Assembly: GCA_964442255.1 (NCBI GenBank)
Contig: CAYTYC010000004.1
Coordinates: forward strand, 1,416-65,415
Direction of reading: 5' to 3'
Length of the DNA: 64,000 nucleotides
Origin: an uncultured archaeon
Lineage (GTDB): Archaea > Iainarchaeota > Iainarchaeia > Iainarchaeales > 1-14-0-10-31-34
The notes under the pieces are model-generated. The model was given only the letters and a program-made list of their open reading frames with translations. It was not told the origin of the DNA and made no database searches. Below are positions 1-64,000 of the stretch, one piece after another. How positions within the stretch are numbered: position 1 is the stretch's first letter; each line of letters opens with the position of its first letter. The translations under genes were made by a program, and so were the position numbers.

Positions 1-356
1 AGCCGTATTCCTGGTCGGTGTTGGTGATTGTCACGTAAAGGTAGTTTCCCCCGCAGGAGTTTTCTTCATCATGCCCCTCCAAAGTTACGGGCCCTGAAAC
101 ACTTAAATCGTATCCCCCGTTCCCGCAGGGACTGCTGCAGCAGTACTCTTCATCCAATGAGCTGAGCAGTGTTCCATTGCATTCGCCCTCTTCGCAGCCA
201 AAGCCTTCCTGTTCCTGGCAGGTTTTAAGCAGGCATTTTCCGTCAATGCATTTCTCGTTTTCCTTGCATTCCATTCCCTCGCAGGAGTGCACCATTTTTG
301 TCGTGCAGTTAAGCGGGCAGCACCTGTTGGATTTACGATTGCCGAGATTACCGAGA
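1..356 (-). pseudogene. Continuation (different frame) of the Cys-rich modular secreted protein; open to the window edge, and disrupted relative to 357..812 by a frameshift linked to a tandem duplication
   Basis: The minus-strand frame stays open from 356 to 1. It encodes the same Cys-rich module type (..NRCCPLNCTTKMVHSCEG..EEYCCSSPCGNGG..NSCGGNYLYV). A 37-bp perfect direct repeat (295-331 and 371-407) straddles the stop at 357-359. Confidence 0.45.
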
Positions 357-812
357 TTATGTAGACAAAATTTTTGTCGTGCAGTTAAGCGGGCAGCACC
401 TGTTGGAGTCCAGGGAATTAATGTATGCCCCGGTGCAGTATTCTTCCGCTGAACAGATTTCCCCTTCCCTTTCCCCGCATGTTTCAGGGTTTTTTACGCA
501 CGGCCCGGAACAGCATTGGTTGGTGTCAGAGGCGGAAATAAAGTTTTCCGGGCAGTAATTTGCCCCGGTGCAAATTATTCCCCCTTTCCCGGAGCACGTT
601 TTTTCCTTAAAGCATTCCCCGAGGCAGCAGCGAATTGAATCGCTTGTGGCGATTGTGCCTGACTTGCAGCCTGTTTGGCAGATCTTTCCCCCGATTTCAG
701 TGCAGCTCCGTGCGGGGCAGTCCCAGTCAATTGACGCGGTGCAGTTTTTCGGACAGTAATCATCTCCGTTCACGCATTTAGAAACCCCTTCCGGGAACCC
801 CGCCTGTTTCAA
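357..812 (-). CDS. Cys-rich modular repeat protein (probably secreted), likely with an alternative TTG start; apparently a fragment of a longer disrupted gene
   Basis: 151-aa ORF with ~35-aa repeats of the pattern C..YC...(R/Q)CC...C. The listed start translates from TTG. The downstream frame continues with the same modules. Confidence 0.5.
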   Translation of the reverse strand: MKQAGFPEGVSKCVNGDDYCPKNCTASIDWDCPARSCTEIGGKICQTGCKSGTIATSDSIRCCLGECFKEKTCSGKGGIICTGANYCPENFISASDTNQCCSGPCVKNPETCGEREGEICSAEEYCTGAYINSLDSNRCCPLNCTTKILST

Positions 813-880
813 TGGGCGGATGAGGGGTTTTTGCAGGCCGTTTACGGGAAAAAAACCCGGCGGGTTTTAATCCGCCGTAG
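781..880. repeat. Copy A of a ~100-nt repeat element (R1): terminator-like hairpin plus T-run on the minus strand, followed by a conserved 60-nt segment
   Basis: gaaacccCttccgggaaccccgccTGtttCaatgggc...gccgtttAcggg aaaaaaa cccggcgggttttaatccgccgTag is nearly identical to 16366-16470. Both stem-loops are conserved and their loops covary. Confidence 0.7.
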
Positions 881-1086
881 TTTAGTTGTAAGGGTGTTGG
901 AGCATTTTTTTGGGGTTCCACTGCACAAGTCTATTGTTGCCTTGTTTTGGTCGTTGCAGTCCGAATTTTTTTTGCATTCATCCAGGTCAGCCGGCTCTTG
1001 CCCCGGGTTCCCGTTTTCCTGTTCCGTGCACCCAAAAAAAGAAGCAATCCAATCAGGCAAAATGCCGCGGCAATTTTCCTTTCCAT
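842..1086 (-). pseudogene. Small secreted Cys-rich protein with a frameshift in a T7 homopolymer (signal peptide in one frame, Cys-rich body in the +1 frame)
   Basis: ATG at 1086 gives MERKIAAAFCLIGLLLFLG (a signal peptide) and then runs into a stop. The adjacent frame (listed ORF 842..1060) carries ..DLDECKKNSDCNDQNKATIDLCSGTPKKC.. The frames join at cttcttttttt(g). The ORF's 3' end reads through the R1 terminator hairpin. Confidence 0.45.
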
Positions 1087-1138
1087 TTCGGTTTAATAAA
1101 ACGTTTTTTTTTTTTGCTTAATAAGCCTTTTGCTTAAA

Positions 1139-1210
1139 GCCTCTGGCGAGATTTGAACTCGCGGCCTTCCGGTTACAAGCCGGATGCTCTGACCACTAAG
1201 CTACAGAGGC
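1139..1210 (-). tRNA. tRNA-Thr (anticodon UGU), 72 nt, no intron, CCA not encoded
   Basis: Folded by eye on the reverse complement: acceptor GCCUCUG/CAGAGGC, D-arm GCUU-AGUGGUCAG-AGC, anticodon arm UCCGG-CUUGUAA-CCGGA, T-arm GCGAG-UUCAAAU-CUCGC. Confidence 0.85.
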
Positions 1211-1302
1211 ATTAATATTTAACTTTCCGGGGAAAAGCCTTTAAATTTCTGCTTCAGAAAAAAAAAGCGTTAAAAGACCTTTCCTCCTTCAACCTTTTTA
1301 CC

Positions 1303-1932
1303 ATGCCTTTTGAATGCAGGAACTGCGCGGAATGCTGTAAACGGTATTACATAACCCTTTTGCCGGGGGAGGCAGCAAAGCAAAGCGAATTCCTTGGAAT
1401 CCCCTTAAAGGAGTTTGTTTCCCGGCACACGCAGCTTTACGTCCAGTTTTTTCCTTTTCCTTTCTCGAAAAAAAAGCTTTTAATCCACCGGAGAATGGTG
1501 CCAAAAAAGTTTATCTCCAAAATTGACGCCCAATTGGGGGAAATGCACGAGCATTTTTTGGTTTTGCCTTCCATTGCCCTCAAAAAAAACGGCGTCTGCG
1601 CTTTCCTTGAGGGAAAAAAGTGCCTGATCCATGAGGTCAAGCCCGCGCAATGCGGGCTTTTTCCCTTTATTTTCATGGAACCCGGAAAGGATTTGCTGGA
1701 ATTGTATCCCTTTTGCCTAGGGCTTAAGGAAGGCGGGAAAAGGGAGAACGCCTTGCAGGAGTCCCGCGCGCATTACCTGAAAATAAAGGATTACTTTGAT
1801 TCCGTGCGCGAAAAGGGCTTTACTTCACTGTGGAAAGAAATTCCTGATGACGGGATTGCCGCGCTGGACTCCAAGCTTCTTGGAGGAATTTCAAAAAAAG
1901 AGTTCTTTAAGCTGATTGCGCCCTATAAATGA
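1303..1932 (+). CDS. YkgJ/UPF0153-family putative Fe-S or zinc-chelating protein (CxxCxxCC motif)
   Basis: N-terminal CRNCAECC motif and a C-terminal Cys pair typical of PF03692-like proteins; 209 aa. Confidence 0.6.
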   Translation: MPFECRNCAECCKRYYITLLPGEAAKQSEFLGIPLKEFVSRHTQLYVQFFPFPFSKKKLLIHRRMVPKKFISKIDAQLGEMHEHFLVLPSIALKKNGVCAFLEGKKCLIHEVKPAQCGLFPFIFMEPGKDLLELYPFCLGLKEGGKRENALQESRAHYLKIKDYFDSVREKGFTSLWKEIPDDGIAALDSKLLGGISKKEFFKLIAPYK

Positions 1933-1933
1933 C

Positions 1934-2635
1934 TCAAACCTTAAGCAGCCCGTTTAAGTGCAGGAGCTGCAGGGCCTGCACGAATTTTTCCGTTCCTTCC
2001 GAGTTTTCAAATTTTTTTTTCCTGTATTCAATGAATTCTTCCATCAGCGCAGCCGCTTTTTCTTCCACCGCCTCTTTTTTTAGTCCGGCTTCCTCAACCG
2101 CAACCCGAAAGTTTTTGCTTTCGCCCAGACCTGAAGCCAAAACAGTTTCCTTTTTTTCTTCCGCGCTTTCAATCATTTCCTGCGCAATTTCATATGATTC
2201 CTCGCGCGCAAGCAATGCGTTCGCGTTTCCTTCCGTTGCATACTTTAAAAGCACAAAGTATGCGGCCTCCTTTTTTGCCAGTTCATCCAATTCTGTTTCT
2301 GAACCGCTTGCCCTGATTTTTTCCAGTGTAACCGTTTCCTTTCCTTTAATCCACTCCAAGTCCTGGATAAAGGATTCATAAACTTTTTTCAGCAGCTCCA
2401 TTCTTTCCTTTTGATTTCCTTTCAATCCGCTTGAATCCATCTCATTTAACGCCTGCTTTGCTTCATTTAAATTGTTTTCCAGCTCTTGATGCGTTTTTTC
2501 CGCAAAGCTTTTGTAGTGCTGAATTTTTGAGCCGTTTTCCGCTGTAAACGGGTTCAATAAAACTATTCCAATTCCGGCCGCCACTACAATAAAAACCCCC
2601 AAAAAAACCAGTTTTCCTTCTTTAGTCGGTTCCAT
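1934..2635 (-). CDS. Membrane-anchored coiled-coil hypothetical protein
   Basis: 233-aa ORF with an N-terminal TM helix (LVFLGVFIVVAAGIGIVLL) followed by a charged, E/K-rich helical region. Confidence 0.5.
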   Translation of the reverse strand: MEPTKEGKLVFLGVFIVVAAGIGIVLLNPFTAENGSKIQHYKSFAEKTHQELENNLNEAKQALNEMDSSGLKGNQKERMELLKKVYESFIQDLEWIKGKETVTLEKIRASGSETELDELAKKEAAYFVLLKYATEGNANALLAREESYEIAQEMIESAEEKKETVLASGLGESKNFRVAVEEAGLKKEAVEEKAAALMEEFIEYRKKKFENSEGTEKFVQALQLLHLNGLLKV

Positions 2636-3197
2636 TTAGCACCATTTTTTCCTTTACTTCTTCCAGGTTTGCTTCCGTGTCCTTGCATCCGTCCTTTAAC
2701 AGCATTACCCCCTGTGCGGGAACGCCGTATTCAGCCATCTTGCTGAAACCCAAATTCACTTCGTCCTTGCACGCCAGCCCCAAGACTGCTTTGGGTTTGT
2801 ATTTTTCAGCGAGCTTTGCGAGCATGCTTCCCCCGGGAACAATGAACACGTGCCCGTAGCCCAGCTTTTTTGCCTCGTTTCTCATTATTTCAACTGGGCA
2901 GTTTTTGCATGCCGCGGTTTTCCTGCATTCAATTCCTTCTTCTCCGGGTCTTGCCTTGCATCCCTTGGGCTTTTTAAGGCAGTGGGGAAGGAAGAGCATG
3001 CGGTCCTTGAAGGGAACGCGCTTGAATTTGGCTTCATTCAGTTTGTTTCTGAGTTCAATGTGCGTGTAGGAAACAAGCCTGTCGCTTAAGCCCAGTTCTT
3101 TGCCTATTCTTTGCGCGGCGTTTGCCGCGTTTATGTGCGCGCCGGAGTCAATTAGTGAACTGACCGAGTCCCGTATTTGGTCGTAAATGGAGCCCAT
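2622..3197 (-). CDS. DUF116-family Cys-rich protein (predicted metal-binding)
   Basis: FLPHCLKKPKGCKA...C..C..C pattern typical of archaeal DUF116 proteins; 191 aa. Confidence 0.55.
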   Translation of the reverse strand: MGSIYDQIRDSVSSLIDSGAHINAANAAQRIGKELGLSDRLVSYTHIELRNKLNEAKFKRVPFKDRMLFLPHCLKKPKGCKARPGEEGIECRKTAACKNCPVEIMRNEAKKLGYGHVFIVPGGSMLAKLAEKYKPKAVLGLACKDEVNLGFSKMAEYGVPAQGVMLLKDGCKDTEANLEEVKEKMVLNGTD

Positions 3198-3257
3198 ATT
3201 TAACCCTGTCCATGGAACACTTTTAAAAAGGTTTTCAGCCCCATTTTCTGCGAGAGC

Positions 3258-3599
3258 ATGATTTTCATTGGAAAGGTTTTGAAGGTTTTGAAGCCTGACT
3301 CAAAGGACGTGGAGTCCTTTGACAAAACCGTGCAGGTTTTTTGCCACATGTTTGACGGAAACAGCGTTTTTTTGGACGTGCAGCCCTCGCTTTCGGATAA
3401 GGTGAAGCCCGGGGACTTTGTTTTGGCGCGTTACCCTTACCAGAACGAGCCCTTCATAATAAAAATCTTAAAAGGCAAATCCGGCTCGGAGCTTTTCAAC
3501 AAAATGTCTGATTCCCTGAAAAAAAAGCGTGAACAGCAGCAGGCCCAGAAAAGGGCAGCCGCTCCTGTAATGGATTTCCAGAATCCGATGATTCGCTAG
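3258..3599 (+). CDS. Hypothetical protein
   Basis: 113-aa ORF with an ATG start, well separated from neighbouring genes; no recognisable motif. Confidence 0.4.
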   Translation: MIFIGKVLKVLKPDSKDVESFDKTVQVFCHMFDGNSVFLDVQPSLSDKVKPGDFVLARYPYQNEPFIIKILKGKSGSELFNKMSDSLKKKREQQQAQKRAAAPVMDFQNPMIR

Positions 3600-3601
3600 T
3601 T

Positions 3602-3748
3602 ACTGGCTTTTTTCTTTTCCTTTTTTTATTGCGTAATAGCCGAATATTGCAAGCAGTGCCGCGTAAAACGAATTCATTAACGCGAAAACAATAAAGATTG
3701 CGCCAGTAATAACCATCATTTTCTTTTTCGTTTCAGTTGAAACCATGC
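3602..3748 (-). CDS. Small (48-aa) single-TM membrane protein
   Basis: Translated by hand: MVSTETKKKMMVITGAIFIVFALMNSFYAALLAIFGYYAIKKGKEKSQ. Not in the ORF track because it is under 60 aa. Confidence 0.3.
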
Positions 3749-3924
3749 CAAAAAATAGTGTTTTCTGGTATTTAAGGCTTCCGAATCAGCTGGCTCTGTA
3801 GAAATAATTTATAAAGGCAGTTTTTCAGTCTCATAAACTGCAAGCATTTGGCAATTAAACGCGTTTCAAATCCCAAAAATTCACATTTCTACCCCGCCGA
3901 ATCAGCTCGAAAAAAAGAAAAAAT

Positions 3925-4180
3925 TGCCCCGGCCGGGATTTGAACCCGGGTCACGGCCTATCCCCCCACCTGCAAAACCCATATTTATAAGGGATTGAGC
4001 GTAAGCGAAATCCCTTGACGTATGCGCATGTAAACCGACAGTGGCGGTTTCCCTGAAAATTAAGGGAGGTACCGGAACCATAGGTTCTGATTCCCCCGAA
4101 GGGTATCGGAGGTATCGGAACCACGGAGTGGTTCTGATTTTGAGAGGGCCGTGTGCTTGACCGGACTACACTACCGGGGC
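3925..4180 (-). tRNA. tRNA (probably Glu, anticodon CUC) interrupted by a ~184-nt intron at or near the canonical 37/38 position
   Basis: The 5' exon at 4144-4180 reads GCCCCGG-UA-GUGU-AGUCCGGUCAA-GCAC-A-CGGCC-CUCUCA. The 3' exon at 3925-3959 reads A-GGCCG-UGAC-CCGGG-UUCAAAU-CCCGG-CCGGGGC-A. The acceptor and anticodon stems pair perfectly only when the intervening 184 nt are removed. Confidence 0.7.
3979..4052. repeat. Conserved two-hairpin element (copy 1), inside the long tRNA intron; shares a ~70-nt core with 15472..15543
   Basis: catatttataa-GGGATT(N12)AATCCC-ttGACGTATgcgcatGTAAACCGACAGTGGCGGTTTcc is near-identical to the second locus. Hairpin 2 is AAACCG/CGGTTT with a 7-nt loop. Confidence 0.7.
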
Positions 4181-4217
4181 CTCTAAGAAATGGTTCCGGG
4201 AACGCTTTAAATGGTTT

Positions 4218-4880
4218 TTGCTTGTGCTTTCTTTAATGAAGTTTAAGGCTGTTTTCTTTGACTTGGACGGAACATTGGTGGACAGCATTCCCTTGCATGC
4301 CTCTTCCTTTCACGAGCTTTTACGCGAATTGGGTTTGGAAATGCCTTTGGAGGAGCTTGTTCCAATGATTGGCCAGACCAGCCAGCAGATGTTTGAGGAA
4401 TTCAATAAAAGAAAGCCGTTGGGTGTGAGCCTGGAAAAATTTTTTGAAATGCGGAGAACTTACTTCAAGAAAGCGATTGGAGAAAAGGACATCACTTTTT
4501 CCCCCGTGTTCGGGGTTTTAAGCGAACTTAAGGGAAAAATTCCTTTGGCGCTTGTAACCAATTCCAGCCATAAAACCACTTTTAAAATAACCACGAATGA
4601 AAGGCTGAGAAGCTTTTTTGACGTGATTGTCACTGCGGGGGACGTGAAAAAACCCAAGCCAAACCCTGAACCCTTTGAGCTTGCCGCCAAAAAACTGGGT
4701 GTTCCGCTTAAGGAATGCGTTTTGGTTGGCGACGCAGTGCAGGACGCGGAGGGCGCAAAAAACGCGGGAATTCCTTTTATTGCCGTGACCACGGGAATCG
4801 CTTCCAAGGAAGAGCTGGAAAAATTCAGGCCTTTCGCTTTAATTGAGTCCCTGGAAGGGCTTATTCCACTTCTACTTTGA
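4218..4880 (+). CDS. HAD-superfamily hydrolase (subfamily IA; phosphatase or beta-phosphoglucomutase-like)
   Basis: FFDLDGTLVDS motif I, conserved T/S motif II, and a K...GDxxxD motif III (LVGDAVQD); 220 aa. Confidence 0.8.
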   Translation: MLVLSLMKFKAVFFDLDGTLVDSIPLHASSFHELLRELGLEMPLEELVPMIGQTSQQMFEEFNKRKPLGVSLEKFFEMRRTYFKKAIGEKDITFSPVFGVLSELKGKIPLALVTNSSHKTTFKITTNERLRSFFDVIVTAGDVKKPKPNPEPFELAAKKLGVPLKECVLVGDAVQDAEGAKNAGIPFIAVTTGIASKEELEKFRPFALIESLEGLIPLLL

Positions 4881-5169
4881 GTCCGCCCCTGATTTTTGCC
4901 GCCCCATTGTAGAACAGTGCCGCTATGCCTGCAAAGATATATGCTGCCGCGCACAGGCAAATAAGGTAAAAAAGCAAGGCAGCCAATGCGCCCGGCAGGT
5001 CAGCCGGAAATGTGAAAACCATTGGAAACTGAACATTTGCAGGTCTTTTGAAGGCCATCACTTGAATCAATGAAAGCACGCCTGTAATTAGCCCATAGAT
5101 TAGCGCCATATAGAAGCCCACCTTTGAGGCAACAAATGGAGGAACCCTTTTGATTTCCCTTTCAACCAT
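4861..5169 (-). CDS. Hypothetical membrane protein (3 TM helices)
   Basis: 102-aa hydrophobic ORF with an ATG start. Confidence 0.4.
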   Translation of the reverse strand: MVEREIKRVPPFVASKVGFYMALIYGLITGVLSLIQVMAFKRPANVQFPMVFTFPADLPGALAALLFYLICLCAAAYIFAGIAALFYNGAAKIRGGLKVEVE

Positions 5170-5295
5170 GCCAAAGAATACTTTTTTCTTGTTTAAAAAT
5201 CTTTTTCTGCACCCATTATTTGCCCCGAATGAAGAACAGGCTGAGCTTTGAGTTCCGCAAGGAACAATGAAATGGATTATGAGTTCCGAGGGGCT

Positions 5296-5577
5296 TTAAT
5301 TCTTTTTAAGGAACAAGGCGCCTGCGGCCACCACTATTACCCCAAAAACAGCCTTCAAAAAACCGTAAAAGGTGAAAATTCCCGCCAAAACCTGCAGCCC
5401 GGAGAAAACATCAAGTGCGCCTGTTTCCGCGATTGAGCCAAGCGCCTGTATTTCGCTTACCTGCTGCCCAATGAAGCTCCCGAAAAGCCCTCCCGCAAAA
5501 ACGGTCACAAGGCCTTCAACAACAAAAAGCGCCCCAATTAAAACCAATGCAATCCCCAAAAGTTTTTCTTTCTCCAT
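5296..5577 (-). CDS. Hypothetical small membrane protein (Gly/Ala-rich TM helices)
   Basis: 93-aa ORF with 3 predicted TM helices. Confidence 0.4.
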   Translation of the reverse strand: MEKEKLLGIALVLIGALFVVEGLVTVFAGGLFGSFIGQQVSEIQALGSIAETGALDVFSGLQVLAGIFTFYGFLKAVFGVIVVAAGALFLKKN

Positions 5578-5583
5578 TTTTTT

Positions 5584-5988
5584 TCAGCCCCAGTATTTCA
5601 TTCCCTCTTCAACACTTAACATCCGCCACTTTATTTCAGCGTCTTCCTGGAAAACGTACCTGTCGATTGCCTTGTCCGCAAAGTTTTCGTTCACAAACAG
5701 CGCCCAAAAATGCTTTGAATCGGCTTCCACTCCGTCAATTGATTTCATGAACGCGCCGTAAAGCGATTCACTGTAAATGACATCAAATTTTTCTTTCATT
5801 GCCTGCAGCCCGTTTGAGCCTTTTGGAACCTGCACTGTTTCCTCTTTTACTTCCCCGCCGGCTTCCACTGTCAGCTTTATGGTGACTGTTTCGCCTGAGG
5901 AAGGAACTTCAGTCCCCGGACTTGTACATCCTAACGTCAGTGCGCTTACCGCCATCAACACGAGTAATGCTGACCACTTTGAGTTCAT
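5584..5988 (-). CDS. DUF4430-domain lipoprotein
   Basis: Lipobox signal peptide MNSKWSALLVLMAVSALTLGC. The C-terminal W..FVNE....A.D.Y.F.EDAEI.W pattern matches DUF4430 (W..YVNG....Y.L.DGD.I.W). Confidence 0.6.
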   Translation of the reverse strand: MNSKWSALLVLMAVSALTLGCTSPGTEVPSSGETVTIKLTVEAGGEVKEETVQVPKGSNGLQAMKEKFDVIYSESLYGAFMKSIDGVEADSKHFWALFVNENFADKAIDRYVFQEDAEIKWRMLSVEEGMKYWG

Positions 5989-6604
5989 TTTCTTCCCTCC
6001 TGAGTTTTAACAGCGGAGCCGCCATTCTCGCGAAAACCGCGTTGCTTCCAATGTGGGCCGCGGAAAAAGGCAGTGAAGCCATAAAATAAAACGGGATTGC
6101 GAGCAGCCCGAACGCGAGCCCTGTTCCAAGCATGAAGCTTCCTGAAATGTTCATCACAATTTCAAAGAAAACCGTTCCCAGCACGCTTAACACAATTAAG
6201 TCCCGGGTTTTTGGTTTCCTTAGTTTTCCAAACACCCCGCCCGCCGCGCCGGGGAGTGCAGCCCCGAGCGCCTGAAAGATTGTCCACGGCCCCTGAAGCC
6301 CCCAGATAAAAAAGTTGGAGATAATGTAGGCCGCCCCGCCCAGCGCGAAGCCTTCTTTTGCGCCCCAAACCATTCCCGCTGCAATAGCCAAAGGAATGAT
6401 GGGCTCAACGGACGGAATCCATTGCGCGGCAACCCTTCCGCTTACAGCCAGTGAAAGCAATCCGAGAAAAACCGCTAAATTCTTTAATTCCCTTTTGCTT
6501 TTTCCTTTCGCGCGTTCTTTCGAGATTTCCTTAAGTATTTCTTCTTTTTCCAGCTGGAGGGCTTCGGTTTGAGCCGTTTTTTGCTTCAGCCTGCTTTCCT
6601 GCAT
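5909..6604 (-). CDS. Polytopic membrane protein, possibly an ECF-transporter S-component-like protein
   Basis: 231 aa with 5-6 TM helices after a charged coiled N-terminus. Adjacent to the DUF4430 gene and overlaps it by 80 nt in another frame. Confidence 0.35.
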   Translation of the reverse strand: MQESRLKQKTAQTEALQLEKEEILKEISKERAKGKSKRELKNLAVFLGLLSLAVSGRVAAQWIPSVEPIIPLAIAAGMVWGAKEGFALGGAAYIISNFFIWGLQGPWTIFQALGAALPGAAGGVFGKLRKPKTRDLIVLSVLGTVFFEIVMNISGSFMLGTGLAFGLLAIPFYFMASLPFSAAHIGSNAVFARMAAPLLKLRREENELKVVSITRVDGGKRTDVRMYKSGD

Positions 6605-6641
6605 TCTTAAAATATTATGAAAGTAGTTTTATTAAGGGTGA

Positions 6642-6733
6642 TGCCGGTGGAGGGAATTGAACCCTCGACCTCACGATTTCTCCGCTGGAAAGCGTATGAG
6701 TCGTGCACTCTAACCAGGCTGAGCTACACCGGC
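6642..6733 (-). tRNA. tRNA with anticodon CAU (elongator Met or Ile2) carrying a ~17-nt intron at 37/38
   Basis: Reverse complement reads GCCGGUG-UA-GCUC-AGCCUGGUUA-GAGU-G-CACGA-CUCAUA[CGCUUUCCAGCGGAGAA]A-UCGUG-AGGUC-GAGGG-UUCAAUU-CCCUC-CACCGGC-A. The G1-C72 pair argues against an initiator tRNA. Confidence 0.8.
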
Positions 6734-6751
6734 TTGCCAAAAAATTACTGG

Positions 6752-6772
6752 AATGGAACCTTTAAAAAAAGC
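6752..6772 (-). promoter_or_regulatory. Putative archaeal TATA box for the tRNA(CAU) gene
   Basis: On the minus strand, TTTTTAAAGG lies ~25-30 nt upstream of the tRNA 5' end. Confidence 0.4.
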
Positions 6773-6870
6773 TGTTCCACAGCCTTTTCAAAAAAGGCTG
6801 GCGAAAAATGGTTTTCGGTTTTTTCAAAAACCATGCAAAACCTTCGGTTTTGCGTGGCCACGTGACGTTG

Positions 6871-6925
6871 GAAACCTGCAGGTTTCCGACGCGTCGAAAA
6901 ACTGAAAGTTTTTCAACGAGCCTTG
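6871..6925. promoter_or_regulatory. Cluster of three perfect palindromes downstream of rpiA (terminator or protein-binding candidates)
   Basis: The palindromes are ggaaacctgcaggtttcc (18 bp), cgacgcgtcg (10 bp) and gaaaaactgaaagtttttc (8-bp arms), back to back. Confidence 0.4.
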
Positions 6926-6955
6926 CTTCACATGGAGGCTGGCGAAAACCCAAGT

Positions 6956-7618
6956 TCACACCAGCCTGCTTTTCACCAGGATTTTTTTGTTGTGCAATAC
7001 AACCTTGTCCGCGTAACCCAAAAAAAGCCCTGACTCCAGTACTCCGGGAATGTCCTTGGACTGGTACTCCAGGTCCTCCAAGGAATGGATTTCGTCCACC
7101 GCAACATCAACCAAATAGTTTCCTGACTCGGTTTTCATTATCCTGTCGCCTTCTTTCCGCAGGTGTGTTGAGCCAAGGTTTTCCAATTGAATAATGGTTC
7201 TCTTGTAGCCGAAAGGGGTTATCTCGAAGGGAATTACTCCCCCCAGCCTTTCCGCAAACGCCTTTTCGTCCGCCACAATGATTAAGGTTTCAGCGCTTTG
7301 CGCAACCATTTTGTCCCTCACAAGCGAGTGGGAATCCCTTTTAATGTAATTGAAGTCCCGGTCCACCAAATCCGCGAACTCCACAGCCAAATCGATTTCA
7401 TGCTCGTTCAGTGAAGTTAAAGGCAGTTTGAGTTGCGCCGCAATTGTTGTAATGTTTGCGGAGGTTGGGACGACCTTTAAGTCCAGCCCTTTTTCCTCCT
7501 TATGCAATGCGATTTTTTTCAAAAACTTTTCCCCTAACTCGCTTGACCCTATCCCCAAAACCTGCCCGCCTTTAATGAACCGGGACACGAAATCTTCCAT
7601 TCTTTCCTCGGAAAGCAT
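6956..7618 (-). CDS. rpiA: Ribose-5-phosphate isomerase A homologue (divergent)
   Basis: GIGSS near the N-terminus, VVPTS, IDLAVEFADLVD (aligns to the IDxAIDGADEVD motif) and IIVADEKAF; 220 aa. Several catalytic-motif residues differ from the canonical RpiA sequence. Confidence 0.6.
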   Translation of the reverse strand: MLSEERMEDFVSRFIKGGQVLGIGSSELGEKFLKKIALHKEEKGLDLKVVPTSANITTIAAQLKLPLTSLNEHEIDLAVEFADLVDRDFNYIKRDSHSLVRDKMVAQSAETLIIVADEKAFAERLGGVIPFEITPFGYKRTIIQLENLGSTHLRKEGDRIMKTESGNYLVDVAVDEIHSLEDLEYQSKDIPGVLESGLFLGYADKVVLHNKKILVKSRLV

Positions 7619-7662
7619 TTTTTTTTACCACTTAAATATAAAGCCTTTCCCTTAATAATTTT

Positions 7663-8541
7663 TTGCGGCTTAAAGCCGTTTTTCAGGTGATTTTAATGCC
7701 TTTTAAAGCAGAACTCCACTGCCATTCGTTTCACTCGCATGGCACAAAAATCTTTTACGACGGAATTCATTCCCCCAAGCAAATGGTGAAACAGGCAGGC
7801 AACTCGGGTTTGGAGGCAGTTGCATTAACAGACCACAATTCAATTGAAGGGTGGGGCGCGGCAAAAGCCACGGCAAAAAACCTGAACATGGTTTTCATTC
7901 CCGGGGAAGAGGTCAGCTCTTTGGACGGGCACATTCTTGTTTTGGGGTTGAATGAATTCATTTCCCCGCAGCTTTCCGCCGAAGAAACCCTTGACTTAAT
8001 CCGTGAACAGGACGCGGTTGCAATTGCCCCGCACCCTTTTGACATTAAAGGGGACGGAATAGGGAAAAAGTCCCTGCAATGTGGTTTGATTGAATCCTTT
8101 AACCCGTTGAATTTGGACAGGTTAAGCAACTGGAACGCAAAACGCTTTGCAAAAAAGCATTCTTTAATTGAATCGGTTGGCTCGGACGCGCATTCAATGG
8201 AAATGCTTGGCTACAATTTCACTGAATTCAACTGCGAAAAAAGCCTTGACTCCATTCTCTTGGCTTTAAAGAAAGGAGAATTCAAGGTAACAAAAAACTA
8301 CATTCCGTTTAATGTAACCCAAAAATGGGCAATTGAAAAACTCAAGCTTTCTTACCCGCAAACCAAGGAATACATTAACTCTTACTACAGTTTTCCAAAG
8401 AAAATCGTTTCACGCGTCATGCTGGAATTGGTGAGGAAAAGCCCGGGGGACGTGGATTATTTGCTGAAAACCCTTGCATACTTTGGATTGGTGAACGCGT
8501 TTGCCTACTCTTCGTTAAGGCAGTTCAAGCACTGGGTTTAA
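7663..8541 (+). CDS. PHP-domain metal-dependent phosphoesterase
   Basis: ELHCHSFHSHG and ALTDHNS histidine motifs plus HILVLGL. The true start may be the internal Met at 7696. Confidence 0.7.
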   Translation: MRLKAVFQVILMPFKAELHCHSFHSHGTKIFYDGIHSPKQMVKQAGNSGLEAVALTDHNSIEGWGAAKATAKNLNMVFIPGEEVSSLDGHILVLGLNEFISPQLSAEETLDLIREQDAVAIAPHPFDIKGDGIGKKSLQCGLIESFNPLNLDRLSNWNAKRFAKKHSLIESVGSDAHSMEMLGYNFTEFNCEKSLDSILLALKKGEFKVTKNYIPFNVTQKWAIEKLKLSYPQTKEYINSYYSFPKKIVSRVMLELVRKSPGDVDYLLKTLAYFGLVNAFAYSSLRQFKHWV

Positions 8542-9257
8542 TTCTTCCTGAACAAGTGCAGTGAAAACAAGTCACCGTTGCAGCGAGTGTCCATGCCCTT
8601 AACCAATTCCAATCCCTTAAACAATTCCGCGTACTCTTCTTTTTTCCGGAAAATGCTGTACTTTGAGCCGCTTCTCCCGTTTTCTTCCCAAACGTGTTCG
8701 CAGAGAAAAATGTGCCCTCCTTTTCTGCAGATTTCCTTCATTTTTTTTGCGGGTTTCTTCAGTTCCTTTGGATTCAGTATGTGCAGCAATACAAGGGACT
8801 CGAAAACCAAGTCATATTTTTCAGGGGTTTCAAATTCAGTGAGCTTTCCTTTATGCAGTTCAATGTTTGGGGTGTGAAGAAATCTTTGGCTGGATTTTTC
8901 AAACATTATTTCGCTTGGTTCAATTCCTTCAACGCTGTATGCTTTTTTCACGAGCTCCTGCGTCATTCTTCCAGTCCCAAAACCGAGTTCAAAGACTTCT
9001 TTGTCTTCGTAAAATCCTTTCAGGAAAGAAAAAATTGTTTTCTTTAGTTTCCCGGATTCCAGCACGTTCCGCGTCCGGGAATGCCTTAAGCCCATTACCG
9101 CCTGCAATCCGTTTCTCTTTGCCCTTTCCTCCCAGTGCTTCCTTATTTCCTTTTCGGTCAGGCTTTCCTTTTCTTTCCTGCCGGGCTCAGGGCAAGTGTC
9201 TTTTTCTTTTTCGCTTAAACCGTGCACAGGCATTTTTGGTTCCTTCAAAAAAAGCAA
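8538..9257 (-). CDS. Class I SAM-dependent methyltransferase
   Basis: The VFELGFGTGRMT glycine-rich SAM-binding loop, then LHIL... and a type-11-like fold pattern; 239 aa. Confidence 0.7.
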   Translation of the reverse strand: MLFLKEPKMPVHGLSEKEKDTCPEPGRKEKESLTEKEIRKHWEERAKRNGLQAVMGLRHSRTRNVLESGKLKKTIFSFLKGFYEDKEVFELGFGTGRMTQELVKKAYSVEGIEPSEIMFEKSSQRFLHTPNIELHKGKLTEFETPEKYDLVFESLVLLHILNPKELKKPAKKMKEICRKGGHIFLCEHVWEENGRSGSKYSIFRKKEEYAELFKGLELVKGMDTRCNGDLFSLHLFRKN

Positions 9258-9290
9258 GCCTCTGGCGGGAGTCGAACCCGCTTTTGGCTA
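9257..9290 (-). pseudogene. tRNA 3'-half fragment (T-arm plus acceptor 3' strand), no matching 5' half nearby
   Basis: Reverse complement reads ..UAGCCAAAAGCGGGUUCGACUCCCGCCAGAGGC-U. The acceptor matches tRNA-Thr(UGU) at 1139 and the T-arm resembles tRNA-Thr(GGU) at 11084. Confidence 0.5.
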
Positions 9291-9344
9291 AACCCGAACA
9301 AAAACGAAATATATATATATACGTTAAAATATATGAGGTCTAGC

Positions 9345-9950
9345 ATGAAATACTGTGCCTTGATTGGATTGCTTTTTGTTGCTGTTTTGGCTAGCGGATG
9401 CAGCCAGCTTGAGCCCGTAAATTATCCGGTAGCGCAAGGCGTAAAGGTTGACGTTCAAAGCCCTCATCCTTATTCAAACGGGAAAAGCGGCAAAAGCATT
9501 GAAACAATTGTTTGGTCGCATACTTTAAAGCACCCTGGCGCCTCCTCCTTAAAACTGCACTTCAACAGGCTGGATGTTGCAGGGGAGTTAAACGTACCTG
9601 TAGTTTATGAAACAATCAATATTCCTTGTCCGCCTGAAAGTTCCCCGGAGGCAACCGAAGGAGTGCCGAGCGCCGGGGAATTAGTGTACTGCGGAGAGAA
9701 AACAGTAACAAAAGAATTTACGTTGCAGGAAATATTCATTAAAAACTACATCAATGGAGATTTTTTAATGGTAAGAGACTCACAAAACAATATCTTGGAT
9801 ATACTATTTGAGCAGCCGCCTGGAGCTGGCTTTTCCAAAACTTACGATGGTGTAGATGTGGTAGTATTGGAGCTTTACGCAGATGCCTCTGAAAACGCTT
9901 ATGGCGTACATGTGGATGAGTATTTTTATGGATTTGAACATACTGGCTGA
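9345..9950 (+). CDS. Secreted lipoprotein, hypothetical
   Basis: MKYCALIGLLFVAVLASGC lipobox signal peptide. An alternative in-frame ATG lies at 9333. The gene is bracketed by 17-bp direct repeats. Confidence 0.6.
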   Translation: MKYCALIGLLFVAVLASGCSQLEPVNYPVAQGVKVDVQSPHPYSNGKSGKSIETIVWSHTLKHPGASSLKLHFNRLDVAGELNVPVVYETINIPCPPESSPEATEGVPSAGELVYCGEKTVTKEFTLQEIFIKNYINGDFLMVRDSQNNILDILFEQPPGAGFSKTYDGVDVVVLELYADASENAYGVHVDEYFYGFEHTG

Positions 9951-10026
9951 TTCACGGCCATTTAATCTTCTTTGACTGCTTTTTCAGAAAATTAAGGGCA
10001 GGGCAAAAAAATGCAAGCCTCTGGCG

Positions 10027-10044
10027 GGAATTCACAGGAAATCT
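10027..10044 (-). repeat. Second copy of the tRNA 3'-end fragment (gcaagcctctggcggga), a direct repeat of 9254..9270
   Basis: 17/17 nt identical to 9254-9270. The downstream sequence diverges (attcaca versus gtcgaacc). Confidence 0.6.
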
Positions 10045-10089
10045 GCCCCCTTTCCAGCTGATTATAAAGGCTAAAACCGGTATTTTTGC

Positions 10090-11121
10090 GTGAATGATGC
10101 GAGAGTTGAGTTTAGGGACAACGACATTAAGAGGCAGTTTTTTGCTGAATTAAAGGAAGCCGCCAAGGCAAAAAGCTGGAAAAAGCTGGCAAACTGTTTT
10201 GGGGTCAGCCTGAAGACTTTTCAGAGCTACTTGTATGGGGGCTTCACGGTTCCAGGAAATCTCTTCAGTCGATTTATTGAAAATTTCCCGGAAGAAAAAA
10301 AGCGTTTTTATTCAGATAATGTTAATTTAAAAGATAAAAATTGGGGGGCAGTTTTGGGCGGCAAAAGAAACTATCAGCTGCACCCGGAAATTTATGAAAA
10401 AGGCAGAAAAATTGCGGCACTTAGGCGCAAAGGAAAAGAAGAAACTTTTGACTTTGATGTTCCGCTTTCAGAGGATTTGTGTGAATTTATCGGCGCATTT
10501 ATCGGCGACGGGTTTACTAATAGATATGGCCGCCATTATTGGACAGAGTTAACAGGGGACATAAATCTTGATAAAGAATATCTGACAAATGTTCTTGCAA
10601 GAAACGTGTTTTCTTTGCTTGGGGTAAATTCAACTTCAAGGCCGAATAGCGGCAATAATGCTCTAAGGCTGATTTTTCACTCAAAATTTTTGTTTAAGCT
10701 TTTAACCGAGCGTTTCAAATTTCCCGCAGGAGTGAAATGTTATACCGTAAAAATTCCTGAAGAGATAATTAATGCAGGTGGTCCTCTATTGTATGCGACA
10801 ATTAGGGGAATATTTGATACTGATGGTTGCGTTTTTTTCAGCCAAAGAAAAGTCTACAGAAAACCTTATCCAAGGGTTACGTTTCAAACGGCAAGCGAGT
10901 CACTGCATTCACAAGTGAAAGAAATTCTAAGCAAAGAGTTCAGCCTGTATTCATACAAAAACAGGGAAAAGAAGAAATTTGCTGTAGATGTTTATGGCCA
11001 CAACCAGCTTAAAAAGTGGCTTCGTTTGATAGGGTTTTCTAATAAAAGGCATCTTGATAGGTTAAACAGGTTTCAAGATGCTAAGCCCTGGGCGGGGATC
11101 GAACCCGCGACCTCATGCTAG
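10090..11121 (+). CDS. Free-standing LAGLIDADG homing endonuclease (two-motif, single-chain type)
   Basis: Motif 1 is FIGAFIGDGF and motif 2 is IRGIFDTDGCV; 343 aa. The 3' end overlaps the tRNA-Thr(GGU) gene on the opposite strand by ~37 nt. Confidence 0.8.
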   Translation: MNDARVEFRDNDIKRQFFAELKEAAKAKSWKKLANCFGVSLKTFQSYLYGGFTVPGNLFSRFIENFPEEKKRFYSDNVNLKDKNWGAVLGGKRNYQLHPEIYEKGRKIAALRRKGKEETFDFDVPLSEDLCEFIGAFIGDGFTNRYGRHYWTELTGDINLDKEYLTNVLARNVFSLLGVNSTSRPNSGNNALRLIFHSKFLFKLLTERFKFPAGVKCYTVKIPEEIINAGGPLLYATIRGIFDTDGCVFFSQRKVYRKPYPRVTFQTASESLHSQVKEILSKEFSLYSYKNREKKKFAVDVYGHNQLKKWLRLIGFSNKRHLDRLNRFQDAKPWAGIEPATSC

Positions 11122-11172
11122 TTGTCCTCATTAGATACCAAGCATGTATTGCTACCACTAAACTACCAGGGC
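11084..11172 (-). tRNA. tRNA-Thr (anticodon GGU) with a 16-nt intron at 37/38
   Basis: Reverse complement reads GCCCUGG-UA-GUUU-..-CAUGC-UUGGUA[UCUAAUGAGGACAACU]A-GCAUG-AGGUC-GCGGG-UUCGAUC-CCCGC-CCAGGGC-U. Discriminator is U73. Confidence 0.75.
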
Positions 11173-11201
11173 ATACACTATTAATCCATCCAAAAAAAGG
11201 T

Positions 11202-11387
11202 TTAAAAGCAGTCGGCACAGAGTTTTTTTCCTAAATTTTTTGAGGCATTGAGAATTTCAATTCCAAGCAGCTCTTTTCTTTCGCTAAAGTCAACTATGCT
11301 GTCACCAAATTCTTTACTGGCATGGTATTTCCCTTTTTTTGCCTTAATATACATCGCGTCAGCCGATTTATCGTAAGTCACTTTCAT
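11202..11387 (-). CDS. DUF2283-family small protein
   Basis: MKVTYDKSADAMYIK...IVDFSERKELLGIEILNAS matches the DUF2283 pattern (YD.eaDalYi...D...G.l.GIEil.as); 61 aa. Confidence 0.6.
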   Translation of the reverse strand: MKVTYDKSADAMYIKAKKGKYHASKEFGDSIVDFSERKELLGIEILNASKNLGKKLCADCF

Positions 11388-12655
11388 TTGCCTGCGCCAA
11401 CGATTTCCTTCAATTTCTCCAGTTCACTGAATTTTACCTCGAATTCCTTTCTTTTTTCCATGTCCTTTACCGTGAGAACAGATTTTTCCAGTTCTTTTTC
11501 CCCAATGAAAGCAACAAAGGGAAAGCCTTGTTTTAAGGCAAATTCCAGGCTTTTTCCCACGCTTCCTGCCTTTAAATCCAGTTCAGCAGGAACCCCCGCC
11601 CTGCTGCGGATTCTTTGGAGCATTTCCAGGGCTTTTAAGGCAGTTTTCTCCCCAATAGGCACCAAATAAATGCCTTTTTTGGGCTTTAAAGCCAGTTTTT
11701 CCCCCATTAACCCGCAGATTCTTTCCACGCCATAGCTTATGCCCACAGCCTCTTCCGGCCTTCCCCCATACAATTCAATAAGCTTATCGTACCTGCCTCC
11801 TCCGCCCACGCTTTGGCCTTCCCCCACTTTGACCTCAAAAACCGTTCCAGTATAATATTCCAGCCCGCGTGCTATACTCAAATCAAACTCTGCTTGCTTC
11901 TCCAAGCCCGCGGCCTTCAAATATTCCAGCAACTCTTTCACTTCCTTTAATCCCTTTGAATTCACCTTTTTTTCCTTGAACTCTTTCTCGATTTCCCCCA
12001 AGGCTTTTCCGTTCATCCAGCCCAAAATGCTTGAATCAATTTTCTTTTTTTTCAGCTCTTCCCTGACTCCTTTCACCCCAATTTTTTCCAGCTTGTCCAG
12101 GCTCCGCAAACAATCTACAACCTGCGCTTTTTTCACCCCGTTGCAGAGCGCAAGCTCTTCCAAAAGCTTTCTGTTGTTCAGCCTGACTTTTGCTTTCAGC
12201 CCCAGGCGCCTGAAAACTTCAATTGTTGCGCTTATGCATTCCGTTTCCGCAAGCATTGAGCCTGTTCCCGTAATGTCAATGTCCGCCTGTGTAAACTCGC
12301 GGTACCTTCCCTTCCCGGGTCGGTCGTACCTGTAAACCGTTCCAATGCAGTATCTTTTAAACGGCCTTGGAAGCTGCGGGTTGGAAGCCATTACCCTCCC
12401 AAGCGGAACAGTGAAATCAAACCTTAACCCTAACTCTCTTCCGCTTTGGTCCTTAAAGCAGTAGATTTCTTTCCTTATTTCTTCTCCGCCTGCACTCTTT
12501 GCGCTCAACAGCTTAAAGTCTTCTACAACCGGAGTCTGCCAGGGAAGAAAGCCGTACAATTCAAACACCTGCCTGCACGTGTCTTCAATGAACTGCTTTT
12601 TCACCATTTCCTCCGGAAGGTAATCCCGCATTCCGCGAACAGTCTGGAACTTCAT
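11384..12655 (-). CDS. hisS: Histidine--tRNA ligase (class II aaRS)
   Basis: The GMRDYLPEE HisRS signature, class II motif 2 (TVYRYDRPGKGRYREFTQ) and a C-terminal anticodon-binding domain; 423 aa. The tRNA-His gene is immediately adjacent. Confidence 0.85.
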   Translation of the reverse strand: MKFQTVRGMRDYLPEEMVKKQFIEDTCRQVFELYGFLPWQTPVVEDFKLLSAKSAGGEEIRKEIYCFKDQSGRELGLRFDFTVPLGRVMASNPQLPRPFKRYCIGTVYRYDRPGKGRYREFTQADIDITGTGSMLAETECISATIEVFRRLGLKAKVRLNNRKLLEELALCNGVKKAQVVDCLRSLDKLEKIGVKGVREELKKKKIDSSILGWMNGKALGEIEKEFKEKKVNSKGLKEVKELLEYLKAAGLEKQAEFDLSIARGLEYYTGTVFEVKVGEGQSVGGGGRYDKLIELYGGRPEEAVGISYGVERICGLMGEKLALKPKKGIYLVPIGEKTALKALEMLQRIRSRAGVPAELDLKAGSVGKSLEFALKQGFPFVAFIGEKELEKSVLTVKDMEKRKEFEVKFSELEKLKEIVGAGK

Positions 12656-12675
12656 TTTCTCTCACCTGCTTTTAG

Positions 12676-12748
12676 GGCCGTGGGGGGGAGTCGAACCCCC
12701 GTCTTAGGATCCACAATCCCATATCCTGACCGCTGGACGACCACAGCC
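12676..12748 (-). tRNA. tRNA-His (anticodon GUG) with a genomically encoded G-1
   Basis: Reverse complement reads G(-1)-GCUGUGG-UC-GUCC-AGCGGUCA-GGAU-A-UGGGA-UUGUGGA-UCCUA-AGAC-GGGGG-UUCGACU-CCCCC-CCACGGC-C. G-1 pairs with C73, which is the tRNA-His hallmark. Confidence 0.85.
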
Positions 12749-12998
12749 ATTAACTTATTTTTGGATAGCTTTCCCCTCATTTTTTTGTTTGGTTCCCGAA
12801 ATTGAGCCAGCCATTACCTGCACTTACAGCTAAGAATGAAAAGGCTTTTATTATTGCATTCCGCCCGCTACCCAAATCAAAGAAAAAGTTGCCTGAAATG
12901 AACTAACTCACTTTTCATGGTGGACAGCATACTTTCTTTCCGGAAAGGTTTAAATAGGTTTTTAAACCTGAATAAGCCCAAGTATTTTGGTTGATTGA

Positions 12999-13304
12999 AT
13001 GCCTGAAAGAATTAAGAGACTGGTTGTGAAAGGGGGCAAGAAAGCCAAGGGAGGCTTAAAGAGACTCATGTCGGTTTTCTCGGGCGGAGCCGCACGGGTT
13101 GAACTGGAGCCAAAACCAATGGGCCCAGGCATGAAACGCCAGGCGAAAGAAATTAAGGGCGGCCACGGGCACAAAGGCATCAGTGTTTTAAGGAATCTGG
13201 CGGACAAGAAAGAAAAACCCATTAATCCGGAAAAAACCTTAAAACGCATTTTGGAAGGAAGCGGAAGGGTTTCACCTAAAAAAAAGCGTGAAGAAGAAGC
13301 TTAA
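12999..13304 (+). CDS. Hypothetical small basic protein (uncertain)
   Basis: 101-aa K/R/G-rich ORF, convergent with trkA. An overlapping minus-strand ORF (12962..13249) is an equally weak alternative. Confidence 0.25.
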   Translation: MPERIKRLVVKGGKKAKGGLKRLMSVFSGGAARVELEPKPMGPGMKRQAKEIKGGHGHKGISVLRNLADKKEKPINPEKTLKRILEGSGRVSPKKKREEEA

Positions 13305-13954
13305 ATCAAACTTTTTCTGACTTTGTCTGCGACTTCCCTTTTCGCTAAAACCAGTATTTTTGTGTTTGCCTTGATTTCGGCTTCCGGCCCGGGAATCACG
13401 AGCTGGCCGCCTTCGTATAAGGCGATTATTGCGGAACCCGGGGGATGCTGGATGTCCCTGATTTTTTTGCCCACAATTTTTGTGTTTTCCTTCACCAGTA
13501 TCTCCATTATTTCGGCTTCCCCCCGGGAAATGAATGCAAGGTCCAAAACCTCGGGTTTTGTGATTAACTCTTCAATGTAGCCTGCTGCGGCTGCCTCCGG
13601 GTGAATCACAATGTCAATCCCTAATTTGTTTAAAACCCGTTCATCGTATTCCACTCTTCCCAGCCTCACCGCAACAGTTTTTGCCCCAAGCTCTTTCGCC
13701 AAAAGCCCCATGACCATGTTGGTTTCATCCGAGCCGGTTAACGCAACAACCGCGTCGGCTTCCTTTACTCCTGCTGCCTGCAGTGCCTTTATGTCTGTGC
13801 CGTCCGCATGGGTTGCAACAACATCCAATTGCCTTGAAATCCTTTCACAGACCTTTTCGTCCTTGTCAATGACTATTGTGTCGTGGTCTTCTTCAAGCAA
13901 TAACTGCACCAAATAGTAGCCCAAGTCGCCTGCCCCAATCACCACAATATACAT
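13301..13954 (-). CDS. trkA: K+ transport system NAD-binding subunit TrkA (single N+C unit)
   Basis: Rossmann motif VVIGAGDLG, RCK_N and RCK_C architecture; 217 aa. Immediately downstream of trkH. Confidence 0.8.
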   Translation of the reverse strand: MYIVVIGAGDLGYYLVQLLLEEDHDTIVIDKDEKVCERISRQLDVVATHADGTDIKALQAAGVKEADAVVALTGSDETNMVMGLLAKELGAKTVAVRLGRVEYDERVLNKLGIDIVIHPEAAAAGYIEELITKPEVLDLAFISRGEAEIMEILVKENTKIVGKKIRDIQHPPGSAIIALYEGGQLVIPGPEAEIKANTKILVLAKREVADKVRKSLI

Positions 13955-15418
13955 TTACAGTTTCCTCCTTGAAAGCATGAAACCAACCAATGCAAGCACT
14001 GGAATGATTTCCAGCCTGCCAATCCACATGTTTAATATTAGAACTGTTTCGCTTAATAAAGGCATTCCCTGCTGGGAGATTCCCGAGGAAATTCCGACAT
14101 TTCCTTGCGCTGAAGCCACTTCAAACAGCGCGGTCCCCAAATTTGTTCCGTCCAGTGTGAGGAGCGCGGTTCCAATTAAAAGGAAAATGGCGTACAGTAA
14201 AATGAACTGCGTCACCTGTTTTATTTCCTTGTCTTCCACGTCCCTGCCCTCAAATTTTCTTGCAAAAAAGGAATCTTCAGGCAAAACGCTTGCCTTTATT
14301 CTCCAGTAAATTGATTTAATGAAGATAATGAACCTGCTCAGCTTTATTCCGCCTGCAGTGCTTCCGCTTGAGCCCCCAATAAACATCACCCCAATCAAAA
14401 GCAGTTTAATGAAGTCTTCCCATACCCTCACTTCAGTGGGCGACACCAATGAAACGCCTCCCGCGGTTAAAGCCGACACCACATGAAAGAACGCGTACTC
14501 CACTCCAATGTAATTTGAGCCGTAGAATAAAATCATTTTCGGGAGAATAATTAATGAAGTGAGTGCCCCAAGAAAAAGCAGTGCCCTGAATTCAATGTCC
14601 CCAAAAAAAGCCTTTACTTGCTTGCGCTTGAAGAACAGGTAATGCACGGAAAAGCTGGTTGCCCCCAAAATCATCACAACCATTAAACTCAGGTCCAGCC
14701 AGGGGTTATGCCTTCCCACAAGCCCTCCTTCAATGGAATCCATTCCTGTTGTGGAGATTGCGCTCATGGAATAGTTTATTGAATGGAACAAACTTAAATC
14801 CGAGGAAAGGAAAACCAATAGTGTCCCGAAAACTGTGAGAATAACGTAAATTGCCCAAAGGTCTTTCACCATGTTTTTAATGTTTGGGCGAAGCCTTTCC
14901 TGTTTTCCTTCCGCAAGCAAAAACCTTGCGCTTTTCGTGTAGGCTGCAAACACTCCAACCAAAGCCATCACCACTATCCCTAATCCTCCAATCCATGAAA
15001 GAAAGCTTCTCCAGAAAATAAGGCTTTTTGGCAGGTTGCCTATGTGCGGCACCACACTCAGCCCGGTGGTTGTGATTGCGCTCATTGCCTCAAAAAAAGA
15101 GTCAAGGAAATTCATTCCCTGAATTAAAACAAACGGAAAGCCCGCTATTGCGGGAAAAACCAGCCAGATTACGCTTATTGCAATCAGCGCGTGCTTTAAT
15201 TCCGTGTCCTGGTCTGAAGCAAAAATTTTTTTTATCACATAGCCTAAAGCAAAAGAGAAAACGCCCACAAGGGCGTATTTTGCCATTATGTGCACGGGTT
15301 CCAGGAACAGGAGCGCGGCCAGAACCGGAATCGCATAGGCCGCGCTGCTCCACTGCAAAACCGTCCCAAAATCCCTTAGCACAACTTTTAAGTCTTCCCC
15401 TGAAACCCGGATAAACAT
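13955..15418 (-). CDS. trkH: TrkH/KtrB-family potassium uptake membrane protein
   Basis: 487 aa, polytopic, with repeated pore-loop-like TTGL/TAGG/TTGM segments. Gene pair with trkA. Confidence 0.8.
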   Translation of the reverse strand: MFIRVSGEDLKVVLRDFGTVLQWSSAAYAIPVLAALLFLEPVHIMAKYALVGVFSFALGYVIKKIFASDQDTELKHALIAISVIWLVFPAIAGFPFVLIQGMNFLDSFFEAMSAITTTGLSVVPHIGNLPKSLIFWRSFLSWIGGLGIVVMALVGVFAAYTKSARFLLAEGKQERLRPNIKNMVKDLWAIYVILTVFGTLLVFLSSDLSLFHSINYSMSAISTTGMDSIEGGLVGRHNPWLDLSLMVVMILGATSFSVHYLFFKRKQVKAFFGDIEFRALLFLGALTSLIILPKMILFYGSNYIGVEYAFFHVVSALTAGGVSLVSPTEVRVWEDFIKLLLIGVMFIGGSSGSTAGGIKLSRFIIFIKSIYWRIKASVLPEDSFFARKFEGRDVEDKEIKQVTQFILLYAIFLLIGTALLTLDGTNLGTALFEVASAQGNVGISSGISQQGMPLLSETVLILNMWIGRLEIIPVLALVGFMLSRRKL

Positions 15419-15471
15419 TTGTAAATAAAGGGCTTTTTCATTTAAAAGCGTTGAGGGAACGCCCGGAACCG

Positions 15472-15543
15472 CATATTTATGGGGGATTCGACTGAAAGGA
15501 GAATCCCTCGACGTATCCTGGCGTAAACCGACAGTGGCGGTTT
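15472..15543. repeat. Conserved two-hairpin element (copy 2), immediately 3' of tRNA-Leu
   Basis: gcatatttatg-GGGGATTC(N11)GAATCCC-tcGACGTATcctggcGTAAACCGACAGTGGCGGTTTgc. Compare 3979-4052. Confidence 0.7.
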
Positions 15544-15658
15544 GCAGGGGGGAGGATTCGAACCCCCGAAGGCACTAAGCCACAGCGCCTAATCCCAATC
15601 AAACCCGTAGGTTACGATTGTCTGAACGCTGCTCGTTTGACCGCTTCGATACCCCTGC
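15543..15658 (-). tRNA. tRNA-Leu (anticodon CAG) with a ~32-nt intron and a long variable arm
   Basis: Reverse complement reads GCAGGGG-UA-UCG-AAGCGGUCAAA-CGA-G-CAGCG-UUCAGA[C..intron..]G-CGCUG-(UGGCUUAGUGCCUUCG variable arm)-GGGGG-UUCGAAU-CCUCC-CCCCUGC-A. A73 is the Leu discriminator. Confidence 0.75.
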
Positions 15659-15700
15659 TTAAGAAAGCGTTTAATCAAAAACAATAAAAAACAGGAACCT

Positions 15701-16132
15701 TTACCTTAACTCGGTTTTGATTGCTTTGGCTATTTTTTCCGGCAGTTCATCTGGCTTTGTGCTTACTGAGGCGAACCCTGACTCAATTTTTTCGCTTAAT
15801 CCTTTGGAGTCTTTTCGCATTCCTGCAAACCCTTGTTTCATTCCTGTGAAGCCTTCCTGCATTCCTGCAAAACCTTCCCGCATTTCTGTGAATCCTTCTT
15901 TCATTGCCTGATAGCCCAGGGTTTGGTAGCCGATGCCTTTGTCCAGCTGCTCTAAAATCAGGGATTGATTGTATTGTTCACTGTTCGCCAAACTTATGCG
16001 GTTGTCAAATTTTAGCCCTGAAACACTGACTTTCCTTTTTTCTCTTTCCCCGCCAAATTCTATTGCCGAGGGAAAATGCTTTTTCAGGTAGCCGTGAAAT
16101 TCCCTGATGTTTTCTTTTGTTCCCTCAACCAT
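15701..16132 (-). CDS. Hypothetical protein with a tandem heptad (E/Q)GF(A/T)GM(x) repeat
   Basis: ..KEGFTEMREGFAGMQEGFTGMKQGFAGMRKD.. The start is taken at the internal Met (MVEGTKEN) because the listed start at 16249 overlaps tRNA-Arg. Confidence 0.45.
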   Translation of the reverse strand: MVEGTKENIREFHGYLKKHFPSAIEFGGEREKRKVSVSGLKFDNRISLANSEQYNQSLILEQLDKGIGYQTLGYQAMKEGFTEMREGFAGMQEGFTGMKQGFAGMRKDSKGLSEKIESGFASVSTKPDELPEKIAKAIKTELR

Positions 16133-16208
16133 TTTTCTCTTATAGAAAGGGATTGGGATCGTATTTAAGGTTTCCTGTTCGTCAATTACCAACGGAAGGT
16201 TAGTTGAT

Positions 16209-16280
16209 CGGGCCCACGGGGAATCGAACCCCGGTCTGCAGCTCCGCAAGCAACCGTACTGTCCACTATACTATGGGCCC
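16209..16280 (-). tRNA. tRNA-Arg (anticodon GCG), 72 nt, no intron
   Basis: Reverse complement reads GGGCCCA-UA-GUAU-AGUGGACA-GUAC-G-GUUGC-UUGCGGA-GCUGC-AGAC-CGGGG-UUCGAUU-CCCCG-UGGGCCC-G. There is one U-U mismatch in the anticodon stem. Confidence 0.65.
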
Positions 16281-16365
16281 CGGCTTAAAATAATTCCCCT
16301 AAAAGCCTTTTTATTTTCTTGCTTCAGGCGTAAGCCGTTTTTGGTGAAATTTCTAAAAAGTTTTA

Positions 16366-16470
16366 GAAACCCTTTCCGGGAACCCCGCCCATTTTAATGG
16401 GCAAATGAATTGTTTCCATTAAGCCGTTTGCGGAAAAAAAAAAATTCGGCGGATTTTTAGCCCGCCGCAG
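16366..16470. repeat. Copy B of the ~100-nt R1 element (hairpin plus T11 terminator, then a conserved segment), directly after the stop of the membrane-protein gene
   Basis: gaaacccTttccgggaaccccgccCAtttTaatgggc...gccgtttGcgg aaaaaaaaaaa ttcggcggatttttagcccgccgCag. Compare 781-880. Confidence 0.7.
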
Positions 16471-16471
16471 T

Positions 16472-17455
16472 TTAAGCAATTAAAACCTTTTCCAGAATCA
16501 TTGCGTACGGAACCGCAAGAAAGCGGAAAACAAAGTTTCCAAGCAAAAGGAAAACAGAGGTTGCAAGAAAAGCCGACAGAATCCAGAAATAGTCGGTGAG
16601 AAACCCGTACCACGGCATTTGGGTTTTCACTTTTTCGAACACCATTGAAGCCATTTCCTTGTCTATTTTTCCTTCCTGCGCTTTCCTTATTTCCGCCACC
16701 ACTTTTTCCCTGAATTCGGGGGAATTCATTTCCGTTTCCAGTGCGTCCATTCCCAGCAAAAAAACATGAACCCTTTGGTCTTCCACGCCTCTTAAGGCGG
16801 CGTAGGCCGGCATTCTTGTTATGCGCTCAATGGTTTGCTTTTGGTTTTCAATCATTAAGTCCGCGGTGTATTCGTTCAATTGCCTGGTTCCCTGTTGCTG
16901 CAACGCGATGTCCAAAAGCTTTTCTTCCATTTGTTCCTTGAATGTTTCCTGCTGCGGGAAAACAAACAAAATTGTTCCAATAAAAAGCCCTATTGCGGTA
17001 AGGCTCGCCAGCCTTTGCGCCGCTCCGGTTGTAACCCTGAACTGCACCCATTTTTTTAGTTCAAGTTTTTTCAGGTAAACCGTTTCAATCATCAGCCACA
17101 TTCCAAGCAAATAAAAAAGCGCTGCAACCGCAAATTCGCTTAGCCTTGGAAAAAGCAAAAGCAGCACGGCAAACCCCATGAATGACCCCGCCAATGCGCT
17201 CATTTGCGCCTCTCTTTTTGTGAAAAAATTGCAGGATACAACAACTATTCCTATTGTGGACGGGAAAAGCAGGACAAAGAGAATGAATCCCGTTGATTTC
17301 ACGTTTTCAATTGTTTGCGCCAAATCAAAGTTGAAGACTTCGCTTAAAAACAGGTTTGAGGTGCTTAAAAAATAGCCCCAAACTATCACGCTTACCGCAA
17401 TCAACCCGACGAACAGAACCTGCATTTCGGTTTGCTGGCTTAATTTCATCCGCAT
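16472..17455 (-). CDS. Polytopic membrane protein, hypothetical
   Basis: 327-aa ORF with an ATG start and ~6 TM helices around a central soluble coiled segment. Confidence 0.5.
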   Translation of the reverse strand: MRMKLSQQTEMQVLFVGLIAVSVIVWGYFLSTSNLFLSEVFNFDLAQTIENVKSTGFILFVLLFPSTIGIVVVSCNFFTKREAQMSALAGSFMGFAVLLLLFPRLSEFAVAALFYLLGMWLMIETVYLKKLELKKWVQFRVTTGAAQRLASLTAIGLFIGTILFVFPQQETFKEQMEEKLLDIALQQQGTRQLNEYTADLMIENQKQTIERITRMPAYAALRGVEDQRVHVFLLGMDALETEMNSPEFREKVVAEIRKAQEGKIDKEMASMVFEKVKTQMPWYGFLTDYFWILSAFLATSVFLLLGNFVFRFLAVPYAMILEKVLIA

Positions 17456-17484
17456 TTTAATAGGCTTTCAGGGTATTTAAATTT

Positions 17485-18378
17485 TTACTTTAATAGCCGG
17501 ATTATTTTCCCGTTGTCCACAATTATTGTGTTTTCCGCCTGCGTTACGGTCACGCCTTTTTCTTCCCTTAGGATGGGGTGCATTTGGAAAACCTTTTTCT
17601 GCAAAAGCTCCCTTAAGGCGACCTTGAACTTGAATTCGCTTAAACCCTTTTGTATCCACCTTTCCGCGAAAGGCAAAGTCTTGTATTCTTCCGCAGCCTT
17701 TTCCACTATTTTTCTTGCGTCCAGATTCCTCACCGGCTTTAATTCATCCAGTTCGTAAATGTAGGTTTGCGGCGCCTCCCTCACAATTCCTTTTCCGTTG
17801 CATGCAAAGGGCTCAAAGGCGTAAACCCCTTCTTCCTCTATTTCCCGGTCGTCGCTGTTTTCAATGTTTGGAATGCTTGGCGCGATGTGGGTCCTCCACT
17901 TGTCCATTCCGTGCCCGCTCAGGTTTTGGATTGGCTGAAAGCCTTTTCCTTTAATTGCTTTCTCTATTTTTGCGCCCAAATCCTTTAAGGTCATTCCAAC
18001 TTTAACTGAACTCAGCGCGCTCTCTAAACCCAGTTCAGCGGCTTCAGCCATTTTTCCGTGTTCCCCGGAAAAATCCAGTGTAAACGCGGAATCCGCAATG
18101 CATCCTTCAACGTGAACCCCTGTATCAACTTTCAATACGTCCTTTTCCCCGAGCACAGACTCGTCGTTCAGGGGAGGGGTGTAGTGCGCTGCATTATTGT
18201 TTATGGACAAATTAACCGGAAAGGCGGGTTTTCCGCCCAATTCCACGGTTTTCTTTTCAATGCGCTCCGCTATTTCCAGGAGCTTTTGCCCCGGCTTTAT
18301 TTTGGCTTTCTCTATTTTGTGCAGCCGGGAGGCAATTTTTCCTGCCTTTAAATAGTTTTCCTTGTCTTTTTTGTCCAT
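17485..18378 (-). CDS. map: Methionine aminopeptidase, type 2 (archaeal/eukaryotic type)
   Basis: FPVNLSINNNAAHYTP, D..KVDTGVHVEGCIADSAFT and the GHGMDKWRTH metal-ligand motifs; 297 aa. Confidence 0.85.
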   Translation of the reverse strand: MDKKDKENYLKAGKIASRLHKIEKAKIKPGQKLLEIAERIEKKTVELGGKPAFPVNLSINNNAAHYTPPLNDESVLGEKDVLKVDTGVHVEGCIADSAFTLDFSGEHGKMAEAAELGLESALSSVKVGMTLKDLGAKIEKAIKGKGFQPIQNLSGHGMDKWRTHIAPSIPNIENSDDREIEEEGVYAFEPFACNGKGIVREAPQTYIYELDELKPVRNLDARKIVEKAAEEYKTLPFAERWIQKGLSEFKFKVALRELLQKKVFQMHPILREEKGVTVTQAENTIIVDNGKIIRLLK

Positions 18379-18506
18379 TTTTCCTTCACTTTAAGGATTC
18401 TAAAAAGAAAAAGAATTTAAAATCAAACGAATTTTTTTTAAGGGGGTTTTGGAATTCGTAAATGTCAAAAACAGTGATTTAATAAAATGGTTTTCGATAT
18501 CCCCTT

Positions 18507-18986
18507 TCACCGGGTTTTTTTCCTTAAAAGGTACAGCACCACCACAATCAGGCACGCCAAACTTATTGCCCCGATTTCGGGAACATTCACTCCCCTTTCT
18601 TCTTTCACTGAAAAGTGCAGGGTTCTTGAGTCTTCGGATGTAGTGGCTTTGAATGTGTGTTCAGTCCAAGGCTCTAAATTATGTGTTTCCGGGTCTCCAA
18701 TGCCTGAAAATTCGTAGTCTTTGGTTTCTCCGGGGACCAGGTTGCCAAAGGATGTTTGTGCGTCAATCTGGGTTGAATCTAACCACAAAAAAACCGTGGG
18801 AATGGGCTGGCTGCCGGTGCTAATGTTTTTTACGGTCACCCAAACTGTCATGTTTTCGTTTAGCCCCACAACGTTTGACGGTTCAATGCTCATGTCAATT
18901 ATTGCAACGTCTTGCGCAAAAGCAATGGATGCAAGCAGGGGAATGAAGCCGAAAGCCAAAAGCATTTTTCCGTGCACTGGAACCAC
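18507..18986 (-). CDS. Small secreted CARDB/Ig-like surface protein with a C-terminal PEI-x-AI plus TM plus RKK sorting-like tail
   Basis: Signal peptide MLLAFGFIPLLASIAFAQD, a beta-rich ..MTVWVTVKNISTGS.. domain, and C-terminus ..VPEIGAISLACLIVVVLYLLRKKTR. Confidence 0.6.
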   Translation of the reverse strand: MVPVHGKMLLAFGFIPLLASIAFAQDVAIIDMSIEPSNVVGLNENMTVWVTVKNISTGSQPIPTVFLWLDSTQIDAQTSFGNLVPGETKDYEFSGIGDPETHNLEPWTEHTFKATTSEDSRTLHFSVKEERGVNVPEIGAISLACLIVVVLYLLRKKTR

Positions 18987-19026
18987 TTATCTAAAACGTT
19001 TTCCCCCTTTTTAATCTTTTTCTTTT

Positions 19027-21471
19027 TCACCCGAATGCCCCCAGCGTTTGTTGCTTGCCGCCCTGCACCAAATCCTCTTCACTTACGCCCAGTTCACGGA
19101 TAATTTTAATGACGGCGGGAAAAACCTGGTGCTCGATGTAATAGTCCGCGTCATAGTTTCCTTCCTGCACGAACTCCGCCAGTTCAGCGCGGTCGGAAAT
19201 GCTTTTCCCTGAACGCGTCACAATGTATTCAATTATCGTGCCAACCCCTATTCTTTTTCCGCGCTTAATCGCCTTTTTTGCCGCGGCAATGTGCGGGCCG
19301 ATTGACTCATACGATTTAATGGATTTTTTTACCGTTGAAATAATCACCAAATCCTTTTTCTGCACTTTCCCTTCCTTTAAGTCTTTCACCGCTTTTCTCA
19401 CGACCTGAACTGCCTTTTCCGGCTTTCCTTCCTCCAAAACAGCCTGCAAAACCCTGCGCTGCGTGTCTTTTGCAATCCTTGCCCAGTCCCTCCGCACGTA
19501 CTCAAAGCCCACTATGCTTAAATTTCCCCTGAAGTCAATCAACGCGTACCTTTTTTTTGCCGCCCCTCCCTCTCGCCTGGTTACAAACAGCCCTCTTTTG
19601 TATATTCCCTCAAACTCGAGTTCCATTACTCCGGGAAGCCCGGAATTCACTTTTTCCGCAAACTCCAGAACGTCCGCCTTGGTTTTTCCTTTTGGTAACC
19701 CCAGGAATGCGCTGTCCGTGTCGTTGTATAAAAGCCTGAATCCCGCTTTCTCTGCTTTGTGCCCGATGTCCTTCACATAGTGCCGGCTCCACGCCGTCAC
19801 AGACCTCGCGGACTCCAGACTGTACCACCTGCTCCGAGGGTATCCCAGATAACCGTAAAAGGAGTTCAAAAGTATTTTGAGCGCCTGCTGGCGGGCGGAA
19901 AGCGCCTCAAATTCTTCTGAATCTTTTCCGAATTTTTTCATTTCTTTTTTGATTTTTTTCCTGTTTTCCAAAAGCTGTTCAAGGATTGCCGGAATAAAGC
20001 CTTTTTTTTTGGTGCAGAAGTAATCCCCGTCTGGCGCAAGGTTTTTTTTGTTTCCCCTGCAGCAATCGCAGTTCAGTGTTTCCGGGGAAACGTTGTGGGA
20101 AATCATTATGCTTGGGTGAAGGGAACGAAAATCCAATACGGCGATGTTTTCATGCAGCCCGGGCTCCGGGCTTTTCACAAACCCGCCTTTAAAGGACTGC
20201 ATCATTCTTTTTTTCACTTCCCCTTCATGCGGCCTGTTGGGGAGAAGGGTTTTTGTCTGGAAGCATTTGTCCATTAAAAGGAATTCCACCAGAAATCCCG
20301 CGGAGCCGCGGGAAACGTCAAACAGCGTTTGCTTCACCAGCTTGCTTAATTCCACGGCAACAGGCAAAAACCGGTTTCCCAGCCTGTAGGTTTGTTCCGC
20401 GTCCTCCAAATTGTATTCCGCCACTTTTTCCAGCCCTTTTCCTGAATCCCATGATTCCGTGATTTGTGCAGCGGTTATTTTCTCTTTTTTTTCCCCGTAA
20501 ATTTGTTCAACCACCGACTCCAAATCAAATTTAACCAGACTCACTATTCCAAAGCGCACAAAAAGCCTGAGCAATTGGTAGACGTCCAGGTGCTGCATTC
20601 CCACAACCATTACCGCTGAAGCAAATCCGTGCTTTTTTGCCTTTAATCCCGACCCTTCCACGCCAAAATCGATTTCCGCTTTCAGCACGCTTGCCCTTTC
20701 CCTTAAGTAAGGCAGGTCAAACAAGTCGCCGTTGTATGTCATCATGATGTCGGTTTTTTTTTCCCTTATTTCTTCCACAAGCCTTTCAATCAGTTTTGAT
20801 TCGCTTTCCACCAATTCAACGTGTTTTGTTTCCGCTTTTTTGTTTGCGGTGAAAACCTTTTTTTCTTTTCCTGAAACAAACGCCGCCATCAGGATTGCGT
20901 CTTTTTTCGGGTTGCTGAAGCTTTCCCCCGAATAGGTTTCCAAATCAAACGCCGAACTAACCGGCGCAATTCCCGTTTTTTTTTCAATTCGCTTTATTTC
21001 CTGAACCTCTTTTTCTTTTCCTTCCCTGAACTCCACTTCCACTTCCCCCAACGGCTCCAGTCCCTTGTCTATTAGGTATCTGCGGGTGAACACGATGTCG
21101 TGTTCCCTTTTTTCCATTACCCCTGAAATTTTGGTTATTTCTTCCCTTGCTTTCACCAAATCCGAGGTGTTTTTGAAGTAAATTCGCGCGGCGTTTTCCC
21201 GGTATTCTTCCGCTTTTTCCGCTTTTATTGCCTTGCTTTTTTCTTCCCCGAACTCTTTTTCGAGGATTTTTTTTTTCAGTTCCCCGAAACTTCCCTCAAA
21301 TACGGCGTAAAAGTAGGGGTGAAAGTTTTTTTCAATAAAGGACTCCATCCCGGAACGCGTTTTAATGAAAAGCCGGATGCAGGAATTCTTTTCTTTCCCT
21401 GTTTCCGTGGCCAAATCGACGAGTATTCCCTGAATCCGTTTCCCGGGCATAGATATATTTTTAATAGTCAA
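19027..21471 (-). CDS. polB: Family B DNA polymerase with a 3'-5' exonuclease domain
   Basis: Exo I FDLETY, motif A DFRSLHPSIM, motif B KILLNSFYGYLGY, motif C YNDTDS; 814 aa. Confidence 0.85.
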   Translation of the reverse strand: MTIKNISMPGKRIQGILVDLATETGKEKNSCIRLFIKTRSGMESFIEKNFHPYFYAVFEGSFGELKKKILEKEFGEEKSKAIKAEKAEEYRENAARIYFKNTSDLVKAREEITKISGVMEKREHDIVFTRRYLIDKGLEPLGEVEVEFREGKEKEVQEIKRIEKKTGIAPVSSAFDLETYSGESFSNPKKDAILMAAFVSGKEKKVFTANKKAETKHVELVESESKLIERLVEEIREKKTDIMMTYNGDLFDLPYLRERASVLKAEIDFGVEGSGLKAKKHGFASAVMVVGMQHLDVYQLLRLFVRFGIVSLVKFDLESVVEQIYGEKKEKITAAQITESWDSGKGLEKVAEYNLEDAEQTYRLGNRFLPVAVELSKLVKQTLFDVSRGSAGFLVEFLLMDKCFQTKTLLPNRPHEGEVKKRMMQSFKGGFVKSPEPGLHENIAVLDFRSLHPSIMISHNVSPETLNCDCCRGNKKNLAPDGDYFCTKKKGFIPAILEQLLENRKKIKKEMKKFGKDSEEFEALSARQQALKILLNSFYGYLGYPRSRWYSLESARSVTAWSRHYVKDIGHKAEKAGFRLLYNDTDSAFLGLPKGKTKADVLEFAEKVNSGLPGVMELEFEGIYKRGLFVTRREGGAAKKRYALIDFRGNLSIVGFEYVRRDWARIAKDTQRRVLQAVLEEGKPEKAVQVVRKAVKDLKEGKVQKKDLVIISTVKKSIKSYESIGPHIAAAKKAIKRGKRIGVGTIIEYIVTRSGKSISDRAELAEFVQEGNYDADYYIEHQVFPAVIKIIRELGVSEEDLVQGGKQQTLGAFG

Positions 21472-21536
21472 CTCCTATTTTAATTAAGTGGTTTTTTTTG
21501 GCGAGAAGGCATGAGCACGGCGGAAAAAAGTCTTCA

Positions 21537-21959
21537 ATGGTTTTTTCCGACGTAATCCGTGACATCAAGGCGTTGAACAGCAGCGTGCAGATCATCGCCC
21601 AGAAAATGAAGTATTTGGTGAGGAACGAAAAAATTTTGGGCAGAAACCTTATTGTCTTGAACAAAAAGCTCAAGGCGCTGGAGAAGCGCCCTTCTTCCCC
21701 TTCAGCAGGTACAGGAATTTCCGCCCCGGAAATGAATGAAGTGAAGGACGAGCTTGCCGCTGTTTCGGAAAAGCTTTCTTCTTTGGGGCACGAAATTTCG
21801 GAGACAAAAAAAAGGCTCAACCGGTTTGAGGAGTCTTACGCGAAAAAGGAAACCCTGGATGAATTGAAGTACGTTATTGACGCAATCAATCCACTGGAGT
21901 TTGTCACCTTAAGCCAGCTGGAAGACGCGCTTGGAAAAAAGCCGGCAAAAAAGAAATAG
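21537..21959 (+). CDS. Hypothetical coiled-coil protein
   Basis: Charged, heptad-rich ORF. The listed start at 21498 precedes a more plausible Met at 21537. Confidence 0.4.
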   Translation: MVFSDVIRDIKALNSSVQIIAQKMKYLVRNEKILGRNLIVLNKKLKALEKRPSSPSAGTGISAPEMNEVKDELAAVSEKLSSLGHEISETKKRLNRFEESYAKKETLDELKYVIDAINPLEFVTLSQLEDALGKKPAKKK

Positions 21960-22466
21960 CTATTTTTTCCTTAAAACAATTAAAATCCCTGCAACCACTA
22001 AAACCAGGGCAATTGCGCTTATTTCCGGAACGGGCTGCCCCTGCTTCCCGACCGTAAAGCGGGTTTTCATTTTGTTGTTTTCTTTTTCTGTTTCAGCAGG
22101 AACAACAAGGGCTGTTGCTTCCGCGTATGCCGTGTAGTCCTTCCAGTCCTCAAGCCCTGCGCCTGAAAGGTCGAATGCTGTTGTGAATGTGAATTTGTTT
22201 CCCGGGCTTATAATCCTTGATGTGCTGTATACTGCAGTTCCCGGGTCTTTTTCCAGCCAAAACCCCACCGTCACATCAGTGGAGGTTATGCGCAGGTTTT
22301 TCACGGTTGCCTTGAATGTCATTGATCCTTCTTTGTCCACCACAATTGGAACAGCCTCAAATTTAACCATTTCAACGTATTCCTTCGGCGCAGATGCGGA
22401 ACCCGCCGCTGCCGCAAAAAACAGAAGGAAAATAAAACACAAGGCATATGCGGTTTTCATTCGCAT
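21960..22466 (-). CDS. Second small secreted CARDB/Ig-like surface protein with the same C-terminal PEI-x-AI plus TM plus RKK tail
   Basis: Signal peptide MKTAYALCFIFLLFFAAAAGSASA, a ..MTFKATVKNLRITS.. domain, and C-terminus ..PVPEISAIALVLVVAGILIVLRKK. Confidence 0.6.
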   Translation of the reverse strand: MRMKTAYALCFIFLLFFAAAAGSASAPKEYVEMVKFEAVPIVVDKEGSMTFKATVKNLRITSTDVTVGFWLEKDPGTAVYSTSRIISPGNKFTFTTAFDLSGAGLEDWKDYTAYAEATALVVPAETEKENNKMKTRFTVGKQGQPVPEISAIALVLVVAGILIVLRKK

Positions 22467-22495
22467 TATTTGGCCCCTTTCCTGTTTATAAGCCT

Positions 22496-23995
22496 TTATT
22501 TTGTCCCGAGGTGGCTGAGGGTCGGGCGGAGGCTTACCCTGTACTGCTTTCTTTCCGCCAGCTTCACTCCCACGTCGCTCACAGACAAAATGAATATTTC
22601 CGCTTCCACGAGGTCCCGGGCTTCCTTTTTTAGTTCCACAACCCTTTCCGCCCCCAGCGCAAAACCCACTCCAAGCGAATAAAACTGGGAAAGGATTTGA
22701 ATCATTTCATCAACCAAAATTGCGTTGGCGGATTTCCCGAAAAACTGCACCGCGTTTGGGATGAAAACAAACGAGTTAATGCCTTTCACTGCCTTTCTTT
22801 CATAGTGTTTCCTTATTCCCGCAAGCACTGAATGCATCACCATTAAGGCGCTTCTTTCGTCCGTGCCCTGCATTTTTATTATTCCCGCCCTTCCAATGTT
22901 TTTTTCCCAGTTTTTGGACAATTCCTGCACCTCGTTTCCGGAAGCAAACAGGCCTTCATACCTTTTTTCAATCAGCTTCAGCATGCGCACCATTCTCAGC
23001 ATCTGGTTCTGCTTTAATTCCGCCTGCCTGCAGTGGTTCTTGACTGCGCCAATAAGTTGCCCAAAGGAATCAATTTTCTCCATTTTTTCCATAACCTCCG
23101 AGATTGTGCGGGAGGCGGTGTTTTTTCCTGCCCCAAACAGTTCCAGCAATCCCTTTGGGCTGATTAAATTCAGGTCCACTTTGGCGTCCTGTGCTGCAAG
23201 AAATTCTTTCACTGGAAAGCCCATTGGCTCAAGCTCTGCCTGAAACCGGCTTAACTCTTTTTCCTGTTCGGAGGGCTTGTTCATTGAATTAAAGCTTTCA
23301 TTCCAGTCAAACACTACGGCGGGAGAATTGCTTAGCATCACGCCTTCCGCGACCAGCTGCATTGCGTGTTTCCTGTCCTCCGGGTTTTCCCCGAAAATTC
23401 CTGTTTTAAGGAAAAGCTTTAACGGCTCTTTTGCCGGCTTTCCTTCCTTTGTCAGCCCCAGGAAAACTTCTCCCCGTGTTTCAGGCTGCATTTCCCTTTG
23501 CCCCGGGAGAACGCTTTTTCCGCTTACAAGGGGAAGGGAAAGGGGGTCGGTGAAAAAGGCGTTTTTTGTTTCCTCGTCCGCCTTGCTTAATTCGGTTAAC
23601 TCCAAATCATAGGCCCCTGAAATCTGTTTCACAAACTCAACCGAGGCCTCAAGGTTTTTGAGCTGCGAGTTAACGGTTTTCCTGAATTCCTCTTCTTCGT
23701 ACACGCTGTAGGAGGGCCTGGAAGCCAAAACAAAAAATTTGAGGGTCTTGTTTTCTTCGTGTTTAATGAATACGCTTGCTTCCTTGGGAAAGGTTTCCGC
23801 AAACCCTTCTGTTTCGCCTTTCGCGTGGAAAACCTTGTACGCCTCCACAACAACCCCTGAGATTTTGCCTTTTTCCTTCACTTCAATTACAACCAGTACC
23901 ACGCTTTCGGGGTTGGAGTAAATGCTTACCTCGTGGTCGTAAAACATTCCTTCAAACAGCACGTGCCAGGGCCCGTGCGACAGGCTGAAACGCAT
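22496..23995 (-). CDS. Hypothetical 499-aa protein (possible degenerate P-loop, uncertain)
   Basis: Long ORF with an ATG start. FGAGKNTASR is only a weak Walker-A-like segment; no firm family assignment. Confidence 0.45.
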   Translation of the reverse strand: MRFSLSHGPWHVLFEGMFYDHEVSIYSNPESVVLVVIEVKEKGKISGVVVEAYKVFHAKGETEGFAETFPKEASVFIKHEENKTLKFFVLASRPSYSVYEEEEFRKTVNSQLKNLEASVEFVKQISGAYDLELTELSKADEETKNAFFTDPLSLPLVSGKSVLPGQREMQPETRGEVFLGLTKEGKPAKEPLKLFLKTGIFGENPEDRKHAMQLVAEGVMLSNSPAVVFDWNESFNSMNKPSEQEKELSRFQAELEPMGFPVKEFLAAQDAKVDLNLISPKGLLELFGAGKNTASRTISEVMEKMEKIDSFGQLIGAVKNHCRQAELKQNQMLRMVRMLKLIEKRYEGLFASGNEVQELSKNWEKNIGRAGIIKMQGTDERSALMVMHSVLAGIRKHYERKAVKGINSFVFIPNAVQFFGKSANAILVDEMIQILSQFYSLGVGFALGAERVVELKKEARDLVEAEIFILSVSDVGVKLAERKQYRVSLRPTLSHLGTK

Positions 23996-24074
23996 CCCTT
24001 TTTTTCACCGCAACCTTTTAAGCGAAAGTAACATATATAAATGAAGTATTATATAAATAGTTGTGGTTTTTTGA

Positions 24075-24791
24075 GTGGCTGACAGGAAAACGGTTTTGGA
24101 GTCAATCCGCAAAATGCTTGACTCCGGCATAGAGGAAGACGTAATTGAGTCAACCCTTTTGGACATCGGCTTAAGCAAAACCGAAATAGGCGAACTGATT
24201 TCCGAGGTTAAAACCGGGAAAACCGCGGAACAGCCTTCCCCCCAAAAACAGGAAACCCGGGTTTTCCGCGCGGCCCCGTCTTCCGGGCAAAGGCCTTTGC
24301 CTGAAGGGAAAAGCCGGGAGGAAGTGCAGGCGGAAAGCCAGCCGGTTCAGCCCGAAAAAGAGAAAGCAGAGGAAATTCAGAAGGCGCGGGGTGAAGAGGA
24401 AGATGAAGAGGAGGAAAGCCCTCCCGCTGAAGAAGAAGGGAAAACAAAATCCCGGGCTCCTGAAAGCGCAGGTGAAGGCGGGGAAGAGGAAGAGGAAACC
24501 GAAAGCGATGAATTGAGGGAGACCTCGGACAAGGTGGAGTTGGCCGAGCACGCGGAAGAGCTTGAAAAAATGAATGATTCCCTGGAAAACATCCAGAGAA
24601 AAATCGCGCTTTTGTCGCAAAAACAGTTCACTGCCTCGGAGTTCAGGAAAAGCCTTGATTCCCTGGAGGAAAGGGTTGAGGAAACGCGGAAGGATTTGTC
24701 GGATTTAAAGGCGTCCTCCAGCGCTTTGCAGTCGCTTTTAAAGAAACTGATTGAAACAGACAGAAAGCTTTTGGTTCCGGGAAAAAAATAG
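24075..24791 (+). CDS. Acidic low-complexity / coiled-coil protein, hypothetical
   Basis: 238 aa with an E/S/P-rich acidic tract (EEDEEEESPPAEEEG..GEEEEETESDE) followed by a C-terminal coiled coil. Confidence 0.5.
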   Translation: MADRKTVLESIRKMLDSGIEEDVIESTLLDIGLSKTEIGELISEVKTGKTAEQPSPQKQETRVFRAAPSSGQRPLPEGKSREEVQAESQPVQPEKEKAEEIQKARGEEEDEEEESPPAEEEGKTKSRAPESAGEGGEEEEETESDELRETSDKVELAEHAEELEKMNDSLENIQRKIALLSQKQFTASEFRKSLDSLEERVEETRKDLSDLKASSSALQSLLKKLIETDRKLLVPGKK

Positions 24792-24835
24792 CTTTTCCGC
24801 CAGAAATTTGTTCCCGGAAAATTCTTTTTTTTTCT

Positions 24836-25213
24836 TTAATCCCGGAAAATTTTTTTCAATGCATCCAGTAAATTGCCTGAGCCTTTTGCGGCCCTTGGGG
24901 CAAGGTTTTTGGTTTTCCATGTGTGGCTTTCCGGCGCAAAAAAGCCTTCCCCAATTTTTGACCCCAGGTCTTCGGCTATTTTCGTGAACACCTCTCCTTT
25001 TGGCCCTTTTGGCGAGGCTTTTTCAACTTCTTCCCCTATTCCCGCCGAAAAGCCTTTTGCAGTTTCTTTTCCGACTTTTCCGGCTCCGCTGAAAAAGCCT
25101 GCCGAAATTATTAGCGCCCCCAAAATCAGGCTCAAGGCGGCAAGCCACACTATTCCGGTGTACAGGGAAAAAAGCAGGATAAACAGCAGCAAAAGCCAGC
25201 CGAAGGAGTTCAT
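24836..25213 (-). CDS. Small membrane protein, last gene of the giant-protein island's co-directional array
   Basis: 125 aa with two N-terminal TM helices and a Gly/Lys-rich soluble tail. Confidence 0.45.
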   Translation of the reverse strand: MNSFGWLLLLFILLFSLYTGIVWLAALSLILGALIISAGFFSGAGKVGKETAKGFSAGIGEEVEKASPKGPKGEVFTKIAEDLGSKIGEGFFAPESHTWKTKNLAPRAAKGSGNLLDALKKIFRD

Positions 25214-25534
25214 TTAATACCCTCCCAGCAGTCCGCCGTATCCTCCGCCTCCGCCCAGCCCTCCGTACATGTCGGGTTCAGAGGATTTTGTCTTGAATCC
25301 GAAGACAAGCGAAATTGCAATCAACGCTATAACTGCGTACATCATGTAGTCGTCCAGGCCCGCGGACTTTATCCAGTACATTGCGCCAGCCGAAATTATG
25401 AGGAGGATTGTGGTGGAAATTGAGCGCATTGAAAGAATCATTATCGCCACTATCCCGAACACAATCCAGGTTTGGCCGTATTGGATTGCCAAAAACATTA
25501 AAAGCACTGAAACCATGAAGGTAAAGGTGTCCAT
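25214..25534 (-). CDS. Small membrane protein with a Gly-rich C-terminus
   Basis: The start is taken at MDTFTFMV so that it abuts, without overlapping, the gene upstream. It has 3 TM helices and a ..GGLGGGGGYGGLLGGY tail. Confidence 0.4.
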   Translation of the reverse strand: MDTFTFMVSVLLMFLAIQYGQTWIVFGIVAIMILSMRSISTTILLIISAGAMYWIKSAGLDDYMMYAVIALIAISLVFGFKTKSSEPDMYGGLGGGGGYGGLLGGY

Positions 25535-25538
25535 TTTG

Positions 25539-25790
25539 TCAGTCCGCCATATGCATTTTTGAAATGATTTCTTTTCCGAATGTAGCGAAAATGAATACGA
25601 ATACAACAATCCATATGAGCTCCGGGTGCTGGTAGAAGGTGAGGTAAACCACGATTATTGCAAACAGTATTGCGAGTTTGGCGCTTCCCAGCACGCCTTT
25701 CGCCCAGCCGTAAATCAGCACAATGAAGAACAAAACCAGCGCGGCCCAAATGTGTGTTTCGAATTCCGTCATCAGCAAAAGCATTTCCAT
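25539..25790 (-). CDS. Small membrane protein (2-3 TM)
   Basis: 83-aa hydrophobic ORF packed tightly in the array. Confidence 0.4.
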   Translation of the reverse strand: MEMLLLMTEFETHIWAALVLFFIVLIYGWAKGVLGSAKLAILFAIIVVYLTFYQHPELIWIVVFVFIFATFGKEIISKMHMAD

Positions 25791-25794
25791 TTTT

Positions 25795-26115
25795 TTATCC
25801 CTGCCTCATTCTTGTCCCAAAACCCCAGATTATCACTGAAAGGAAGCCTATTCCCAGGAGGGTGTATAAAACGTATAGGGAGGAAAAAATATAACCGTAT
25901 TTGAATACCATGAACCATATCAGGATTCCTGAAATTATTAAGGTCAGCGTTCCTGTCCCCAGAAAGCTTCTCACGGTCATGAAAATCGTGAAAATCAGGA
26001 TTAACTTGAACACTATGTCTGCGGGCTTGTATAAGTACATCACCAAAGGAACGAGCAGGGCTATCGCAAGGATTCCCGCGATAATGAACAGAACCACGCT
26101 TGCCTTTTGGTTCAA
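25795..26115 (-). CDS. Small membrane protein (4 TM)
   Basis: 106-aa hydrophobic ORF that overlaps the next gene's start by 4 nt. Confidence 0.45.
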   Translation of the reverse strand: MNQKASVVLFIIAGILAIALLVPLVMYLYKPADIVFKLILIFTIFMTVRSFLGTGTLTLIISGILIWFMVFKYGYIFSSLYVLYTLLGIGFLSVIIWGFGTRMRQG

Positions 26116-26483
26116 CCCGGGGGCCTCCTTCTCATTTGCTGAACCATTCTCGTCCTTGCGGCCAAGTCAACTCCGCTGCTTACCGGCGACTCCATTCCTT
26201 TTCCTCCTTTGCTTCCTCCGGCTGTCACGAAGAAGAAGTCAATCATGAGGGTGGAGATTCCGAACATCAATAGCATGTACAGCACGTACACCGAACCGAA
26301 AAACATCCATGCGTCAAACAGCACAAACCACCCTATAAAAAGGATTAAGACAACCTGTGCCGGCTTGTTTTCCACGTGGTTCCGGATGAAGCTGATTATT
26401 GTAAGCAAAACAAATATCTTGATTATGAGCTGCAAATCGTTCCAGAACTCGAACAGCCAGAAAAACCCTTCCATAGTAAGCAC
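26112..26483 (-). CDS. Small membrane protein (3 TM) with a basic C-terminus
   Basis: 123-aa ORF immediately downstream of giant protein 1. Confidence 0.45.
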   Translation of the reverse strand: MLTMEGFFWLFEFWNDLQLIIKIFVLLTIISFIRNHVENKPAQVVLILFIGWFVLFDAWMFFGSVYVLYMLLMFGISTLMIDFFFVTAGGSKGGKGMESPVSSGVDLAARTRMVQQMRRRPPG

Positions 26484-26595
26484 TTTCTTTTAACCCCTAT
26501 AAATACTTAACCCGCGGGCTTTGTTTTCCGGGCCTGTTTCCTTTTGGTTCATGCGGGGGATTAACCCGCGGGAGTTTTCTTTTCCGGTTGCCGGC

Positions 26596-29500
26596 TTAAT
26601 TGCCGGTGGTAATGCAGCTTCCTTCCCCGAGCCCGAGCTCGAACTGGTTCAGGCTTTTTTTGCCTGCAGGCGCATAATTCAGGAGCGCGGTTTCATTCCA
26701 GTAAAATCCCGCCTCTGTTGCCGTGTCCTCCATGCAAACTTTTCCTTCTTCCACCAATTCAAACAGCTGTTCCAGTGCCTCTATTCCATGGTTTTGCTGG
26801 TTTAACTCCATTCCCTGCAATCCGTTTAAAACCATGAAATCATTTATTGCCGTATCCGGGGAAAAGAATTTAAGTGAAGCAGGCTTCTGCGCCTTTAACT
26901 CCATATTGGTTTCAGTGGGCGTGTAGAGGATTGTTCCAAGGTATTCGGTTCCGGGAAGGCTTACGGGTTCCCAAACCGTTTTGTACGCGTACTGGAAATT
27001 CAGCGTGTCTTTGGATGTTGCCCGTGAATCCGCCTTGTAAACTATTGCCCTTTGCGCAGGAAGCCCCCCAAAATCATAGCACTGCCCAAGCCCTTTCCAG
27101 TAGGTTAAATTGTCCCCGGCACTTTTTCCTTTCCCTGTTTCTTCCACATGGTAGGCCGCGGTCAAGGGCTTTTCGCTTTTTGTTCCCTGCACTTTCATTA
27201 TCACAGGGGTTGCAAGCGACGGGCTGAAAACCATTCTTTTTTTGTTTCCCGCGCCGCTTATTGCAAGCAGTTTTCCCCTTGTATCTGTTTCCGAGTTCAG
27301 GTAAGCCAAATCCTTTTCTGTGGCTGTTTCCAGTTCAACTGAAGCCATTTCGGCCGGCTGCCTGGTTAAGGGCTCTGTTGAAACAATGTCCCTTGTTTTG
27401 CTTAACTGCACTTCTTCACCTGTGTAAGCGGTTCCATAGCCTATCCTGTCCTCATCTAAATACCCTAACCTGCCGTTGAAGGGGAGGTAGTAGAATATGC
27501 TGTTCGGGGAGGGCTTTTGCAGGCGCTGGAATTCCACTGAAACCGTTGCTTTTGGGTTTCCATCGGCAGTGAAAAGCGCCCAGTCGTCCGCGTAATCTAT
27601 TCCGATGTCCACGGCGTACAGCCCTGCGTCAGGCAGTTCGTATTCATCAAAGTACCTGTTCCTGAAGCTGAACCTTGTCCTGTCATTATAGTATGCACCT
27701 ATTTCCTGCATTGCCTCTGTTCCGACAGCGTCATCAAGTTCAAGTGAAGGAACCTGGAAAAAAGTGCTTGTGGAATAGTATTTCACGAAATCCTTCTGGA
27801 AGTCGGCGGAATACCCGTCCCTGATCAAATATGCCTTGAAGTGCATCAGGTCGTGCATTTCTTGGAGTACCTGTTTTATTTTCTCGGAATCCGTTGAAAC
27901 GCTTTGCCCGCCAAATTTCACGCTTTCCTGGTTAACCAATTCTCCCAAGGTTGGATCAAGGGCGTTCAGGTAAACGTTTAAGGGCTCAAGGTCGTTGAAA
28001 AAAACTGTGCTGGGCTCTATCCAGCAGTTTAGGCTGGCGCTTGAGGAGTTGTTCATTAAACTGAATTCAAAGTACTTGTCGTCCTGTTTGTCCCCTTCCG
28101 CAGTGAGGTGCTCCAGCTGTATCGAGCCGGTGTAAGGGGTTTCGCTTTCCGGAAGTTCTTCAAACCTGCAGCTTGCGGATGCCGTTGCCCCGTTTTTTCC
28201 TATTCCTGTTAATTTCTTTTCGCATTCCGTTTCCCCGTTGTATAGGTATTCAGCTTCTTCCGGAACATTTAGCCTGAACAAAACATTCACGTCCTGAGCC
28301 TCCCCTGTGTTGTTTTTTACCGTTGCGCTCAAAAGCGCGTCACCGCTTTCGCCCAGGGAATTCCCTATCTCGCTTATTCCGATTTTTTCTTCCGGAACGG
28401 AATGGCTTTTGGCTTCCGCGTTTTGTTTTGCGGCTTCACTTTCCCCCGGCAGGTCTGGGCAGGCAAAATCGTATCCGTTTTCTTTCATGAAATCATTTAA
28501 TTTCGCGATTCTTTTCCACATCATTATGCTGAACTGTGTTGCGTCGCAGTAAATTGCTTCCTCATTCCCGGAATCGCATTCATTCCATGCAATTGCCTTG
28601 TCTTCAAACCCCCAGTCCAGCTTTATTTTTGGCGTTATGCCTTCCCCTGTCCTGCCTTTGATTGTTCCGTCACCGGAAGCGCAGGCAAACTGGTTTTGCT
28701 CCAGTTCCGGCAGCTTTTGTTCTTCTACCCGGGTTATAAACCTTAAATGGAATTTTTGCGTTACCTGAAGCAGGCCAAGGTCTTTCACGTCAAACATTGA
28801 GAACTTTGCGTCCGGGTTTTTTCCGTAGCTTGTCGGGTCCGCGTGAATGTGCCTTCTTGCCTTAACAGTTAAAACGTCATAGGCCGGCTCCTTTTGGCCG
28901 AGGGAAATGTTCCTGAAAATCAGCCCAACCGTTTCTTCGCCTGGCGTCTCGGAAATTTCAGGAAGGGTTTCATCCCAGTTCGGCTCCACGTCAAGCACGT
29001 TTTTTCCGTGTTCGCTTAGGCTTAGCCCGTTCCAGTCCCTGGGAATGCCGTCTCCTCCAATGCCCCGCCCGCTGAGGTTTATTGTGTAATCCCCTAATTC
29101 GTTTGTTTCCGTTTCTTTGCAGGGGTCGCTGAGCCAGGCGATTATTTCAGGGATAAAAGAGGCGCCAATGCAGGCAATTCCCCACGGGCCGACACAGAAA
29201 CCCAGCCCAATTGCGCCAAATGCCTTTGCGGCAAAGCCGGCGACAGCCACCGAATATGCCGCTGCCACGTTTCCCGCAGCCACAACCCCCGCGTGTGCGG
29301 CGGTCCATTTTGCGAGTTTTCCCGTGTTTTTCTTTCTTGCCTCATCCCATGCGCACACGCTTGCCTTCACATTAACGGTTGTGAACACGTCACTGTTCAC
29401 AAGCGTTACCGCGTCCTTTGACTCGCCTTTAAGAAGCACATATTCGTAGTTGTTTGGGTTCACCAGCGAAAACGGCTCCTTGTCTTCCGGGTCAACCAGC

Positions 29501-32500
29501 ACGTCAAGCGTTCCCAATTCAACCCAAAACGGGTTTTTTTCCGTGCGGGCCTCCACTTTTACCCCATAGATTCCGGGCACTGTGCCTCTGCTTACGGTTA
29601 CTTCAGCCGAACCGTCCTTGCTTAAGGTTATTTGTGGTGCCCCGAACCTCCCTATTTGGGGGCTTAGGCTTATCCCCCCTTCCGTTGTCCCGCCCCTGCA
29701 GCCGGGGTCATTGTGGCAGAAAATTACGTCAACCCTGGTTTTGCATTCATTGACCACGGAAAAGCTGTCGTAATGTTCGCCTGAATCCACCTTTACCGGG
29801 TTGTTGAACCCTTCCCCGATTTTCAGGCATTCCCTCAAATTTATTGCCCCAAGGTTTGCTGTAAGGGCGTTGCTGTAAACTGTGGAAAGCCCTGAATCCG
29901 TTAAAGCCTCGGCCTGCACTGTTACCTCAAAGTGCGCCTCTTTGGTGTCCTGTTCGGGGGTGAAAATCAGTGTTCCCACGTACTCCGCATCTGCCTCCAC
30001 CGAATTAAAAAAGTAAGCCGGGCGCATTTCCTGCAGTTCGTTTGTAAGGGATTTCCCGTTTTCAATCTTCAATTGTATTGTTCCGTTCGGCGTTCCTGAA
30101 GTCCAGCGTATTCTTGCGCTTAGGTTGCGGAGCGCAAGGGGCGTGTGCGTGTTTTTTTCCAGACACCCGTTGGTTATGTAGAAGTTATGTGTTATTGTTT
30201 CACTTTCTTCAATCAACTCCTCCCAGCTTGCCCCGTCAATCCCCAAACAATCATTGTTTTCCAGTTCCGCGCCTGTTCCAATGTTTGCGTTAAACCCGAC
30301 ATCAAAGCTCCAGTCAAATGTTCCGTCAGTAACCACAATATTGTACACTCCGTTCACTGACCCTGTTTCCTCTTCAGGAAGGCCTTGGTTAATTGCCGCA
30401 TAAAACTGTATCGGCGGGTCCGCAAGGCTTTTTTTGGGAATAAGCTTTCCGATGAAGCCGCTTGCCTCAATGAACCTGTTCATGCCCTGCAAGTCCAAAT
30501 AATACCCGAGATAGCTCCTTGGAAACTTTTTTCCGATGAATTCAATTTCCTTTATCGTTAGGTTGCGGTTGATTTGGTTGAATAATTCAATGTTTTCCCT
30601 GTGGCTTTTTTTCCCGAACTTTTCCAATGAAAAGCTGAGGGTTTTCGGGCTTACATCCAGAATGTTTGCGTCAACCCTTATTAGGGTTTCCGCGGGCTCA
30701 AACCCGAATTTTCGTGTCGTAAAGTAAAGCCTTGCCCCGGGGCGCATCTCCTGCGTTAACGTGAAAACGGCCTTTCCGTAATTGTCTGTCTCCAGCTCCC
30801 CGCGCTGGCCCATCAGCGCGCTCCTGTATCCGTCGATTTCCTTGTCCACGTAAACATTCGCGAACCTTACAGGAAACCCGTCTTCATCCAGCACAGTCAC
30901 CCTTATTCCCGGCCTTGTGAAGGAAAAAATCTGCGCAGGCTCAACCTGCACTTCCATTTCCTGCATTGAATCAACATCTATTTCCGCGTAATGCCCAAAC
31001 CTTTCCTCCGCTCCCATGTCTGTGAGCTCAAAAATCTTTAATGCAATCGGAACATTTCCCGAGGGAAGGAGGGCCTTGAATTTGAGCGTACCGGTTATTT
31101 TTTTTCCCTTTGAAAAATTCCCTAACTCAATTCTAGGCAGCTTATTGGTTTCATTTATTGGATTCAGTGAGCTTTTTATTGTTCTCCCGCTTGCGTTTGT
31201 CAGGGTGTACTCCAAAAACTCCAGCGCATTCAGTTCTTTCCCTGTTTTGCTTGAATTGGAAACATAAATTTTTGCGTTTTCGTAAACTTTTTCGCCGTCA
31301 TTCAGCACCTCAAACCTGTACTCATATTCCCCGTTCACTGTTGCATTAAAATTGTCTTCCGTGAAAATGTACGGCTCTTCATTCAGGTCCTTTAACCCTT
31401 CAAATGTTACGCACACGCCTTCCTGCCTGTCCGGGCTGCAGACTGGCTCTGCAGCCGGGCCGTCCACGGGAATCTCCGGCTCATCCCCTCCGCCTTCCCC
31501 GCCTTGCGGAGCGCGGACCTCAAACTCCTCGTCAAATGTTAAGGCATACAAAGGCTGTTTTCCCGCAATCCCTTCATCTTCCGGTTCCCTGTCAAGGGCC
31601 TTGTTTTCTTTTTCCCCCCACGCACGGTAATGGAAGCTTATTTTGTCCCCTGCCTCCAAACCCTCTTTTATCCTGAATTCCACCGCAATTTCGTATTCCC
31701 CTGCCTCGGCCGGAATCCAGGTAATGTTAACCCATTTTGCGTTTGAATTCGTTAAATTGTCCAATGCCAGGTCCAGGGCTTCCCCGTCAGGCGGATGATA
31801 GGAGGAACCCATAACCGAAAAGTTTCTTCCCCCCGCACTGTATCCTGTGATAAGGAGATTGTCGTTTTCAACCCTCTCCGAATCGCCTGTCCGGAAATGC
31901 ACTCCAGCCTTCCTGTAACCCGAATTTTCGGGAATGCGGAGCTTCAATACCGCCCTATACTTTTCCCCTGCGCGCAGGGAATTCACCCTGTTTTCCCCGG
32001 AATAAAACTTTATTCCTTTCTCCAGCCCGAGCTTTTGCCCCGGAACTTTCTTCAATTCCAGTTTTATGTTGATGTTGTGTGTGTAGTTGGGCTTCAGGTA
32101 GTATTCTTTGCTTATTCCTGTCTCGTAATCCTTGTGCGTTGCCTTGACGTAAATGCTTTTTCCGGCCGGAAGGCTTAACGCAATCTTCCCTTCAGGGAGC
32201 GTATGGGTTTCCTTTTCCCCTGACTTGAATACAGCCTCTATTTTTGCTCCTTTAATTGTTTCCCCGAATTCGTTTTCCACGCGAATGTTCACGTTTGCGT
32301 TGTCCATTTCCATTTTCACAAGATAGGCGACAATTGAATCCTCCTGCACACTCTTCACCGCACTTTCCCCCCTGTAAAAGCCTTTTTCCGCGTACGCGTA
32401 ATAATTCCCGGATTCAACCGCCTCAAAGACCGCAACCCCGTCCGCGTTTGTGTCTTCAGGATGGTTTCCGGAAATTCTTCCGCTTTCAACTGTCCTTCCG

Positions 32501-33957
32501 TCCTCGTACTTCAGCCAAATTTTTGTCCCCTGCACCCCTTCACCTGACTCTTTTTCCCTTGCCTCAACAACAATTACCCCTTTTTTGTGCCTCACAGGAA
32601 CAAACGGTTCATCTGGTGCAGGAGGGCAATCGGGAATCCTCTCTAATTCAACCACCCGGTTTCCGTCCGAAAAGAAAATGTTTTCCATGAAAGGGTAAAA
32701 GCATTCCGCGGAAACACTTAACTCGAGTTCTTCTTCCGGAACAACGAATTCCACGTCTCTTCCCGTGTTGCGCGTGTTTTTTGTCCCAAGGTTTTTTCCG
32801 CTTTCCGCGCCCTTCAGCAAAACCAAGGCATTTATGACCCTTTCCCCTGAATCAATGTCAAGGACAGTTATTTTCAGTATTCCCGCAACGCTTTCATGCC
32901 CTTCCGGTGGGCCGTCTGCAGGCTCTCCTCCCGTGCCGTCCCCGCCTTCGGGCGGAACAAAAGCCTTTTCCAGAACAATTCTTTTTGACTTTTCGTCCCT
33001 TGCCCCGAGGTAGATTCCTTTAACCTCTTTCTGCACGTACTCTAAGTCAGGATCGCTTACCACTACATCGTATTCCCCGGGGTCGAGCCCAAAAACAGCT
33101 GTGCCAATTGAATCAGTCCAGCCTTCCCCAATTTTTGTCCCGTACTTGAATACTTCCACAAGCATTCCCTGGAGTGCAGCGCCCTCAAAATCTTCTGCCT
33201 CAATGTAAAGCTTTCCACTTAAATCCGGATCGTTTCCATTCAACGGCTTCAGCAGAATGTCTTTCGGGTTTCCGTTTACCACAGTGCGGGAATTGAATGA
33301 CTCATATCCCGCAATTTCCGCTTTTTCCACAACCAGTGTTCCGCAGCCTTCCGGAACCTCCGCCAAAATTTTTCCGTCGTAATCCGTGTCCCTTAATACT
33401 GGTTCATCCAGTTCTTTCCCTGAACTGCATGAAACGTAAACGGTTATGCTTTTTCCTTTTATGAGCCGCGAGTCCCCCGAGTCCTTGAACTGCAATAAAA
33501 CCTGCGTTGACTGCGGTTTAATCAGCCGCAGCCTTACCTCAAATTCATGGTCCTCCAGAACAGCGTATTCTTTTTTGAAGCCCTCAAAATTTTCTGTTCC
33601 CCTTATTTCCAGGGAAATTTTTGTTCCCGGCTTGGCGTAAACGGTTGCGGTGCCGTTTTTCCCTGTCTCTTTAACTGTTTCCTGCCCGTCAATTTCCAGC
33701 CTTAATTCTATTCCCCTTAACGGGCTGTCAGCCTGGTCAACCACCTTAAAGGTCGCAATTGCCTCCAATGGCTGGATTTCCGAAGGAAAAAGGAATAAGA
33801 TTCCAAGCCCCGCAAGGGCAATAATCGCTGCAATAAATAGAACAAGCGACGGAATTACCCTGTCTATGGGGTCTATTACCTTGTATACCGGCACTTTGGC
33901 GTTTATTTTGTCCAGTAACGCGTACCATTTGTCCTCTAAGGAGGAATAAAAGCCCAT
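26596..33957 (-). CDS. Giant surface protein 1 (2453 aa): conserved cytoplasmic N-module, one TM helix, many CarboxypepD_reg/Ig-like repeats, and a C-terminal head homologous to that of giant 2
   Basis: N-terminus MGFYSSLEDKWYALLDKINAKVPVYKVIDPIDRVIPSLVLF plus TM. Repeated V.V.D..G.PL.G..V.L...G beta-sandwich modules. A Gly/Ala-rich hydrophobic segment sits at ~29140-29300. The C-terminal block carries YCDATQFS, YLIRDGYSADFQKDF and YYLPFNGRLGYLDEDRIGYG. Confidence 0.85.
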   Translation of the reverse strand: MGFYSSLEDKWYALLDKINAKVPVYKVIDPIDRVIPSLVLFIAAIIALAGLGILFLFPSEIQPLEAIATFKVVDQADSPLRGIELRLEIDGQETVKETGKNGTATVYAKPGTKISLEIRGTENFEGFKKEYAVLEDHEFEVRLRLIKPQSTQVLLQFKDSGDSRLIKGKSITVYVSCSSGKELDEPVLRDTDYDGKILAEVPEGCGTLVVEKAEIAGYESFNSRTVVNGNPKDILLKPLNGNDPDLSGKLYIEAEDFEGAALQGMLVEVFKYGTKIGEGWTDSIGTAVFGLDPGEYDVVVSDPDLEYVQKEVKGIYLGARDEKSKRIVLEKAFVPPEGGDGTGGEPADGPPEGHESVAGILKITVLDIDSGERVINALVLLKGAESGKNLGTKNTRNTGRDVEFVVPEEELELSVSAECFYPFMENIFFSDGNRVVELERIPDCPPAPDEPFVPVRHKKGVIVVEAREKESGEGVQGTKIWLKYEDGRTVESGRISGNHPEDTNADGVAVFEAVESGNYYAYAEKGFYRGESAVKSVQEDSIVAYLVKMEMDNANVNIRVENEFGETIKGAKIEAVFKSGEKETHTLPEGKIALSLPAGKSIYVKATHKDYETGISKEYYLKPNYTHNINIKLELKKVPGQKLGLEKGIKFYSGENRVNSLRAGEKYRAVLKLRIPENSGYRKAGVHFRTGDSERVENDNLLITGYSAGGRNFSVMGSSYHPPDGEALDLALDNLTNSNAKWVNITWIPAEAGEYEIAVEFRIKEGLEAGDKISFHYRAWGEKENKALDREPEDEGIAGKQPLYALTFDEEFEVRAPQGGEGGGDEPEIPVDGPAAEPVCSPDRQEGVCVTFEGLKDLNEEPYIFTEDNFNATVNGEYEYRFEVLNDGEKVYENAKIYVSNSSKTGKELNALEFLEYTLTNASGRTIKSSLNPINETNKLPRIELGNFSKGKKITGTLKFKALLPSGNVPIALKIFELTDMGAEERFGHYAEIDVDSMQEMEVQVEPAQIFSFTRPGIRVTVLDEDGFPVRFANVYVDKEIDGYRSALMGQRGELETDNYGKAVFTLTQEMRPGARLYFTTRKFGFEPAETLIRVDANILDVSPKTLSFSLEKFGKKSHRENIELFNQINRNLTIKEIEFIGKKFPRSYLGYYLDLQGMNRFIEASGFIGKLIPKKSLADPPIQFYAAINQGLPEEETGSVNGVYNIVVTDGTFDWSFDVGFNANIGTGAELENNDCLGIDGASWEELIEESETITHNFYITNGCLEKNTHTPLALRNLSARIRWTSGTPNGTIQLKIENGKSLTNELQEMRPAYFFNSVEADAEYVGTLIFTPEQDTKEAHFEVTVQAEALTDSGLSTVYSNALTANLGAINLRECLKIGEGFNNPVKVDSGEHYDSFSVVNECKTRVDVIFCHNDPGCRGGTTEGGISLSPQIGRFGAPQITLSKDGSAEVTVSRGTVPGIYGVKVEARTEKNPFWVELGTLDVLVDPEDKEPFSLVNPNNYEYVLLKGESKDAVTLVNSDVFTTVNVKASVCAWDEARKKNTGKLAKWTAAHAGVVAAGNVAAAYSVAVAGFAAKAFGAIGLGFCVGPWGIACIGASFIPEIIAWLSDPCKETETNELGDYTINLSGRGIGGDGIPRDWNGLSLSEHGKNVLDVEPNWDETLPEISETPGEETVGLIFRNISLGQKEPAYDVLTVKARRHIHADPTSYGKNPDAKFSMFDVKDLGLLQVTQKFHLRFITRVEEQKLPELEQNQFACASGDGTIKGRTGEGITPKIKLDWGFEDKAIAWNECDSGNEEAIYCDATQFSIMMWKRIAKLNDFMKENGYDFACPDLPGESEAAKQNAEAKSHSVPEEKIGISEIGNSLGESGDALLSATVKNNTGEAQDVNVLFRLNVPEEAEYLYNGETECEKKLTGIGKNGATASASCRFEELPESETPYTGSIQLEHLTAEGDKQDDKYFEFSLMNNSSSASLNCWIEPSTVFFNDLEPLNVYLNALDPTLGELVNQESVKFGGQSVSTDSEKIKQVLQEMHDLMHFKAYLIRDGYSADFQKDFVKYYSTSTFFQVPSLELDDAVGTEAMQEIGAYYNDRTRFSFRNRYFDEYELPDAGLYAVDIGIDYADDWALFTADGNPKATVSVEFQRLQKPSPNSIFYYLPFNGRLGYLDEDRIGYGTAYTGEEVQLSKTRDIVSTEPLTRQPAEMASVELETATEKDLAYLNSETDTRGKLLAISGAGNKKRMVFSPSLATPVIMKVQGTKSEKPLTAAYHVEETGKGKSAGDNLTYWKGLGQCYDFGGLPAQRAIVYKADSRATSKDTLNFQYAYKTVWEPVSLPGTEYLGTILYTPTETNMELKAQKPASLKFFSPDTAINDFMVLNGLQGMELNQQNHGIEALEQLFELVEEGKVCMEDTATEAGFYWNETALLNYAPAGKKSLNQFELGLGEGSCITTGN

Positions 33958-33985
33958 CAGTTTTCAACCCTTTTTTCCGGCTTAA

Positions 33986-36900
33986 TTATTGAATACAGGT
34001 TTCTTCTATATTAAGCTTTTGTATCACCGGTTCAAGGGGTTCCGCAACCGTTTCAGGATTCCACCAGAATTCCGCCAGCACTTCACTTTTCGTGTCAGTC
34101 AGGCACACCTTTTCCTGTTCCATTAAGTCAAACAGGTCTTCAACTGTCTTGACTTCATCTGACCTGAAGCCTGAAAGCGTTGTCGCGCCTGTAATATTTT
34201 CCTCCACGGCTGTGTGGAATTTCAGGGTTCCGCTTTTTCTTGCAACACTTAATTTTGAAACCGCTTCCTGCGGGGTGAAGAAAATGGTTTGCATGAACAC
34301 TTTCCCGTACTTCACCGGGTCATTCCAATGGAAACCGTATTCGTACAAGTCGCGTGAAAGAGGGGTGGAGCTTCCATGGGTGTCGGGAACCTCAAACAAG
34401 TCGTTTGGCGCATCGCCGAAATCCCTGCACGCGTTTTCCCCTTCCGGAAGGCCAACCCATTTTGTTAAGCCGTTGTCTCCCAGGTTTTGCGCTTCCCCGT
34501 CAACTGTTGCGGTGTAGAAAGCGTAAACTGACTCTGTTCCCGTGTCCTCTATTTCCATTACAACCGAGGTTGCCTTGGACGGCGAAAAGTCCATTGAAGT
34601 CAGTTCATCGTTGTTTCTTTTTACTTCCAGTATTACTCCCCTTTTATCCATGTTTAAAGCCTTAAGCGAGTCCTCCACCTTTGTTTCCAGCGTGTGCACT
34701 TGGGCCTGCCCCTGCGCGCTTGATGTATGCACAACATCCCCTGTGTTGTTTATGTTTATTTCTTCTCCGCTGAAATTCACTCCATAACCTATCCTGTCGT
34801 TGTCCATTCCAATCCTTCCGTTGAATGGAAGGTAATAGAACGGGGAGGGAGGCCATGCGTCCGCCTTCTGGTTCAGGTGAACCGTTATTTTCGCGTTCGG
34901 CTGCCCGCCAACAAACAGGGTGTAGCTTTCGTCGTTGAAGCTGATTTCAATTTCCACTTCATACAGGCCGGGCTTCCTTATTGGGGCGTTTACGCTCAGC
35001 ATTTTTGCCGCGTAATCGAATTCAAACAGGCTTGGGTTGTTGAAGTATGCCCCCAATCCTTCGTTTCCCATGTAGAATTCCGGCGCCTCAAAGAATGCGG
35101 AGGTTGTCGCGTATGAATGGAAGTCTTTCTGGAAGTCTGCGGAATAGCCGTCCCTTATAAGGTATGCGTTGAATTTGTACAACTGCCTTGCCTTTTCCTT
35201 TTGAATCGGGTCCAAAACTTCCCCTGATTTTTCCATTTCCTCAAAGAATTTCGGCAAAGTCAGCGTGGAATAAGCGCCGCATATTGCCCCGCTTGGGCAG
35301 TACGCCCCCATTGTTTCCAGCACCCCGTTTTCTCCAACGAGTTTATTGATTTTTTTCAGTATTTCCGTGCTTAACTGTGTTGCGTCGCAGTAAATGTAGT
35401 CCTCGTTTCCTTCATCGCACCGGTAGTCGCCGGTTTCCGCGTTATGCAAATCCCAGCGCCAGTCAAACTTTACCCTTGGAACAGCGTTTGCCCCTGTGCT
35501 TCCTGTCTTGTTTCCGAGCCTGCATTCCCCGTAGCCCTGGCCGTGGACCGGAATGTCGCTTTCATCATATGAAAGGAACTCCAGATTAAAGTATTTGTCA
35601 ACTTTTTCTGTCCTGTCCACAAGCCTGTTTGCAAATTCATCCAGCCTGTTTTCTGCAGACATTTCCTCAAAGTCTTCCAGGTCGTCTTCATCCAGTTTTG
35701 CGTTGTCCTTGTGCTTGTAGAAGAACTGGGTTCCCGTGACTTCCAGAACCCTGAACAAAGGCCTTAACGGGTCTTCTTGCTTAAGGTTTCCTGTGTTAAT
35801 GAATTTTAACTCTATTTCTTCAAATGTTTCCCCGCCTTCCACCGTGTTTTCCCCCACAAAAGAGGCTTTTGTGTCCCCGCGTTCTACTGTGATCCCGTCT
35901 TCCACTATTTTTTCCGGCAAAACCTGCTTGAATAACTCCCATTCATCCTGTATTTCCACATCCGCCTGCAGTGAATTAATTATCACCGGTTCCTGGTTAA
36001 TGTAATTAATTACTGTATTGGTTGCAAACCCGATTATCCCTGTCCATATTGGCCCCAAACCGGTGCTAAACCCTGGAAGCGCCCCAAGAATGTTTCCAAC
36101 CAACGGAATCCCTGAAAGCAGTTCAGTGACAAACATTCCGGTCGGCTGAACCGTGGCGGAAACCAGTCCTGTTGGTTGTGGGGATTCTTTTGGTGCAACA
36201 CCGCTTTCCGGAGGGCTTTCACCCGATTCAGTTTCTTCGCTGCCACTGTCTCCGCCACTTATGGCGGCTCCTTCTTCCGTGCTTTTGGTGTCAGGCGACC
36301 CTGTTGAAGTTTCCCCTGTTGTCGTGCTTGTAGTTGAACTTGTTCCACCTGGAGGCCCGTGCTTGTCTGGATCTGTTTCACCCACGGTTAGACCTAAGTT
36401 TGGGTTGGTTAGGGATGGATTGCTTTCTGGAATTTCCGGAAGGTCTAGGTTAATCGGCGTTCTACCACGTGAGTCTGGCTCCACAACTTTTTCCTTGCCA
36501 TTCTTGCCTAAGTCTGCTTCCCTGGGTTTTTTTGTTCCATTCAATTTGTTTTGAATGAAGTCCGTGGCAATGTGCACCCCGACTCCAATCAGTGTCGGGA
36601 TTATTGCGTCTTTCATTGCTTTCCAGATGCTTTTAACGTCAAACTCCAGTTCAACTTCTTTTGAATGGCAGTAATTCTGGACTGTAAGCGTGTCATAACC
36701 GTCGTACATTACATCCGGGTCGTCGTAAATGTCCAAAAAGTATTTGCTTAGCCTGATGCAGCCAATTCCCTCCAGCTCCGCGTCAATTCTCTGGATTTCC
36801 CTTCCGCTCACCTCCCCCGCGCCTGTAACTTTCACGTAAATCGGGTAAAGCCCCGGAAACTTGCCTGAATCATGGAAAACCGTTACCTCCTGTTCGCCTG

Positions 36901-39900
36901 TCGCGGGCAGTTTCACTTCCTGCCGGCTTAAATGCAGCGGGCTTTCAAACTCAAACCTTGTTTCTCCCCCGCATTCCTTTGTTTTCACAAGGAAAGAGTC
37001 TGTTCCTTCCACCGGAATCTTCAAATAATTCTTTGAAACGGACACGCAGTCAAGGATGTTGTTTACGGTAATGCTGGTTGAAAGGAAGTCTTCAACCCAT
37101 TCATCTTCCCCTTCCACTTCATTTCTTGCCCTGAAGTCAACCCTTGCCTTTGCCGTGCCCTGCATTCCGCCAAGGGGAGTGAACTCCAAAAAGCCCACGA
37201 TTTTTGCTTCCGGTTCAATCCTTCCCACAAGCTTCCTGTAATAATTGTTCCTTAACTCCATTGGCGTATCTGCGGCCGTGAAACTGAAAACGCCTATCTG
37301 GTTGCTTTCCCATTCAACTTTTGCCTCCAAATCCTGAATCATCACAGGCCTTCCGTCAACCGTGCAGTTGTTTTGAACCTCAAGGCTTAAGGTTATCGGG
37401 TCTCCCTCTGTCCTGCCGCTCCATGCGTTCTGCGTAACATTCAGGCAGCCCGGCTCATCCACTTCCCCGCCTATTCCCACTGAAACAATTAACGGAATTT
37501 CAAACACCCATTCCGATTCATTCGAGCCAAGCCTTACTTCAACCTGCCCTTTCATCTGGAACCTGTTGGAGAGGGTTCTGCCCTCGTTTGAAAGCATTAC
37601 CCCGACTTCAAATTCCTTGCTGTCCCCGCTCCTTAAAATTCCGCCCGCGTAATTTCTTTCCAGCGAATTATTCATTGTCTCCGTGTCCAGGATTCCGCGG
37701 AAGTTTCCCGTCACCCCAATGCTTCTTACTTCCAAGTCAAACTGCACCAAGCTCTCCAATTCAAGCAATTCAATTGACGAAGGCTTTTTCGCCGTGTTCA
37801 GGGAGGAACTCATTTTTTTCGGCGAAAAGGACACGATGTTTCCGTCCACCCACACGCTGTGCTCTACCGGATTAAAGCCCTGTTTTTCTGCCTTTATTTT
37901 CAGCCTTGCGCCCGGTTCCTGTGGGGGAATAACCAAATCAATGTTTCCCCTGTCCGGGAGTTGGCTGGAAGTAAAGCCTTCATCCAGAATGGTGCCGAAT
38001 TTGTCCATTGCCTTTACGAACACGTCTCCTTCTTCCAGGCCTGTTTCAAGGTCTTTCACTTCCACGGTGATTGTTTCCTTTATTCCTGAGGCAATTGTTT
38101 CCGGCTCAACATTTATCCCCAAATTTTTTGCCGCGTCAATCTCAATCCAGTTTTCATTGAAGTAAACGACTTTTCCTCCTTCCCCGCGCTGTTCAACCAA
38201 CCTTATCCTTAACCCTGTTTCAACCGGATTTAGTGTGGTAAAGGTTAATGAGCCGCTGATGCTTTTGTTTGGGCTGAAGTCAGGCAATTCAATCAACGGT
38301 AGCCGGGATTTTTTTTCCGCGTTTCCCCTTACCGGCTGGTTGTTGGGTTTGGTGATTGAGTATTCCCCGAAGCCCAAATCTTCCCCGGGGTTGTCTATGC
38401 GGAGCGTGGCGTTTGTGTAAATTCTTTCCCTTTCATTGTTCACCAAACTGAAAACAAATTTGTATTCTTTCAGCAGTTCCGCGTTGTAGGGCTCTTCCCC
38501 CACGTCTTCCGTCAAACGCTCGCCCAAATCAATTATTGTCGCGTTAAAGCAAAACCTGTCATCGCAGAGAGTGTCGCCTTCCCCGATTGAATAGATTTTT
38601 TCTTTTGCCTGCGCGTACAGTTCCTCTTCCACAACCCCCGGCGCGGGGTCCCTTACAGTCTTTCCGCCTGTTTTTCCCCATGCCCTGTAATACAGGTTCA
38701 CCGTGTCTGAGAGTGAGGCAAAGTCTTTTACCTGGATTTTTATTTTCGCGAAGTAAGTCCCCTCTGTCACTCCCCTGCCGGCGTTTGTCCAAACAATGTT
38801 CGCCCACTTCGCATCCTCGCTTGTCACGCTCCTTAAATCTTCTTCAACGTTGTTTCCCGTGTACTTAGTGAAAAGCATTACCTTGTCCGCGGTGGAGTTA
38901 ACTGTCTTGATTTTCACCACATCGTTTTCCATGTACGCCTCTTTTCCTGCGCGGAAATGCAGCCCGATTTCATCGAATGACTGGTTTTCCGGAACCTTTA
39001 ACTTGAATTCCGCGTAATAGCTTTCGCCCGGCGCAAGCACGTCTTCCACAACCCTGTCGTCTATTGTAAGCCCCAAAAACTCCATTACAATTTTGTCTTC
39101 TGTTGCAACAACAAGCCTGTCCAGTATTATTTCCCTTCCTTCCAGGCTGTTTGGAATTACCCCGATTTTTTCTCCCCGGTAGGTCGCGTATCCGTCCATT
39201 GTCACCTTGAAGTAAACCGTTTTTCCCGCCTTTGTTGTGTACAGGGAAACGCCTTCCGCGTTTGTCGGCACGGTTTCCAGCTCCGAATCATCAGCTGAAT
39301 CATAGAAAGTCACAAAAGCGTTCGCGATTGCCTCGCCTTCCTTGTCTTTTACCTTAACCCTTATTGCGCCTTCAGGCAAAACCATTGCCACAACCAGTTC
39401 AAAGTCTTCCGCAATCCTTCCCGTAAAGTATCCTTTGTCGCTCCACCCGTGCAGGTTTCCGTATGAGGCGTATGCCATGTAGGTGCCGTCCTGTATTCCC
39501 TTGAATGTCACGTAGCCGTTTGAATCGGCGTCAACCCTTTGCCTTTTTGCGGTCACCGGCTTTTGTTCCTCGTCAAACAAACTCACCAATGCGCCTATGA
39601 CAGGCTTTCCTGTGCCTTCATCTATTACCCTTACCTTTAAATCCGCGCCGTTCACGCGCGGAATGTACCTTGTCAGCTTGAGCACGTAAATTCCGTCGGA
39701 AACCTTGAACGGCCAGTCATCGTAAATCAGGTAATCCTCGTGTTCAACCTTTACCCCGTATTCCCTGCCGGTGTCTTCAACCAAAAACTTTACTTTTGCA
39801 AGCTTGTCTTTTTCTGTTGTGCGCTGGTCTATCAGCGCTCCCGCATCATTGTACAGGCTGACTAATGCGCCGTCAATCGGCTTGTTTATGCCGGTTTCCT

Positions 39901-41290
39901 GCACCTGCATTGTAATGTATCCTGAGCCTGGCCCGATAATGCAGTCCGGGTCATCCCCATCAACATAACCGTCCAAATCATCATCAACGCCGTTGTCGCA
40001 GATTTCTGTTCCCCCAACACAATCCGGGTCATCCAGGTCAATGTAGCCGTCGCCGTCATCGTCTTCGCCGTTGTCGCATATTTCTGTTTCATCTTCCGGG
40101 CAGTCCTCCCAGTCGTCAAAGTCCGTGTAGCCGTCTCCGTCGTCGTCCAAGCCGTTTCCGCATATTTCTATGCCCCGGCAGTCCTCGTCATCCAAATCCG
40201 TGTACCCGTCTTCGTCGTCGTCTATTCCGTTGTCGCAGATTGTCTCCTTGTCGGGCGTGTTTCCCGGGTCTTTGGCAGTGCGCATGTAAATTGTTTCAGT
40301 GGCTGTCTGCTCCGCCCTCACAACAACCTGCACAAGCTCCGGCAAATAGGCTGGAGTGTCCTCCGGGTCTGTGACGCTCACGTAATAGCTTCCCGCCGGA
40401 ATGCCGTCAAACACGTATTCCCCGTACATCGTGTAGCCGAACCTTCCTGTTGAAAGGTAAACGCTTTCCATGAGTTCAACTTTCAGCCCGTCAATTTCTT
40501 CCCCTTCGTAAACAGCCCTTACCACCAGTTTTCCTGATGATTCTTCCGGGGCGTCTGCCTGCAGTTCAATTATTTCCGGGTCTCCCCTTGCGGAATGTGA
40601 AAGCACGGGGTTAAATCCTGCTCCTTCCACGCTTACGAGAAGCGTTCCGCAGTCTTTTGGCTCCGATACAATGGTTTTTCCGGTGTAAACTGTCGTCCTT
40701 TCGGGGGCAGGGCTTGCCCCTGCTTTGGTGCACTGGAACCTTAAAATAAGTTCTTCGCCTGAAAGCAGTTTTCCTGTTTCCTTGTCAACCAATTGGATTG
40801 TTCTTCTTATTGGCGCGTCTTTGCCTTCTTCTGTTTTAAGCGTTATTTCCACAGGCAGTTCCATGTCCGGGGAAATGAAAATCGTTCGGGCGAGTTTTTC
40901 GTATCCTTTGTGCTCTATGCTCAAGTCAATTAATGCGCCTTCGTTTGCTTCCAGTTCCGGGCTTAATCCTAAGGCATTTGTTTTTCCCGCTTCAAGCGTT
41001 GTTCCGTCCGCGCTTAAATTGAGTTCAACTCCTGAAAGCGGGGTGTTCGTGCTTTTGTCCAGCACCTTGAGCTGGAATGAAACCTTTTGCGGGGAAATTA
41101 TTTCCGGGAACGCCAGAAAAGTTATTCCAAGGAATAGCAGCAAAACAATTATTATGAGGAAAAGCAGGAAAGAGGGAATTACTTTGTCTATTTTGTCCAC
41201 GAGCCGGTATACTGGTATTTTTTCGTTTATTTTGTCGAGAAAATTGTACCATTTTTCTTCCAAGCCGTAGTAGGCTTCCTTTAGGCCCAT
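33986..41290 (-). CDS. Giant surface protein 2 (2434 aa): the same N-module plus TM, CarboxypepD_reg-like repeats, four tandem Asp-rich Ca-binding repeats, a Ser/Thr linker, and a C-terminal head paralogous to giant 1
   Basis: N-terminus MGLKEAYYGLEEKWYNFLDKINEKIPVYRLVDKIDKVIPSFLLF. Four tandem (E)ICDNGxDDDxDGYxDxDDxDC repeats. A TSSTTSTTTGETSTGSPDTKSTEE linker is followed by a hydrophobic Gly-rich segment. The C-terminal head carries YIYCDATQLS and YLIRDGYSADFQKDF. Confidence 0.85.
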   Translation of the reverse strand: MGLKEAYYGLEEKWYNFLDKINEKIPVYRLVDKIDKVIPSFLLFLIIIVLLLFLGITFLAFPEIISPQKVSFQLKVLDKSTNTPLSGVELNLSADGTTLEAGKTNALGLSPELEANEGALIDLSIEHKGYEKLARTIFISPDMELPVEITLKTEEGKDAPIRRTIQLVDKETGKLLSGEELILRFQCTKAGASPAPERTTVYTGKTIVSEPKDCGTLLVSVEGAGFNPVLSHSARGDPEIIELQADAPEESSGKLVVRAVYEGEEIDGLKVELMESVYLSTGRFGYTMYGEYVFDGIPAGSYYVSVTDPEDTPAYLPELVQVVVRAEQTATETIYMRTAKDPGNTPDKETICDNGIDDDEDGYTDLDDEDCRGIEICGNGLDDDGDGYTDFDDWEDCPEDETEICDNGEDDDGDGYIDLDDPDCVGGTEICDNGVDDDLDGYVDGDDPDCIIGPGSGYITMQVQETGINKPIDGALVSLYNDAGALIDQRTTEKDKLAKVKFLVEDTGREYGVKVEHEDYLIYDDWPFKVSDGIYVLKLTRYIPRVNGADLKVRVIDEGTGKPVIGALVSLFDEEQKPVTAKRQRVDADSNGYVTFKGIQDGTYMAYASYGNLHGWSDKGYFTGRIAEDFELVVAMVLPEGAIRVKVKDKEGEAIANAFVTFYDSADDSELETVPTNAEGVSLYTTKAGKTVYFKVTMDGYATYRGEKIGVIPNSLEGREIILDRLVVATEDKIVMEFLGLTIDDRVVEDVLAPGESYYAEFKLKVPENQSFDEIGLHFRAGKEAYMENDVVKIKTVNSTADKVMLFTKYTGNNVEEDLRSVTSEDAKWANIVWTNAGRGVTEGTYFAKIKIQVKDFASLSDTVNLYYRAWGKTGGKTVRDPAPGVVEEELYAQAKEKIYSIGEGDTLCDDRFCFNATIIDLGERLTEDVGEEPYNAELLKEYKFVFSLVNNERERIYTNATLRIDNPGEDLGFGEYSITKPNNQPVRGNAEKKSRLPLIELPDFSPNKSISGSLTFTTLNPVETGLRIRLVEQRGEGGKVVYFNENWIEIDAAKNLGINVEPETIASGIKETITVEVKDLETGLEEGDVFVKAMDKFGTILDEGFTSSQLPDRGNIDLVIPPQEPGARLKIKAEKQGFNPVEHSVWVDGNIVSFSPKKMSSSLNTAKKPSSIELLELESLVQFDLEVRSIGVTGNFRGILDTETMNNSLERNYAGGILRSGDSKEFEVGVMLSNEGRTLSNRFQMKGQVEVRLGSNESEWVFEIPLIVSVGIGGEVDEPGCLNVTQNAWSGRTEGDPITLSLEVQNNCTVDGRPVMIQDLEAKVEWESNQIGVFSFTAADTPMELRNNYYRKLVGRIEPEAKIVGFLEFTPLGGMQGTAKARVDFRARNEVEGEDEWVEDFLSTSITVNNILDCVSVSKNYLKIPVEGTDSFLVKTKECGGETRFEFESPLHLSRQEVKLPATGEQEVTVFHDSGKFPGLYPIYVKVTGAGEVSGREIQRIDAELEGIGCIRLSKYFLDIYDDPDVMYDGYDTLTVQNYCHSKEVELEFDVKSIWKAMKDAIIPTLIGVGVHIATDFIQNKLNGTKKPREADLGKNGKEKVVEPDSRGRTPINLDLPEIPESNPSLTNPNLGLTVGETDPDKHGPPGGTSSTTSTTTGETSTGSPDTKSTEEGAAISGGDSGSEETESGESPPESGVAPKESPQPTGLVSATVQPTGMFVTELLSGIPLVGNILGALPGFSTGLGPIWTGIIGFATNTVINYINQEPVIINSLQADVEIQDEWELFKQVLPEKIVEDGITVERGDTKASFVGENTVEGGETFEEIELKFINTGNLKQEDPLRPLFRVLEVTGTQFFYKHKDNAKLDEDDLEDFEEMSAENRLDEFANRLVDRTEKVDKYFNLEFLSYDESDIPVHGQGYGECRLGNKTGSTGANAVPRVKFDWRWDLHNAETGDYRCDEGNEDYIYCDATQLSTEILKKINKLVGENGVLETMGAYCPSGAICGAYSTLTLPKFFEEMEKSGEVLDPIQKEKARQLYKFNAYLIRDGYSADFQKDFHSYATTSAFFEAPEFYMGNEGLGAYFNNPSLFEFDYAAKMLSVNAPIRKPGLYEVEIEISFNDESYTLFVGGQPNAKITVHLNQKADAWPPSPFYYLPFNGRIGMDNDRIGYGVNFSGEEININNTGDVVHTSSAQGQAQVHTLETKVEDSLKALNMDKRGVILEVKRNNDELTSMDFSPSKATSVVMEIEDTGTESVYAFYTATVDGEAQNLGDNGLTKWVGLPEGENACRDFGDAPNDLFEVPDTHGSSTPLSRDLYEYGFHWNDPVKYGKVFMQTIFFTPQEAVSKLSVARKSGTLKFHTAVEENITGATTLSGFRSDEVKTVEDLFDLMEQEKVCLTDTKSEVLAEFWWNPETVAEPLEPVIQKLNIEETCIQ

Positions 41291-41473
41291 TGGTTTTACC
41301 TCGCAGAGTGAAGACCGTATATATTGTTCTTTGGACTCTTTTTATTACTTTCTTTCATTATGCCGCAGACTTTAGTGAACCTTTTTTTTAACAAAAAGGG
41401 CCTGAGGACTGAATTGTTATAAATAGAGTTTTGCCATTTAAAAGCCTTTGCCTTTCTTTTTGGGTGTTGGCGG

Positions 41474-44400
41474 CTATTTGCTGGCTTCCAGCTTTGCCAG
41501 CAAAGCCTTAAGCTCTGTGCTCACTTTTTCCTTGTTCCAGCTCAGCTCAAGGCCTGTGGCGTATCCGTCCCTTACGTCCAGCGGCTCAAAGCAAACCAGC
41601 TCGTTTTTAATCCTGTCAATCATTGCCTTGATTGTTTCCCCTGAAAGGTTTGCATTGCTTAAAACGGCTTCTTTTGGCTGGGTTCCGCCCGGGTGCGTGA
41701 TTTCGCGCGGGTTTTTGTTGAAGAAGTCGACAATGCTTGCTTCTGCCCTGCCCTGCGAGCACAGCACGGAAAACTTAAGCTGCCCTTTCATTGGCACAAA
41801 GGCAAGCGCCAAAAGCCCGGTTGTGCCTGTGCTTTTCTCCGTGCTTATTACAACACTGTGCCTTTCCTCTGTTGCGCCTGCGCAGAGCTCCGCCATGTTC
41901 CTTATCCTGTCCTCGAACTGGCCTTCCGCGCTCAGCCATTCAACCATTGGCTCCAGTTCCTCGCCCACTTTGTGGCCGGAGATGTCCGTTATCTCGTAGT
42001 AGAATCCTTTTCCTTTTTCCCCTCCTTCCAGTTCAGCCTTAATGTTCACGGGATTTGAGGGCGTGTACTTAATTAGCCCGCTTCCGCCTGTTCCGCCGTA
42101 TTTTTCAATCCTTAAAAGCGTTCCTGTTTTTGTTTCTTCAAGGCTTTGCGGGAACTCAACCCTGAAGTGCATCACTCCGCCCACACCGGTCTTTAATGGG
42201 GCTCCGTCCATAAGCTCCACTTCCGGGGCTCCGCTGTCAGCGTTGTCTGTGAAGACGCCGTAATCGTATATTGTGACAGGCAAGATGGAGCTTGCGGGCG
42301 TTGAGCTGAATCTTCCGTCAACCTTTCCGTCGAACGGCATTTCAAACAGGAAGTTTTTCACATATTCCTCCATTCCTTCAATGTCTTTCAGCAAGTTCAG
42401 CCTCTCGAAGGTAATCTCAAACTTTCTTTTGTCTTCTTCCGCCTTTCCCCAAAGGTAGTTTACGTTCACCTTGTATTCGCCTGCGTTGATTTCTTTTGGG
42501 GGAAGTTTTTCAACGTTTTTTCCGTTAAGCGTTGTATCTGGCGCACCAAGCCCGCCGATGTTCTTGTATGTTGACGCAAAGTCCCCGAACAATGATTTTG
42601 TGTAAGCTTCGTGCATTAAGTAGGAGTTAACCGTAATGTTTTCGTTGTAGAGCCTGTCTATTTCGTCTGTTGTTATCCCTGAAACCTTTTTCCCTTTCTT
42701 GATTATCTCGTTTTTCATTTCCTCCTCTTTTTCCCCGAAATCCTTGTTCCTTGTGCCGAGCTTGAATGAGGTTCCCTTGTAAAGCTTTTGCAGGAACTGG
42801 GCGGCAATTGGCGTGTCAATGGCTTTGGCTATCTTGCCGTCGTCTTCCACAATTATTGCAATCCTGCATACGGTTGCGTTTTCTTTAAGCGCGTCGCAGC
42901 ACCCGCTTGGCGGATAGGTCGTGGTCGGGGTGCTGCGCCAGTCCGCGCATGCCGCCCTGTCATCTTCCATTGCATTTTCAAGCCTGTCATGCATTGCCTT
43001 GAATTCGTTGAATGTGAGCACGTAATATTTTCCGGTTATCTGCTCTGCCCCAAGGTCTTTCAATGTTTTAATTTCATCTCCGGTGAAGCCTTTGGTGTTC
43101 ACTTCAGCCACTATGTCCAGATGGTCAACTGCCGGCGCGCTTTTCATTTCGCTTAAAAGCCTTGAAGCCCTTTCAACAGTGGCGTCTGCCTCTTCCGGCA
43201 TGTCCCCTGCGGTTGCAAGCACTGCTTCCGCGAATTCTGTGTCCAGCACGCCCTCAAGTTCAGACGGCCTCAGGGGTTTTGGCTGCCTTAGGATACGCCC
43301 TGTTTCACCGTCCAAAAAGAACGCCAACTGTGTCCTTCCGCCTTCAGGGTCGTCGTCGGTTATTGCCTTCTGTGCCGCCGCAAACCTGTACAAATTGTTT
43401 GAGTTTTTTTCGCAGACCTTTGTTTCGCTCCACTCATCCTCAATGCAGTCGTTGTTTTCAACCTTTTCCGTGAATTCCTTTATGGTTTTGGCTTTCTGGT
43501 CAAGCGAAACCGCGTACTGCGCCCCGTCGCAGAACATTGCGTTTTCGTTTACCGAACTGTCGCAGATATTTTTGCCCAGCGTCTCCAAGTCCCCGTAATC
43601 CCATTCAAACAACAGCCTGTCAAAGCCGTATTTTGTTATTACCCCGCTTCCTGTTTCAGCGCCCTCCTTTTCACAGCCTGCAATTTTTTCCCTGAGCTCC
43701 TGCTTCAGCAGCTCTATTTTTGCTTGGCGTTCTTCCGGTGTAAGCCCTCCAAGCTCTTCTTCAACTGTTTCCCTCACTTTTTCTTTCTCTTCTTCGGGAA
43801 GCTCGCATTCCTTCAGTTTTTTCATTATTTCATCAGCTTTTCCTTCAATTTCGTCCAAACGTTTATTTGCTTCGTCAAGCACTCTCTCATAACAGTCCTG
43901 TGTTTTGTCTTCCCATTCGCCTGGCCCTTCCCCGTCGCCTTTCACGTTTACCTTGAACGGCATAATCACGTCCGCAACCCTTGCCGGGTTTGGCCTTATG
44001 ACTTTCACGTGCAGGCTGCCCTCAAACCCCACCATGTCTCCCTTCGTTTTCCCGAGCTTTTTCACCATGAGCTCAATGTTTTTTCCGCCGTCCACTTCCT
44101 CAAATGAAACCCTTATGTTGTCTTTTTCAAACGCCTTTTGCCCCCAAATCCGCAGCCTGTCCTGTTGCCCGCATTTTTCTGCGTCCCTTTCGGTTATCAG
44201 CACCGGTGGAGAGGGCTTCCACTTGAATGTGCCCCCGTCAAAGTAGTACTCGTCTATTGTGAATCCGAGCTCGAATTCAAACCGGTTCCTGATGCATTCT
44301 TCCGGGGAAACATCCGGGTTTCCGTAGTAAACCCTTCCGCTCAGCCCTGAAGCCAGTTCCCATAAGTCTTCCACCGTAATCCTGAACGGCACGTAATCCT

Positions 44401-47400
44401 CAAACCCGTAGCGGTTTGTGAAGTAAACCTTGAGCATTGACGGAGTCCACGCCCTGTAATAAAGGTCGGATAACTCCCACCTGAACCTTAAAAGCTTTCC
44501 AATTGGGTCCACGTTGTCTTTAATGGATTTTTCCACGCTTTTCTGGTACTGCGTGGGGTCCTGAACTTTTATCAGGCTGAAAACCATTTCTTCGGTTGCC
44601 TGCCCGTTTGGCCCGATTTTTGTTCTCGGGGGCTCGTCTATTATCACGTTGTCCGCAATCAAGTACTCCTGAATTGTGGTCGGCGTTCTCCCTGCTGCAG
44701 AGACCCCTGCGCCTTCCCTGTAGCCGCGGTCGCTTAAATTGGATTCAAAGAAGCTCAAGCCTTCCACTTTAATTGGCCTGTCCCTCTTTAAAATAACCCC
44801 CTGGTTGAAGCACGTGTTTGTGATTATTCCCTGCTGCGGTTTCGGGAAAAGGCTGTTGAACTGAAAGGTTCTCCTGTTCAAGGTGATGCAGTCCGAGTAA
44901 TCCCGTATGTATTCTGACTGCACAAGGTAAAGCAGTGTGTCAATGTCTTTCTTGGTTTCCTCCGATGCAGCAAGCCCTGCCCTTATGTGCACAGGGTATT
45001 CCCCGAAAAAGTAAGCGGGCTGGACAGTGAATTCCGTTTCCTCTTTTGGCTCAAGCGTCCCTGAATCCGGGCTGACCATTAAATTTTCTGAATCCACTTC
45101 AATATCCACTGTTGCCCCGCAGTTGTTTATTGCCTTGAATTTTCCCTGGTTTGCCATTCCGTATCCGTGTAATCCGCTGTAAGCCGGATCCATGTATCCG
45201 CCGCCGTAAAAGGGCTGCTGGTATCCCCCGTAAGGGAAGCTTAACTGGTTCCAGTTGTTGTACAAAATGTCGCTGCTTCTTCCCGCGCTTCCAATTGAGG
45301 TGTTAGCGTAATAGGAGCTGGAATACCAGTCCGGGTTGTCCATGTTGCTTAACCTGTAAAAGTTGTTGTAAGAGTTTGGGTTCTGGTAGTATGCGCCTGT
45401 TGAAAGCGGATTGTATCCAAAATAGTTTTGGTGCATTCCGTAACCCAAATTGTATGGGCCGAATTCCAGCCTCTGCGAACCGATGGCGCGGATTTCCATG
45501 CATTCAAGTATGTCGTTTATTGAAACCTCTGCCTCAATCTCAGCCTTTATTTCCTGCAATCCCTGTTCTGTGGGGTTTGTTGCCTGCACAATAAGCCTTG
45601 CGGTTCCCTTTGCGCTCTTCAATACATCCGGGTCAAATGTGAAAGCAAGGCTTGTTTCACTGTTCGTGGGCAGTGACTCCGAGAGCCCCCTGAACTTTGA
45701 GGTTAAGTCAACGCGCCGGCTTCCCTGAATGTCCGCGTCCACGCTGAACTCTCCCACAGGGTTTTCGTTCCATAAAACTTTTGCCTGCAGGTTTTTGAGT
45801 GCAATGCTTTTTCCGTCAACAGAGCAGTTGTTTATGAGCACAATGCTTTGCCCCACTGTTTCTTTTCCGGTTAAAATATTCCATTTTTCTTTTGTCAGCA
45901 CCAAACACTCCAAATCATCCACTTCTCCCCCAAGGCCGATGAACACTTCAATTGGAACCTCTATGCTGAACGATTTTTCTGTTTCCTGGTTTGCAAGGTA
46001 TGCGAGGATTTTTCCTTTAACAGTCCTAACCTCATTTAACGCCTTTCCTTTCGGGCTTAAGCTCAACCCGAAAGCAATGCTGTAATCCAGGCCTTTCACT
46101 ATTTCAGCCCCAACGTATTGCTCCAACAGCCTGAACCTCAAATAGTCGGTGAAGTCCCCGGAAAACTCGATGGCTTCAATTGTCAGCGGCAAGTCCGTGA
46201 GGCTTCTCACCACAACATCCCTTTGCACTTCAAAGTCTTCAACCACGCTCAGGCTTTCCGTTATCTCTTCCGGAGTGAAGCTTAAAACATTCGGCTCCAG
46301 CTTAACAGTTTGCTCCACTGTTTTGTATCCGTTTTTTTCCGCTTTTATTGTAAGTTCCGCGCCGGGCTCAAGCCTTTCCAGCGTTAAAGTGTAAACGCCT
46401 TCACTGTCGCTTACTCCGCTGTAAGCCATTTCCCCGTTCACCTTGATGTCCACCCTCACCCCGGGAATCCCTTTTCCGCCGCTGTCCGTGAAGCGCAGGA
46501 TTACGTTGTTTTTAATGAACGGGACAACCATTAAGGGCAGCATTTCCAGTTCCATTTCCTTTACCGCTTCAACCTTTACCCTGAAGTTTTTGGAGAAAAC
46601 CCTGTTTTCCCCTCCCGCCCCGCTCGCAACAATCTGGAAGTTCAGGTTGTTTGTCCCTTCCTTCATGGTTTTAAAGTTTACCCATCCCTGCACGGTGTCG
46701 CCTTTGCTTATGTTCCCCATTGGAGCTGTTAGCTCAAACCTGTCCGCGTTTCCCGCGCTTTTCGCTGAGGTGACGTCTATGACCTCGTATTCCCCGAACT
46801 TCAGCCCCTCGTTTTCGGATTTTATTTCCAGTTTTGCGTCCGGGCTGTATTCTTCCCCCACGCTTGTCAGGCTGAATTTTAGCCGGTAGTTTCCGCTTAT
46901 TTCCGCGGGATAGCTTTCCACAACCGTTGTTTCGCTTCCTGTTTCAATGTTTGCCATGGTGAAGCTTGAGCAAAAGCTTTTTCCGCACAAATTGCTTGGG
47001 CCTAAAGTGTAAACCTCTGTTTTAACCCTTGCATAAAGCGCCTGTTTTTCGGAGTTTTCCTTTGAGGCGCCCAAAACAGAGTCCGACGGAAAGCGGAGAA
47101 CGCTTTCCCTTTCTCCCCACGCGCGGTAATGGATTTCAAGCTTTTCCCCGCTTCTTGCCGCGTCCCTTACCTGTATTTCCGCTTCAATCTCCATTATTCC
47201 TTCATCCACGTCCATCCACTTGATGTTAGCCCATTTCGCGCTTCCGCTTGTCGTGTGCTGGCTGTCAACCGCATGCCCTTTTGGGGGATTGTATGAAGTG
47301 CCTTTCAGGATTACTGCGTCCGATGCCGTGGCGCTTTTAATGTGCAGGGAATCCTTTTCGATTATGTTGTTTGTGTTGTCCGCGCTTTTTCCTGTGCGGA

Positions 47401-49336
47401 GGTGCACGCCCGCTTCATTGAACCCCGAGCCCTTTGGAACCCTTAACTCGAGTTTTGCGGTGTATTTTCCCCCGGCATCCAGGAAATCCTCAGCCTGCAG
47501 GTTGCCTAACCACAATCCTTTCCACACGGCCTCAAACCTTTCAACCGCGCCGCTTAAAATTATTTCCTTTTCCATTACCGCGTCGTCCACCGCCTTGAAG
47601 GGCAGTGTCCTGTATGTTACGTATTCGTCTCCGCCAACCAAAAGGTAAACCGTTTTGTCCGCCCTTATGGAAGTGATTTCCTTTTTTCCGGTGGAGTCTG
47701 TCACTCCCCTCAAATTTGACAGTTCTTCGTCCGTGGAAGCGTCAAACACTTTTACTGTGACTCCCTGCAGCGCTGTTCCGGACTCGTTTTTCACGTTCAC
47801 TCTCACTGTTCCGCGGCCGATGCTTAACTGCAGAGTAACCTGTTTTACTTCCCTTTCCCTGAGGCTTACTTCTTTGTTGTTTCCCTGAAAGCCGGGTTTT
47901 TCCGCGTACACGATGTATGCGCCCGGCTGCACGCCCTCAAACCTGGCTGTTCCGTCAAAGCCTGTTGTAAGGACTTCCCCGACCAACGCGAATTCGTCCG
48001 CGGTTTTAAGCATTACCTTCACGTTTTCAACGGCTTCACCCTCTTCGTCCACCACCTTGGCCTCGATTGCCTGCTTAACCCCTTCCGGAACCGGCGTCAG
48101 TTCAACTGTAACTTCATCGTATACTTTTAGCCCGGCCAGGGTTTCCTTGTAGTAGCCGATTGCGTCAATGCTTGCATTGAATTCCTTGTCGTCCGCAACC
48201 GGAAATTCAACGGATCCCAAGGAATTAGTGTAGCGTTCGGTGAATATTCCGTCCCCGCTTTCAAATATTACTTCCGCCCTTTCAATTGCTTTCCCTGTTT
48301 CGGCGTCCAGAACCCTTACAGTTATTTCGCCGTTTACTCCTGCCCCAAGCATTATTTTCGGGAAGTGCTGGTAAAGGTTTCCGACAACTATTTCAACGTA
48401 TTCCTGTCCTTCTTTTTCGGAGTTAAAGCTTGCGTAATCCTTTGCGTTGTACGCGAAAACCCAGTAGGTTCCCTGGGAAATGCCTTCAATGAAGCAGCCT
48501 CCGCTGTAGTCTGTTTCGCAGAACCCCACGGAAATGCTTCCCCCCCTTTTCCTCAGGTTAACCGTTATTCCTTCCAATGGGCTGTCGTTTTCGTCCACAA
48601 CGTAAAAGTCAATGCTTCCTTTTTCTTCCCGGATTTCTTCTTTCAGGTAAATTGCCGGATTTGAGTCCTCCAATCCATAAGAGCAGGTGCCTTCGCATTC
48701 AAAGCCCGCCGGCTTTGCTGTAATCTTTCCGCAGTCTTCGGGCACGTCTTCCAAAGTCATCTGCCCGTTTGTCGTGGAAAGCCTTTCAAAAAACCCTTCG
48801 TTTTGCGAGCACGAGAATTCCGCGGCAATATAGCCTGTGTAAAGGGTCTGCGTGTTTCCCTTGTAGACCCTGAAAACAATTGTTTTCAGGCCCACTGCCT
48901 TCAATTCCACCAGTGTTTCCGTTTCGCTTAACGTGACTGTTTTTTCGGAGTAGCCTGTTGCGCTTACCGTGGCTTTTGCCTGTTTTCCTGCTTCGGCTTC
49001 AAATTTGATTGTTCCTTCCGCGTTTGTTGCGCCGGATTCCTTCATTTTGCCTTCAACGTATAGCGTGACCTTTGCGCCGGAAACAGGGTCAGCGCTTTCG
49101 TCCACAACTTTTATGAGATAGCTTGCGTTGAATCCCGGCAAACCGAATCCGAAGAAAAGGAAATATATTCCCATTGCAATGAGAACCCACATTAAAATGA
49201 ATAAAGGAAAGCTTGGAATGTTGCGGGACTCAAAAACGTCTATGAGCTTGAATACAGGGATTCCTTTCTTGTCCAATGCATCCATTAATCCGTAGTATTT
49301 GTCTTCCAGCCCGCGGTAAAAGTCCTTCAAGCCCAT
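41474..49336 (-). CDS. Giant surface protein 3 (2620 aa): the same N-module plus TM, CarboxypepD_reg-like repeats, a Tyr/Gly/Asn-rich prion-like tract, and coiled segments
   Basis: N-terminus MGLKDFYRGLEDKYYGLMDALDKKGIPVFKLIDVFESRNIPSFPLF. ~100-aa tract GYGMHQNYFGYNPLSTGAYYQNPNSYNNFY..YGGYQQPFYGGGYMDPAYSGLHGYG. The C-terminal part is partly alignable with giants 1 and 2 (FCDGAQYAVS). Confidence 0.85.
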   Translation of the reverse strand: MGLKDFYRGLEDKYYGLMDALDKKGIPVFKLIDVFESRNIPSFPLFILMWVLIAMGIYFLFFGFGLPGFNASYLIKVVDESADPVSGAKVTLYVEGKMKESGATNAEGTIKFEAEAGKQAKATVSATGYSEKTVTLSETETLVELKAVGLKTIVFRVYKGNTQTLYTGYIAAEFSCSQNEGFFERLSTTNGQMTLEDVPEDCGKITAKPAGFECEGTCSYGLEDSNPAIYLKEEIREEKGSIDFYVVDENDSPLEGITVNLRKRGGSISVGFCETDYSGGCFIEGISQGTYWVFAYNAKDYASFNSEKEGQEYVEIVVGNLYQHFPKIMLGAGVNGEITVRVLDAETGKAIERAEVIFESGDGIFTERYTNSLGSVEFPVADDKEFNASIDAIGYYKETLAGLKVYDEVTVELTPVPEGVKQAIEAKVVDEEGEAVENVKVMLKTADEFALVGEVLTTGFDGTARFEGVQPGAYIVYAEKPGFQGNNKEVSLREREVKQVTLQLSIGRGTVRVNVKNESGTALQGVTVKVFDASTDEELSNLRGVTDSTGKKEITSIRADKTVYLLVGGDEYVTYRTLPFKAVDDAVMEKEIILSGAVERFEAVWKGLWLGNLQAEDFLDAGGKYTAKLELRVPKGSGFNEAGVHLRTGKSADNTNNIIEKDSLHIKSATASDAVILKGTSYNPPKGHAVDSQHTTSGSAKWANIKWMDVDEGIMEIEAEIQVRDAARSGEKLEIHYRAWGERESVLRFPSDSVLGASKENSEKQALYARVKTEVYTLGPSNLCGKSFCSSFTMANIETGSETTVVESYPAEISGNYRLKFSLTSVGEEYSPDAKLEIKSENEGLKFGEYEVIDVTSAKSAGNADRFELTAPMGNISKGDTVQGWVNFKTMKEGTNNLNFQIVASGAGGENRVFSKNFRVKVEAVKEMELEMLPLMVVPFIKNNVILRFTDSGGKGIPGVRVDIKVNGEMAYSGVSDSEGVYTLTLERLEPGAELTIKAEKNGYKTVEQTVKLEPNVLSFTPEEITESLSVVEDFEVQRDVVVRSLTDLPLTIEAIEFSGDFTDYLRFRLLEQYVGAEIVKGLDYSIAFGLSLSPKGKALNEVRTVKGKILAYLANQETEKSFSIEVPIEVFIGLGGEVDDLECLVLTKEKWNILTGKETVGQSIVLINNCSVDGKSIALKNLQAKVLWNENPVGEFSVDADIQGSRRVDLTSKFRGLSESLPTNSETSLAFTFDPDVLKSAKGTARLIVQATNPTEQGLQEIKAEIEAEVSINDILECMEIRAIGSQRLEFGPYNLGYGMHQNYFGYNPLSTGAYYQNPNSYNNFYRLSNMDNPDWYSSSYYANTSIGSAGRSSDILYNNWNQLSFPYGGYQQPFYGGGYMDPAYSGLHGYGMANQGKFKAINNCGATVDIEVDSENLMVSPDSGTLEPKEETEFTVQPAYFFGEYPVHIRAGLAASEETKKDIDTLLYLVQSEYIRDYSDCITLNRRTFQFNSLFPKPQQGIITNTCFNQGVILKRDRPIKVEGLSFFESNLSDRGYREGAGVSAAGRTPTTIQEYLIADNVIIDEPPRTKIGPNGQATEEMVFSLIKVQDPTQYQKSVEKSIKDNVDPIGKLLRFRWELSDLYYRAWTPSMLKVYFTNRYGFEDYVPFRITVEDLWELASGLSGRVYYGNPDVSPEECIRNRFEFELGFTIDEYYFDGGTFKWKPSPPVLITERDAEKCGQQDRLRIWGQKAFEKDNIRVSFEEVDGGKNIELMVKKLGKTKGDMVGFEGSLHVKVIRPNPARVADVIMPFKVNVKGDGEGPGEWEDKTQDCYERVLDEANKRLDEIEGKADEIMKKLKECELPEEEKEKVRETVEEELGGLTPEERQAKIELLKQELREKIAGCEKEGAETGSGVITKYGFDRLLFEWDYGDLETLGKNICDSSVNENAMFCDGAQYAVSLDQKAKTIKEFTEKVENNDCIEDEWSETKVCEKNSNNLYRFAAAQKAITDDDPEGGRTQLAFFLDGETGRILRQPKPLRPSELEGVLDTEFAEAVLATAGDMPEEADATVERASRLLSEMKSAPAVDHLDIVAEVNTKGFTGDEIKTLKDLGAEQITGKYYVLTFNEFKAMHDRLENAMEDDRAACADWRSTPTTTYPPSGCCDALKENATVCRIAIIVEDDGKIAKAIDTPIAAQFLQKLYKGTSFKLGTRNKDFGEKEEEMKNEIIKKGKKVSGITTDEIDRLYNENITVNSYLMHEAYTKSLFGDFASTYKNIGGLGAPDTTLNGKNVEKLPPKEINAGEYKVNVNYLWGKAEEDKRKFEITFERLNLLKDIEGMEEYVKNFLFEMPFDGKVDGRFSSTPASSILPVTIYDYGVFTDNADSGAPEVELMDGAPLKTGVGGVMHFRVEFPQSLEETKTGTLLRIEKYGGTGGSGLIKYTPSNPVNIKAELEGGEKGKGFYYEITDISGHKVGEELEPMVEWLSAEGQFEDRIRNMAELCAGATEERHSVVISTEKSTGTTGLLALAFVPMKGQLKFSVLCSQGRAEASIVDFFNKNPREITHPGGTQPKEAVLSNANLSGETIKAMIDRIKNELVCFEPLDVRDGYATGLELSWNKEKVSTELKALLAKLEASK

Positions 49337-49443
49337 GCAATTCCTTCTGCAGAGTGAACCAATTAATTATTATGTAATGGTTTCTTTATTTATATATCTT
49401 TTTGTTGCCTTCCATTAATATTTCTTTTCTTTTTAAATGGGGT

Positions 49444-51318
49444 TTAATTTGGGTTTTCGTTGGGTGAACAGCCTCCCGGGCCCATATCTCCTATGTTTGC
49501 AGTTTCAAATAGGGAATAACAGGTCCACCCTTGGTTCGCATTGCATGCGGCTGTCGGGTTGTCTTTTGCGTCTTTGTCTAATGCGCAGGTGCCTGTATCC
49601 ACCCTTGCATAATAGTTTGGGTTGAATGGCTCAAATGTGTCCTTAAGCCTTATGTTGTATGCTACCCCTGTTTCGGCTTTATTTTTGTTGACAATATATT
49701 TTGGGTTTTTTTCCACAAACCTGAGGTTAACGGTTATCCTGTCCAGCTCTTCGCAGAATGCCTTCGGCTGATTTGTGAACCCTGTGCACTTAAATTCCGT
49801 TATATTTGGGTGGGTTATTTTGTCGTCTTCAGTGAGGAAAACCCCGACATCCTTATTGTAGGGGGTCATCGGACAGCCTGCATTTGTTTTGCCGTAGGGG
49901 TAATTTATGTTAAGGTAGTTTCCTTGCGTGGAGGGGGCCTGGGCTAAACTTATTTCAGAAGTGCTGACACTGTTTCCAGCCTGCTTAATTACTTTTGAGG
50001 GGGTTTGGTCAGTGGAAATGCTTATGCCGTAAAGAGGGCAGTTTTCCAGATATTCGTTCACGCCTGCTGCAAGTATGTCCCCCCCATTTATTTCCGTTCC
50101 GTTTCTTCCAATTAAAATATATCCGTCATCCTTGTCCGCGTTAAGGTATTCTCCCGTGTTATAATTTTCCACCGCAAGGTTGCAAAGCCTTCGCACAACC
50201 ATTTGTTTGATTGCATCCTCGGTAAGCATTGTGTCTGGCTCAAGGTTTCCTTGCACTTGGCTGAAAGACGCCTTGTCGCCTGGAAAGTAATAAAGGAAAA
50301 AATTCCCCACAATATCGCACATTCCAAGCGCTTTTAGTTCCTGGGTGCATGTTATGCCTGCTTGCATTATCTCTTCTGAGGGCGTGGTGGCAAACCTTTG
50401 GTCTCCCGGGCAGTATGCTCCGCTGCCTATTTCCTTTTCACTTGAGCTCAGGTAAGGGTGTTCGCGCCACCTGCAGCTGTCTATATCGCACAAGCCTAAA
50501 CGCATTTCCTCAAGTTCATTGTGAATGCGCGGGGAAAAAATTCCGTAGTTTTGTTTCCAAAGCGTGCCGGTTTCCCTGTTGTGCTCTATTGCCAGCGCCC
50601 TTGCCTCCGCAAACGCCTTGAATATTCTTACAGGCACGTAGATGCGCAGGTTTGTTCTCGGCATTATCGGCTCTTCTATCACCCGGTTTGTGCGAGTGTT
50701 TGTTACCTTTATTTTTGGGAACGCGTAATAGTCTTCAGCGCTCAGGTTTCTGGGATTCAGGTTAATGTAAAAGGTCCCAATGCATTTTTTGGGGTCGCCG
50801 TCTTCGCATCCCACGACCTCAATGAAGCTTTCTTTTGATTTGAGCATTTTATTCAATACTTCTTGAACTTTTCCCCTTTCCGCCTGGGTTGTTCCGGTAA
50901 GCTCTATCTGGAAAACCCCCACCTGCCTTTTGTACTGGTATCCTTTCACCAGCTCTTGGCTGAGAAAATATGTTAACGCCTGGGTGCTTTCATCTTTTTC
51001 GTTTTTCAGGCCAAAAAAAAAGGTTCTCGTGAACTGTTCCACCAATTCATCCCATGTGAGTTCCTGGAACGCAAAGCTTGCCCCGTTTGTGCTGAGCCAG
51101 TCCTCTATTTCAAACCTGACCTGGTAGTTGAAGAGCTGGATTGCGTCCGCCCTTGTCAAGTCCACGATTGCCTGCATTTCGCTTTGCTCTTCAATGTCTG
51201 AAATCAGCGCAAGCTTGTCTGCCTCCGCTTTCACCATGCTTTGCACAACGACAACACTCAAAACAATCAGCACAAAAGCCACCAATGCGGTGAACAAGGT
51301 GAAGGCTTTTTCTTTCAT
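49444..51318 (-). CDS. Large (624 aa) pilin-like protein with an archaeal class III (prepilin) signal peptide; Cys-rich globular body
   Basis: N-terminus MKEKA|FTLFTALVAFVLIVLSVVVV: a K-A at -2/-1 followed by a ~20-aa hydrophobic stretch, as in PibD/FlaK substrates. At least 8 Cys pairs. Embedded between giants 3 and 4. Confidence 0.6.
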   Translation of the reverse strand: MKEKAFTLFTALVAFVLIVLSVVVVQSMVKAEADKLALISDIEEQSEMQAIVDLTRADAIQLFNYQVRFEIEDWLSTNGASFAFQELTWDELVEQFTRTFFFGLKNEKDESTQALTYFLSQELVKGYQYKRQVGVFQIELTGTTQAERGKVQEVLNKMLKSKESFIEVVGCEDGDPKKCIGTFYINLNPRNLSAEDYYAFPKIKVTNTRTNRVIEEPIMPRTNLRIYVPVRIFKAFAEARALAIEHNRETGTLWKQNYGIFSPRIHNELEEMRLGLCDIDSCRWREHPYLSSSEKEIGSGAYCPGDQRFATTPSEEIMQAGITCTQELKALGMCDIVGNFFLYYFPGDKASFSQVQGNLEPDTMLTEDAIKQMVVRRLCNLAVENYNTGEYLNADKDDGYILIGRNGTEINGGDILAAGVNEYLENCPLYGISISTDQTPSKVIKQAGNSVSTSEISLAQAPSTQGNYLNINYPYGKTNAGCPMTPYNKDVGVFLTEDDKITHPNITEFKCTGFTNQPKAFCEELDRITVNLRFVEKNPKYIVNKNKAETGVAYNIRLKDTFEPFNPNYYARVDTGTCALDKDAKDNPTAACNANQGWTCYSLFETANIGDMGPGGCSPNENPN

Positions 51319-51333
51319 CAGCTAAAACCTTTC

Positions 51334-54300
51334 CTAAGAGACTGCGCCTTCAATTGATTTGCCCTCGTTTTTGGCAATGCTGCCCATTTTGCTTAACACT
51401 GTTGTGGAGTATTCTATTGCGGCGTTTTTGATGATTTTGCATTTTTCTATTGCCCCTGTGCCCCCGTGGTATGCCCCTATCGCCAATGCAAGGGGGTCGT
51501 CGCAGCCCTTTATGTCATCTTGCTGCAGCAGGTGCTTCACAATATCTGTTCCGACTTCAATGTTTACGGTCTCATCAAACCACAATTCTTTTGGAATTGC
51601 CTTGCCTTTTCCTTTGTAGTTTACCCTTGCAGGAAATGTCTTAACTCCCGGAACTTCAATTATCATTGTGCCTGTGTCACGGTAGCCGTAAGTGTCTTCC
51701 CCGTCTTTTGCGTACTTTTTGACTGAAGGCAGGCTTGTGTCGTTGAACCAGTAAGGCATTATCTGCATTAACCCCGTTGCCCCTGTTTCCGTGTTTACCG
51801 CAAACCTGTTTCCGCTGCTTTCGGTTTCAATAATGCTTTTAATCAAGTCCTCGCTTACTCCCGCGGCCTTTGACGCGCTTTTGGTTTTCGCATCCTGGCT
51901 TGAGGTTGTCCTGTTTATTTCCATTTCCTTTGCTTCAAATTCGTTCCCGCACTTGTCCAGCCTGTTGCTTGTGCTTTGGATTTCGTCACTGCTTGTCACC
52001 AGCCAGAACTGCAGGCACTTGTCTTTTCCTTCCAGATGCCTTACCCCGTAAGTGAAGTTTTTCTGGAACTCGAATTCTTTGGCTGTAAGCTCAACCGGCA
52101 CTCCGTTTATGGTTTGCAGCCCGGTTGGTTCGCAGTATCCTCCCGGGCTTTGCACTCCTTCCGCGCCCCAATACCATTTGAATGCCTCGTATCCCGCGGC
52201 TTCTCCCGCCGCCAGGCACCCGAATCCGCGGATGAATCTTGAAAGGTTTGGGTGGTTTGCCCAGAGCCTTCTCCACCTGCTCACTTCCGCGGCTTCTCCC
52301 CGCACAATCCATTTCTTGCTTTTTCCGACCTTTTTTGCTACGTCTTCAAGCCCGTCTGCCGCTGTTGTGTAGTTCCTGTTTCCAACCTGGTCCGTGACTG
52401 TTTTCATGGACTTCCTGATGCTTTTTTCCCCGTCCATGTTTGTGTGGTCCAAAATTTCCTTGAGCTCGCTTGCCTCCCTGTTCAGGTTGCTTATCACCGC
52501 GTTCCTTGCGTCATCCACTGCAACCGTTCCAACCAAGTCCCCTTCCTTCAGCAAGCCTTTTTTTACCAGGTCGTCTACAACCCCTTGGTGGGCTCTTGAA
52601 GCGTTTTTAAGCCTTCCCGCTTCGTCCACCAGGTTGTCGTACTGGGTTTGCATTTGGGGGCTGATTGCCTGCCTCCCCCTCCCTTGGGTTAAGTTATCCA
52701 TCTGTGTTTTTAGGGCTGCTTCCTGTTTTTCAAGGGATTCAAGGCCTATTCCTGTGTTGTCAATCAGGGTGAATTTTCCCCCCGCATCCGCTGTTATATT
52801 CATGTACTGTCTTCCGGTTACCGGGTCGGTGAAACCGCCAAGCTTGGCGTTAATCCCTGACGCCACTTTTGCCCCGCCCTGCAGGCTTTCAAGCCTGCCT
52901 TTGATTGCGTCTTTGGCAAACTCTGACGGCGCCAGAACCTGGTCAACGCCAGGGCGAATTGTTTTCCATGCCTGCCTTGTGCCCCCTGTGGCCAGGCTGG
53001 TTGAAACCATGTCTTCAATGATTTCTTTTCCCGTGTCATCCAAATTTCCCACCAAAAAGTCAGGCAGCCAGGAGTTCCCTCCCTCGGCTTTAACCGCTTC
53101 ATCAAGTATGAGCTTTTCCTCCCCTTTAACGAAGTTAACCAAATCCTTTATCTTGCCCCACGTGAAGTCCACGATTTTGTCAAAGCTCAAGTCAACGTTC
53201 AAGTATTCTTTAATCAGGCCTACCGCTACAGGCGGCCCGCAGGTGAGCAGCAGGCAGTCCACAACCGCGCCCGGAATAAACCCCAGCTTTGTAATTACGG
53301 CGCACCCTCCGCAGCCCACAAAGCATCCTGCACCCCATGCGGCTATGGACGTCACCCTTTTGCTGCTCTCCGCCTTAATGAGTTCGCTTTTCGGGTCAGT
53401 TAATTTGTTTTTCCTTAACTGCGAGTACACGTCAGCCAAGTTTACCTTGTCGTCCCCGCCGTCCCACACAAGTGTCGCGTAATAAGGCTCTTCTCCCACA
53501 GGAGTCTTGTATGCTTCCTCCAAAAACTCTAATGGAGTCAAACCGCACAGCATTAAGTCTATTTCCCTGAATTCTTCCATTGAATAAGGTCCATGCAGGT
53601 CCTCTGCCTTCAATTTAATGCTTTTTTCGGTTGCCTCCTGGAAGTCCGCCCCTCCCCTGATGCACAACTGGAAGTGATAATAGTAGCGCTTGCTTGCCTT
53701 GTCAAACTTTGCCAAATTAACCGTAAAATCGCGGTCTGTTTCAGTCAGCCTGAATGCAGGCTTTTCGCCTTTCCTTTCATATTCCCAGACAATTTTTTCC
53801 CCTGTTTTGGCTTCCTCGCCTTCCTTCGGCGCCTCTGTTTTTTCCGCAGTTTTTGCAGTTGTCTTAACCTGTTTTGCGCTTGCATCCCACACTTCAATGT
53901 ACTCCAGCCCAGGAATTTTCGCGCTGTCTTCATCAAACACCAAGTCAAATTCCCCTGAGGAAAGGTTTGACAGCACTCCATTAACGCAGGTTTCCTGCAT
54001 TGAAACCTGCATGCTTCCCGGAACCTCCAAACGCGGAACAAATTCTTCAACCCTTTCTGCGCTGCTTACAACAAAAAAGCTTTCATCCCTTGAAATGCAC
54101 GCATCACCCAGCTTTGAATTCCATAGGTTTCCCAGAATTCTTGCGGTTTCCTCTATCAGCTTGTCTTCCCCGCCTTCAACGCTTTCCGAGGCTTCAACTG
54201 ATTTCCTGCTTACCGTGACATACACTTTTTTCGGGTTTTCAGCCGAAAAACCCGGCTTCACTTCAATCTTCATCAGCCCGTTGAAGGGCACTTCCCCCAA

Positions 54301-57300
54301 CTCCAGTTCAACCGTGTTTCTGCTTCCCCCCCCGCCGAGCCGGCCCTCGCTTTTTCCGAAAAGCTTTTCCGCAAACTTTTCCTCAAATTTTTTGGTTGAA
54401 GAATCTTTTCCGTCAACCATTGTCAGCCAGCTTTCGTATGCGGACTCTGAATTGTATTTTTTGTCCAAAGGCAAAAAGTTCGGGGCATTCTGCGCAACGC
54501 TCTTGCATTCAGGGGTTTCATCGGCGTCAACCAGCCTGAACACGACAACAATTGATTCGGTGTCCAGCCTGTCTCCTTCAACCCCCACCGCGCCTGTTGT
54601 CGTCAGCTTGTATCTTCCGCATCCCGCCAAATCCCCGGGAATGTAAATCCTGCTCAAAAGCCCGATTCCTGCAACCCCAAAATCGCCTTCCCCGTACCTT
54701 ACATCAAAGTTTTCAAACTCGCTTGACTTTAAATCGTCGATTTCTTTTTTCAGCATTTCCCTGCTCAAATTGTCGTGCGAAAGGAAAACCTCCAGGCTGT
54801 CTGCCTGAATGTTCATTGACTCAAACGTGCAGTAGCCCTGCCTTGGGTCGCAGCCCTGAACATTTAATGTGGTGTTTGCGAGTTCGGTTACCCTTCTCTT
54901 TGCCTGCACTATCTTGTCTTTTGCCTTCTTTGCGATGTAACCCGCCATTCCCTGCGCGTCACAGTATCCTTCATGGCAGTCTGTTGAAAGCTTGGGGAAG
55001 CTTATTTTTTTTGTTTCAGAGTCCCGGTCCTCGCATATTGGCACCTCTATTTCAGGCATTGCCCTGCATTTTCCGCCGGAACAGCTTGTCGCGCTTTCCC
55101 CCACCTTCAATGAAATGTTCACGGGCTCTGATTTAATGAGTTCGCGTGTCACCTGCCCTACTCCCAGAACGGAAACAGGCCTGCTTACGTCAATGCTTTC
55201 TGAAGGGTAAACAGTTAATTCGAAATCGTCCCTGCCTGTCTGGGGCGGCAGCACTTCCCCGTCCGGGTAAATTTCAATGTAATTGTTTCCAATGTACTTG
55301 GGCTCCATTTCCCCTATCACAACGGGTTCCTGGCAAAAGTTTTTGATGCTAACAAAGCGGGTGATTGCCTCAAACGACTTTTTTGTGTCTGTCTCAAAAT
55401 TCAATGGCTCCCCGGGAAGGGTTTGAAGGGAGAGGCAGTGCCAGTCCGACACATGGAAGTAAACCGGAACGCTCCAAAGGTTTGTGTAGTGCCTGCCCTC
55501 AATGTTTCCGTTTATAACAAGGTTTCCGAGATGGGTTGAGCTTTTTTCAGTGTTTGCTGTTGCCACAACGTATGCGGGGGGAATGGATTGCCCTTTTTTC
55601 AGCAAAGGAAACTCGTTCCTTGGCTCTATTTTGACGTCCACTCCCGGAATGTGCTGCTCCAATGCCATTGTAATCTCTGAAACATCCGCGTTTCCGCGGT
55701 TTGAAATGAACAGCATTGCCCTGCCTATCCCTGTTTTTTGCCTTTGGCTTTGAGTAATCCATATGTGCAGGTTGTCGGGCACAAACAACGCAATCTTTGG
55801 GTTCCATAAAATGATTTTCAGGGGAATGCTTTTACTTATCTGCGGGCTTTTAAAGAACACATCATAGTTGTACTGCTGCTGGAGGTCAAACATCGTGGGG
55901 AAAGTGCTCACCAGCTCCAAACTGTACTGGTGGGGTTTTCCGTCCGCCTCCAAACGGAAGGTTCCAGCGTAAACCTCAACCCCCGGCGCCTCTTTTCCTT
56001 TTGGAAGGGCTTCCGGGGAAAAATTCAATGGAACCCCGCAATTGTTTTTCATCAGGATGTCCAAAGTTTTCCGGTTTCCCTCCGCCCCGACCAGGTAAGC
56101 CTGGAGTTCGCTTGAGTCAAACTCCAAACAGCTTTCCTTGAGCCTTTGATTGTAGTTAACCTTTACCCTTGTTTTTGCGGCTACAACGTATTCCCCGTTC
56201 ACGAGCCCCGTGAATTCAACGTCTGCCTCGCCGTGCACTATTTTTTCCTCGTTTCCCGTGTATTCCGCGGTGAACCCAATTTTTCCTGTTTCCCTTGGGC
56301 CTAATTCCGCCGGGGGAAGCGCGCTTAAAATGAGTTCATCCGGCCAGTTTTTCGCGGGAACCACTTCAGCCGCAATCCCGCTCACCGGAAGGGTTAAGGT
56401 GTTCCTTATTGTTTCCTCAATTCTCACAACCTTTTCCCCGAAAGGCATGTTCAACAAAATTTTTTCCTCAATCTTTAATCCTTCTTTTGCCCCGACCATG
56501 AACCCTTTTTCCACGGGCCTGAATCCCGGTGCCTCAATTCTTGCGGCGTATTTTCCGGGTTCCAGTGAATTCTTGAACCTGTACACCCCGTCCCTTCCGT
56601 TTCCGGTTGAGCCGTCCCCAAGCATTTCCGCAGCGGTTTCCCCGTCAGCCGAAATTATCCGGATTTTCGCGTTTTCCACCGGCCTTCCAAGGGAATCCTT
56701 AAGCGTTATTTTGATTTCTTCTCCCGCATTCACGAAATCCTCCAGCTCAATGTCCAGTTCCGCTTCCCTGAACACAGCGAAAAACAATTCATCTTCAATG
56801 CCTTCGTTTCCTAATTTGGCTTCGCTTCTGATGAAGGCCTCCCCTTCCTTTATTCCCTTGAAATAGAATCTCGCGGTTTTAGGGGTTCCCCGTGAAAGCG
56901 AAATGTTGTTTGCGGTGAGCGCCTGCAAAGGGTTTTCGTTGTCCGCAAAATTGGATGCGCCTGAAAGGCTGTAGGAAGTGAAAACAACTTTTGGCACGGA
57001 GTCAGATGTTGAAACCCTCAAATTGACTGAAAGGTTTTCCGCTGCCACCATTTCCGCTTCAAGCGCGTACACTTCGCCCAAGCCCGCGGAAAACTCTTTT
57101 TCCCCGAACCTTCCGCCTTCTTTTGTCAAAAACATGTGGGTTATGCACAGTTTTTCCTTGCACAACGGCTCGGACTCAAACACGCTTACTTTTTCTGAAA
57201 TTGTTTCCGCATACAACGCGGATTTTTCCCTGCTTACTTTTTCGCTTCCCAGCACCTGGTCTTCGGGAGTCCGGGCAGTTAGGCCGTTGAATTCCGCCCA

Positions 57301-59529
57301 CGTGCGGTAGTTTACTTCAAAGCTCTCTTCCCCAAAGCCTTCCCTTGCCTTCACCCTTGCCCTCACAATTTTTGTTCCGCCCGGGTTTTCAAAGTAAAGC
57401 TCCAGAAACTTGCTGAATTCCCCTGCTTCTCCCTCGTTTCTCCTGTCAATGGACTCGTTTCCGGGCGAAGGAAAGGGCTGGTATGTCTGGCCGAAGAAAA
57501 AGTTGTCCGCAACCGCGTCAAATCCCGTCACTCCAACCGTGTCGGATTCAATGTAAGGGACCGTGTCGTTTCCCACGCGCACATGCATTCCGCCTTTGTA
57601 TTCGCCTTCAATCCACTGCGTTTCAAATTCAAGGTAATAGTCTTTTCCTTTCACTATTCCTTTCACTTCGTTTCCGTCCTCGTCCAGTATCCTTGCAAGC
57701 CTTATCTTCGGCTTTAATTCAAGGTGCTGTTCTTTGTTCAATTCCATTTCCAGTTCCCTGTTTTTCCCTATCTGCCTTAATTCCGAGTGCGTTGTCCCGT
57801 CGGGCAGCGAAACCTCCACCACCGCCTCATTGTAGCCTATTGAGTCAAACACAACTGACCCCTCTTCGATTGGGCCGTCAAACAATACTGTGCCGTCTTT
57901 TGCGCTGACCAAAACGTTTCCGTCTTCAATCACATTCCCGTTTTCGTCCTTCAACACCAGCGTTTTCACGGTGTCAGGCACCTTTAACTGGATTATCAGC
58001 TCATTCAGTTCCGGTTCAATTGTTTTCTGCGCCTCCCCTTTTTCCAGTTTCCAGAACCCTTTTACCCTGATGTTTTTTCCTGCTTCCATGGTGGTTTCAT
58101 GGCTTCCGTCCAGCCCTGTGCTCGCAATTCCCAGGCCCAAGGGAAACTCTTCCTGTTCTTCCCCTTTTAGTTCATAGAACTGCAGGGTTGCATTCACCGC
58201 GGGCTTTTGCCCGGAGGTTATGGCGTGCACAATCAGTTCAGCCGAATTTTCAATTGTCGCCTTTTTCAATTCAATGTCCGCGCTTTCCTGCGCCAACGGA
58301 ATCACTTCAATCACTTTTGGAAGGTAGCCTTCCTTCACGGCGCCGATGAAGTATTTTTCGTTGACGTTCAGTCCCCCGAATTCCACGAAGCCCCCGAAGC
58401 CGGTTTCCTTTGTTTCCAGCACCTTGTTTTCCAAGCCGTAAAGAGTCACTTCCGCGGAGTGCAAAAGGGTTTTTGTGTCTTCGTCCATTACTGCGACAGT
58501 AAATTGTTCTCCGCCTTTTTCCAGGAAAATTTCTTTCACTGTTTCCTCTCCGCGCAATGTAACAAACTCTTCCTCTGAATCCTCGTATCTCACATACCCG
58601 TCCTTTTCAACACTTACCATTACCACTGTGCCTTTTTTCAGGTAACTTGAATAGATTCCGTCGTCGTCTTCCTCCGATTCATCCAGTTTCTTGAAGCTTT
58701 CCCCGTCAAAAATTCTGATGTTTGCGCCTTCCACCAGGCTTTTTGTTTCCGAGTCAAACACTTTTACTATCAAATTGGTTTCGCCCTGGAGTTCCGCGGG
58801 TTTCGGCGCAAGGGAAATTGTCCTTAACTCCGTTGACTCAAAGCGGATTTTCTGGCTTAAATCCTCATACGAATCGGCGGTGACCTCAACCAGTATTTCC
58901 TCTTTTTTAGGCAGGTTCACCAGTTCCGCGATTCCGTCTCCTCCGCTTACCGCGTTCCTTACCTCGGCCTTCCAGCTTGCCGTCACCAAAACGCCTTCAA
59001 TTGCCGTGTCTTTTTCCGAGTCAATGAACCGCAGCTTTCCGTTGATGTAGCCGGTTTCCATTCTTTCAAGGAAAAGGTTTGCGGTTACGTTCACCGAATC
59101 CAGGTCAAGCAGTTCCGAGTCTTTTTTAAATCCCTCTTTTTCCGCTTCCACGGTTACAGTGCTTCCGATTGGAATTCCTTCAAGCAGTATCGCTCCGCCG
59201 TTTGACCCGGGTTCAGGGCCGTAAATGGTTTTCCCGGTTTCGTTTTTCACGGAAACCATCGCCCCGCTAAGCCCTTTTCCTTCGTCGTCCACGATGTTCA
59301 TCGCGATTGAAACGTTTGCCGCCGCAAAATTAAAGTAAAAAAACCCAAGCAAAATGAACAGGATTATCGCAATCAATGCGATGAACACAGGGAAAAAGGG
59401 AATTCCGCGGTTCTCGAACAGGTCAACGATTTTGTATACCGGCAATCCCTTGTCGTCCAGGAAATCCATTCCCGCATAGAATTTGTCCTCTATTTTTGCG
59501 TACACTTCCGCAAGCTTGCCTGAAATCAA
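51334..59529 (-). CDS. Giant surface protein 4 (2731 aa): the same N-module plus TM, CarboxypepD_reg-like repeats, coiled region, and a C-terminal family-1 lytic transglycosylase (SLT/GH23) domain; TTG start
   Basis: N-terminus (TTG)ISGKLAEVYAKIEDKFYAGMDFLDDKGLPVYKIVDLFENRGIPFFPVF plus TM. C-terminus ..ETESSGNRFAVNTETGATGLMQIMPYW...AIGAYHGGTG matches the SLT catalytic motif (ES..N..A.S..GA.GLMQIMP...AYNAG). Confidence 0.85.
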   Translation of the reverse strand: MISGKLAEVYAKIEDKFYAGMDFLDDKGLPVYKIVDLFENRGIPFFPVFIALIAIILFILLGFFYFNFAAANVSIAMNIVDDEGKGLSGAMVSVKNETGKTIYGPEPGSNGGAILLEGIPIGSTVTVEAEKEGFKKDSELLDLDSVNVTANLFLERMETGYINGKLRFIDSEKDTAIEGVLVTASWKAEVRNAVSGGDGIAELVNLPKKEEILVEVTADSYEDLSQKIRFESTELRTISLAPKPAELQGETNLIVKVFDSETKSLVEGANIRIFDGESFKKLDESEEDDDGIYSSYLKKGTVVMVSVEKDGYVRYEDSEEEFVTLRGEETVKEIFLEKGGEQFTVAVMDEDTKTLLHSAEVTLYGLENKVLETKETGFGGFVEFGGLNVNEKYFIGAVKEGYLPKVIEVIPLAQESADIELKKATIENSAELIVHAITSGQKPAVNATLQFYELKGEEQEEFPLGLGIASTGLDGSHETTMEAGKNIRVKGFWKLEKGEAQKTIEPELNELIIQLKVPDTVKTLVLKDENGNVIEDGNVLVSAKDGTVLFDGPIEEGSVVFDSIGYNEAVVEVSLPDGTTHSELRQIGKNRELEMELNKEQHLELKPKIRLARILDEDGNEVKGIVKGKDYYLEFETQWIEGEYKGGMHVRVGNDTVPYIESDTVGVTGFDAVADNFFFGQTYQPFPSPGNESIDRRNEGEAGEFSKFLELYFENPGGTKIVRARVKAREGFGEESFEVNYRTWAEFNGLTARTPEDQVLGSEKVSREKSALYAETISEKVSVFESEPLCKEKLCITHMFLTKEGGRFGEKEFSAGLGEVYALEAEMVAAENLSVNLRVSTSDSVPKVVFTSYSLSGASNFADNENPLQALTANNISLSRGTPKTARFYFKGIKEGEAFIRSEAKLGNEGIEDELFFAVFREAELDIELEDFVNAGEEIKITLKDSLGRPVENAKIRIISADGETAAEMLGDGSTGNGRDGVYRFKNSLEPGKYAARIEAPGFRPVEKGFMVGAKEGLKIEEKILLNMPFGEKVVRIEETIRNTLTLPVSGIAAEVVPAKNWPDELILSALPPAELGPRETGKIGFTAEYTGNEEKIVHGEADVEFTGLVNGEYVVAAKTRVKVNYNQRLKESCLEFDSSELQAYLVGAEGNRKTLDILMKNNCGVPLNFSPEALPKGKEAPGVEVYAGTFRLEADGKPHQYSLELVSTFPTMFDLQQQYNYDVFFKSPQISKSIPLKIILWNPKIALFVPDNLHIWITQSQRQKTGIGRAMLFISNRGNADVSEITMALEQHIPGVDVKIEPRNEFPLLKKGQSIPPAYVVATANTEKSSTHLGNLVINGNIEGRHYTNLWSVPVYFHVSDWHCLSLQTLPGEPLNFETDTKKSFEAITRFVSIKNFCQEPVVIGEMEPKYIGNNYIEIYPDGEVLPPQTGRDDFELTVYPSESIDVSRPVSVLGVGQVTRELIKSEPVNISLKVGESATSCSGGKCRAMPEIEVPICEDRDSETKKISFPKLSTDCHEGYCDAQGMAGYIAKKAKDKIVQAKRRVTELANTTLNVQGCDPRQGYCTFESMNIQADSLEVFLSHDNLSREMLKKEIDDLKSSEFENFDVRYGEGDFGVAGIGLLSRIYIPGDLAGCGRYKLTTTGAVGVEGDRLDTESIVVVFRLVDADETPECKSVAQNAPNFLPLDKKYNSESAYESWLTMVDGKDSSTKKFEEKFAEKLFGKSEGRLGGGGSRNTVELELGEVPFNGLMKIEVKPGFSAENPKKVYVTVSRKSVEASESVEGGEDKLIEETARILGNLWNSKLGDACISRDESFFVVSSAERVEEFVPRLEVPGSMQVSMQETCVNGVLSNLSSGEFDLVFDEDSAKIPGLEYIEVWDASAKQVKTTAKTAEKTEAPKEGEEAKTGEKIVWEYERKGEKPAFRLTETDRDFTVNLAKFDKASKRYYYHFQLCIRGGADFQEATEKSIKLKAEDLHGPYSMEEFREIDLMLCGLTPLEFLEEAYKTPVGEEPYYATLVWDGGDDKVNLADVYSQLRKNKLTDPKSELIKAESSKRVTSIAAWGAGCFVGCGGCAVITKLGFIPGAVVDCLLLTCGPPVAVGLIKEYLNVDLSFDKIVDFTWGKIKDLVNFVKGEEKLILDEAVKAEGGNSWLPDFLVGNLDDTGKEIIEDMVSTSLATGGTRQAWKTIRPGVDQVLAPSEFAKDAIKGRLESLQGGAKVASGINAKLGGFTDPVTGRQYMNITADAGGKFTLIDNTGIGLESLEKQEAALKTQMDNLTQGRGRQAISPQMQTQYDNLVDEAGRLKNASRAHQGVVDDLVKKGLLKEGDLVGTVAVDDARNAVISNLNREASELKEILDHTNMDGEKSIRKSMKTVTDQVGNRNYTTAADGLEDVAKKVGKSKKWIVRGEAAEVSRWRRLWANHPNLSRFIRGFGCLAAGEAAGYEAFKWYWGAEGVQSPGGYCEPTGLQTINGVPVELTAKEFEFQKNFTYGVRHLEGKDKCLQFWLVTSSDEIQSTSNRLDKCGNEFEAKEMEINRTTSSQDAKTKSASKAAGVSEDLIKSIIETESSGNRFAVNTETGATGLMQIMPYWFNDTSLPSVKKYAKDGEDTYGYRDTGTMIIEVPGVKTFPARVNYKGKGKAIPKELWFDETVNIEVGTDIVKHLLQQDDIKGCDDPLALAIGAYHGGTGAIEKCKIIKNAAIEYSTTVLSKMGSIAKNEGKSIEGAVS
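51337..51870 (-). other. SLT (soluble lytic transglycosylase, GH23) catalytic domain at the C-terminus of giant protein 4
   Basis: E-S catalytic dyad context ..IIETESSGNRF.., the GLMQIMP motif, and the downstream AYHGG motif. Confidence 0.75.
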
Positions 59530-59574
59530 CCTTTCACCCGTTCATCTGCACAGCCAAATCATAAGAATTACTTC

Positions 59575-59595
59575 ACGCAAATATATAATTATTCT
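59575..59595 (-). promoter_or_regulatory. Putative TATA box upstream of giant protein 4 (candidate island promoter)
   Basis: On the minus strand, AATTATATATTTG lies ~50-60 nt upstream of the TTG start at 59529. Confidence 0.35.
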
Positions 59596-59647
59596 TCTTT
59601 TAGAAATAGTGTTCCATGCTATTTAAGCCTTTTGGCTTGCGCCCGGC

Positions 59648-59962
59648 TTAAATTGTAATGCCGCTTTTCAGGGCTTCGCTTACAATGGAAACCTGCCTGC
59701 TCAATTTTTTGAATTCTTCCGGGGTGTAGCAGAGGAAGTCAACCGGATAATCTAAACGCCAGTGCCTGTGCAGGCCTTCTGCTCTTCCGAATTTTTTTCT
59801 CTTAAAATAAGGGGAAACAATTATTAGGTCTACATCGCTGTCTTTGCGGTGCCTTTTCCCTGCCCTTGAACCAAATAAAATGACCCTTTCCACTTTCCTT
59901 TTTTCAGATACCTCTTTTTTGAATTTTTCTATCCCTTTGATTAAAGCTTCTCTTTCGCCCAT
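59648..59962 (-). CDS. Nucleotidyltransferase (MNT) antitoxin-like protein
   Basis: ILFGSRAGKRHRKDSDVDLIIV matches the minimal nucleotidyltransferase motif G[SG]..x9-13 D.D; 104 aa. Confidence 0.7.
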   Translation of the reverse strand: MGEREALIKGIEKFKKEVSEKRKVERVILFGSRAGKRHRKDSDVDLIIVSPYFKRKKFGRAEGLHRHWRLDYPVDFLCYTPEEFKKLSRQVSIVSEALKSGITI

Positions 59963-60294
59963 TTCAACACCTTTTCGGATTTTCTTATGGCTTCCTGCAC
60001 GCTTGTTTTTTCAAATTTGGCGTAAGTGTCCGGGTACCTTGTTTCAATGTAGAACGAGCTGATTTCATCGCAGATGTCCAGCAAATGTTTGGGGACTTCA
60101 ACTTTTTTCCCAAGGAAATAGAGGTCATGGGTTTTGAACAGTTTCCTGAATCTTTTGATGTACAAAGCCTTTAACGCTTTTTCAACTGCCTGCTGGCAGA
60201 AAAAAGCCGCGGCATCGAAAACATTTTCCCTGAAATTAATCTTTGCGGTATTCAAATCGTGCTCTGCTTTTTCCATCCATTCCTTTGGCTCCAT
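59941..60294 (-). CDS. HEPN-domain protein (toxin-like partner of the MNT gene)
   Basis: 117 aa, all-helical, with the ETRYPDTY motif in the HEPN R-x(4-6)-H position. Overlaps the MNT gene by 22 nt. Confidence 0.65.
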   Translation of the reverse strand: MEPKEWMEKAEHDLNTAKINFRENVFDAAAFFCQQAVEKALKALYIKRFRKLFKTHDLYFLGKKVEVPKHLLDICDEISSFYIETRYPDTYAKFEKTSVQEAIRKSEKVLKWAKEKL

Positions 60295-60339
60295 TTTTTT
60301 CCCCTTCAGCGCCTGCTATTAAAAGGGCAAAAGCGGTTT

Positions 60340-60915
60340 TTAAGCCTTTTGGCTTCCATTAATTCCGCGCCTGCGCTTGCGCGGCTTTTTAACCTTTTTC
60401 ACTCCGGCGGCAAGCCAGTACCATGCCCCATAAAACCCCGCAATAACAACAATCAGTGAAACCCTGAACAAAACATCGTGCGTGAAAACCGCTGTCTCAA
60501 CACTTGAATTAATTAAAATATTTATGCTCACAACAATCCTGGCCAAATTAAAAATGTTGACTCCAACAAACGCCGCAACAGCCCCGTACAGTTTTTTTCT
60601 CCATGAAATAAATGGAGTCGCAGCAATTGCGGAAACCAAAACAACCAACTCCAAAATTCCTGTGCACAATTCCCCTATTTCCACCTTAAAATCCCGGAAA
60701 TCAATCAGCACAGGCTCTGCCGCAGAGGCAATTGTGCCGTGCGCCCCAAACAAATTCATCAAAAAAATCACGGCTTGTGCAACCGCAAGCTCGCTCCACT
60801 CCAGCGGAACAACAAAATAGAAAATTCCGTACAGTACGGCAAAAACCGCCATGAGAAAAACCAAAAACTTTGCCCCGCGGAGCACTTCTTCTTTGCTGAA
60901 ATCCATTTTCACCAC
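60340..60915 (-). CDS. Small archaeosortase/exosortase-family membrane protein
   Basis: 191 aa with ~5 TM helices. Cys in a TM helix within EIGELCTGILEL (the C-[ST]-G motif), conserved Arg (NLARIV), and a basic C-terminal tail. Confidence 0.5.
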   Translation of the reverse strand: MVKMDFSKEEVLRGAKFLVFLMAVFAVLYGIFYFVVPLEWSELAVAQAVIFLMNLFGAHGTIASAAEPVLIDFRDFKVEIGELCTGILELVVLVSAIAATPFISWRKKLYGAVAAFVGVNIFNLARIVVSINILINSSVETAVFTHDVLFRVSLIVVIAGFYGAWYWLAAGVKKVKKPRKRRRGINGSQKA

Positions 60916-60934
60916 ATAATAACGCCTTAAGTGC

Positions 60935-61168
60935 TTATTTTTCTTTTTGCTTTTCCCTGAATTCCCTTAAAACCGGCAAAAATTTTTCGGCTCCTTTCCT
61001 TGTGAGCTCGTAATTCATTCCGTGCGCTGTGGGGTGCTTGTACAGGAGGCCTTCCCTTATGAAATCCTTCAAAACAAAGAAAGCATTTTTGCGCTTGTCT
61101 TTCGCGATTCCGGAAAGAAGGGGTTCCTTTTTTGAATGCCTTTTGCTGTAGTGTTCCGCGCAAGCCAA
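60935..61168 (-). CDS. PadR-like winged-helix transcriptional regulator (possibly frameshifted relative to the overlapping ORF 60927..61250)
   Basis: GLLYKHPTAHGMNYELTRKGAEKFL resembles the PadR recognition helix and wing. The overlapping alternative frame encodes a PadR-like N-terminus (EEFRKVVALAIVKKIG). Confidence 0.35.
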   Translation of the reverse strand: MACAEHYSKRHSKKEPLLSGIAKDKRKNAFFVLKDFIREGLLYKHPTAHGMNYELTRKGAEKFLPVLREFREKQKEK

Positions 61169-61328
61169 TTTTTTTGACTATGGCTAATGCCACAACTTTC
61201 CTGAACTCTTCCGAATCTTCCTTTTTCACAATTAACCTGCGAAAAGGCAAAGAAATAAGAAGGCTTCAATACTGCAATCAACGAAAAAACAATACAGTAT
61301 ATGCTCTAAAGTTATATTTTTAGGGTTT

Positions 61329-61667
61329 TTGGCTTTTGTCCTTTTCATGTATGCAACCCAAACCCTTAGCGCAGTCCAGGTGCTGCGCTTTAACGGGGAA
61401 AAAGCCGAGCTTGAGCTGCTTAAGGTTATTCACTCTTTTCCGGGCTTGAGCGTTTACTCCCTTTCCCAGAAAGCCTCCTGGACCTGCGGAAAAACCCAGC
61501 AGGCTGTGGAAAGGCTGCACAAAAAAGGTTTGGTGGAATTTGGGGAAACAGTTGAAAGTTCCCGTGTTCAGAAAAAGGTGTTTGAAACCCCTGCAACAAA
61601 GCTCATCAGCTTCCGGAAAAAAGAGCTTGAGCTCATGGAAAAATTCCTGAAAAGGAAAGCGGAATAA
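61329..61667 (+). CDS. Winged-helix DNA-binding protein (MarR/TrmB-like), hypothetical
   Basis: LELLKVIHSFPGLSVYSLSQKASWTCGKTQQAVERLHKKGLVEF fits a helix-turn-helix plus wing; 112 aa. Confidence 0.45.
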   Translation: MAFVLFMYATQTLSAVQVLRFNGEKAELELLKVIHSFPGLSVYSLSQKASWTCGKTQQAVERLHKKGLVEFGETVESSRVQKKVFETPATKLISFRKKELELMEKFLKRKAE

Positions 61668-61693
61668 TCTTTTATCGCACTTTCTGCCCGGCC

Positions 61694-62335
61694 TCACTCC
61701 GCCAGCTTATTTTTCAGCGCTTTTGTGGCACCAATGTATTTTTGGTATTCTATTGGGCCCATCAATCGGTGCATCTGAACCTCAAGCAAATCTGCATAGA
61801 ATTCTAATGTGCCGCTTACGGAACCGCCTTTTGACAGGCTTAAACTTTCTTTTTGTGTGTCCTCCAACTCCCTTATTGCCGTGTCCAAGCTTTTAATCTC
61901 TTTTTTTGTGTTTTCCACTCTGCCTCTTTGCGGAAGGCTTTTTTGGATTTGCCTCACTTCTTTGAGCAGCTTTGCCAAAGAAGAAACACTTACAGGCTGC
62001 CCCCTAGCAGTATCCAGCCTTATTTTGCCCGCTATCAGCCAAAGGTTCACCAGCTTCCCAAGCTTTCCTTTTGTTGAATTTGGAATCTTCAACCTACTAA
62101 TAATTTCATTAGAGAGAACTGCTTCATAATAAGCCAACTGGCTTGTTTTTTCTCCTTCACTCAAGGGCCTTTTTGTTGACACAATTTTTTTGGCTTCTTC
62201 CATGAGGCTTTGCATATCAATAGAGTCAACAATCCTTTTTGTTTCTCTTTTTATTTCCTCTTGAATTGCATTCCTTGTCTTGCTTGATATTTCTTTTCGC
62301 CTTGCTTTGGAAGGGCTTCTGCCTCTTGCTTTCAT
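61694..62335 (-). CDS. Hypothetical basic/coiled protein
   Basis: 213-aa ORF with an ATG start, divergent from the ATPase gene. Confidence 0.4.
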   Translation of the reverse strand: MKARGRSPSKARRKEISSKTRNAIQEEIKRETKRIVDSIDMQSLMEEAKKIVSTKRPLSEGEKTSQLAYYEAVLSNEIISRLKIPNSTKGKLGKLVNLWLIAGKIRLDTARGQPVSVSSLAKLLKEVRQIQKSLPQRGRVENTKKEIKSLDTAIRELEDTQKESLSLSKGGSVSGTLEFYADLLEVQMHRLMGPIEYQKYIGATKALKNKLAE

Positions 62336-62449
62336 GCAAACACATGTCCTTCAAGCCGCATAAAAGGCTTTCGCCCTGTTTTTGTTTCACGGTTTTTCCT
62401 TTACAGTAATGAATTAATATAACTTTCACCTATTTTTAATGGATTTTTC

Positions 62450-64000
62450 ATGAAGATTGGCGGATTCAGGGTAGGCGACTATGCAGTCAAGGAAGAAGGC
62501 GGAAAACGCCACCTGATTTTTGACTGCAGGGACTGCGTGTACGGGACTTCAATTGCCGATGATAAGGCGTGCAGGTTTCATGCAATAAAGGTTTTGGGCC
62601 GGGTTGAAGCAGACCTCCTCGTGCTTGCGGACGTCTATGAAAGGGTTTACGGCAAGGAGCAGACCTCTGAATTGATTGAACTGGGAAACCTTGCCGCAAA
62701 GTTTGAGCTTGAAACCCCTTGGAGTTATTCCCATTTGGGCTACGATATTGGGGACACGCAAAAGCATTTTCCGCAAAGGCATGACACAATTGTTTCCATT
62801 ACACAGGAGCTTGTCGGCTTTGACCCTGTGCTGGGGTACCTTTCCTGCCTCCGGGAAATCAAGAAAGAGAAACTGCTGTTTGAGCAGTCTTCAGGGGATT
62901 ACGCGGAAGCCACAAAAGCATACCTCACCACCCTGCTTGGAATAAAGAAGTCTTTTGAGGAAACTTCGCTGATTAAAAAAGTGAAAAACTGGCTGATTAA
63001 GTTAAAGGAAATCCCGGAAACAACCCAGCTTTACCACACCTTGTTTGAGGCGGAAATAAAGCCTTCCTTTATCGGCTCAAGGCTGATGTTTGAGAAAACC
63101 GAGTCGCTTGAGCTTTTGGACGAATACACCGTTAAAAAGGCAACCGTGCAGGTTTACGCGCACCCCAACAAAACGGAAAAGCTTTACTTCATTAATCCCC
63201 CTGAATATTCCCTTCCGCCCGAAAAATACTTTGTTTTAAGCAAAACCAAGGAGGTTGTCGCGGGCTACAAGCCGGGAAAAACTTCTTTAAGCCAGATAGC
63301 GAAAAGCAGGAAATACTTTGAAAGGGTTTATGAGGCAACAATCTCTGACATCGCGCAGGAAAACAGCATTTCCTTAAGCAAGGCGGAAGTAAGGGAGCTT
63401 GCCGGAATTGTCGCCCGCTACACGGTGGGATACGGAATCCTTGAAATCCTTTTAAGCGACAGAAAGCTGACAGACATTTACATGGATTCCCCGATCGGGC
63501 AAAAGCCATTGTATGTGGTTCACGCTGACTTCGGGCAATGCCAAAGCAACGTGCTTTACACTGAAACAGAAGCCGACGCCCTGGTTTCAAAGCTCAGGGC
63601 AATGAGCGGAAGGCCTTTTGACGAGGCCCACCCTGTTCTGGATTTTGACCTCCCAAACCTTGAAACAAGGGTTGCTGTCATTGGCGAACCCCTTTCCCCT
63701 GACGGGGTTGCATTCGCTTTCCGTTTGCATAAGGTAACCCCGTGGACTTTGCCGCAGTTCATTGACGTCAAATACCTTTCCCCGCTGGCTGCAGGCTTAA
63801 TGTCTTTTTTTGTGGACAACCAGGCAACCATGCTTGTGACAGGCTCCAGGGGTTCGGGAAAAACCTCCATGCTCGCTTCACTCATCCTTGAAATTCCCCA
63901 GAATTCCCGCATTCTGGTGCAGGAAGACACACTTGAGCTTCCCGTGAATTACATGAAGGAAATTGGCTTCAACATCCAGCGCCTTAAAACCAGGTCCCCT
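62450..64000 (+). CDS. FlaI/GspE/VirB11-family secretion ATPase (archaeal type IV filament assembly ATPase), 5' portion; it continues past the window end
   Basis: Translated by hand with no stop for 517 codons. Walker A is LVTGSRGSGKTSML and the Asp box is ILVQEDTLEL. The ORF is absent from the track only because it lacks a stop within the window. Confidence 0.75.
   Translation, partial: MKIGGFRVGDYAVKEEGGKRHLIFDCRDCVYGTSIADDKACRFHAIKVLGRVEADLLVLADVYERVYGKEQTSELIELGNLAAKFELETPWSYSHLGYDIGDTQKHFPQRHDTIVSITQELVGFDPVLGYLSCLREIKKEKLLFEQSSGDYAEATKAYLTTLLGIKKSFEETSLIKKVKNWLIKLKEIPETTQLYHTLFEAEIKPSFIGSRLMFEKTESLELLDEYTVKKATVQVYAHPNKTEKLYFINPPEYSLPPEKYFVLSKTKEVVAGYKPGKTSLSQIAKSRKYFERVYEATISDIAQENSISLSKAEVRELAGIVARYTVGYGILEILLSDRKLTDIYMDSPIGQKPLYVVHADFGQCQSNVLYTETEADALVSKLRAMSGRPFDEAHPVLDFDLPNLETRVAVIGEPLSPDGVAFAFRLHKVTPWTLPQFIDVKYLSPLAAGLMSFFVDNQATMLVTGSRGSGKTSMLASLILEIPQNSRILVQEDTLELPVNYMKEIGFNIQRLKTRSP

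Follow-up and report, generated by a model that had tools for sequence, protein, structure and literature searches.

Half of the window, that is, of the whole 64-kb stretch of DNA analysed here, is taken up by an island of ~33 kb in which the minus strand carries four giant open reading frames (ORFs), G1 to G4. A sequence-only reading of this DNA had listed four co-directional genes encoding proteins of ~2500 aa, and their coordinates and lengths were confirmed, all on the minus strand; it had missed a fifth ORF, M, between G3 and G4. The TTG start of G4 is backed by the N-termini of its orthologues.

26596–33957, minus strand: G1, giant protein of 2453 aa; its start lies 28 nt past the end of G2
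33986–41290, minus strand: G2, giant protein of 2434 aa
41474–49336, minus strand: G3, giant protein of 2620 aa; no mid-chain hydrophobic hairpin; C-terminal region weakly related to the G1/G2 head
49444–51318, minus strand: M, Cys-rich protein of 624 aa with a class III prepilin-like N-terminus (MKEKA, then FTLFTALVAFVLIV); its start lies 15 nt after G4
51334–59529, minus strand: G4, giant protein of 2731 aa; TTG start

The giant ORFs are real coding genes. Their codon usage (RSCU) correlates with that of the housekeeping genes of the window (r = 0.93, as against 0.50 for a shifted frame), GC content is level throughout the region, and a search among the four genes found no long DNA repeats between them. 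The gene order is identical in many independent assemblies, which rules out both an assembly chimera and non-coding sequence; the two doubts that the sequence-only reading had raised, over coding-like codon usage and over a chimera, were thus put to rest. An artefact or a mobile element (non-coding frames, a chimera, a provirus or an integrated element) might be suspected from the unusual gene length and from the toxin–antitoxin pairs found within or beside the cluster, but it has next to no probability: it is refuted by the housekeeping-like codon usage, the even GC, the lack of repeats that could mislead an assembler, protein-level orthologues in hundreds of independent assemblies and a chromosomal position that is constant in many genomes. 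A viral origin was likewise rejected, as no relative was found among the 2.9 million viral contigs of IMG/VR.

Because only 28 and 15 nt separate the starts of G1 and M from the gene before them, each is probably co-transcribed with that gene rather than expressed from its own TATA box; the TATA-like element that had been placed before each giant gene is therefore unlikely for G1. The motif CTSTGCRGA, said to be shared by three of the four starts, occurs exactly upstream of G3 and G4 only, with a near match at G2. The window has three matches where 1.2 would be expected, at least as many turned up in 11 of 100 shuffles, and CTSTGC is missing from the 45 nt upstream of all 44 orthologous giant genes of other genomes; being neither above chance nor conserved, the motif was rejected as a conserved element. 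Separately, G2 and G3 have TTCACTCTGCRR in common at −11 to −22.

All four giants have a strongly hydrophobic helix at about residues 40–70, behind a conserved N-terminal segment, as had been described. Conservation within the family is highest over the N-terminal 50 residues (53% identity), which suggests that the giants have an anchoring or export partner in common. In G4- and G3-type proteins the helix is preceded by the motif [KR][GNA][IVL]P.FP, at the end of a highly conserved leader of ~40 aa; with Pro at +2 in these, or Val at −1 of the would-be prepilin site in the G1 and G2 types, the fit of the giants to the prepilin pattern is at best partial. At the other end, the C-termini of the giants and of M are hydrophilic, with a conserved Cys near the end, and a C-terminal tripartite sorting signal (PGF-CTERM, PEP-CTERM and similar) is absent from all of them.

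The helix would leave most of each protein outside the cell, and the N-terminally anchored, mostly extracellular arrangement with a beta-sandwich stalk that was proposed earlier is supported. Pfam CarboxypepD_reg (PF13620) was matched above the gathering score (32.3 bits) in all four proteins, at 65 (G1), 65.8 (G2), 122.8 (G3) and 76.6 bits (G4), with three to five such domains in each. Recognisable repeats do not, however, fill the 2300+ residues once assigned to them: all the domains lie before residue ~1090, the repeats end at about residue 1100, and the remaining ~1300–1600 aa of each giant have no Pfam match, the SLT domain of G4 apart. Composition is ordinary, with about 6% each of Ser and Thr, no long tandem repeats and no enrichment of N-x-S/T sequons (0.4–0.8 per 100 aa); as far as descriptions allow comparison, the giants are not of the halomucin type, which is very long, mucin-like, sugar-binding, Ser/Thr-rich and repetitive. 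The vWA-type insertion of one family member is a further local feature, as is a block of repeats in G2. These Asp-rich repeats form a DNA tandem repeat of 75–78 nt and are the sole source of matches at 40–50% identity to unrelated proteins of 1400–2800 aa, a few of which are named as bacterial. The features located within the giants are as follows.

26599–28800, minus strand: G1 head, residues 1720–2453; conserved; AlphaFold2 model
29125–29298, minus strand: G1 hairpin, residues 1554–1611; Ala/Gly-rich, hydrophobic, ending ..DPC; putative membrane hairpin
39863–40258, minus strand: G2 Asp-rich repeats, residues 345–476; four Cys-bracketed copies of CDNGxDDDxDGxxDxDDxDC, of calcium-binding type
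51415–51885, minus strand: G4 SLT domain, residues ~2549–2705; family-1 lytic transglycosylase, GH23 (PF01464)
53200–53355, minus strand: G4 hairpin, residues 2059–2110; Ala/Gly/Cys-rich, hydrophobic; putative membrane hairpin

Only the N-terminus is better conserved within the family than the head, whose alignment contains invariant residues. An AlphaFold2 model of the G1 head from 52 sequences (pLDDT 88.4, pTM 0.80) shows, besides the motif YCDATQFS, a helical hairpin, an Ig-like domain as an insertion, an alpha/beta portion and a large portion of beta-sandwich type. Neither PDB nor BFVD yielded a fold that matches the model globally, a profile of the 52 sequences found no sequence relative in PDB, and a global match to the three-domain class II fold with fusion loops of HAP2/fusexin fusogens was not seen. 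G1 and G2 share the head at 37% identity, G3-type tails match it weakly, and G4 has a short YCDA-Q motif like that of the head. The heads are thus not distinct from one another, and neither are they variable, those of the G1–G3 types being more conserved than the stalk. That no characterised family covers the whole architecture was borne out, Pfam, NCBIfam and PHROGs being blank outside the stalk and the SLT domain.

A hydrophobic segment of at least 30 aa occurs in at least 44 of 100 full-length family representatives. It spans 30–80 aa, is rich in Ala (18%) and Gly (16%), has GxxxG patterns and conserved Cys residues, and precedes the downstream YCDATQF motif by a median of 201 aa. In G4 it reaches a Kyte–Doolittle maximum of 1.94 over 19 aa and has counterparts in the orthologues P0073, P0074, P0076 and P0077; it is absent from G3-type proteins and weak in G2. 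A model of G1 residues 1400–2453, which covers the hairpin, was built from seven sequences and is unreliable (pLDDT 46).

G4 is arranged as N-terminal leader and transmembrane helix, beta-sandwich stalk, family-specific middle, hydrophobic hairpin, ~320 residues free of matches, and an SLT tip. The tip scores well above the Pfam cut-off of 21.3 (45.6–50.6 bits; E = 5.9e-12 with the whole protein, 1.7e-13 with the isolated C-terminus), the PHROGs endolysin and lytic tail protein families match the same stretch, and the motifs ETESS, GLMQI and AYHGG align with E. coli MltC, so that all three family-1 motifs are there. By sequence, then, the tip is a family-1 lytic transglycosylase. It is also exceptional. 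The orthologues P0073–P0077 can be aligned with G4 to about residue 2100 and diverge beyond, and the domain is found in this genome's protein alone among 23 complete G4-type proteins, the other 22 being complete orthologues from metagenomes; their tips have no recognisable function. Peptidoglycan cleavage therefore cannot be the general role of the family, but the intact tip hints at a bacterium as the partner of this particular organism. Two further ideas about the tail were rejected. A degenerate lysozyme-like end in all G4 orthologues (motif VPEALL...) had no Pfam match and reached 0.1% probability in hhalign against the SLT domain of the window; a tape-measure-like tail was discarded since only the SLT part matches in PHROGs.

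Hairpin and tip together suggest a bridge between two membranes, in which the N-terminal helix would sit in the archaeon, the hairpin of G1- and G4-type proteins would enter the membrane of the partner in the manner of a fusion peptide or a glycine-zipper pore former, and the G4 tip would breach the wall, giving a nutrient channel or a cytoplasmic bridge. The length, composition, GxxxG patterns, conserved Cys residues and set spacing of the segment, its presence in at least 44 of the 100 representatives, and the union of hairpin and wall-cutting domain within G4 speak for such a function. There is a parallel in the tape-measure protein Pb2 of phage T5, which has hydrophobic segments together with muralytic and membrane activity. 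Against it, the hairpin may serve as a further anchor to the archaeon's membrane or may lie inside the fold, no model but the poor one including it; the G3 type has no hairpin and G2 a weak one; and the tape-measure families of PHROGs gave no match. We consider the bridge improbable. The same low standing applies to its extension into an unrecognised intercellular apparatus, in which a pilus would draw the cells together, the G4 tip open the wall and the hairpin enter the other membrane, so that the bridge could supply what these archaea cannot make.

The neighbours of the giants include genes associated with pili and with protein sorting.

60340–60915, minus strand: small membrane protein of the exosortase/archaeosortase family, upstream of G4 and co-oriented with it
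62423–64000, plus strand: 5′ part of a T2SSE (PilB/FlaI-type) assembly ATPase of type II/IV secretion, divergent from the giants and running off the window

M fits the class III signal pattern (MKEKA, then FTLFTALVAFVLIVLSVVVV), with a short basic leader, Gly/Ala at −1 and a hydrophobic helix of ~20 residues. Its orthologues start ..KGFNLF or KGFTLF before the hydrophobic helix, and residues 3–44 match the ComGF pilin weakly (E = 0.0075). By its signal pattern M is a type IV pilin-like protein, which may be cleaved by a prepilin peptidase and built into a filament by a T2SSE/T2SSF machine. For the body, Pfam, PHROGs and PDB gave no match. With its module of ~590 aa behind a prepilin-type N-terminus, M is comparable to the modular type IV pilins, and it resembles PilB of Streptococcus sanguinis, which is one of these. 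Of 19 complete G4-type genes with sufficient DNA downstream, 18 are directly followed by an M-like gene, and M is linked to T2SSE, T2SSF and small pilin genes.

The T2SSE gene of the window (Pfam 31 bits; cut-off 24.9) encodes a product 64–69% identical to the T2SSE proteins encoded divergently from G4-type genes at loci L076 and L077; among the 22 loci that extend 5 kb or more upstream of a G4-type gene, 18 have a divergent T2SSE gene. The archaeosortase-like protein (NCBIfam TIGR04178, 38.4 bits; cut-off 23) has orthologues immediately upstream of the G4-type gene at L076 (41% identity), L077 (39%) and L078 (Pfam Exosortase_EpsH), and such a gene precedes the G4-type gene at 31 of the 42 loci that reach 1.3 kb or more upstream. 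A C-terminal sortase-type signal was seen in the unrelated p168 (21960–22466), which was rejected as a conserved substrate, the genes at the same position in L001 and AR10 encoding unrelated coiled-coil proteins.

On the other side of the giants, G1 is followed by genes for five small membrane proteins and, further on, by p499.

22496–23995, minus strand: p499, HerA-like P-loop protein with a degenerate Walker A; association with the cluster uncertain
24836–25213, minus strand: s125, small membrane protein with a hydrophilic tail; the least conserved of the five (12–13 loci)
25214–25534, minus strand: s131, small membrane protein with a Gly-rich tail; start at the methionine of MDTF, as in orthologues
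25539–25790, minus strand: s83, small membrane protein
25795–26115, minus strand: s106, small membrane protein with four hydrophobic stretches; distant relative of s123
26112–26483, minus strand: s123, small polytopic membrane protein, first of the five after G1

In tblastn, both s123 and s106 had matches at 44 of 75 loci; s83 was matched at 42 of these, its best orthologues being 56–63% identical, and s131 at 41. The gene for s123 comes after the last giant with a head, the gap between them having a median of 124 nt; s123 and s106 lie directly behind a G1-type gene in 42 of 61 cases, and all four conserved small proteins do so in 26 of 36. None of the small proteins matched Pfam, NCBIfam, PHROGs or PDB sequences, and the s106 family, for which 15 orthologues were aligned, has no PDB relative. 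The MNxKG start of s106 had suggested a pilin; with four hydrophobic stretches in ~106 aa it is instead a compact polytopic protein. A profile of eight p499 orthologues matched Sulfolobus HerA (4d2i) at E = 1.8e-4, and p499 matched Pfam DUF87 at E = 0.0027, under the cut-off; the consensus GGTPxDRKH stands at the position of GxxGxGKS, and so differs from the Walker A of HerA and VirB4. Of the 36 loci that extend 5 kb or more downstream, 26 have the gene, in every case ahead of PolB.

A HerA-related protein, four to five adjoining small hydrophobic proteins and an SLT domain in one cluster recall a conjugation-like DNA transfer system (type IV secretion or Ced/Ted-like), with p499 as motor, the small proteins as pilin or channel, the SLT domain as equivalent of VirB1 and the giants as mating adhesins. 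We regard this as highly improbable: p499 has no canonical Walker A, falls under the Pfam threshold and, standing always beside PolB, may serve replication or repair; genes of VirB6, VirD4 and relaxase type are absent from the window; the small proteins match no Pfam pilin or T4SS family, and the s106 family has no PDB relative; and other genomes lack the SLT domain.

Each of the four giants has its own orthologues in other genomes. G1 has full-length ones (P0003 and P0006; 29% identity over 2530 aa), and a protein identical to G2 (P0001) exists in NCBI on a 69.5-kb contig. Identity among the four paralogues is 23–40% in aligned stretches, G4 resembling G3 in the N-terminal ~90 aa and G2 in about 250 aa of stalk. 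Judged by these sequences the paralogues are ancient and anciently diverged, and recent tandem paralogy was not borne out. Public data contain 815 representatives at 50% identity, as found by an exhaustive profile search with the head alignment, and the 111 matches in GTDB species genomes belong to Candidatus Iainarchaeum/Diapherotrites, except for records titled 'archaeon' and two bacterial bins that are probably mis-binned; the family is thus essentially confined to Iainarchaeota, which are tiny DPANN archaea, and an origin among DPANN archaea is supported. The cluster order (divergent type IV pilus ATPase, archaeosortase-like gene, G4, pilin-like M, G3, G2, G1, small polytopic membrane proteins) is common to dozens of Iainarchaeota/Diapherotrites genomes, the complete AR10 genome among them. 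The stretch from G4 to the small proteins was seen again at L001, L003, L005, L076 and L077, and synteny around the cluster reaches PolB and MetAP.

This constancy is also what would be expected of the main rival to the contact apparatus that we propose below, namely an S-layer-like canopy on stalks, a structural envelope in which the helices would anchor, the heads interlock at a fixed distance from the membrane and the small proteins form the base. A fixed orthologous set of four paralogues throughout the phylum, at a syntenic chromosomal position beside housekeeping genes, fits such a scaffold, as do anchors and heads conserved above the stalks, the lack of a further S-layer candidate within the window, and the ~33 kb given over to the cluster in a lineage whose complete genome, AR10, measures 1.24 Mb. 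An N-terminal anchor with no archaeosortase-type C-terminal signal is not, however, the arrangement usual in archaeal S-layers; the giants match none of the S-layer families in Pfam and NCBIfam, although they could still be a new kind, and their sequons are not enriched. The variable tip of G4 with its murein hydrolase, the mid-chain hairpin and the single vWA-type insertion are features of an interaction protein rather than of a lattice. We consider the scaffold rather unlikely, although it deserves more weight than the bridge.

We found no description of the giant family or of its cluster in the literature, as the sequence-only reading had supposed, but large proteins of this general kind are not new to DPANN archaea. 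The available part of Castelle et al. (2021; PMC8204110) already points out, in other DPANN phyla, extracellular proteins of up to ~3000 aa that have an SLT-type domain and for which binding or degradation of the bacterial wall was proposed. G4 fits this account, its likeness to fam00969 being one of description only; the SLT domain is nevertheless exceptional in the present family (one of 23 complete G4-type proteins), and that part of the paper speaks neither of a cluster of four paralogues nor of a pilin-like partner, of small membrane proteins or of a head domain. The SPEARE proteins of Nanohaloarchaeota (Hamm et al., 2019; PMC6642349) are, like the giants, very long, mostly extracytoplasmic, single-pass DPANN proteins; they carry adhesion domains, account for several per cent of a genome of ~1 Mb, and were proposed to act in host contact and pore formation. 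One version is anchored N-terminally, as the giants are, whereas most are anchored near the C-terminus, and the defining serine protease, laminin-G adhesion and cytoplasmic type III restriction-endonuclease domains are all missing from the Pfam results for the giants.

Bacteria offer comparable cases. Giant1–5 of Apilactobacillus kunkeei, in what is accessible of PMC12863079, are extracellular proteins of 3000–8000 aa encoded by five consecutive genes that make up about 6% of a 1.5 Mb genome, and so likewise form a tandem island of giant surface proteins in a small genome; they belong to a bacterium with a Gram-positive envelope, and we saw no sequence relationship. The archaeovorins and other giants of Omnitrophota (West-Roberts et al., 2023; bioRxiv 10.1101/2023.11.21.568195) are giant multidomain proteins of ultrasmall, host-dependent cells, and some have SLT domains and were read as tools for binding and degrading the walls of prey; they are more than 10 times larger, bacterial and rich in enzymatic domains, whereas the four proteins described here have one between them. 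In Saccharibacteria, type IV pili trigger the episymbiotic association with the bacterial host, to judge from the portion of PMC9894109 consulted, and this pilus system of ultrasmall episymbionts (see also, in part, PMC11623550) may be compared with the pilus genes linked to the giants.

We propose that the cluster encodes a lineage-wide surface contact apparatus of Iainarchaeota that is linked to pili, a reading to which we give a probability of about 0.5. It is favoured by the separate orthologues of each giant, the recurring order, the restriction to one lineage, the linkage of pilus, archaeosortase-like and small-membrane-protein genes, the highly conserved N-terminus and the SLT motifs, and by analogy with the pili of Saccharibacteria and with the transglycosylases proposed as attachment enzymes in other DPANN archaea, as far as those two sources were available (PMC9894109; PMC8204110). 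Several observations point the other way. The head is conserved above the stalk, a better fit to a structural or self-interacting element than to a receptor-binding tip that meets varied partners; the other complete G4 orthologues lack the SLT domain, and Diapherotrites have been suggested to be free-living (PMC8784108, seen in part); the pilus linkage may be due in part to the strong synteny of small genomes; and the role of the archaeosortase is unexplained, the giants having no C-terminal sorting signal.

From the genes, domains, conservation and linkage set out above we infer a scheme of surface exposure, assembly, binding and pilus action. The giants would be held in the cell's own membrane by the N-terminal signal-anchor helix, behind the highly conserved cytoplasmic leader of ~40 residues. 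Outside the cell there would follow a stalk of ~1100 residues including the three to five prealbumin-type (CarboxypepD_reg) domains, then the family-specific middle, which in G1- and G4-type proteins includes the Ala/Gly-rich hydrophobic hairpin, and then the conserved head of ~700 residues, partly lectin-like and with Ig-like beta-sandwiches. The four giants and the small membrane proteins might together make up a hetero-oligomer of fixed composition, a set of long fibrils with their roots in a membrane complex. The pili, with the modular pilin M, would touch first and pull the cell to a partner cell or a surface, after which the heads would bind the partner. In this organism the G4 tip would cut peptidoglycan locally, in which case the partner or prey is probably a bacterium. 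The earlier interpretation as surface spikes or fibres for contact with another cell or a substrate is thus upheld in part: contact is plausible given the G4 tip and the linked pilus genes, and the variability ascribed to the heads is not. The same holds for the earlier observation, which stands for the genes, their anchors and their coding status and falls for the extent of the repeats, the distinct heads and the upstream motif.

Little is known of the ways in which DPANN archaea attach to other cells and feed on them, and for Iainarchaeota even the existence of hosts is unsettled. The predicted peptidoglycan-cutting tip is a concrete and testable hint of a bacterial partner in this genome. 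The head, a large and confidently modelled domain, and the mid-chain hairpin, unusual for a surface fibre, both offer specific targets for antibodies, cryo-ET labelling and biochemistry; were the bridge between membranes to prove true, it would be a candidate molecular basis of cytoplasmic contact between DPANN archaea and their hosts, and the giants a new class of membrane-inserting protein. With an order and content conserved throughout the phylum, a tie to pili and a size of ~33 kb, the cluster stands out as a prime candidate for the machinery by which this whole lineage makes contact with cells or builds its envelope.

The four giant ORFs reported in tandem from the sequence alone are genuine genes. 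The ORF listing places the giants G1 to G4 as follows, together with M, a pilin-like protein:

26596-33957, minus strand: G1, 2453 aa
33986-41290, minus strand: G2, 2434 aa
41474-49336, minus strand: G3, 2620 aa
49444-51318, minus strand: M, 624 aa, between G3 and G4
51334-59529, minus strand: G4, 2731 aa, TTG start

The relative synonymous codon usage of the giant ORFs is housekeeping-like, correlating with that of PolB, HisRS, TrkH, MetAP and other window genes at r = 0.93, and at only 0.50 when the reading frame is shifted. GC content is even throughout the region, and a repeat search of the window found no long DNA repeats between the giant genes. A 69.5 kb NCBI contig carries identical proteins, and both gene content and gene order are repeated across many independent assemblies. 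We accept the TTG start of G4 because the N-termini of its orthologues agree (MISEKLGTVYSALEEKYY...). The genes are closely spaced: M starts 15 nt past G4, and G1 starts 28 nt past G2. The earlier description of the island was right in substance and imprecise; it missed the 624-aa ORF between G3 and G4.

Full-length relatives, 2000-2800 aa long, came up in homology searches; their annotation goes no further than 'carboxypeptidase-like regulatory domain-containing protein [archaeon]' or 'Candidatus ainarchaeum/Diapherotrites'. On the contigs that carry them the gene order is the same, and every giant of the window has its own best counterpart; as judged from these sequence comparisons, the four are ancient paralogues within a conserved cluster. 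A GTDB scan with one genome per species gave 111 matches. From these, 69 loci were kept, among them the complete 1.24-Mb Iainarchaeota genome AR10; their titles read Candidatus Iainarchaeum, Diapherotrites or just 'archaeon', apart from two bacterial bins that are probably mis-binned. Contigs L010, L059 and P0008 carry the giant family and were assigned to Falkowbacteria, Chloroflexi and Izemoplasmatales bins, probably through mis-binning of MAG contigs. An exhaustive profile search yielded 815 representatives at 50% identity, typically of 2300-2700 aa, and no relatives were found among 2.9 million viral contigs. An artefact or a mobile element is excluded by the codon usage, the independent assemblies and the absence of viral relatives.

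All four giants begin with a conserved leader (consensus MGLKDxYYxLEDKWYxxLDKID..IPVYK), followed at about aa 40-70 by a single strongly hydrophobic helix, which is present in 96 of 100 full-length family representatives. Nowhere is the family better conserved than in residues 1-50, where ten homologues show 53% identity to G1. Beyond the anchor, Pfam places CarboxypepD_reg above threshold in G1-G4 and Big_1 and SpaA (prealbumin-like fold) above their cut-offs in some giants; MG-type and further beta-sandwich families are mostly sub-threshold. The sequence-only reading had described more than 2300 residues of beta-sandwich repeats. This is not supported, because a profile iterated from the Pfam matches finds only 3-5 stalk domains per giant, all before aa ~1090; the remaining 1300-1600 residues have no Pfam match, with one exception in G4. 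In BLASTP comparisons, the first 1300-1400 residues are common to G1, G2 and G3 at 25-28% identity, and the last ~400 residues of G1 and G2 are 37% identical. G4 resembles G3 over the N-terminal ~90 residues (40%) and G2 over ~250 residues of stalk (24%). Four Cys-bracketed, Asp-rich repeats in G2 (aa 345-476) account for all the short matches of 40-50% identity to unrelated proteins of 1400-2800 aa, a few of them named as bacterial.

An AlphaFold model of G1 built with seven sequences was unreliable (pLDDT 46). With 52 sequences, the conserved, novel C-terminal part of G1 (aa 1720-2453), which we call the head, gave a confident model (pLDDT 88.4, pTM 0.80). Its first element is an entry strand region rich in Cys and Trp. 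A helical hairpin comes directly after the motif YCDATQFS, and then follow an Ig-like domain present as an insertion, a part of alpha/beta type and finally a large beta-sandwich part. YCDATQFS is invariant in the G1/G2 head, and a GYCDA-Q motif in G4 and its orthologues resembles it. Ahead of the head, G1- and G4-type proteins carry a hydrophobic segment, 30-80 residues long, that is rich in Ala and Gly and has conserved Cys residues; the segment is weak in G2 and in G1-type proteins often terminates in ..DPC. It is found in at least 44 of 100 full-length representatives, ~200 residues ahead of YCDATQFS, and in several orthologues is as hydrophobic as true transmembrane helices (2.56 in the homologous protein P0003, for example). 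Should this putative hairpin (aa 1554-1611 in G1, aa 2059-2110 in G4) indeed consist of two helices, stalk and head would lie on the same side of the membrane. It may sit in the cell's own membrane, be buried in the fold, or be inserted into another membrane. The last option would make the giants a membrane-bridging or fusion-like apparatus acting through the hairpin, for which composition and analogy speak; we consider it improbable. In the homologue P0011 the segment is replaced by an insertion before the head with a vWA-type DTSGS metal site, which suggests, from this one sequence, that the position takes exchangeable modules.

The C-terminus of G4 is an SLT domain, a family-1 lytic transglycosylase, with its three signature motifs ETESS, GLMQI and AYHGG. 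None of the 22 other complete G4 orthologues has this tip. Their last ~600 residues are divergent, and a subset shares a different Cys-containing domain of ~150 residues with no detectable relationship to SLT. G4 is thus a conserved scaffold with an exchangeable tip. Such a tip bears on the main rival explanation, that the giants form a structural, S-layer-like envelope. Conserved heads and the universal presence of the giants in the lineage would suit an envelope, whereas an exchangeable enzymatic tip, a hydrophobic hairpin, an N-terminal anchor and sequons that are not enriched would not, and we regard this explanation as possible and rather doubtful.

The giants are flanked by further genes:

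24836-26483: five small hydrophobic proteins, downstream of G1
60340-60915: exosortase/archaeosortase-family gene (TIGR04178, 38 bits against a cut-off of 23), upstream of G4
62423-64000: start of a gene for a T2SSE-type (PilB/FlaI-type) pilus assembly ATPase, divergent from G4

Linkage was counted in a metagenome scan for G4-type genes, with loci holding enough DNA as denominators. A co-oriented archaeosortase-like gene lies upstream of the G4-type gene in 31 of 42 loci and a divergent T2SSE gene in 18/22; an M-like gene lies downstream in 18 of 19. The four best-conserved small proteins have matches in 41-44 of 75 loci. Of the 61 loci that extend far enough, 42 have the first two after the last head-bearing giant, separated from it by a median of 124 nt. 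The five have no Pfam family match; the s106 family among them packs four hydrophobic stretches into ~106 residues and has no relatives in the PDB. M and its orthologues have a classical prepilin-type N-terminal signal (KA|FTLF, KG|FNLF, KG|FTLF) and then a hydrophobic helix; M matches ComGF weakly, and its Cys-rich body of ~590 residues has no known relatives. At locus L076 a T2SSF platform gene comes after the ATPase, and then a series of small proteins; four of these start with ..KGQ prepilin-like signals. Linkage of the giants to M, the small polytopic proteins, the archaeosortase-family gene and T2SSE is tight and phylum-wide. That these genes make up a conjugation-like system is, in our view, very unlikely.

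Further downstream the order p499 then PolB is constant across the phylum. This shows how strong synteny is in these genomes generally, which weakens adjacency as a functional argument. The HerA-like p499 (22496-23995, minus strand) has a degenerate Walker A (GGTPxDRKH), is conserved at 40-43% identity and in Iainarchaeota always adjoins PolB. It could be a pseudo-ATPase that serves either replication/repair or the surface cluster. Between p499 and the small membrane proteins, on the opposite strand (24075-24791, plus), lies a gene for a 238-aa protein with a conserved N-terminus of ~50 residues and then a highly acidic low-complexity region, matched in 31 of 75 loci. The 168-aa p168 (21960-22466, minus) combines a signal peptide with a C-terminus made up of PEIS, a TM helix and an RKK tail, the kind of signal that an archaeosortase would recognize. 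PETN-TM-basic tails occur on signal-peptide proteins of L004 (24556-25785) and L007 (21016-22446); the genes at the p168 position in L001 and AR10 are unrelated to it. A 159-aa ORF between MetAP and PolB (18507-18986, minus), with a weak, sub-cut-off CARDB-type beta-sandwich match (E = 0.0075), may be a further small surface protein.

Intergenic junctions of the cluster appear to be favoured landing sites for small gene modules. In the window a HEPN/nucleotidyltransferase pair (59648-60294, minus) lies between the archaeosortase-like gene and G4; elsewhere Pfam identifies a MazE/PIN pair (L005, 18332-18905) and a HicB-like gene (L001, 20332-20589), and in L076 the inserted pair, whose products have 85 and 92 aa, is unannotated (18229-18765). 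Upstream of G2 and G3, exactly -11 to -22 from the start codons and just downstream of TATA-like AT-rich boxes, is a common 12-mer, TTCACTCTGCRR (41301-41312 and 49347-49358, minus); its count is insignificant (2 found, 1.07 expected), and it was not seen in other genomes. A 92-nt tRNA found by Rfam (6642-6733, minus) and missed by ARAGORN is for that reason probably intron-containing, and a 68-nt tRNA-Ala of ARAGORN (15543-15610, minus) was not confirmed by Rfam. A LAGLIDADG homing-endonuclease ORF (10090-11121, plus) ends within an opposite-strand tRNA-Ser gene (11084-11172). The family B DNA polymerase of the window (19027-21471, minus) has no intein; its L001 orthologue (23612-27304) has one with a LAGLIDADG domain, and the L077 T2SSE orthologue (3764-7582) is likewise intein-bearing.

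The earlier interpretation of the giants as surface structures for contact is supported in part. We give a probability of about one half to the reading that giants and pilus-linked genes form a surface apparatus contacting another cell or surface. The giants would be exported with the N-terminus cytoplasmic and would assemble into a hetero-oligomer of fixed composition that has its base in a membrane complex. Such an assembly would explain why the leader is so extremely conserved and why the four giants have one-to-one orthologues. Giants and pili would jointly make the contact, and in the window organism the G4 tip would open peptidoglycan, pointing to a bacterial partner.

Giant contact proteins of ultrasmall archaea are a kind already known. 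Attachment to bacterial walls by large lytic-transglycosylase DPANN proteins is proposed by Castelle et al. (2021; PMC8204110); G4 fits the description given there and in this respect has a precedent. Among giant surface proteins, the SPEARE proteins of Nanohaloarchaeota (PMC6642349) are analogous but contain different domains. Giant proteins of Omnitrophota are analogous as well; what sets them apart is their size and the domains they contain. As a tandem arrangement, the Giant1-5 island of Apilactobacillus kunkeei (PMC12863079) is analogous too, with no sequence relationship seen. In Saccharibacteria, according to PMC9894109, episymbiosis is triggered by type IV pili. Our literature search found no earlier account of the giant family with its head, leader and hairpin, of its confinement to Iainarchaeota, of the arrangement as four paralogues, or of the association with M, the small membrane proteins, the archaeosortase-like gene and the pilus operon. 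The interest of the cluster lies in its conservation across the whole phylum, in its size (~33 kb, where the whole AR10 genome has 1.24 Mb), and in the concrete experimental handles it offers on the lifestyle of the lineage.

Follow-up and report, generated by a model that had tools for sequence, protein, structure and literature searches.

Four genes in the 64,000-nucleotide stretch of an uncultured Iainarchaeales genome analyzed here (hereafter, the window) encode giant proteins, G1 to G4, three of which carry a Gly/Ala-rich hydrophobic segment deep within an otherwise extracellular chain. This raises the question of whether these segments enter a membrane and, if so, whether it is the archaeon's own or that of a partner cell. 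G1 consists of an N-terminal anchor, an Ig-like/CarboxypepD_reg ectodomain, a hairpin module and a C-terminal region of ~840 aa without a Pfam family. Sequence searches of Pfam, NCBIfam, PHROGs and the PDB assigned no family to the C-terminal ~1400 aa of G1 and G2, to the small membrane proteins encoded downstream or to the 624-aa protein, which has a weak N-terminal match to ComGF (E 0.0075), and a literature search found no description of the giant-protein family. MG-type Pfam matches in the giants were below cut-off, generic Ig-like families being the exception. An alpha-2-macroglobulin/complement C3 thioester identity, prompted by the bMG3/MG4 Pfam matches and by Foldseek matches, was ruled out, because C[GLA]EQ is absent from every giant. 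The 499-aa protein matched DUF87/HerA at 18.3 bits (cut-off 23.2); its P-loop is non-canonical, with no Walker A in the matched region, and it had no match in the PDB or NCBIfam. A T4SS/conjugation-like reading, combining a VirB1-like SLT domain, a VirB4/HerA ATPase and the small membrane proteins, is not supported, since the ATPase match is sub-threshold.

Table 1. Features of the giant-protein locus, in window coordinates
Feature	Residues	Position	Strand	Details
499-aa protein		22496..23995	minus	sub-threshold HerA/DUF87-like match; syntenic in loci L009 and L010 (31-32% identity)
Five small multi-TM proteins		24836..26483	minus	immediately downstream of G1
G1	2453 aa	26596..33957	minus	N-terminal signal anchor aa 36-58 (33784-33852)
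G1 hairpin module and frame		29119..29355	minus	Cys1535 (29353-29355), Trp1537, loop aa 1538-1612, Cys1613 (29119-29121); conserved DYTINL follows (29074-29091)
G1 segment	aa 1553-1606	29140-29301	minus	exact mapping on translation
G1 putative helix b	aa 1579-1609	29131..29223	minus	AFGAIGLGFCVGPWGIACIGASFIPEIIAWL; +3.0 kcal/mol
G1 putative turn	Lys1578	29224-29226	minus	
G1 putative helix a	aa 1556-1577	29227..29292	minus	AGVVAAGNVAAAYSVAVAGFAA; +4.1 kcal/mol
G2	2434 aa	33986..41290	minus	paralog, collinear with G1
G2 segment	aa 1727-1761	36008-36112	minus	
G2 hydrophobic Gly/Pro-rich stretch (fuller)	aa 1717-1761	36008..36142	minus	aligns with the entire G1 hairpin
G2 disordered linker	aa 1581-1716 (136 aa)		minus	basic start, then Ser/Thr/Glu/Pro-rich; ends before hydrophobic stretch (with amphipathic segment, 36143..36610)
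G2 weak amphipathic segment	aa 1561-1580	36551-36610	minus	
G3	2620 aa	41474..49336	minus	paralog without hydrophobic module
624-aa protein		49444..51318	minus	pilin-like N-terminus MKEKAFTLFTALVAFVLIVL; gene between G4 and G3
G4	2731 aa	51334..59529	minus	N-terminal anchor aa 45-68
G4 SLT lytic transglycosylase domain	aa 2551-2601	51727-51879	minus	near C-terminus; best Pfam stretch
G4 Cys-free charged region	~360 aa	52120..53208	minus	between hydrophobic stretch and SLT domain
G4 segment	aa 2063-2105	53215-53343	minus	
G4 Cys-rich hydrophobic stretch (fuller)	aa 2059-2107 (49 aa)	53209..53355	minus	putative helix a VTSIAAWGAGCFVGCGGCAVIT, turn KLG, helix b FIPGAVVDCLLLTCGPPVAVGLI

The three peptide strings listed in the initial annotation are all present in the translations of minus-strand reading frames. 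The position given for G1 (29140-29300) stands, and those given for G2 (~36010-36180) and G4 (~53225-53370) shift to 36008-36112 and 53215-53343. Each segment is the hydrophobicity peak of its protein, N-terminal anchor aside, and within G1 the lowest kcal/mol sum falls on helix b. Gly makes up 17-20% of the segments in G1, G2 and G4, and Ala 30% in G1. Their Kyte-Doolittle maxima reached 1.7 (G1), 1.6 (G2) and 1.9 (G4), compared with 3.0-3.3 for the N-terminal anchors. The best 19-residue Hessa sums, which are position-independent and thus a rough test of translocon integration, were +4.1 and +3.0 kcal/mol in G1, +5.8 in G2, and +2.4 and +5.9 in G4, compared with -3.2 to -7.1 kcal/mol for the N-terminal anchors; all of the G1, G2 and G4 helices thus lie above the level for TM integration (~0 kcal/mol or lower over ~19 residues). 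Shuffled sequences equalled the best 45-residue window in 1 (G1), 23 (G2) and 10 (G4) of 2000 trials, and the best 19-residue window in 584, 1681 and 546 of 2000, respectively. Because the 45-residue windows are exceptional and the 19-residue windows are not, the unusual trait is the length of the moderate hydrophobicity, not its intensity. Hydropathy and shuffle tests revealed no comparable hydrophobic segment in G3, the internal negative control, which instead has a Tyr/Asn/Gly-rich low-complexity stretch. The ordinary 19-residue windows are what three unrelated Ala/Gly-rich patches, arising by chance or from composition, would give, and searches found no homologs of the G4 segment. We nevertheless find such an artefact scarcely credible, given the exceptional 45-residue windows, and for G1 and G2 it is contradicted by the positional conservation of the module and its motif frame in about 120 homologs.

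The segments of G1 and G2 lie at equivalent positions of collinear proteins and represent one homologous module, whereas the context of the G4 segment is unrelated; the proposal that the three form one class therefore does not hold. The module is an almost uncharged Gly/Ala-rich loop of ~45-75 residues placed between two β-strands of an extracellular domain: the loop leaves the domain after a C-x-W motif, returns before (D)P-C, and is followed by a strand DY[VI]INL. A G-x-G-P motif is common to both hairpin stretches. In G2 both frame cysteines are gone, and the segment is directly preceded by a Ser/Thr-rich linker, as had been noted. Exhaustive HMMER searching was the sole source of homologs, 564 in number; a word-index search with the C-terminal half of G1 came back empty even though G1 itself was in the collection. 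Looking up contigs by the exact G1 protein gave no record. Copies of the module occur in 121 related giants of uncultured archaea, some labelled Ca. Iainarchaeum, and its frame and loop were read from two alignments, of 59 and 121 members. Tandem giants with the same downstream small membrane proteins are kept in 12 genomic loci of uncultured archaea (2 titled Ca. Iainarchaeum), four of the five small proteins (123, 106, 83 and 131 aa) retaining their position in related loci.

Across the aligned members the loop varies from 17 to 858 aa. Both frame cysteines, and with them the C-x-W ... (D)P-C frame, are kept in 87 of the 121, neither cysteine in 29 and one in 5, a co-occurrence with a Fisher p of 3e-22 in a statistic that ignores phylogeny; the joint losses cluster in a single subfamily, and few independent events may lie behind them. 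Many homologs carry Ile/Val/Leu/Ala runs of 18-25 residues with true-TM hydrophobicity, and the loop, through its helix b, falls below 0 kcal/mol (Hessa), on par with N-terminal anchors, in 25 members of the 59-member alignment and 32 of the 121-member one. At the other end of the range, 33 of 121 loops score at +5 kcal/mol or above (e.g., the 28-aa loop of P0008). The loop core contains 17% Gly and 48% G+A+S+T, compared with 7% and 24% in N-terminal anchors, and the family consensus contains GxxxGxxxG, a glycine-zipper pattern by pattern match only. G1 has 13 small-xxx-small pairs with one strict GxxxG, while GxxxG occurs three times in G2 and twice in G4. A CP.C motif precedes the outer frame Cys by 17-25 residues, one helix length, in 9 of 59 members.

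In a good AF2 model of G1 (aa 1300-2453; mean pLDDT 79.3, pTM 0.76), with well-modelled flanking domains, the loop formed an unmodelled excursion between the strands at aa 1525-1533 and 1616-1624, with a segment pLDDT of 24-38. Burial of the segment as β-strands in a globular domain, which would have spoken against a membrane role, is thus not what the model gives; the idea of membrane-type hydrophobic elements within otherwise extracellular giants is borne out. In the more hydrophobic ortholog P0029, helix b was modelled as an α-helix (pLDDT 60-82), whereas its helix a, like the entire G1 loop, was mostly coil (pLDDT 24-46). The very low confidence throughout the loop, together with its wide variation in sequence and length, is also what would be expected of a flexible, low-complexity hydrophobic surface that serves oligomerization of the giants or becomes buried in a larger surface complex; small-xxx-small motifs drive helix packing in soluble assemblies too. 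On the other hand, TM-grade runs of 18-25 residues, set at a fixed distance of one helix length from the frame, occur in many homologs, which is hard to reconcile with a loop that is exposed to water or purely buried in protein, and we consider a loop outside the membrane quite improbable.

We favour, with about even confidence, a reading in which the G1/G2 loop is a two-helix hairpin, probably closed by a basal disulfide, that gives the protein a second anchor, in the membrane of the archaeon itself. The loop would fold as two antiparallel hydrophobic helices, joined in G1 at Lys1578, and a disulfide between the frame cysteines (Cys1535-Cys1613 in G1) would staple the base of the hairpin, which would act as an out-in-out or re-entrant anchor. 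Each giant would then be held at its N-terminus and again about two-thirds along its length; held at two points, it would keep the flanking β-domain on the membrane and direct outward both an N-terminal arm of ~1450 aa and the C-terminal ~840 aa. Small-xxx-small helix faces may pack hairpin to hairpin, or hairpin to the small membrane proteins encoded downstream. Here we infer the helicity of helix a, the disulfide, the membrane that is entered and the packing partners. TM-grade segments are retained in the membrane of the producing cell by partitioning at the Sec translocon. Because 25 of 59 and 32 of 121 loops are TM-grade and would be retained during Sec export, own-membrane or re-entrant anchoring is the better supported of the two functions originally offered; the other, insertion into a partner cell, is less favoured, yet possible for weak copies. 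As in known TM or re-entrant hairpins, the loop would pair neighbouring hydrophobic helices, each of ~20 residues, through a tight, nearly uncharged turn, with both ends on one side, an acidic outer flank and conserved helix-length spacing. The G1/G2 hairpin differs in being inserted between extracellular β-sandwich strands ~1500 residues into a giant, in its apparently disulfide-stapled base, and in a hydrophobicity that ranges from TM-grade to none among homologs.

The hairpin has to be weighed against a single span, in which helix b alone crosses the membrane and the ~840-aa C-terminal region is cytoplasmic. In orthologs, the Kyte-Doolittle values of helix b (~2.6-3.0) do lie well above those of helix a (~1.7-1.9). 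However, helix b is followed by a strongly acidic flank (D+E 136 vs K+R 39) and the hydrophobic core mostly contains 0-1 K/R, which together argue against a single out-to-in span. In addition, members with non-hydrophobic loops have the same C-terminal region as the others; since this region and the N-terminal ectodomain lie on one side in those members, an even number of spans is needed. The frame cysteines that flank the loop co-occur, the C-terminal region is rich in invariant cysteines and β-sandwich domains, and the SLT domain of G4 would also end up in the cytoplasm. A single span is therefore very improbable. Cysteine co-occurrence, the acidic C-terminal flank and the homologs without the loop all place both flanks on the same side of the membrane, with consistent charges.

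Several observations count against the second anchor. The copies in the window are marginal (+2.4 to +5.9 kcal/mol), so that on a simple scale the translocon would often let them pass; AF2 gave no confident structure for helix a and the turn; and, contrary to the expectation for a cytoplasmic loop, positive charge in the turn is rare across homologs, most turns being uncharged. Thr/Ser-rich linkers such as that of G2 look extracellular. Long-insert relatives contain Cys clusters within the loop, and these loops may therefore not cross the membrane; N-glycosylation sequons in long inserts had an observed/expected ratio of 0.55, compared with 1.17 in ectodomains, a difference too weak for a compartment call. 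Since G1 is marginal and G2 combines the loss of both cysteines with a tether, insertion of the hairpins of this genome may be only partial or interfacial.

The same weakness is compatible with a deployable element, a loop that is exported, kept out of the producer's membrane and inserted as a helical hairpin into the membrane of a partner cell on contact, where it would anchor, permeabilize or fuse, in concert with the SLT domain by which G4 would cut the wall. We regard this reading as tentative and on the whole unlikely. The copies in the window are too weakly hydrophobic for certain stop-transfer, and in some relatives the hairpin is replaced by short Trp/Phe-rich loops, which are typical of interfacial binding. 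Gly/Ala-rich GxxxG stretches can also insert after secretion, as does the N-terminal region of Helicobacter VacA, for which channel formation in target membranes was shown experimentally (PMC4926140). The VacA region resembles the segments of the giants in being Gly/Ala-rich and moderately hydrophobic, with repeated small-xxx-small motifs, and in being the sole membrane-length hydrophobic segment of a large exported protein. It differs in being a single N-terminal helix, while the segment of the giants is internal and of hairpin length, and the two have no sequence or fold relationship. Against deployment, a quarter to 40% of the homologous loops are as strong as true TM segments, and on export the membrane of the producer would trap them.

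Structural comparisons also speak against a deployable element. Foldseek searches of the PDB and BFVD with the G1 model (aa 1300-2453) retrieved generic Ig/MG/FN3-type proteins alone (query-normalized TM-score ≤ 0.12) and no similarity to fusion proteins of class I, II or III, or to pore-forming toxins. Class I fusion peptides are Gly/Ala-rich, and class II and fusexin loops are held by disulfides at the tip of a β-sandwich; the module is similar in its Gly/Ala-rich, moderate hydrophobicity and in emerging from a β-sandwich with cysteines at its base. Its loop, however, is far longer (45-75 aa) and has no N-terminus generated by cleavage, and many homologs are too hydrophobic to stay outside the producer's membrane. 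Without viral-fusion fold similarity, and with no heptad-repeat context in G1 and G2, "fusion-peptide-like" is not supported as a family assignment. The colicin pore domain, the diphtheria toxin T domain and Bcl-2 proteins have a helical hairpin of ~40-50 aa, likewise uncharged and rich in Ala and Gly, that can enter the membrane as a unit and is buried in an amphipathic all-α bundle. The G1/G2 hairpin, by contrast, is flanked by β-sandwich strands, and no shielding amphipathic helices are predicted.

The G4 stretch is an independent, analogous segment with two putative helices, unrelated to the G1/G2 module, whose frame motifs it lacks. Scanning metagenomes with the C-terminus of G4 yielded no relatives, and a BLAST comparison of its aa 1100-2731 with the 150 family proteins and the 12 loci was likewise empty. 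Word-index searches with the C-terminal 782 aa and with aa 2050-2300 found no homologs, by a method that also missed the G1 relatives. Near its C-terminus, about 440 aa beyond the hydrophobic stretch, G4 matched Pfam PF01464 (SLT) at 45.6 bits (cut-off 21.3; E 5.9e-12) with a sequence, ...IIETESSGN...GATGLMQIMP..., that carries the catalytic Glu-Ser motif. NCBIfam and PHROGs also gave transglycosylase matches, the latter to the SLT part alone. We thus consider G4 a protein with a lytic transglycosylase-family domain of predicted activity; the Cys-free region ahead of this domain looks helical by eye. An SLT domain in an archaeon implies the bacterial wall as a substrate (PMC10936187), which, like the position of a 49-aa stretch of two-helix length upstream of a muralytic domain, would suit a deployable element. 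The tape-measure protein pb2 of phage T5, for which a role as a channel through the target membrane has been proposed (10.1101/2022.09.20.507954), resembles G4 alone: both are long, largely helical chains in which a stretch of ~46-49 residues, enough for two TM helices, precedes a domain that degrades peptidoglycan. Unlike pb2, G4 is N-terminally anchored in the membrane, has an Ig-like ectodomain of ~2000 aa and carries an SLT domain rather than a zinc peptidase, so that the likeness is one without demonstrated homology. The weakly hydrophobic copies of the window, G4 above all, may enter the membrane of a partner cell. A broader, contact-dependent DPANN apparatus can be imagined, although we think it decidedly unlikely: N-terminally anchored giants would reach a bacterium, the SLT domain of G4 would cut its wall and the hairpins would enter the partner membrane. 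The Gly/Ala-rich hairpins might then tether the partner or open a conduit, as proposed for pb2, with the conserved small membrane proteins and the HerA-like protein forming the base of the machine.

To our knowledge, the molecular basis of DPANN attachment to, and material exchange with, other cells is largely unknown. The conserved locus is a concrete candidate for DPANN contact: besides the four giants it encodes a pilin-like protein and small membrane proteins, and its SLT domain would cut a wall that archaea do not have. Default topology calls could misplace the ~840-aa C-terminal region in the cytoplasm, a location that the cysteine frame and the flank charges disfavour. With its two frame cysteines and ~55-residue loop, the hairpin module offers a mutable handle by which a doubly anchored scaffold and a membrane-penetrating device can be told apart.

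The three Gly/Ala-rich stretches that the initial annotation had picked out in the giant surface proteins G1, G2 and G4 are all present, and each is the most hydrophobic part of its protein, the N-terminal anchor aside. Scored on the Hessa biological scale as simple sums over the best 19-residue window, they are only marginal as transmembrane (TM) segments, and windows of this length are unremarkable against shuffles. By contrast, their 45-residue windows are exceptional, being matched by 1 of 2000 shuffles for G1, 23 of 2000 for G2 and 10 of 2000 for G4, indicating that the feature is a hairpin-length stretch of moderate hydrophobicity. G3, the remaining giant, has no comparable window in this test and lacks the hydrophobic module. 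Glycine makes up 17-20% of the segments, and alanine 30% of that in G1. Cysteines also occur inside the hydrophobic stretch (C1588 and C1596 in G1, five in G4).

Features of the window and best 19-residue hydrophobicity sums
Feature	Positions	Strand	Details
92-nt tRNA	6642-6733	-	Rfam match, 60.6 bits; missed by ARAGORN
tRNA-Ala(ggc)	15543-15610	-	ARAGORN call without Rfam confirmation
168-aa secreted protein	21960-22466	-	far end of giant row
499-aa protein	22496-23995	-	HerA/DUF87 match, sub-threshold
Five small multi-TM proteins	24836-26483	-	downstream of G1
G1	26596-33957	-	2453 aa
G1 segment	29140-29301	-	+3.0 / +4.1 kcal/mol
G2	33986-41290	-	2434 aa
G2 segment	36008-36112	-	+5.8 kcal/mol
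G2 acidic repeats	~39940-40260	-	aa ~345-450
G3	41474-49336	-	2620 aa
G3 low-complexity stretch	~45200-45470	-	aa ~1290-1380
624-aa protein, pilin-like N-terminus	49444-51318	-	between G4 and G3
G4	51334-59529	-	2731 aa; first of giant row
G4 segment	53215-53343	-	+2.4 / +5.9 kcal/mol
N-terminal stretches of G1, G2, G3, G4	~33853-33957, ~41177-41290, ~49229-49336, ~59398-59529	-	in that order
N-terminal anchors			-3.2 to -7.1 kcal/mol
MNT gene and 117-aa ORF	59648-60294	-	between G4 and archaeosortase gene
Exosortase/archaeosortase	60340-60915	-	191 aa, multi-TM; upstream of giant row

The window is archaeal, encoding a family B DNA polymerase, HisRS and TrkH, as well as tRNAs, one of them long enough for an intron; an intron inside the 92-nt tRNA probably explains why ARAGORN missed it. 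All four giants share a plan in which a conserved N-terminal stretch of ~35 residues (...LEDKWY..LDKI..K.PVYK.ID.....IPSF), presumably cytoplasmic, precedes a strong signal anchor and then Ig-like domains (CarboxypepD_reg, Big_1); a partner dedicated to their export or assembly could recognise them by this stretch. Weak matches to MG-domain and complement-like proteins trace back to Ig-like domains of a generic kind; no giant carries a thioester motif. G2 contains four tandem acidic Cys-containing repeats (ICDNG.DDD.DGY.D.DD.DC) that look like calcium-binding motifs and have no counterpart at that position in G1, and in G3 a Tyr/Asn/Gly/Ser-rich stretch (...YNLGYGMHQNYFGYNPLSTGAYYQNPNSYNNFY...) begins directly past the end of similarity to G1 and G2. 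The 624-aa protein, which has 16 cysteines, begins with the type IV pilin-like MKEKAFTLFTALVAFVLIVL; beyond a weak ComGF match (E 0.0075), it had no family match in Pfam, NCBIfam or PHROGs. Together with G1, G2 and G3 it forms nameless singleton clusters, all from one 69.5-kb NCBI contig. A T4SS reading of the locus is not supported because the ATPase match, that of the 499-aa protein, is sub-threshold. The archaeosortase matches TIGR04178 (38.4 bits, cut-off 23), and the 168-aa protein, whose C-terminus (PVPEISAIALVLVVAGILIVLRKK) resembles a sorting signal with its TM helix and basic tail, may be its substrate; the C-termini of G1-G4 lack such a helix and tail. The 117-aa ORF, which had no family match and looks HEPN-like, is overlapped by a gene for an MNT-type nucleotidyltransferase (MntA-like, E 8.6e-7), and the two look like a toxin-antitoxin pair.

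G1 and G2 are collinear paralogs whose segments lie between the same aligned blocks. A word-index search for homologs gave no match; a pattern scan of GTDB genomes located 12 loci in uncultured archaea, two titled Candidatus Iainarchaeum and two, with bacterial or thaumarchaeal bin names, that we suspect are mis-binned; and 564 homologs (251 below 1e-30) came from an exhaustive HMMER search. The related loci keep the synteny: after their tandem giants come counterparts of four (123, 106, 83 and 131 aa) of the five small multi-TM proteins, in the same order and at 38-64% identity in loci L001-L010; L009 and L010 additionally have a homolog of the 499-aa protein there. None of these small proteins has a Pfam or NCBIfam family, and literature searches found no description of the giant family.

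Alignments of 59 and 121 members defined the module as a strand ending ...V-x-A-x-x-C-x-W, a loop, an acidic (E/D)(D)P-C and a strand L-x-D-Y-[VI]-I-N-L-x-G (in G1, Cys1535/Trp1537, Cys1613 and DYTINL at 1623). Loops range from 17 to 858 residues; the classic form (60-85) comprises a Gly/Ala-rich hydrophobic segment, a tight turn and a second, usually stronger segment, with at most one basic residue in its core of ~40-60 residues. In G1 the halves, AGVVAAGNVAAAYSVAVAGFAA and AFGAIGLGFCVGPWGIACIGASFIPEIIAWL, flank Lys1578 and contain the putative helices a (aa 1556-1577) and b (aa 1579-1609). The 45-residue stretch of G2 aligns with this entire hairpin and shares its G-x-G-P motif; it is preceded by a 136-residue Ser/Thr/Glu/Pro-rich tether and has lost both frame cysteines. 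In one subfamily (P0017, P0019, P0030, P0032, P0035, P0055, P0066; L009 4598-12100, L010 4604-12094) a 300-400-residue Ala/Thr/Ser/Gln-rich insert separates the two segments, with Cys clusters near its middle (for example HGCCSAEGESC and ITCCSVCPTGPCGACTPQC), and may form a long arm of antiparallel helices whose tip is rich in Cys.

Both frame cysteines were present in 87 of the 121 members, neither in 29, largely a G2-like subfamily with long loops, and one in 5 (Fisher p = 3e-22, kinship ignored). This co-occurrence is what a disulfide at the loop base would predict, and the hairpin is probably disulfide-stapled onto an extracellular β-domain; such a bond would hold both loop ends together on the oxidising, outer side. 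Loop hydrophobicity varies from -4.2 to more than +14 kcal/mol: values below 0, the strength of an N-terminal anchor, occur in 25 of 59 and in 32 of 121 loops, 33 of 121 reach at least +5, and some members have merely short Trp/Phe-rich loops (WSAFWRLSWSKMF in homolog P0008). Since the same C-terminal region follows in homologs without a TM-grade loop, it lies outside in all, so that where helix b spans the membrane helix a must span too. The sequence that follows helix b has a strong acidic bias (K+R 39, D+E 136), which fits an outside location and speaks against a single out-to-in span. In 9 of 59 members the outer frame cysteine is preceded, at a distance of one helix length (17-25 residues), by a CP.C motif; the relatives P0003, P0007, P0010, P0024, P0031, P0041, P0053, P0060 and P0097 have CP.C or CIPC with this spacing at helix b's inner end. 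Per 1000 aa, CxxC occurs 1.8 times within loops and 0.47 times elsewhere.

Given a 34-sequence alignment, AlphaFold2 (AF2) modelled G1 aa 1300-2453 well (mean pLDDT 79.3, pTM 0.76) and left aa 1545-1609, at pLDDT 24-38, looping out between the strands at aa 1525-1533 and 1616-1624. It did not show the buried β-strands in a confident model that the initial annotation had named as refuting its reading. In P0029, a more hydrophobic ortholog, helix b was α-helical (pLDDT 60-82) and continuous into the GEDPC motif and next strand; helix a was of low confidence.

During Sec-dependent export, a 20-residue Ile/Val/Leu/Ala segment of signal-anchor hydrophobicity is known to stay in the producer's membrane. 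The hairpins of the strongly hydrophobic homologs are thus almost certainly anchors in the membrane of the producing cell itself; most simply, the homologous G1 and G2 loops would be weaker versions of them. We give anchoring in the own membrane an even chance. Several observations speak against it: the G1, G2 and G4 copies are marginal on Hessa sums, positive charge is rare in the turns, the G2 tether appears extracellular and the long inserts of relatives carry Cys clusters.

G4 stands apart. Its stretch (aa 2059-2107) is rich in Cys, consists of two halves joined by K-L-G and lacks a C-x-W or DPC frame. Behind it come ~360 charged, Cys-free residues and a C-terminal SLT lytic transglycosylase domain (PF01464 at 45.6 bits), to which the PHROGs, Pfam and NCBIfam matches in this region are confined. 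Because this domain must meet peptidoglycan outside the cell, the stretch would have to span the membrane an even number of times or not at all. No homologs of this region were found by word-index search, metagenome scan or BLAST against the family proteins and 12 loci. The order of a two-helix hydrophobic stretch and a muralytic domain resembles phage T5 pb2. Murein-type lytic transglycosylases are reported from DPANN genomes, where peptidoglycan-degrading enzymes have been taken to hint at a parasitic lifestyle (PMC10936187). Both points keep alive the model in which the loop enters the membrane of a partner cell, which we consider unlikely overall and less so for G4 alone.

The initial interpretation of the segments as fusion-peptide-like is partly supported, in that they are membrane-type hydrophobic elements; kinship with fusion proteins is not supported. 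Foldseek comparison of the G1 model with PDB and BFVD gave no fold shared with viral fusion proteins. Unlike colicin and diphtheria-toxin hairpins, the module has no all-α shielding bundle, and it resembles the GxxxG region of VacA in composition only (PMC4926140). The G1/G2 module would act as a TM helical hairpin whose faces carry glycine zippers. Hydrophobic helical hairpins are known as a kind; new is one inside an extracellular β-domain, deep within a large uncharacterised family of DPANN giants. Should these hairpins indeed enter the membrane of a partner cell, the interest of the finding would rise sharply.

What the first reader, a model, noticed from the sequence alone, without database searches (positions are those of the whole stretch)
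33750..33957. Conserved ~40-aa cytoplasmic N-terminal module shared by all four giant proteins
The four N-termini, at 33957, 41290, 49336 and 59529, read MGFYSSLEDKWYALLDKINAKVPVYKVIDPIDRVIPSLVLF, MGLKEAYYGLEEKWYNFLDKINEKIPVYRLVDKIDKVIPSFLLF, MGLKDFYRGLEDKYYGLMDALDKKGIPVFKLIDVFESRNIPSFPLF and (L)ISGKLAEVYAKIEDKFYAGMDFLDDKGLPVYKIVDLFENRGIPFFPVF. The consensus is GL+..Y.GLEDK(W/Y)Y..LD.I..K.IPV(Y/F)K.(V/I)D......IPSF.LF followed by a TM helix. It is too long and too conserved to be a signal peptide. It reads like a dedicated membrane-anchor and docking module, for example for a common export or assembly partner.
Basis: seen in the sequence. Interest (0 to 1): 0.75.

Follow-up and report, generated by a model that had tools for sequence, protein, structure and literature searches.

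The report
Conserved anchor module of archaeal giants
All four giant surface proteins in this window begin with the same ~40-residue segment followed by a membrane helix; this is an undescribed protein domain found on more than a thousand giant proteins of one group of tiny uncultured archaea (Iainarchaeota), and it most likely pins them to the cell membrane from the inside.

Summary
Four minus-strand ORFs of 2434-2731 aa start with one shared 37-45-aa module, then an uncharged stretch of 21-27 aa. The module is 38-65% identical between paralogues, against 25-32% for the ectodomains. The coding DNA differs at many synonymous sites, so this is selection, not recent duplication or gene conversion.

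The module matches nothing in Pfam, NCBIfam, PHROGs or PDB. A profile finds 1031 protein clusters (605 at E<=1e-10), always at the N-terminus and mostly in 1200-3250-aa proteins. A DNA pattern gave 120/120 true hits, in genomes almost all labelled Iainarchaeum/Diapherotrites or only 'archaeon'.

AlphaFold (pLDDT 93.7) gives helix 3-24, helix 28-35, membrane helix 40-60, then a transthyretin-like sandwich.

Best reading: a retained N-in signal anchor whose small acidic cytoplasmic head is a lineage-specific recognition element. Retention is inferred and docking is untested. Five small multi-pass membrane proteins follow the last giant in 5 of 7 loci where that position is visible, and are the best partner candidates. 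The 'FlaI-like ATPase' has a VirB4/HerA-like fold, an apparently degenerate P-loop, and is linked in only one syntenic sub-lineage.

It is a new domain family; in kind it resembles the conserved N-terminal signal extensions of bacterial giant adhesins.

The parts
33847..33957 (-). G1 N-terminal module (aa 1-37, MGFYSSLEDKWYALLDKINAKVPVYKVIDPIDRVIPS)
   Evidence: Translation. Module HMM 83.9 bits.
33781..33846 (-). G1 membrane helix (aa 38-59), directly after the P-S motif
   Evidence: Hydropathy. The equivalent helix in the G2 model has pLDDT >90.
41171..41290 (-). G2 N-terminal module (aa 1-40)
   Evidence: HMM 88.0 bits. AF2 gives helices 3-24 and 28-35.
41105..41170 (-). G2 membrane helix (aa 41-62)
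   Evidence: AF2 helix 40-60.
49211..49336 (-). G3 N-terminal module (aa 1-42, variant with a one-residue insertion, KKGIPVF)
   Evidence: HMM 74.8 bits.
49130..49210 (-). G3 membrane helix (aa 43-69)
59395..59529 (-). G4 N-terminal module (aa 1-45, TTG start; most divergent copy, P-F instead of P-S)
   Evidence: HMM 64.1 bits.
59332..59394 (-). G4 membrane helix (aa 46-66)
26596..33957 (-). Giant G1 (2453 aa): module, TM, transthyretin/CarboxypepD_reg/Ig-like repeats, and a C-terminal domain shared by many family members
   Evidence: The C-terminal 260 aa recur in 72 ORFs of 59 loci.
33986..41290 (-). Giant G2 (2434 aa)
   Evidence: C-terminal domain shared with G1, E 2.6e-23.
41474..49336 (-). 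Giant G3 (2620 aa)
51334..59529 (-). Giant G4 (2731 aa) with an SLT lytic-transglycosylase domain near the C-terminus (aa 2551-2601, nt 51727-51879)
   Evidence: Pfam PF01464, E 5.9e-12.
49444..51318 (-). 624-aa protein with a type IV pilin-like (class III) N-terminus, MKEKAFTLFTALVAF..., lying between G4 and G3. Homologues hold the same position in other giant arrays.
   Evidence: (ComGF N-terminus, weak).
24836..26483 (-). Cassette of five small membrane proteins directly downstream of G1; s1-s4 multi-pass, s5 one long hydrophobic N-terminal stretch and a soluble tail (simple hydropathy scan): s1 26112-26483, s2 25795-26115, s3 25539-25790, s4 25214-25609, s5 24836-25213. These are the candidate membrane partners.
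   Evidence: Hydropathy. s1-s4 recur in the same order after the last giant in L001, L007, L128 and L129; s5 was detected only in L001 and L007.
22496..23995 (-). 499-aa protein with a VirB4/HerA-like fold. Its P-loop looks degenerate by eye (GIFGENPEDRKH where GxxGxGK[ST] is expected). Linked to the giants only in the PolB-syntenic sub-lineage.

Best explanation
The segment is a real, previously uncatalogued protein domain. It is the N-terminal 'head' of a family of giant surface proteins found mainly in genomes labelled Iainarchaeota (Diapherotrites, DPANN archaea).

Anatomy:
- An amphipathic helix of about 22 residues, with one conserved face (Y6, E10, W/Y13, Y14, L17, D18).
- A proline-flanked short helix (P25-V-Y27-K-V-I-D31-P-I-D34).
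- An invariant P38-S39-F40 junction.
- A membrane helix of about 24 residues.
- About 8 residues later, the first of many transthyretin/Ig-like beta-sandwich domains.

Proposed mechanism:
1. The hydrophobic helix acts as an uncleaved Sec signal anchor, so the ~2400-aa ectodomain is threaded out co-translationally.
2. The small acidic head stays in the cytoplasm, fixes the N-in orientation and remains the protein's only membrane tether.
3. Because the head is conserved far beyond what a generic tether needs, it also serves as a common recognition or docking surface. This would let all paralogues of an array be handled by one partner. The partner is most plausibly the five small multi-pass membrane proteins encoded right after the last giant, possibly together with the VirB4/HerA-like protein where present.

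Status of each step:
- Shown: the domain exists, its conservation, its N-terminal position, its lineage distribution and the operon association.
- Inferred: topology, retention rather than cleavage, and docking.

My confidence by layer: real lineage-specific domain about 0.95; retained N-in anchor about 0.65; specific docking function about 0.4.
For: Conservation and spread:
- The module is 38-65% identical between paralogues, against 25-32% for the ectodomain.
- Synonymous differences in the coding DNA exclude conversion.
- 1031 clusters at E<=1e-3 and 605 at E<=1e-10. In 149 of the best 152 the module starts within 34 residues of the annotated N-terminus; the other three annotated starts lie 50-71 residues upstream.
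- Column conservation across 152 members: Y6 99%, E10 99%, D18 100%, Y27 94%, P38 100%, S39 95%.
- 120/120 DNA-pattern hits in species-representative genomes carry the module. Of the titles naming a phylum-level group, nearly all say Iainarchaeum/Diapherotrites/ainarchaeum; many say only 'archaeon'. They include the complete genomes CP010424.1 and CP064981.1. There are none in viral contigs.

Structure:
- AF2 on a 53-sequence alignment gives pLDDT 93.7, with H3-24, H28-35 and TM H40-60, then a beta-sandwich.

Topology and retention:
- Uncharged stretch of median 24 aa.
- K+R 2.0 on the N-flank against 0.8 on the C-flank.
- No RR motif among 152 members; no Cys near the membrane segment of the four window copies.
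- No C-terminal TM or sorting signal on the four window giants, so the N-terminal helix is their only evident anchor.

Partner:
- The s1-s4(+s5) cassette follows the last giant in the window, L001, L007, L128 and L129. L128 has different flanking genes.
- A further multi-TM family (p148) lies just upstream of module-bearing genes in 25 loci.
- Tandem arrays are common: 32 of 100 assessable genes are directly preceded by another member's C-terminus.
Against: - There is no experimental or co-evolutionary evidence for any contact between the module and the small membrane proteins or the ATPase-like protein.
- Two loci (L003, L005) have giants with no cassette nearby. L003 belongs to the same genome as L007, which does have one.
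- The module's net charge is negative (about -1.7), which is unusual for a cytoplasmic flank.
- Cleavage after the hydrophobic helix cannot be excluded without a signal-peptidase predictor or proteomics.
- The membrane helix itself is only generically hydrophobic, so any partner contact would have to be cytoplasmic or interfacial.
- The AF2 monomer gives no information on oligomers or partners.
Confidence: 0.55

Rival explanations
1. Cleaved extended leader. Module plus hydrophobic helix would form an unusually long export signal, analogous to ESPR or YSIRK signal peptides. It would be removed after translocation, and the mature giant would be released or held at the surface through its conserved C-terminal domain or the pilin-like protein.
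For: - Giant bacterial surface proteins typically carry conserved extensions in their signal peptides (established knowledge: ESPR, YSIRK-G/S, KxYKxGKxW).
- The giants also share a conserved C-terminal ~260-aa domain that could mediate attachment.
- A pilin-like protein is embedded in the arrays.
Against: - The hydrophobic stretch has a median of 24 uncharged residues, which is TM-like rather than an H-region of 7-15 residues.
- I saw no conserved motif after the helix when reading the N-termini; composition there was not tabulated.
- The first beta-sandwich starts only about 8 residues after the helix.
- The N-region is acidic rather than basic.
- There is no homology to ESPR or YSIRK models.
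Confidence: 0.2
2. Oligomerisation nucleus. The amphipathic 3-4-spaced helix 1 of several giants, whether the same or different paralogues, would bundle at the cytoplasmic face. The array's products would then assemble into one multi-chain stalk or fibre, with no separate partner needed.
For: - Hydrophobic positions at 3, 7, 10, 14, 17/18 and 21, read by eye from the G2 sequence, give a heptad-like stripe.
- The hydrophobic moment is 0.37, against 0.19 for shuffles (p about 0.04).
- All paralogues of an array keep the same head while their ectodomains diverge.
- Arrays of 2-4 giants are common.
Against: - Solitary giants exist (L005).
- The conserved face mixes aromatic and acidic residues and is followed by a proline-rich turn, which is unlike canonical coiled coils.
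- No multimer prediction was possible with these tools.
Confidence: 0.15
3. Type IV pilin-like (class III) signal. A prepilin-type peptidase would cut at the cytoplasmic face next to P-S-F, and the hydrophobic helix would then drive assembly into a filament.
For: - The conserved motif sits exactly at the cytoplasmic boundary of the helix.
- A genuine class III-type protein is encoded inside the arrays.
Against: - The leader is about 40 aa and highly structured, whereas class III leaders are short and basic.
- Positions -2/-1 are P-S rather than [KR]-[GA].
- There is no pilin-like conserved residue pattern in the helix.
- No pilin-family Pfam or NCBIfam hit.
Confidence: 0.05
4. Trivial explanation: the similarity reflects recent tandem duplication or gene conversion, or a nucleotide-level signal in the 5' coding region, rather than a protein domain.
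For: The genes are tandem paralogues.
Against: - The module is 38-65% identical, against 25-32% elsewhere.
- The DNA is only about 66% identical, with many synonymous changes.
- The same module occurs in more than 1000 clusters at 50% identity across many genomes.
Confidence: 0.01

Closest known systems
ESPR, the extended signal peptide region of autotransporters, TpsA proteins and trimeric autotransporter adhesins (Pfam PF13018)
   Same: A conserved N-terminal extension preceding the hydrophobic core of the export signal, found specifically on very large surface proteins.
   Different: ESPR is bacterial, basic and about 25 aa long. It is part of a cleaved Sec signal peptide with a short H-region. 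Here the extension is about 40 aa, acidic and helical, and is followed by a TM-length helix. There is no sequence match.
YSIRK-G/S and KxYKxGKxW signal-peptide motifs of Gram-positive giant surface proteins
   Same: A lineage-specific conserved motif in the N-terminal signal of large repetitive adhesins, thought to direct a particular secretion route or site.
   Different: Those motifs are short, lie in the n-region of a cleaved signal peptide, and the proteins are anchored C-terminally (LPXTG). The giants here have no C-terminal anchor and no model match.
SPEARE proteins of Nanohaloarchaeota (Hamm et al. 2019, PMC6642349)
   Same: DPANN giant proteins with a single TM helix, a mostly extracytoplasmic adhesion-domain body, an enzymatic 'weapon' domain, and the cytoplasmic portion as the most conserved part.
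   Different: SPEARE proteins are mostly C-terminally anchored, with a large cytoplasmic restriction-enzyme-like domain. Here the anchor is N-terminal and the cytoplasmic part is a 40-aa helical head. The families are unrelated by sequence, and the lineage here is Iainarchaeota.
Archaeal class III (type IV pilin-like) signal peptides
   Same: A conserved motif at the cytoplasmic boundary of an N-terminal hydrophobic helix. A bona fide example (624-aa protein, KA|FTLFTALVA) is encoded in the same array.
   Different: The leader length (40 aa against fewer than 15), its charge and the -2/-1 residues (P-S against [KR]-[GA]) do not fit.
N-terminal retention module of RTX/type I-secreted giant adhesins (LapA, MpIBP)
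   Same: A small conserved N-terminal module that keeps a giant Ig-repeat adhesin tethered to the cell through the envelope machinery.
   Different: The RTX retention module is a folded periplasmic plug in an outer-membrane channel, and secretion is C-terminus first. Here a membrane helix does the tethering, in an archaeon presumed to have a single membrane. The comparison rests on my own knowledge and was not tested.

Membership tests
Sec-type cleaved signal peptide (including ESPR, YSIRK, KxYKxGKxW variants) | Match to the family models (PF13018 ESPR, PF04650/TIGR01168 YSIRK, TIGR03715 KxYKxGKxW) | tested here: not met
   hmmscan of the four N-termini against Pfam-A and NCBIfam at E<=10 gave no such family. 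Whole-protein scans show nothing at residues 1-60.
Sec-type cleaved signal peptide (including ESPR, YSIRK, KxYKxGKxW variants) | Basic n-region, short H-region (about 7-15 aa) and a conserved small-residue cleavage site | tested here: not met
   Net charge of the module is about -1.7. The uncharged stretch has a median of 24 aa. I saw no conserved motif after it on reading the N-termini (not tabulated). No dedicated predictor such as SignalP was available, so cleavage is not formally excluded.
Twin-arginine (Tat) signal | RR-x-[FLIV] motif before the hydrophobic region | tested here: not met
   0 of 152 family members carry it.
Lipoprotein signal | Lipobox with an invariant Cys after the hydrophobic region | tested here: not met
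   No Cys near the end of the hydrophobic stretch in the four window copies; I noticed no conserved Cys in the 152 N-termini, but did not tabulate it.
Archaeal class III / type IV pilin signal | Short charged leader ending in [KR]-[GA] immediately before the hydrophobic helix | tested here: not met
   The leader is 37-45 aa and the junction is V-[VI]-P-S-F (P 100%, S 95%). There are no pilin model hits.
Archaeosortase/exosortase substrates (PGF-CTERM, PEF-CTERM and similar) | C-terminal motif + TM helix + basic tail | tested here: not met
   None of the four giants has a C-terminal TM. The adjacent archaeosortase-family gene (60340-60915, TIGR04178 E 1e-9) has no homologue in any other fetched giant locus, although most of these cover only 8 kb.
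Type II (N-in) signal-anchor membrane protein | A single N-proximal TM-length hydrophobic helix, more K/R on the N-side flank, and no other anchor | tested here: met
   TM of 21-27 aa. K+R 2.0 against 0.8. No further strong TM segments. AF2 helix 40-60 at pLDDT >90. Actual topology and retention are not testable with these tools.
SPEARE-type DPANN giant proteins | Sequence homology to SPEARE, with a cytoplasmic type III restriction-enzyme-like domain | tested here: not met
   No restriction-enzyme, laminin-G or serine-protease domains appear in the Pfam scans of the four giants. The cytoplasmic part is only about 40 aa. The resemblance is one of architecture only.
New family proposed here (Iainarchaeota giant-protein N-terminal module) | G-L-K-x-x-Y-x-x-L-E-D-K-[WY]-Y-x-x-L-D ... 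P-[VI]-Y-K-[IV]-[IV]-D-P-I-[DE] ... P-S-F, followed by a TM helix, at the extreme N-terminus | tested here: met
   All four window giants score 64-88 bits with the family HMM. The family has 605 clusters at E<=1e-10.

The most novel reading that the evidence does not exclude
The module would be the address tag of an undescribed archaeal surface-organelle system. On this reading, arrays of N-anchored giant proteins are recruited through their common cytoplasmic head by a dedicated membrane platform. The first giant in an array carries peptidoglycan-degrading domains at its distal end: SLT here, and NlpC/P60 + amidase + glucosaminidase in a relative. The platform would comprise the five small multi-pass proteins, the p148 family, a pilin-like protein and, in some lineages, a VirB4/HerA-like pseudo-ATPase. 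Together they would build a long host-attack or attachment structure with which Iainarchaeota engage bacteria rather than archaea.
Probability: 0.25. Interest if true: 0.85.

Novelty: new variant of a known kind. Interest (0 to 1): 0.62.

Why it matters
Iainarchaeota have no cultured member, and whether they depend on hosts is debated.

- **A diagnostic marker.** A single motif tags the lineage's largest genes, which take up about 30 kb of this 64-kb window. That gives a specific handle for finding them (120/120 specificity with one DNA pattern), for annotating them beyond 'carboxypeptidase regulatory-like domain protein', and for asking how an archaeon without SecA exports and holds 250-300-kDa ectodomains.

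- **A conserved locus.** The module leads straight to a recurring gene arrangement that has not, as far as I could find, been described. It contains giants, one of them tipped with peptidoglycan hydrolases, plus a pilin-like protein and a fixed cassette of small membrane proteins. If the head is a docking tag, this would be a new archaeal surface-assembly pathway. It would also be evidence that a DPANN lineage targets bacteria.

- **If it is only a tether.** It still remains a clean new domain family worth a Pfam entry.

Tried and rejected
- **Family libraries.** Pfam, NCBIfam and PHROGs scans of the isolated N-termini at permissive thresholds gave nothing.
- **Profile against PDB sequences.** Only insignificant PsbK-like hits (E about 0.4) on the 'P..P + hydrophobic helix' part. 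I treat these as noise.
- **Word-indexed protein searches.** They returned only a handful of fragments. The exhaustive HMMER search was needed.
- **The search for related loci with the alignment.** It failed for lack of a sufficiently invariant stretch and was replaced by a hand-made degenerate DNA pattern.
- **Source contig.** The exact look-up for G2 found no gene on record, so the window's own contig was not retrieved.
- **Archaeosortase link.** Considered because of the adjacent gene. Rejected because the giants have no C-terminal signal and no archaeosortase was found in the other fetched loci.
- **FlaI-type ATPase.** Rejected in favour of a VirB4/HerA-like fold.
- **Peptidoglycan-hydrolase tips as a general family feature.** Not so: only G4 among the best 152 members matched the SLT, NlpC, amidase or glucosaminidase queries.
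- **Viral origin.** No pattern hit in viral contigs.
- **Literature.** Six searches, plus text look-ups inside three of the papers found, turned up no description of this module or of Iainarchaeota giant-protein arrays.
Full report

Yes. The window carries four very long minus-strand ORFs:
- G1, 26596-33957, 2453 aa
- G2, 33986-41290, 2434 aa
- G3, 41474-49336, 2620 aa
- G4, 51334-59529, 2731 aa, with a TTG start

In a MAFFT alignment of the four whole proteins, the first 50 columns have 50% mean pairwise identity. The remaining ~3400 columns sit near 22%.

Pairwise global alignments give 38-65% identity for the module, against 25-32% for residues 71-1070. The module-coding DNA is only about 66% identical and differs at many synonymous positions. 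The similarity is therefore kept by selection on the protein, not by recent duplication or gene conversion.

An HMM of the module scores the four ORFs at 64-88 bits and finds nothing else among the ORFs of at least 40 codons in all six frames of the window.

**2. Anatomy**

Each copy consists of 37-45 residues ending in I-P-S (P-F in G4), followed directly by 21-27 uncharged residues. Apart from a weak segment at about residues 2077-2106 of G4, this is the only hydrophobic segment of membrane length in the proteins. None of the four has a C-terminal membrane segment or sorting signal.

AlphaFold2 was run on G2 residues 1-125 with a 53-sequence alignment and gave mean pLDDT 93.7:
- helix 3-24
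- short helix 28-35
- membrane helix 40-60
- from residue ~69, a beta-sandwich

The rest of each giant is a string of CarboxypepD_reg, Big_1, SpaA and MG-type domains.

**3. Distribution**

The module has no match in Pfam-A, NCBIfam or PHROGs, even at E<=10. It has none in PDB sequences beyond insignificant PsbK hits.

A nine-sequence profile was searched exhaustively against 1.84 billion cluster representatives:
- 1031 proteins at E<=1e-3
- 605 at E<=1e-10

In 149 of the best 152 the match starts within 34 residues of the annotated start; in the other three it starts 50-71 residues in. Among those not obviously truncated by contig ends, lengths are mostly 1200-3250 aa.

Column statistics over 152 members show a striking signature: G-L-K-[DE]-x-Y(99%)-[YF]-x-L-E(99%)-D-K-[YW]-Y(92%)-x-[FL]-L-D(100%)-K-[IL]-[DN]-x-K-[IV]-P(92%)-[VI]-Y(94%)-K-[IV]-[IV]-D(90%)-P-I-[DE]-x-x-[VI]-P(100%)-S(95%)-F(84%). 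After that the helix is only generically hydrophobic.

NCBI names the members 'carboxypeptidase regulatory-like domain-containing protein' or 'hypothetical'. The source organisms are given as 'archaeon', Candidatus Diapherotrites or Candidatus Micrarchaeota.

I back-translated the second half of the module into a degenerate DNA pattern and scanned one genome per GTDB species. All 120 stretches encode the module.

Their record titles are overwhelmingly Candidatus Iainarchaeum, Diapherotrites, 'ainarchaeum' or unclassified 'archaeon'. They include two complete genomes, CP010424.1 (GW2011_AR10) and CP064981.1. Four MAGs are labelled Micrarchaeota, one Thaumarchaeota and one Chloroflexi. I take the last two to be binning or labelling noise; this is inference.

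The same pattern has no hit in 2.9 million viral contigs. Iainarchaeota is a DPANN phylum.

**4. Genomic context**

Nine independent loci were compared: the window and L001, L003, L005, L006, L007, L128, L129 and L130.

- *Arrays.* Giants usually come in tandem arrays of 2-4, and every giant in an array carries the module. In species-representative genomes, 32 of 100 assessable module-bearing genes are directly preceded by the conserved C-terminal domain of another member. A further 18 are preceded by a ~150-190-aa multi-TM protein (family 'p148'), which is absent from this window.

- *Small-protein cassette.* Directly downstream of the last giant lies a fixed cassette of small multi-pass membrane proteins. 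The order is s1, s2, s3 (mutually paralogous), s4 and often s5. It occurs in the window (26483-24836), L001, L007, L128 and L129. L128 has the cassette but otherwise different neighbours (ribose-5-phosphate isomerase instead of PolB), so the linkage is not merely inherited synteny. Two loci lack it: L003, whose genome has it at L007, and the solitary giant of L005.

- *Pilin-like protein.* A 470-624-aa protein with a class III (type IV pilin-like) N-terminus ([KR]-A-F-x-[LM]-F-T-A-L-V-A) sits after the first giant in the window, L006 and L129; in L007 a partial homologue lies at the locus edge just upstream of the first visible giant.

- *Enzymatic tips.* In the window and L006 that first giant carries peptidoglycan-degrading domains at its C-terminal end: SLT in G4 (E 5.9e-12), and NlpC/P60 + Amidase_3 + Glucosaminidase in L006. 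In L129 and L007 no such domain was recorded. None of the other best 152 members has them.

**5. How it most likely works**

*Shown.* This is a real, strongly constrained, N-terminal, lineage-specific domain attached to a membrane-length helix. It sits at the front of proteins whose bulk consists of extracellular-type domains.

*Inferred.* N-in topology and retention of the helix as the anchor. The grounds are:
- the K+R bias of 2.0 against 0.8, and a 24-residue uncharged stretch
- no apparent conserved cleavage motif after the helix
- the first sandwich domain only about 8 residues beyond the helix
- no other anchor

A folded head would also block N-terminal translocation, enforcing the type II orientation despite the module's net negative charge. 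This follows from established knowledge of signal-anchor topogenesis.

*The extra conservation.* Helix 1 presents Y6, E10, W/Y13, Y14, L17 and D18 on one face, and the junction P38-S39-F40 is invariant. This exceeds what a tether needs and points to a specific interaction. Candidates are:
- the small-membrane-protein cassette (my preferred partner; its s1 and s5 tails are basic and the module is acidic, but that is only suggestive)
- self-association of the giants
- a processing enzyme

I put the layers at about 0.95 (real domain), 0.65 (retained N-in anchor) and 0.4 (docking tag).

**6. Rivals**

- A cleaved extended leader remains possible (0.2).
- An oligomerisation nucleus is plausible and not exclusive of the main reading (0.15).
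- A pilin-type class III signal fits poorly (0.05).
- The duplication or conversion artefact is refuted.

**7. Comparison with known systems**

In kind, the module resembles the conserved N-terminal signal extensions of giant bacterial surface proteins (ESPR, YSIRK-G/S, KxYKxGKxW). In architecture, the proteins resemble the SPEARE giants of Nanohaloarchaeota, whose cytoplasmic portion is likewise the most conserved part (PMC6642349).

It is a member of none of these. No model matches, the leader is acidic, helical and about 40 aa long, the hydrophobic segment is of TM length, and anchoring is N-terminal. I found no paper describing it.

**8. Verdict**

It is a new domain family, and in kind a new variant of a known type: a conserved N-terminal targeting or anchoring element of giant surface proteins. 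It is a useful marker for an undescribed conserved giant-protein locus in Iainarchaeota. Interest 0.62.

Noticed in passing
window 51727-51879 (G4 aa 2551-2601); L006 1-7978: The first giant of the array ends in a lytic transglycosylase (SLT) domain. The positional counterpart in L006 (3374 aa) ends in NlpC/P60 + Amidase_3 + Glucosaminidase. So these are peptidoglycan-degrading domains at the distal end of N-anchored archaeal giants, which suggests the organism engages bacteria.
   Followed up: partly
window 49444-51318 (-): A 624-aa protein with a type IV pilin-like class III N-terminus (MKEKAFTLFTALVAF). It lies between the first and second giant in the window, L006 and L129; L007 has a partial homologue at the locus edge, just upstream of its first visible giant. 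The rest of the protein has no family match.
   Followed up: partly
window 24836-26483 (-): Five small membrane proteins (s1-s5; s1-s3 are paralogous) with no family match. s1-s4 recur in the same order directly after the last giant in four other loci; s5 was detected in only two of them.
   Followed up: partly
[not shown]
   Followed up: partly
window 60340-60915 (-) and 21960-22466 (-): An exosortase/archaeosortase-family gene (TIGR04178, E 1e-9) lies just upstream of the array, with no homologue in the other fetched loci. The 168-aa protein at 21960-22466 has a signal peptide and a C-terminal PVPEIS + TM + RKK tail that looks like a sortase-type sorting signal.
   Followed up: no
window 59648-60294 (-): A HEPN (E 3e-30) / minimal nucleotidyltransferase (E 5.5e-13) gene pair sits between G4 and the archaeosortase gene. 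Two other giant loci carry toxin-antitoxin-type genes: HicB-like in L001, and MazE/PemK and RHH/DUF3368 pairs in L130.
   Followed up: no
window 41303-41312 and 49349-49358 (-): The exact 10-mer TTCACTCTGC lies 13-22 nt upstream of the ATG of both G2 and G3 and nowhere else exactly in the window. It may be a shared 5'-leader element. Counts with one mismatch are at chance level.
   Followed up: partly
window 26484-26595 (-): The G1-s1 intergenic region contains two copies of the palindrome-containing CCCGCGGGTTAA, followed by an AT-rich TATA-like box. This may be a terminator or attenuator plus a separate promoter for the small-protein cassette.
   Followed up: no
window 26596-27375 (G1 C-terminal 260 aa); also G2 aa 2200-2414: The giants also share a conserved C-terminal domain, recurring in 72 ORFs of 59 loci. 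The family therefore has conserved 'bookends' around a variable repeat body. G4 did not match this domain (phmmer, E<=10) and ends in SLT.
   Followed up: partly
L001, L006, L007, L129, L130 and 20 GTDB loci (e.g. L040, L045): A ~150-190-aa multi-TM protein family ('p148') sits immediately upstream of module-bearing genes in 25 loci. It is absent from this window.
   Followed up: partly
window 10090-11121 (+); L001 23612-27304: A free-standing LAGLIDADG-domain ORF is present in the window. The syntenic PolB in L001 carries an intein with LAGLIDADG, whereas the window's PolB (19027-21471) is intein-free.
   Followed up: no
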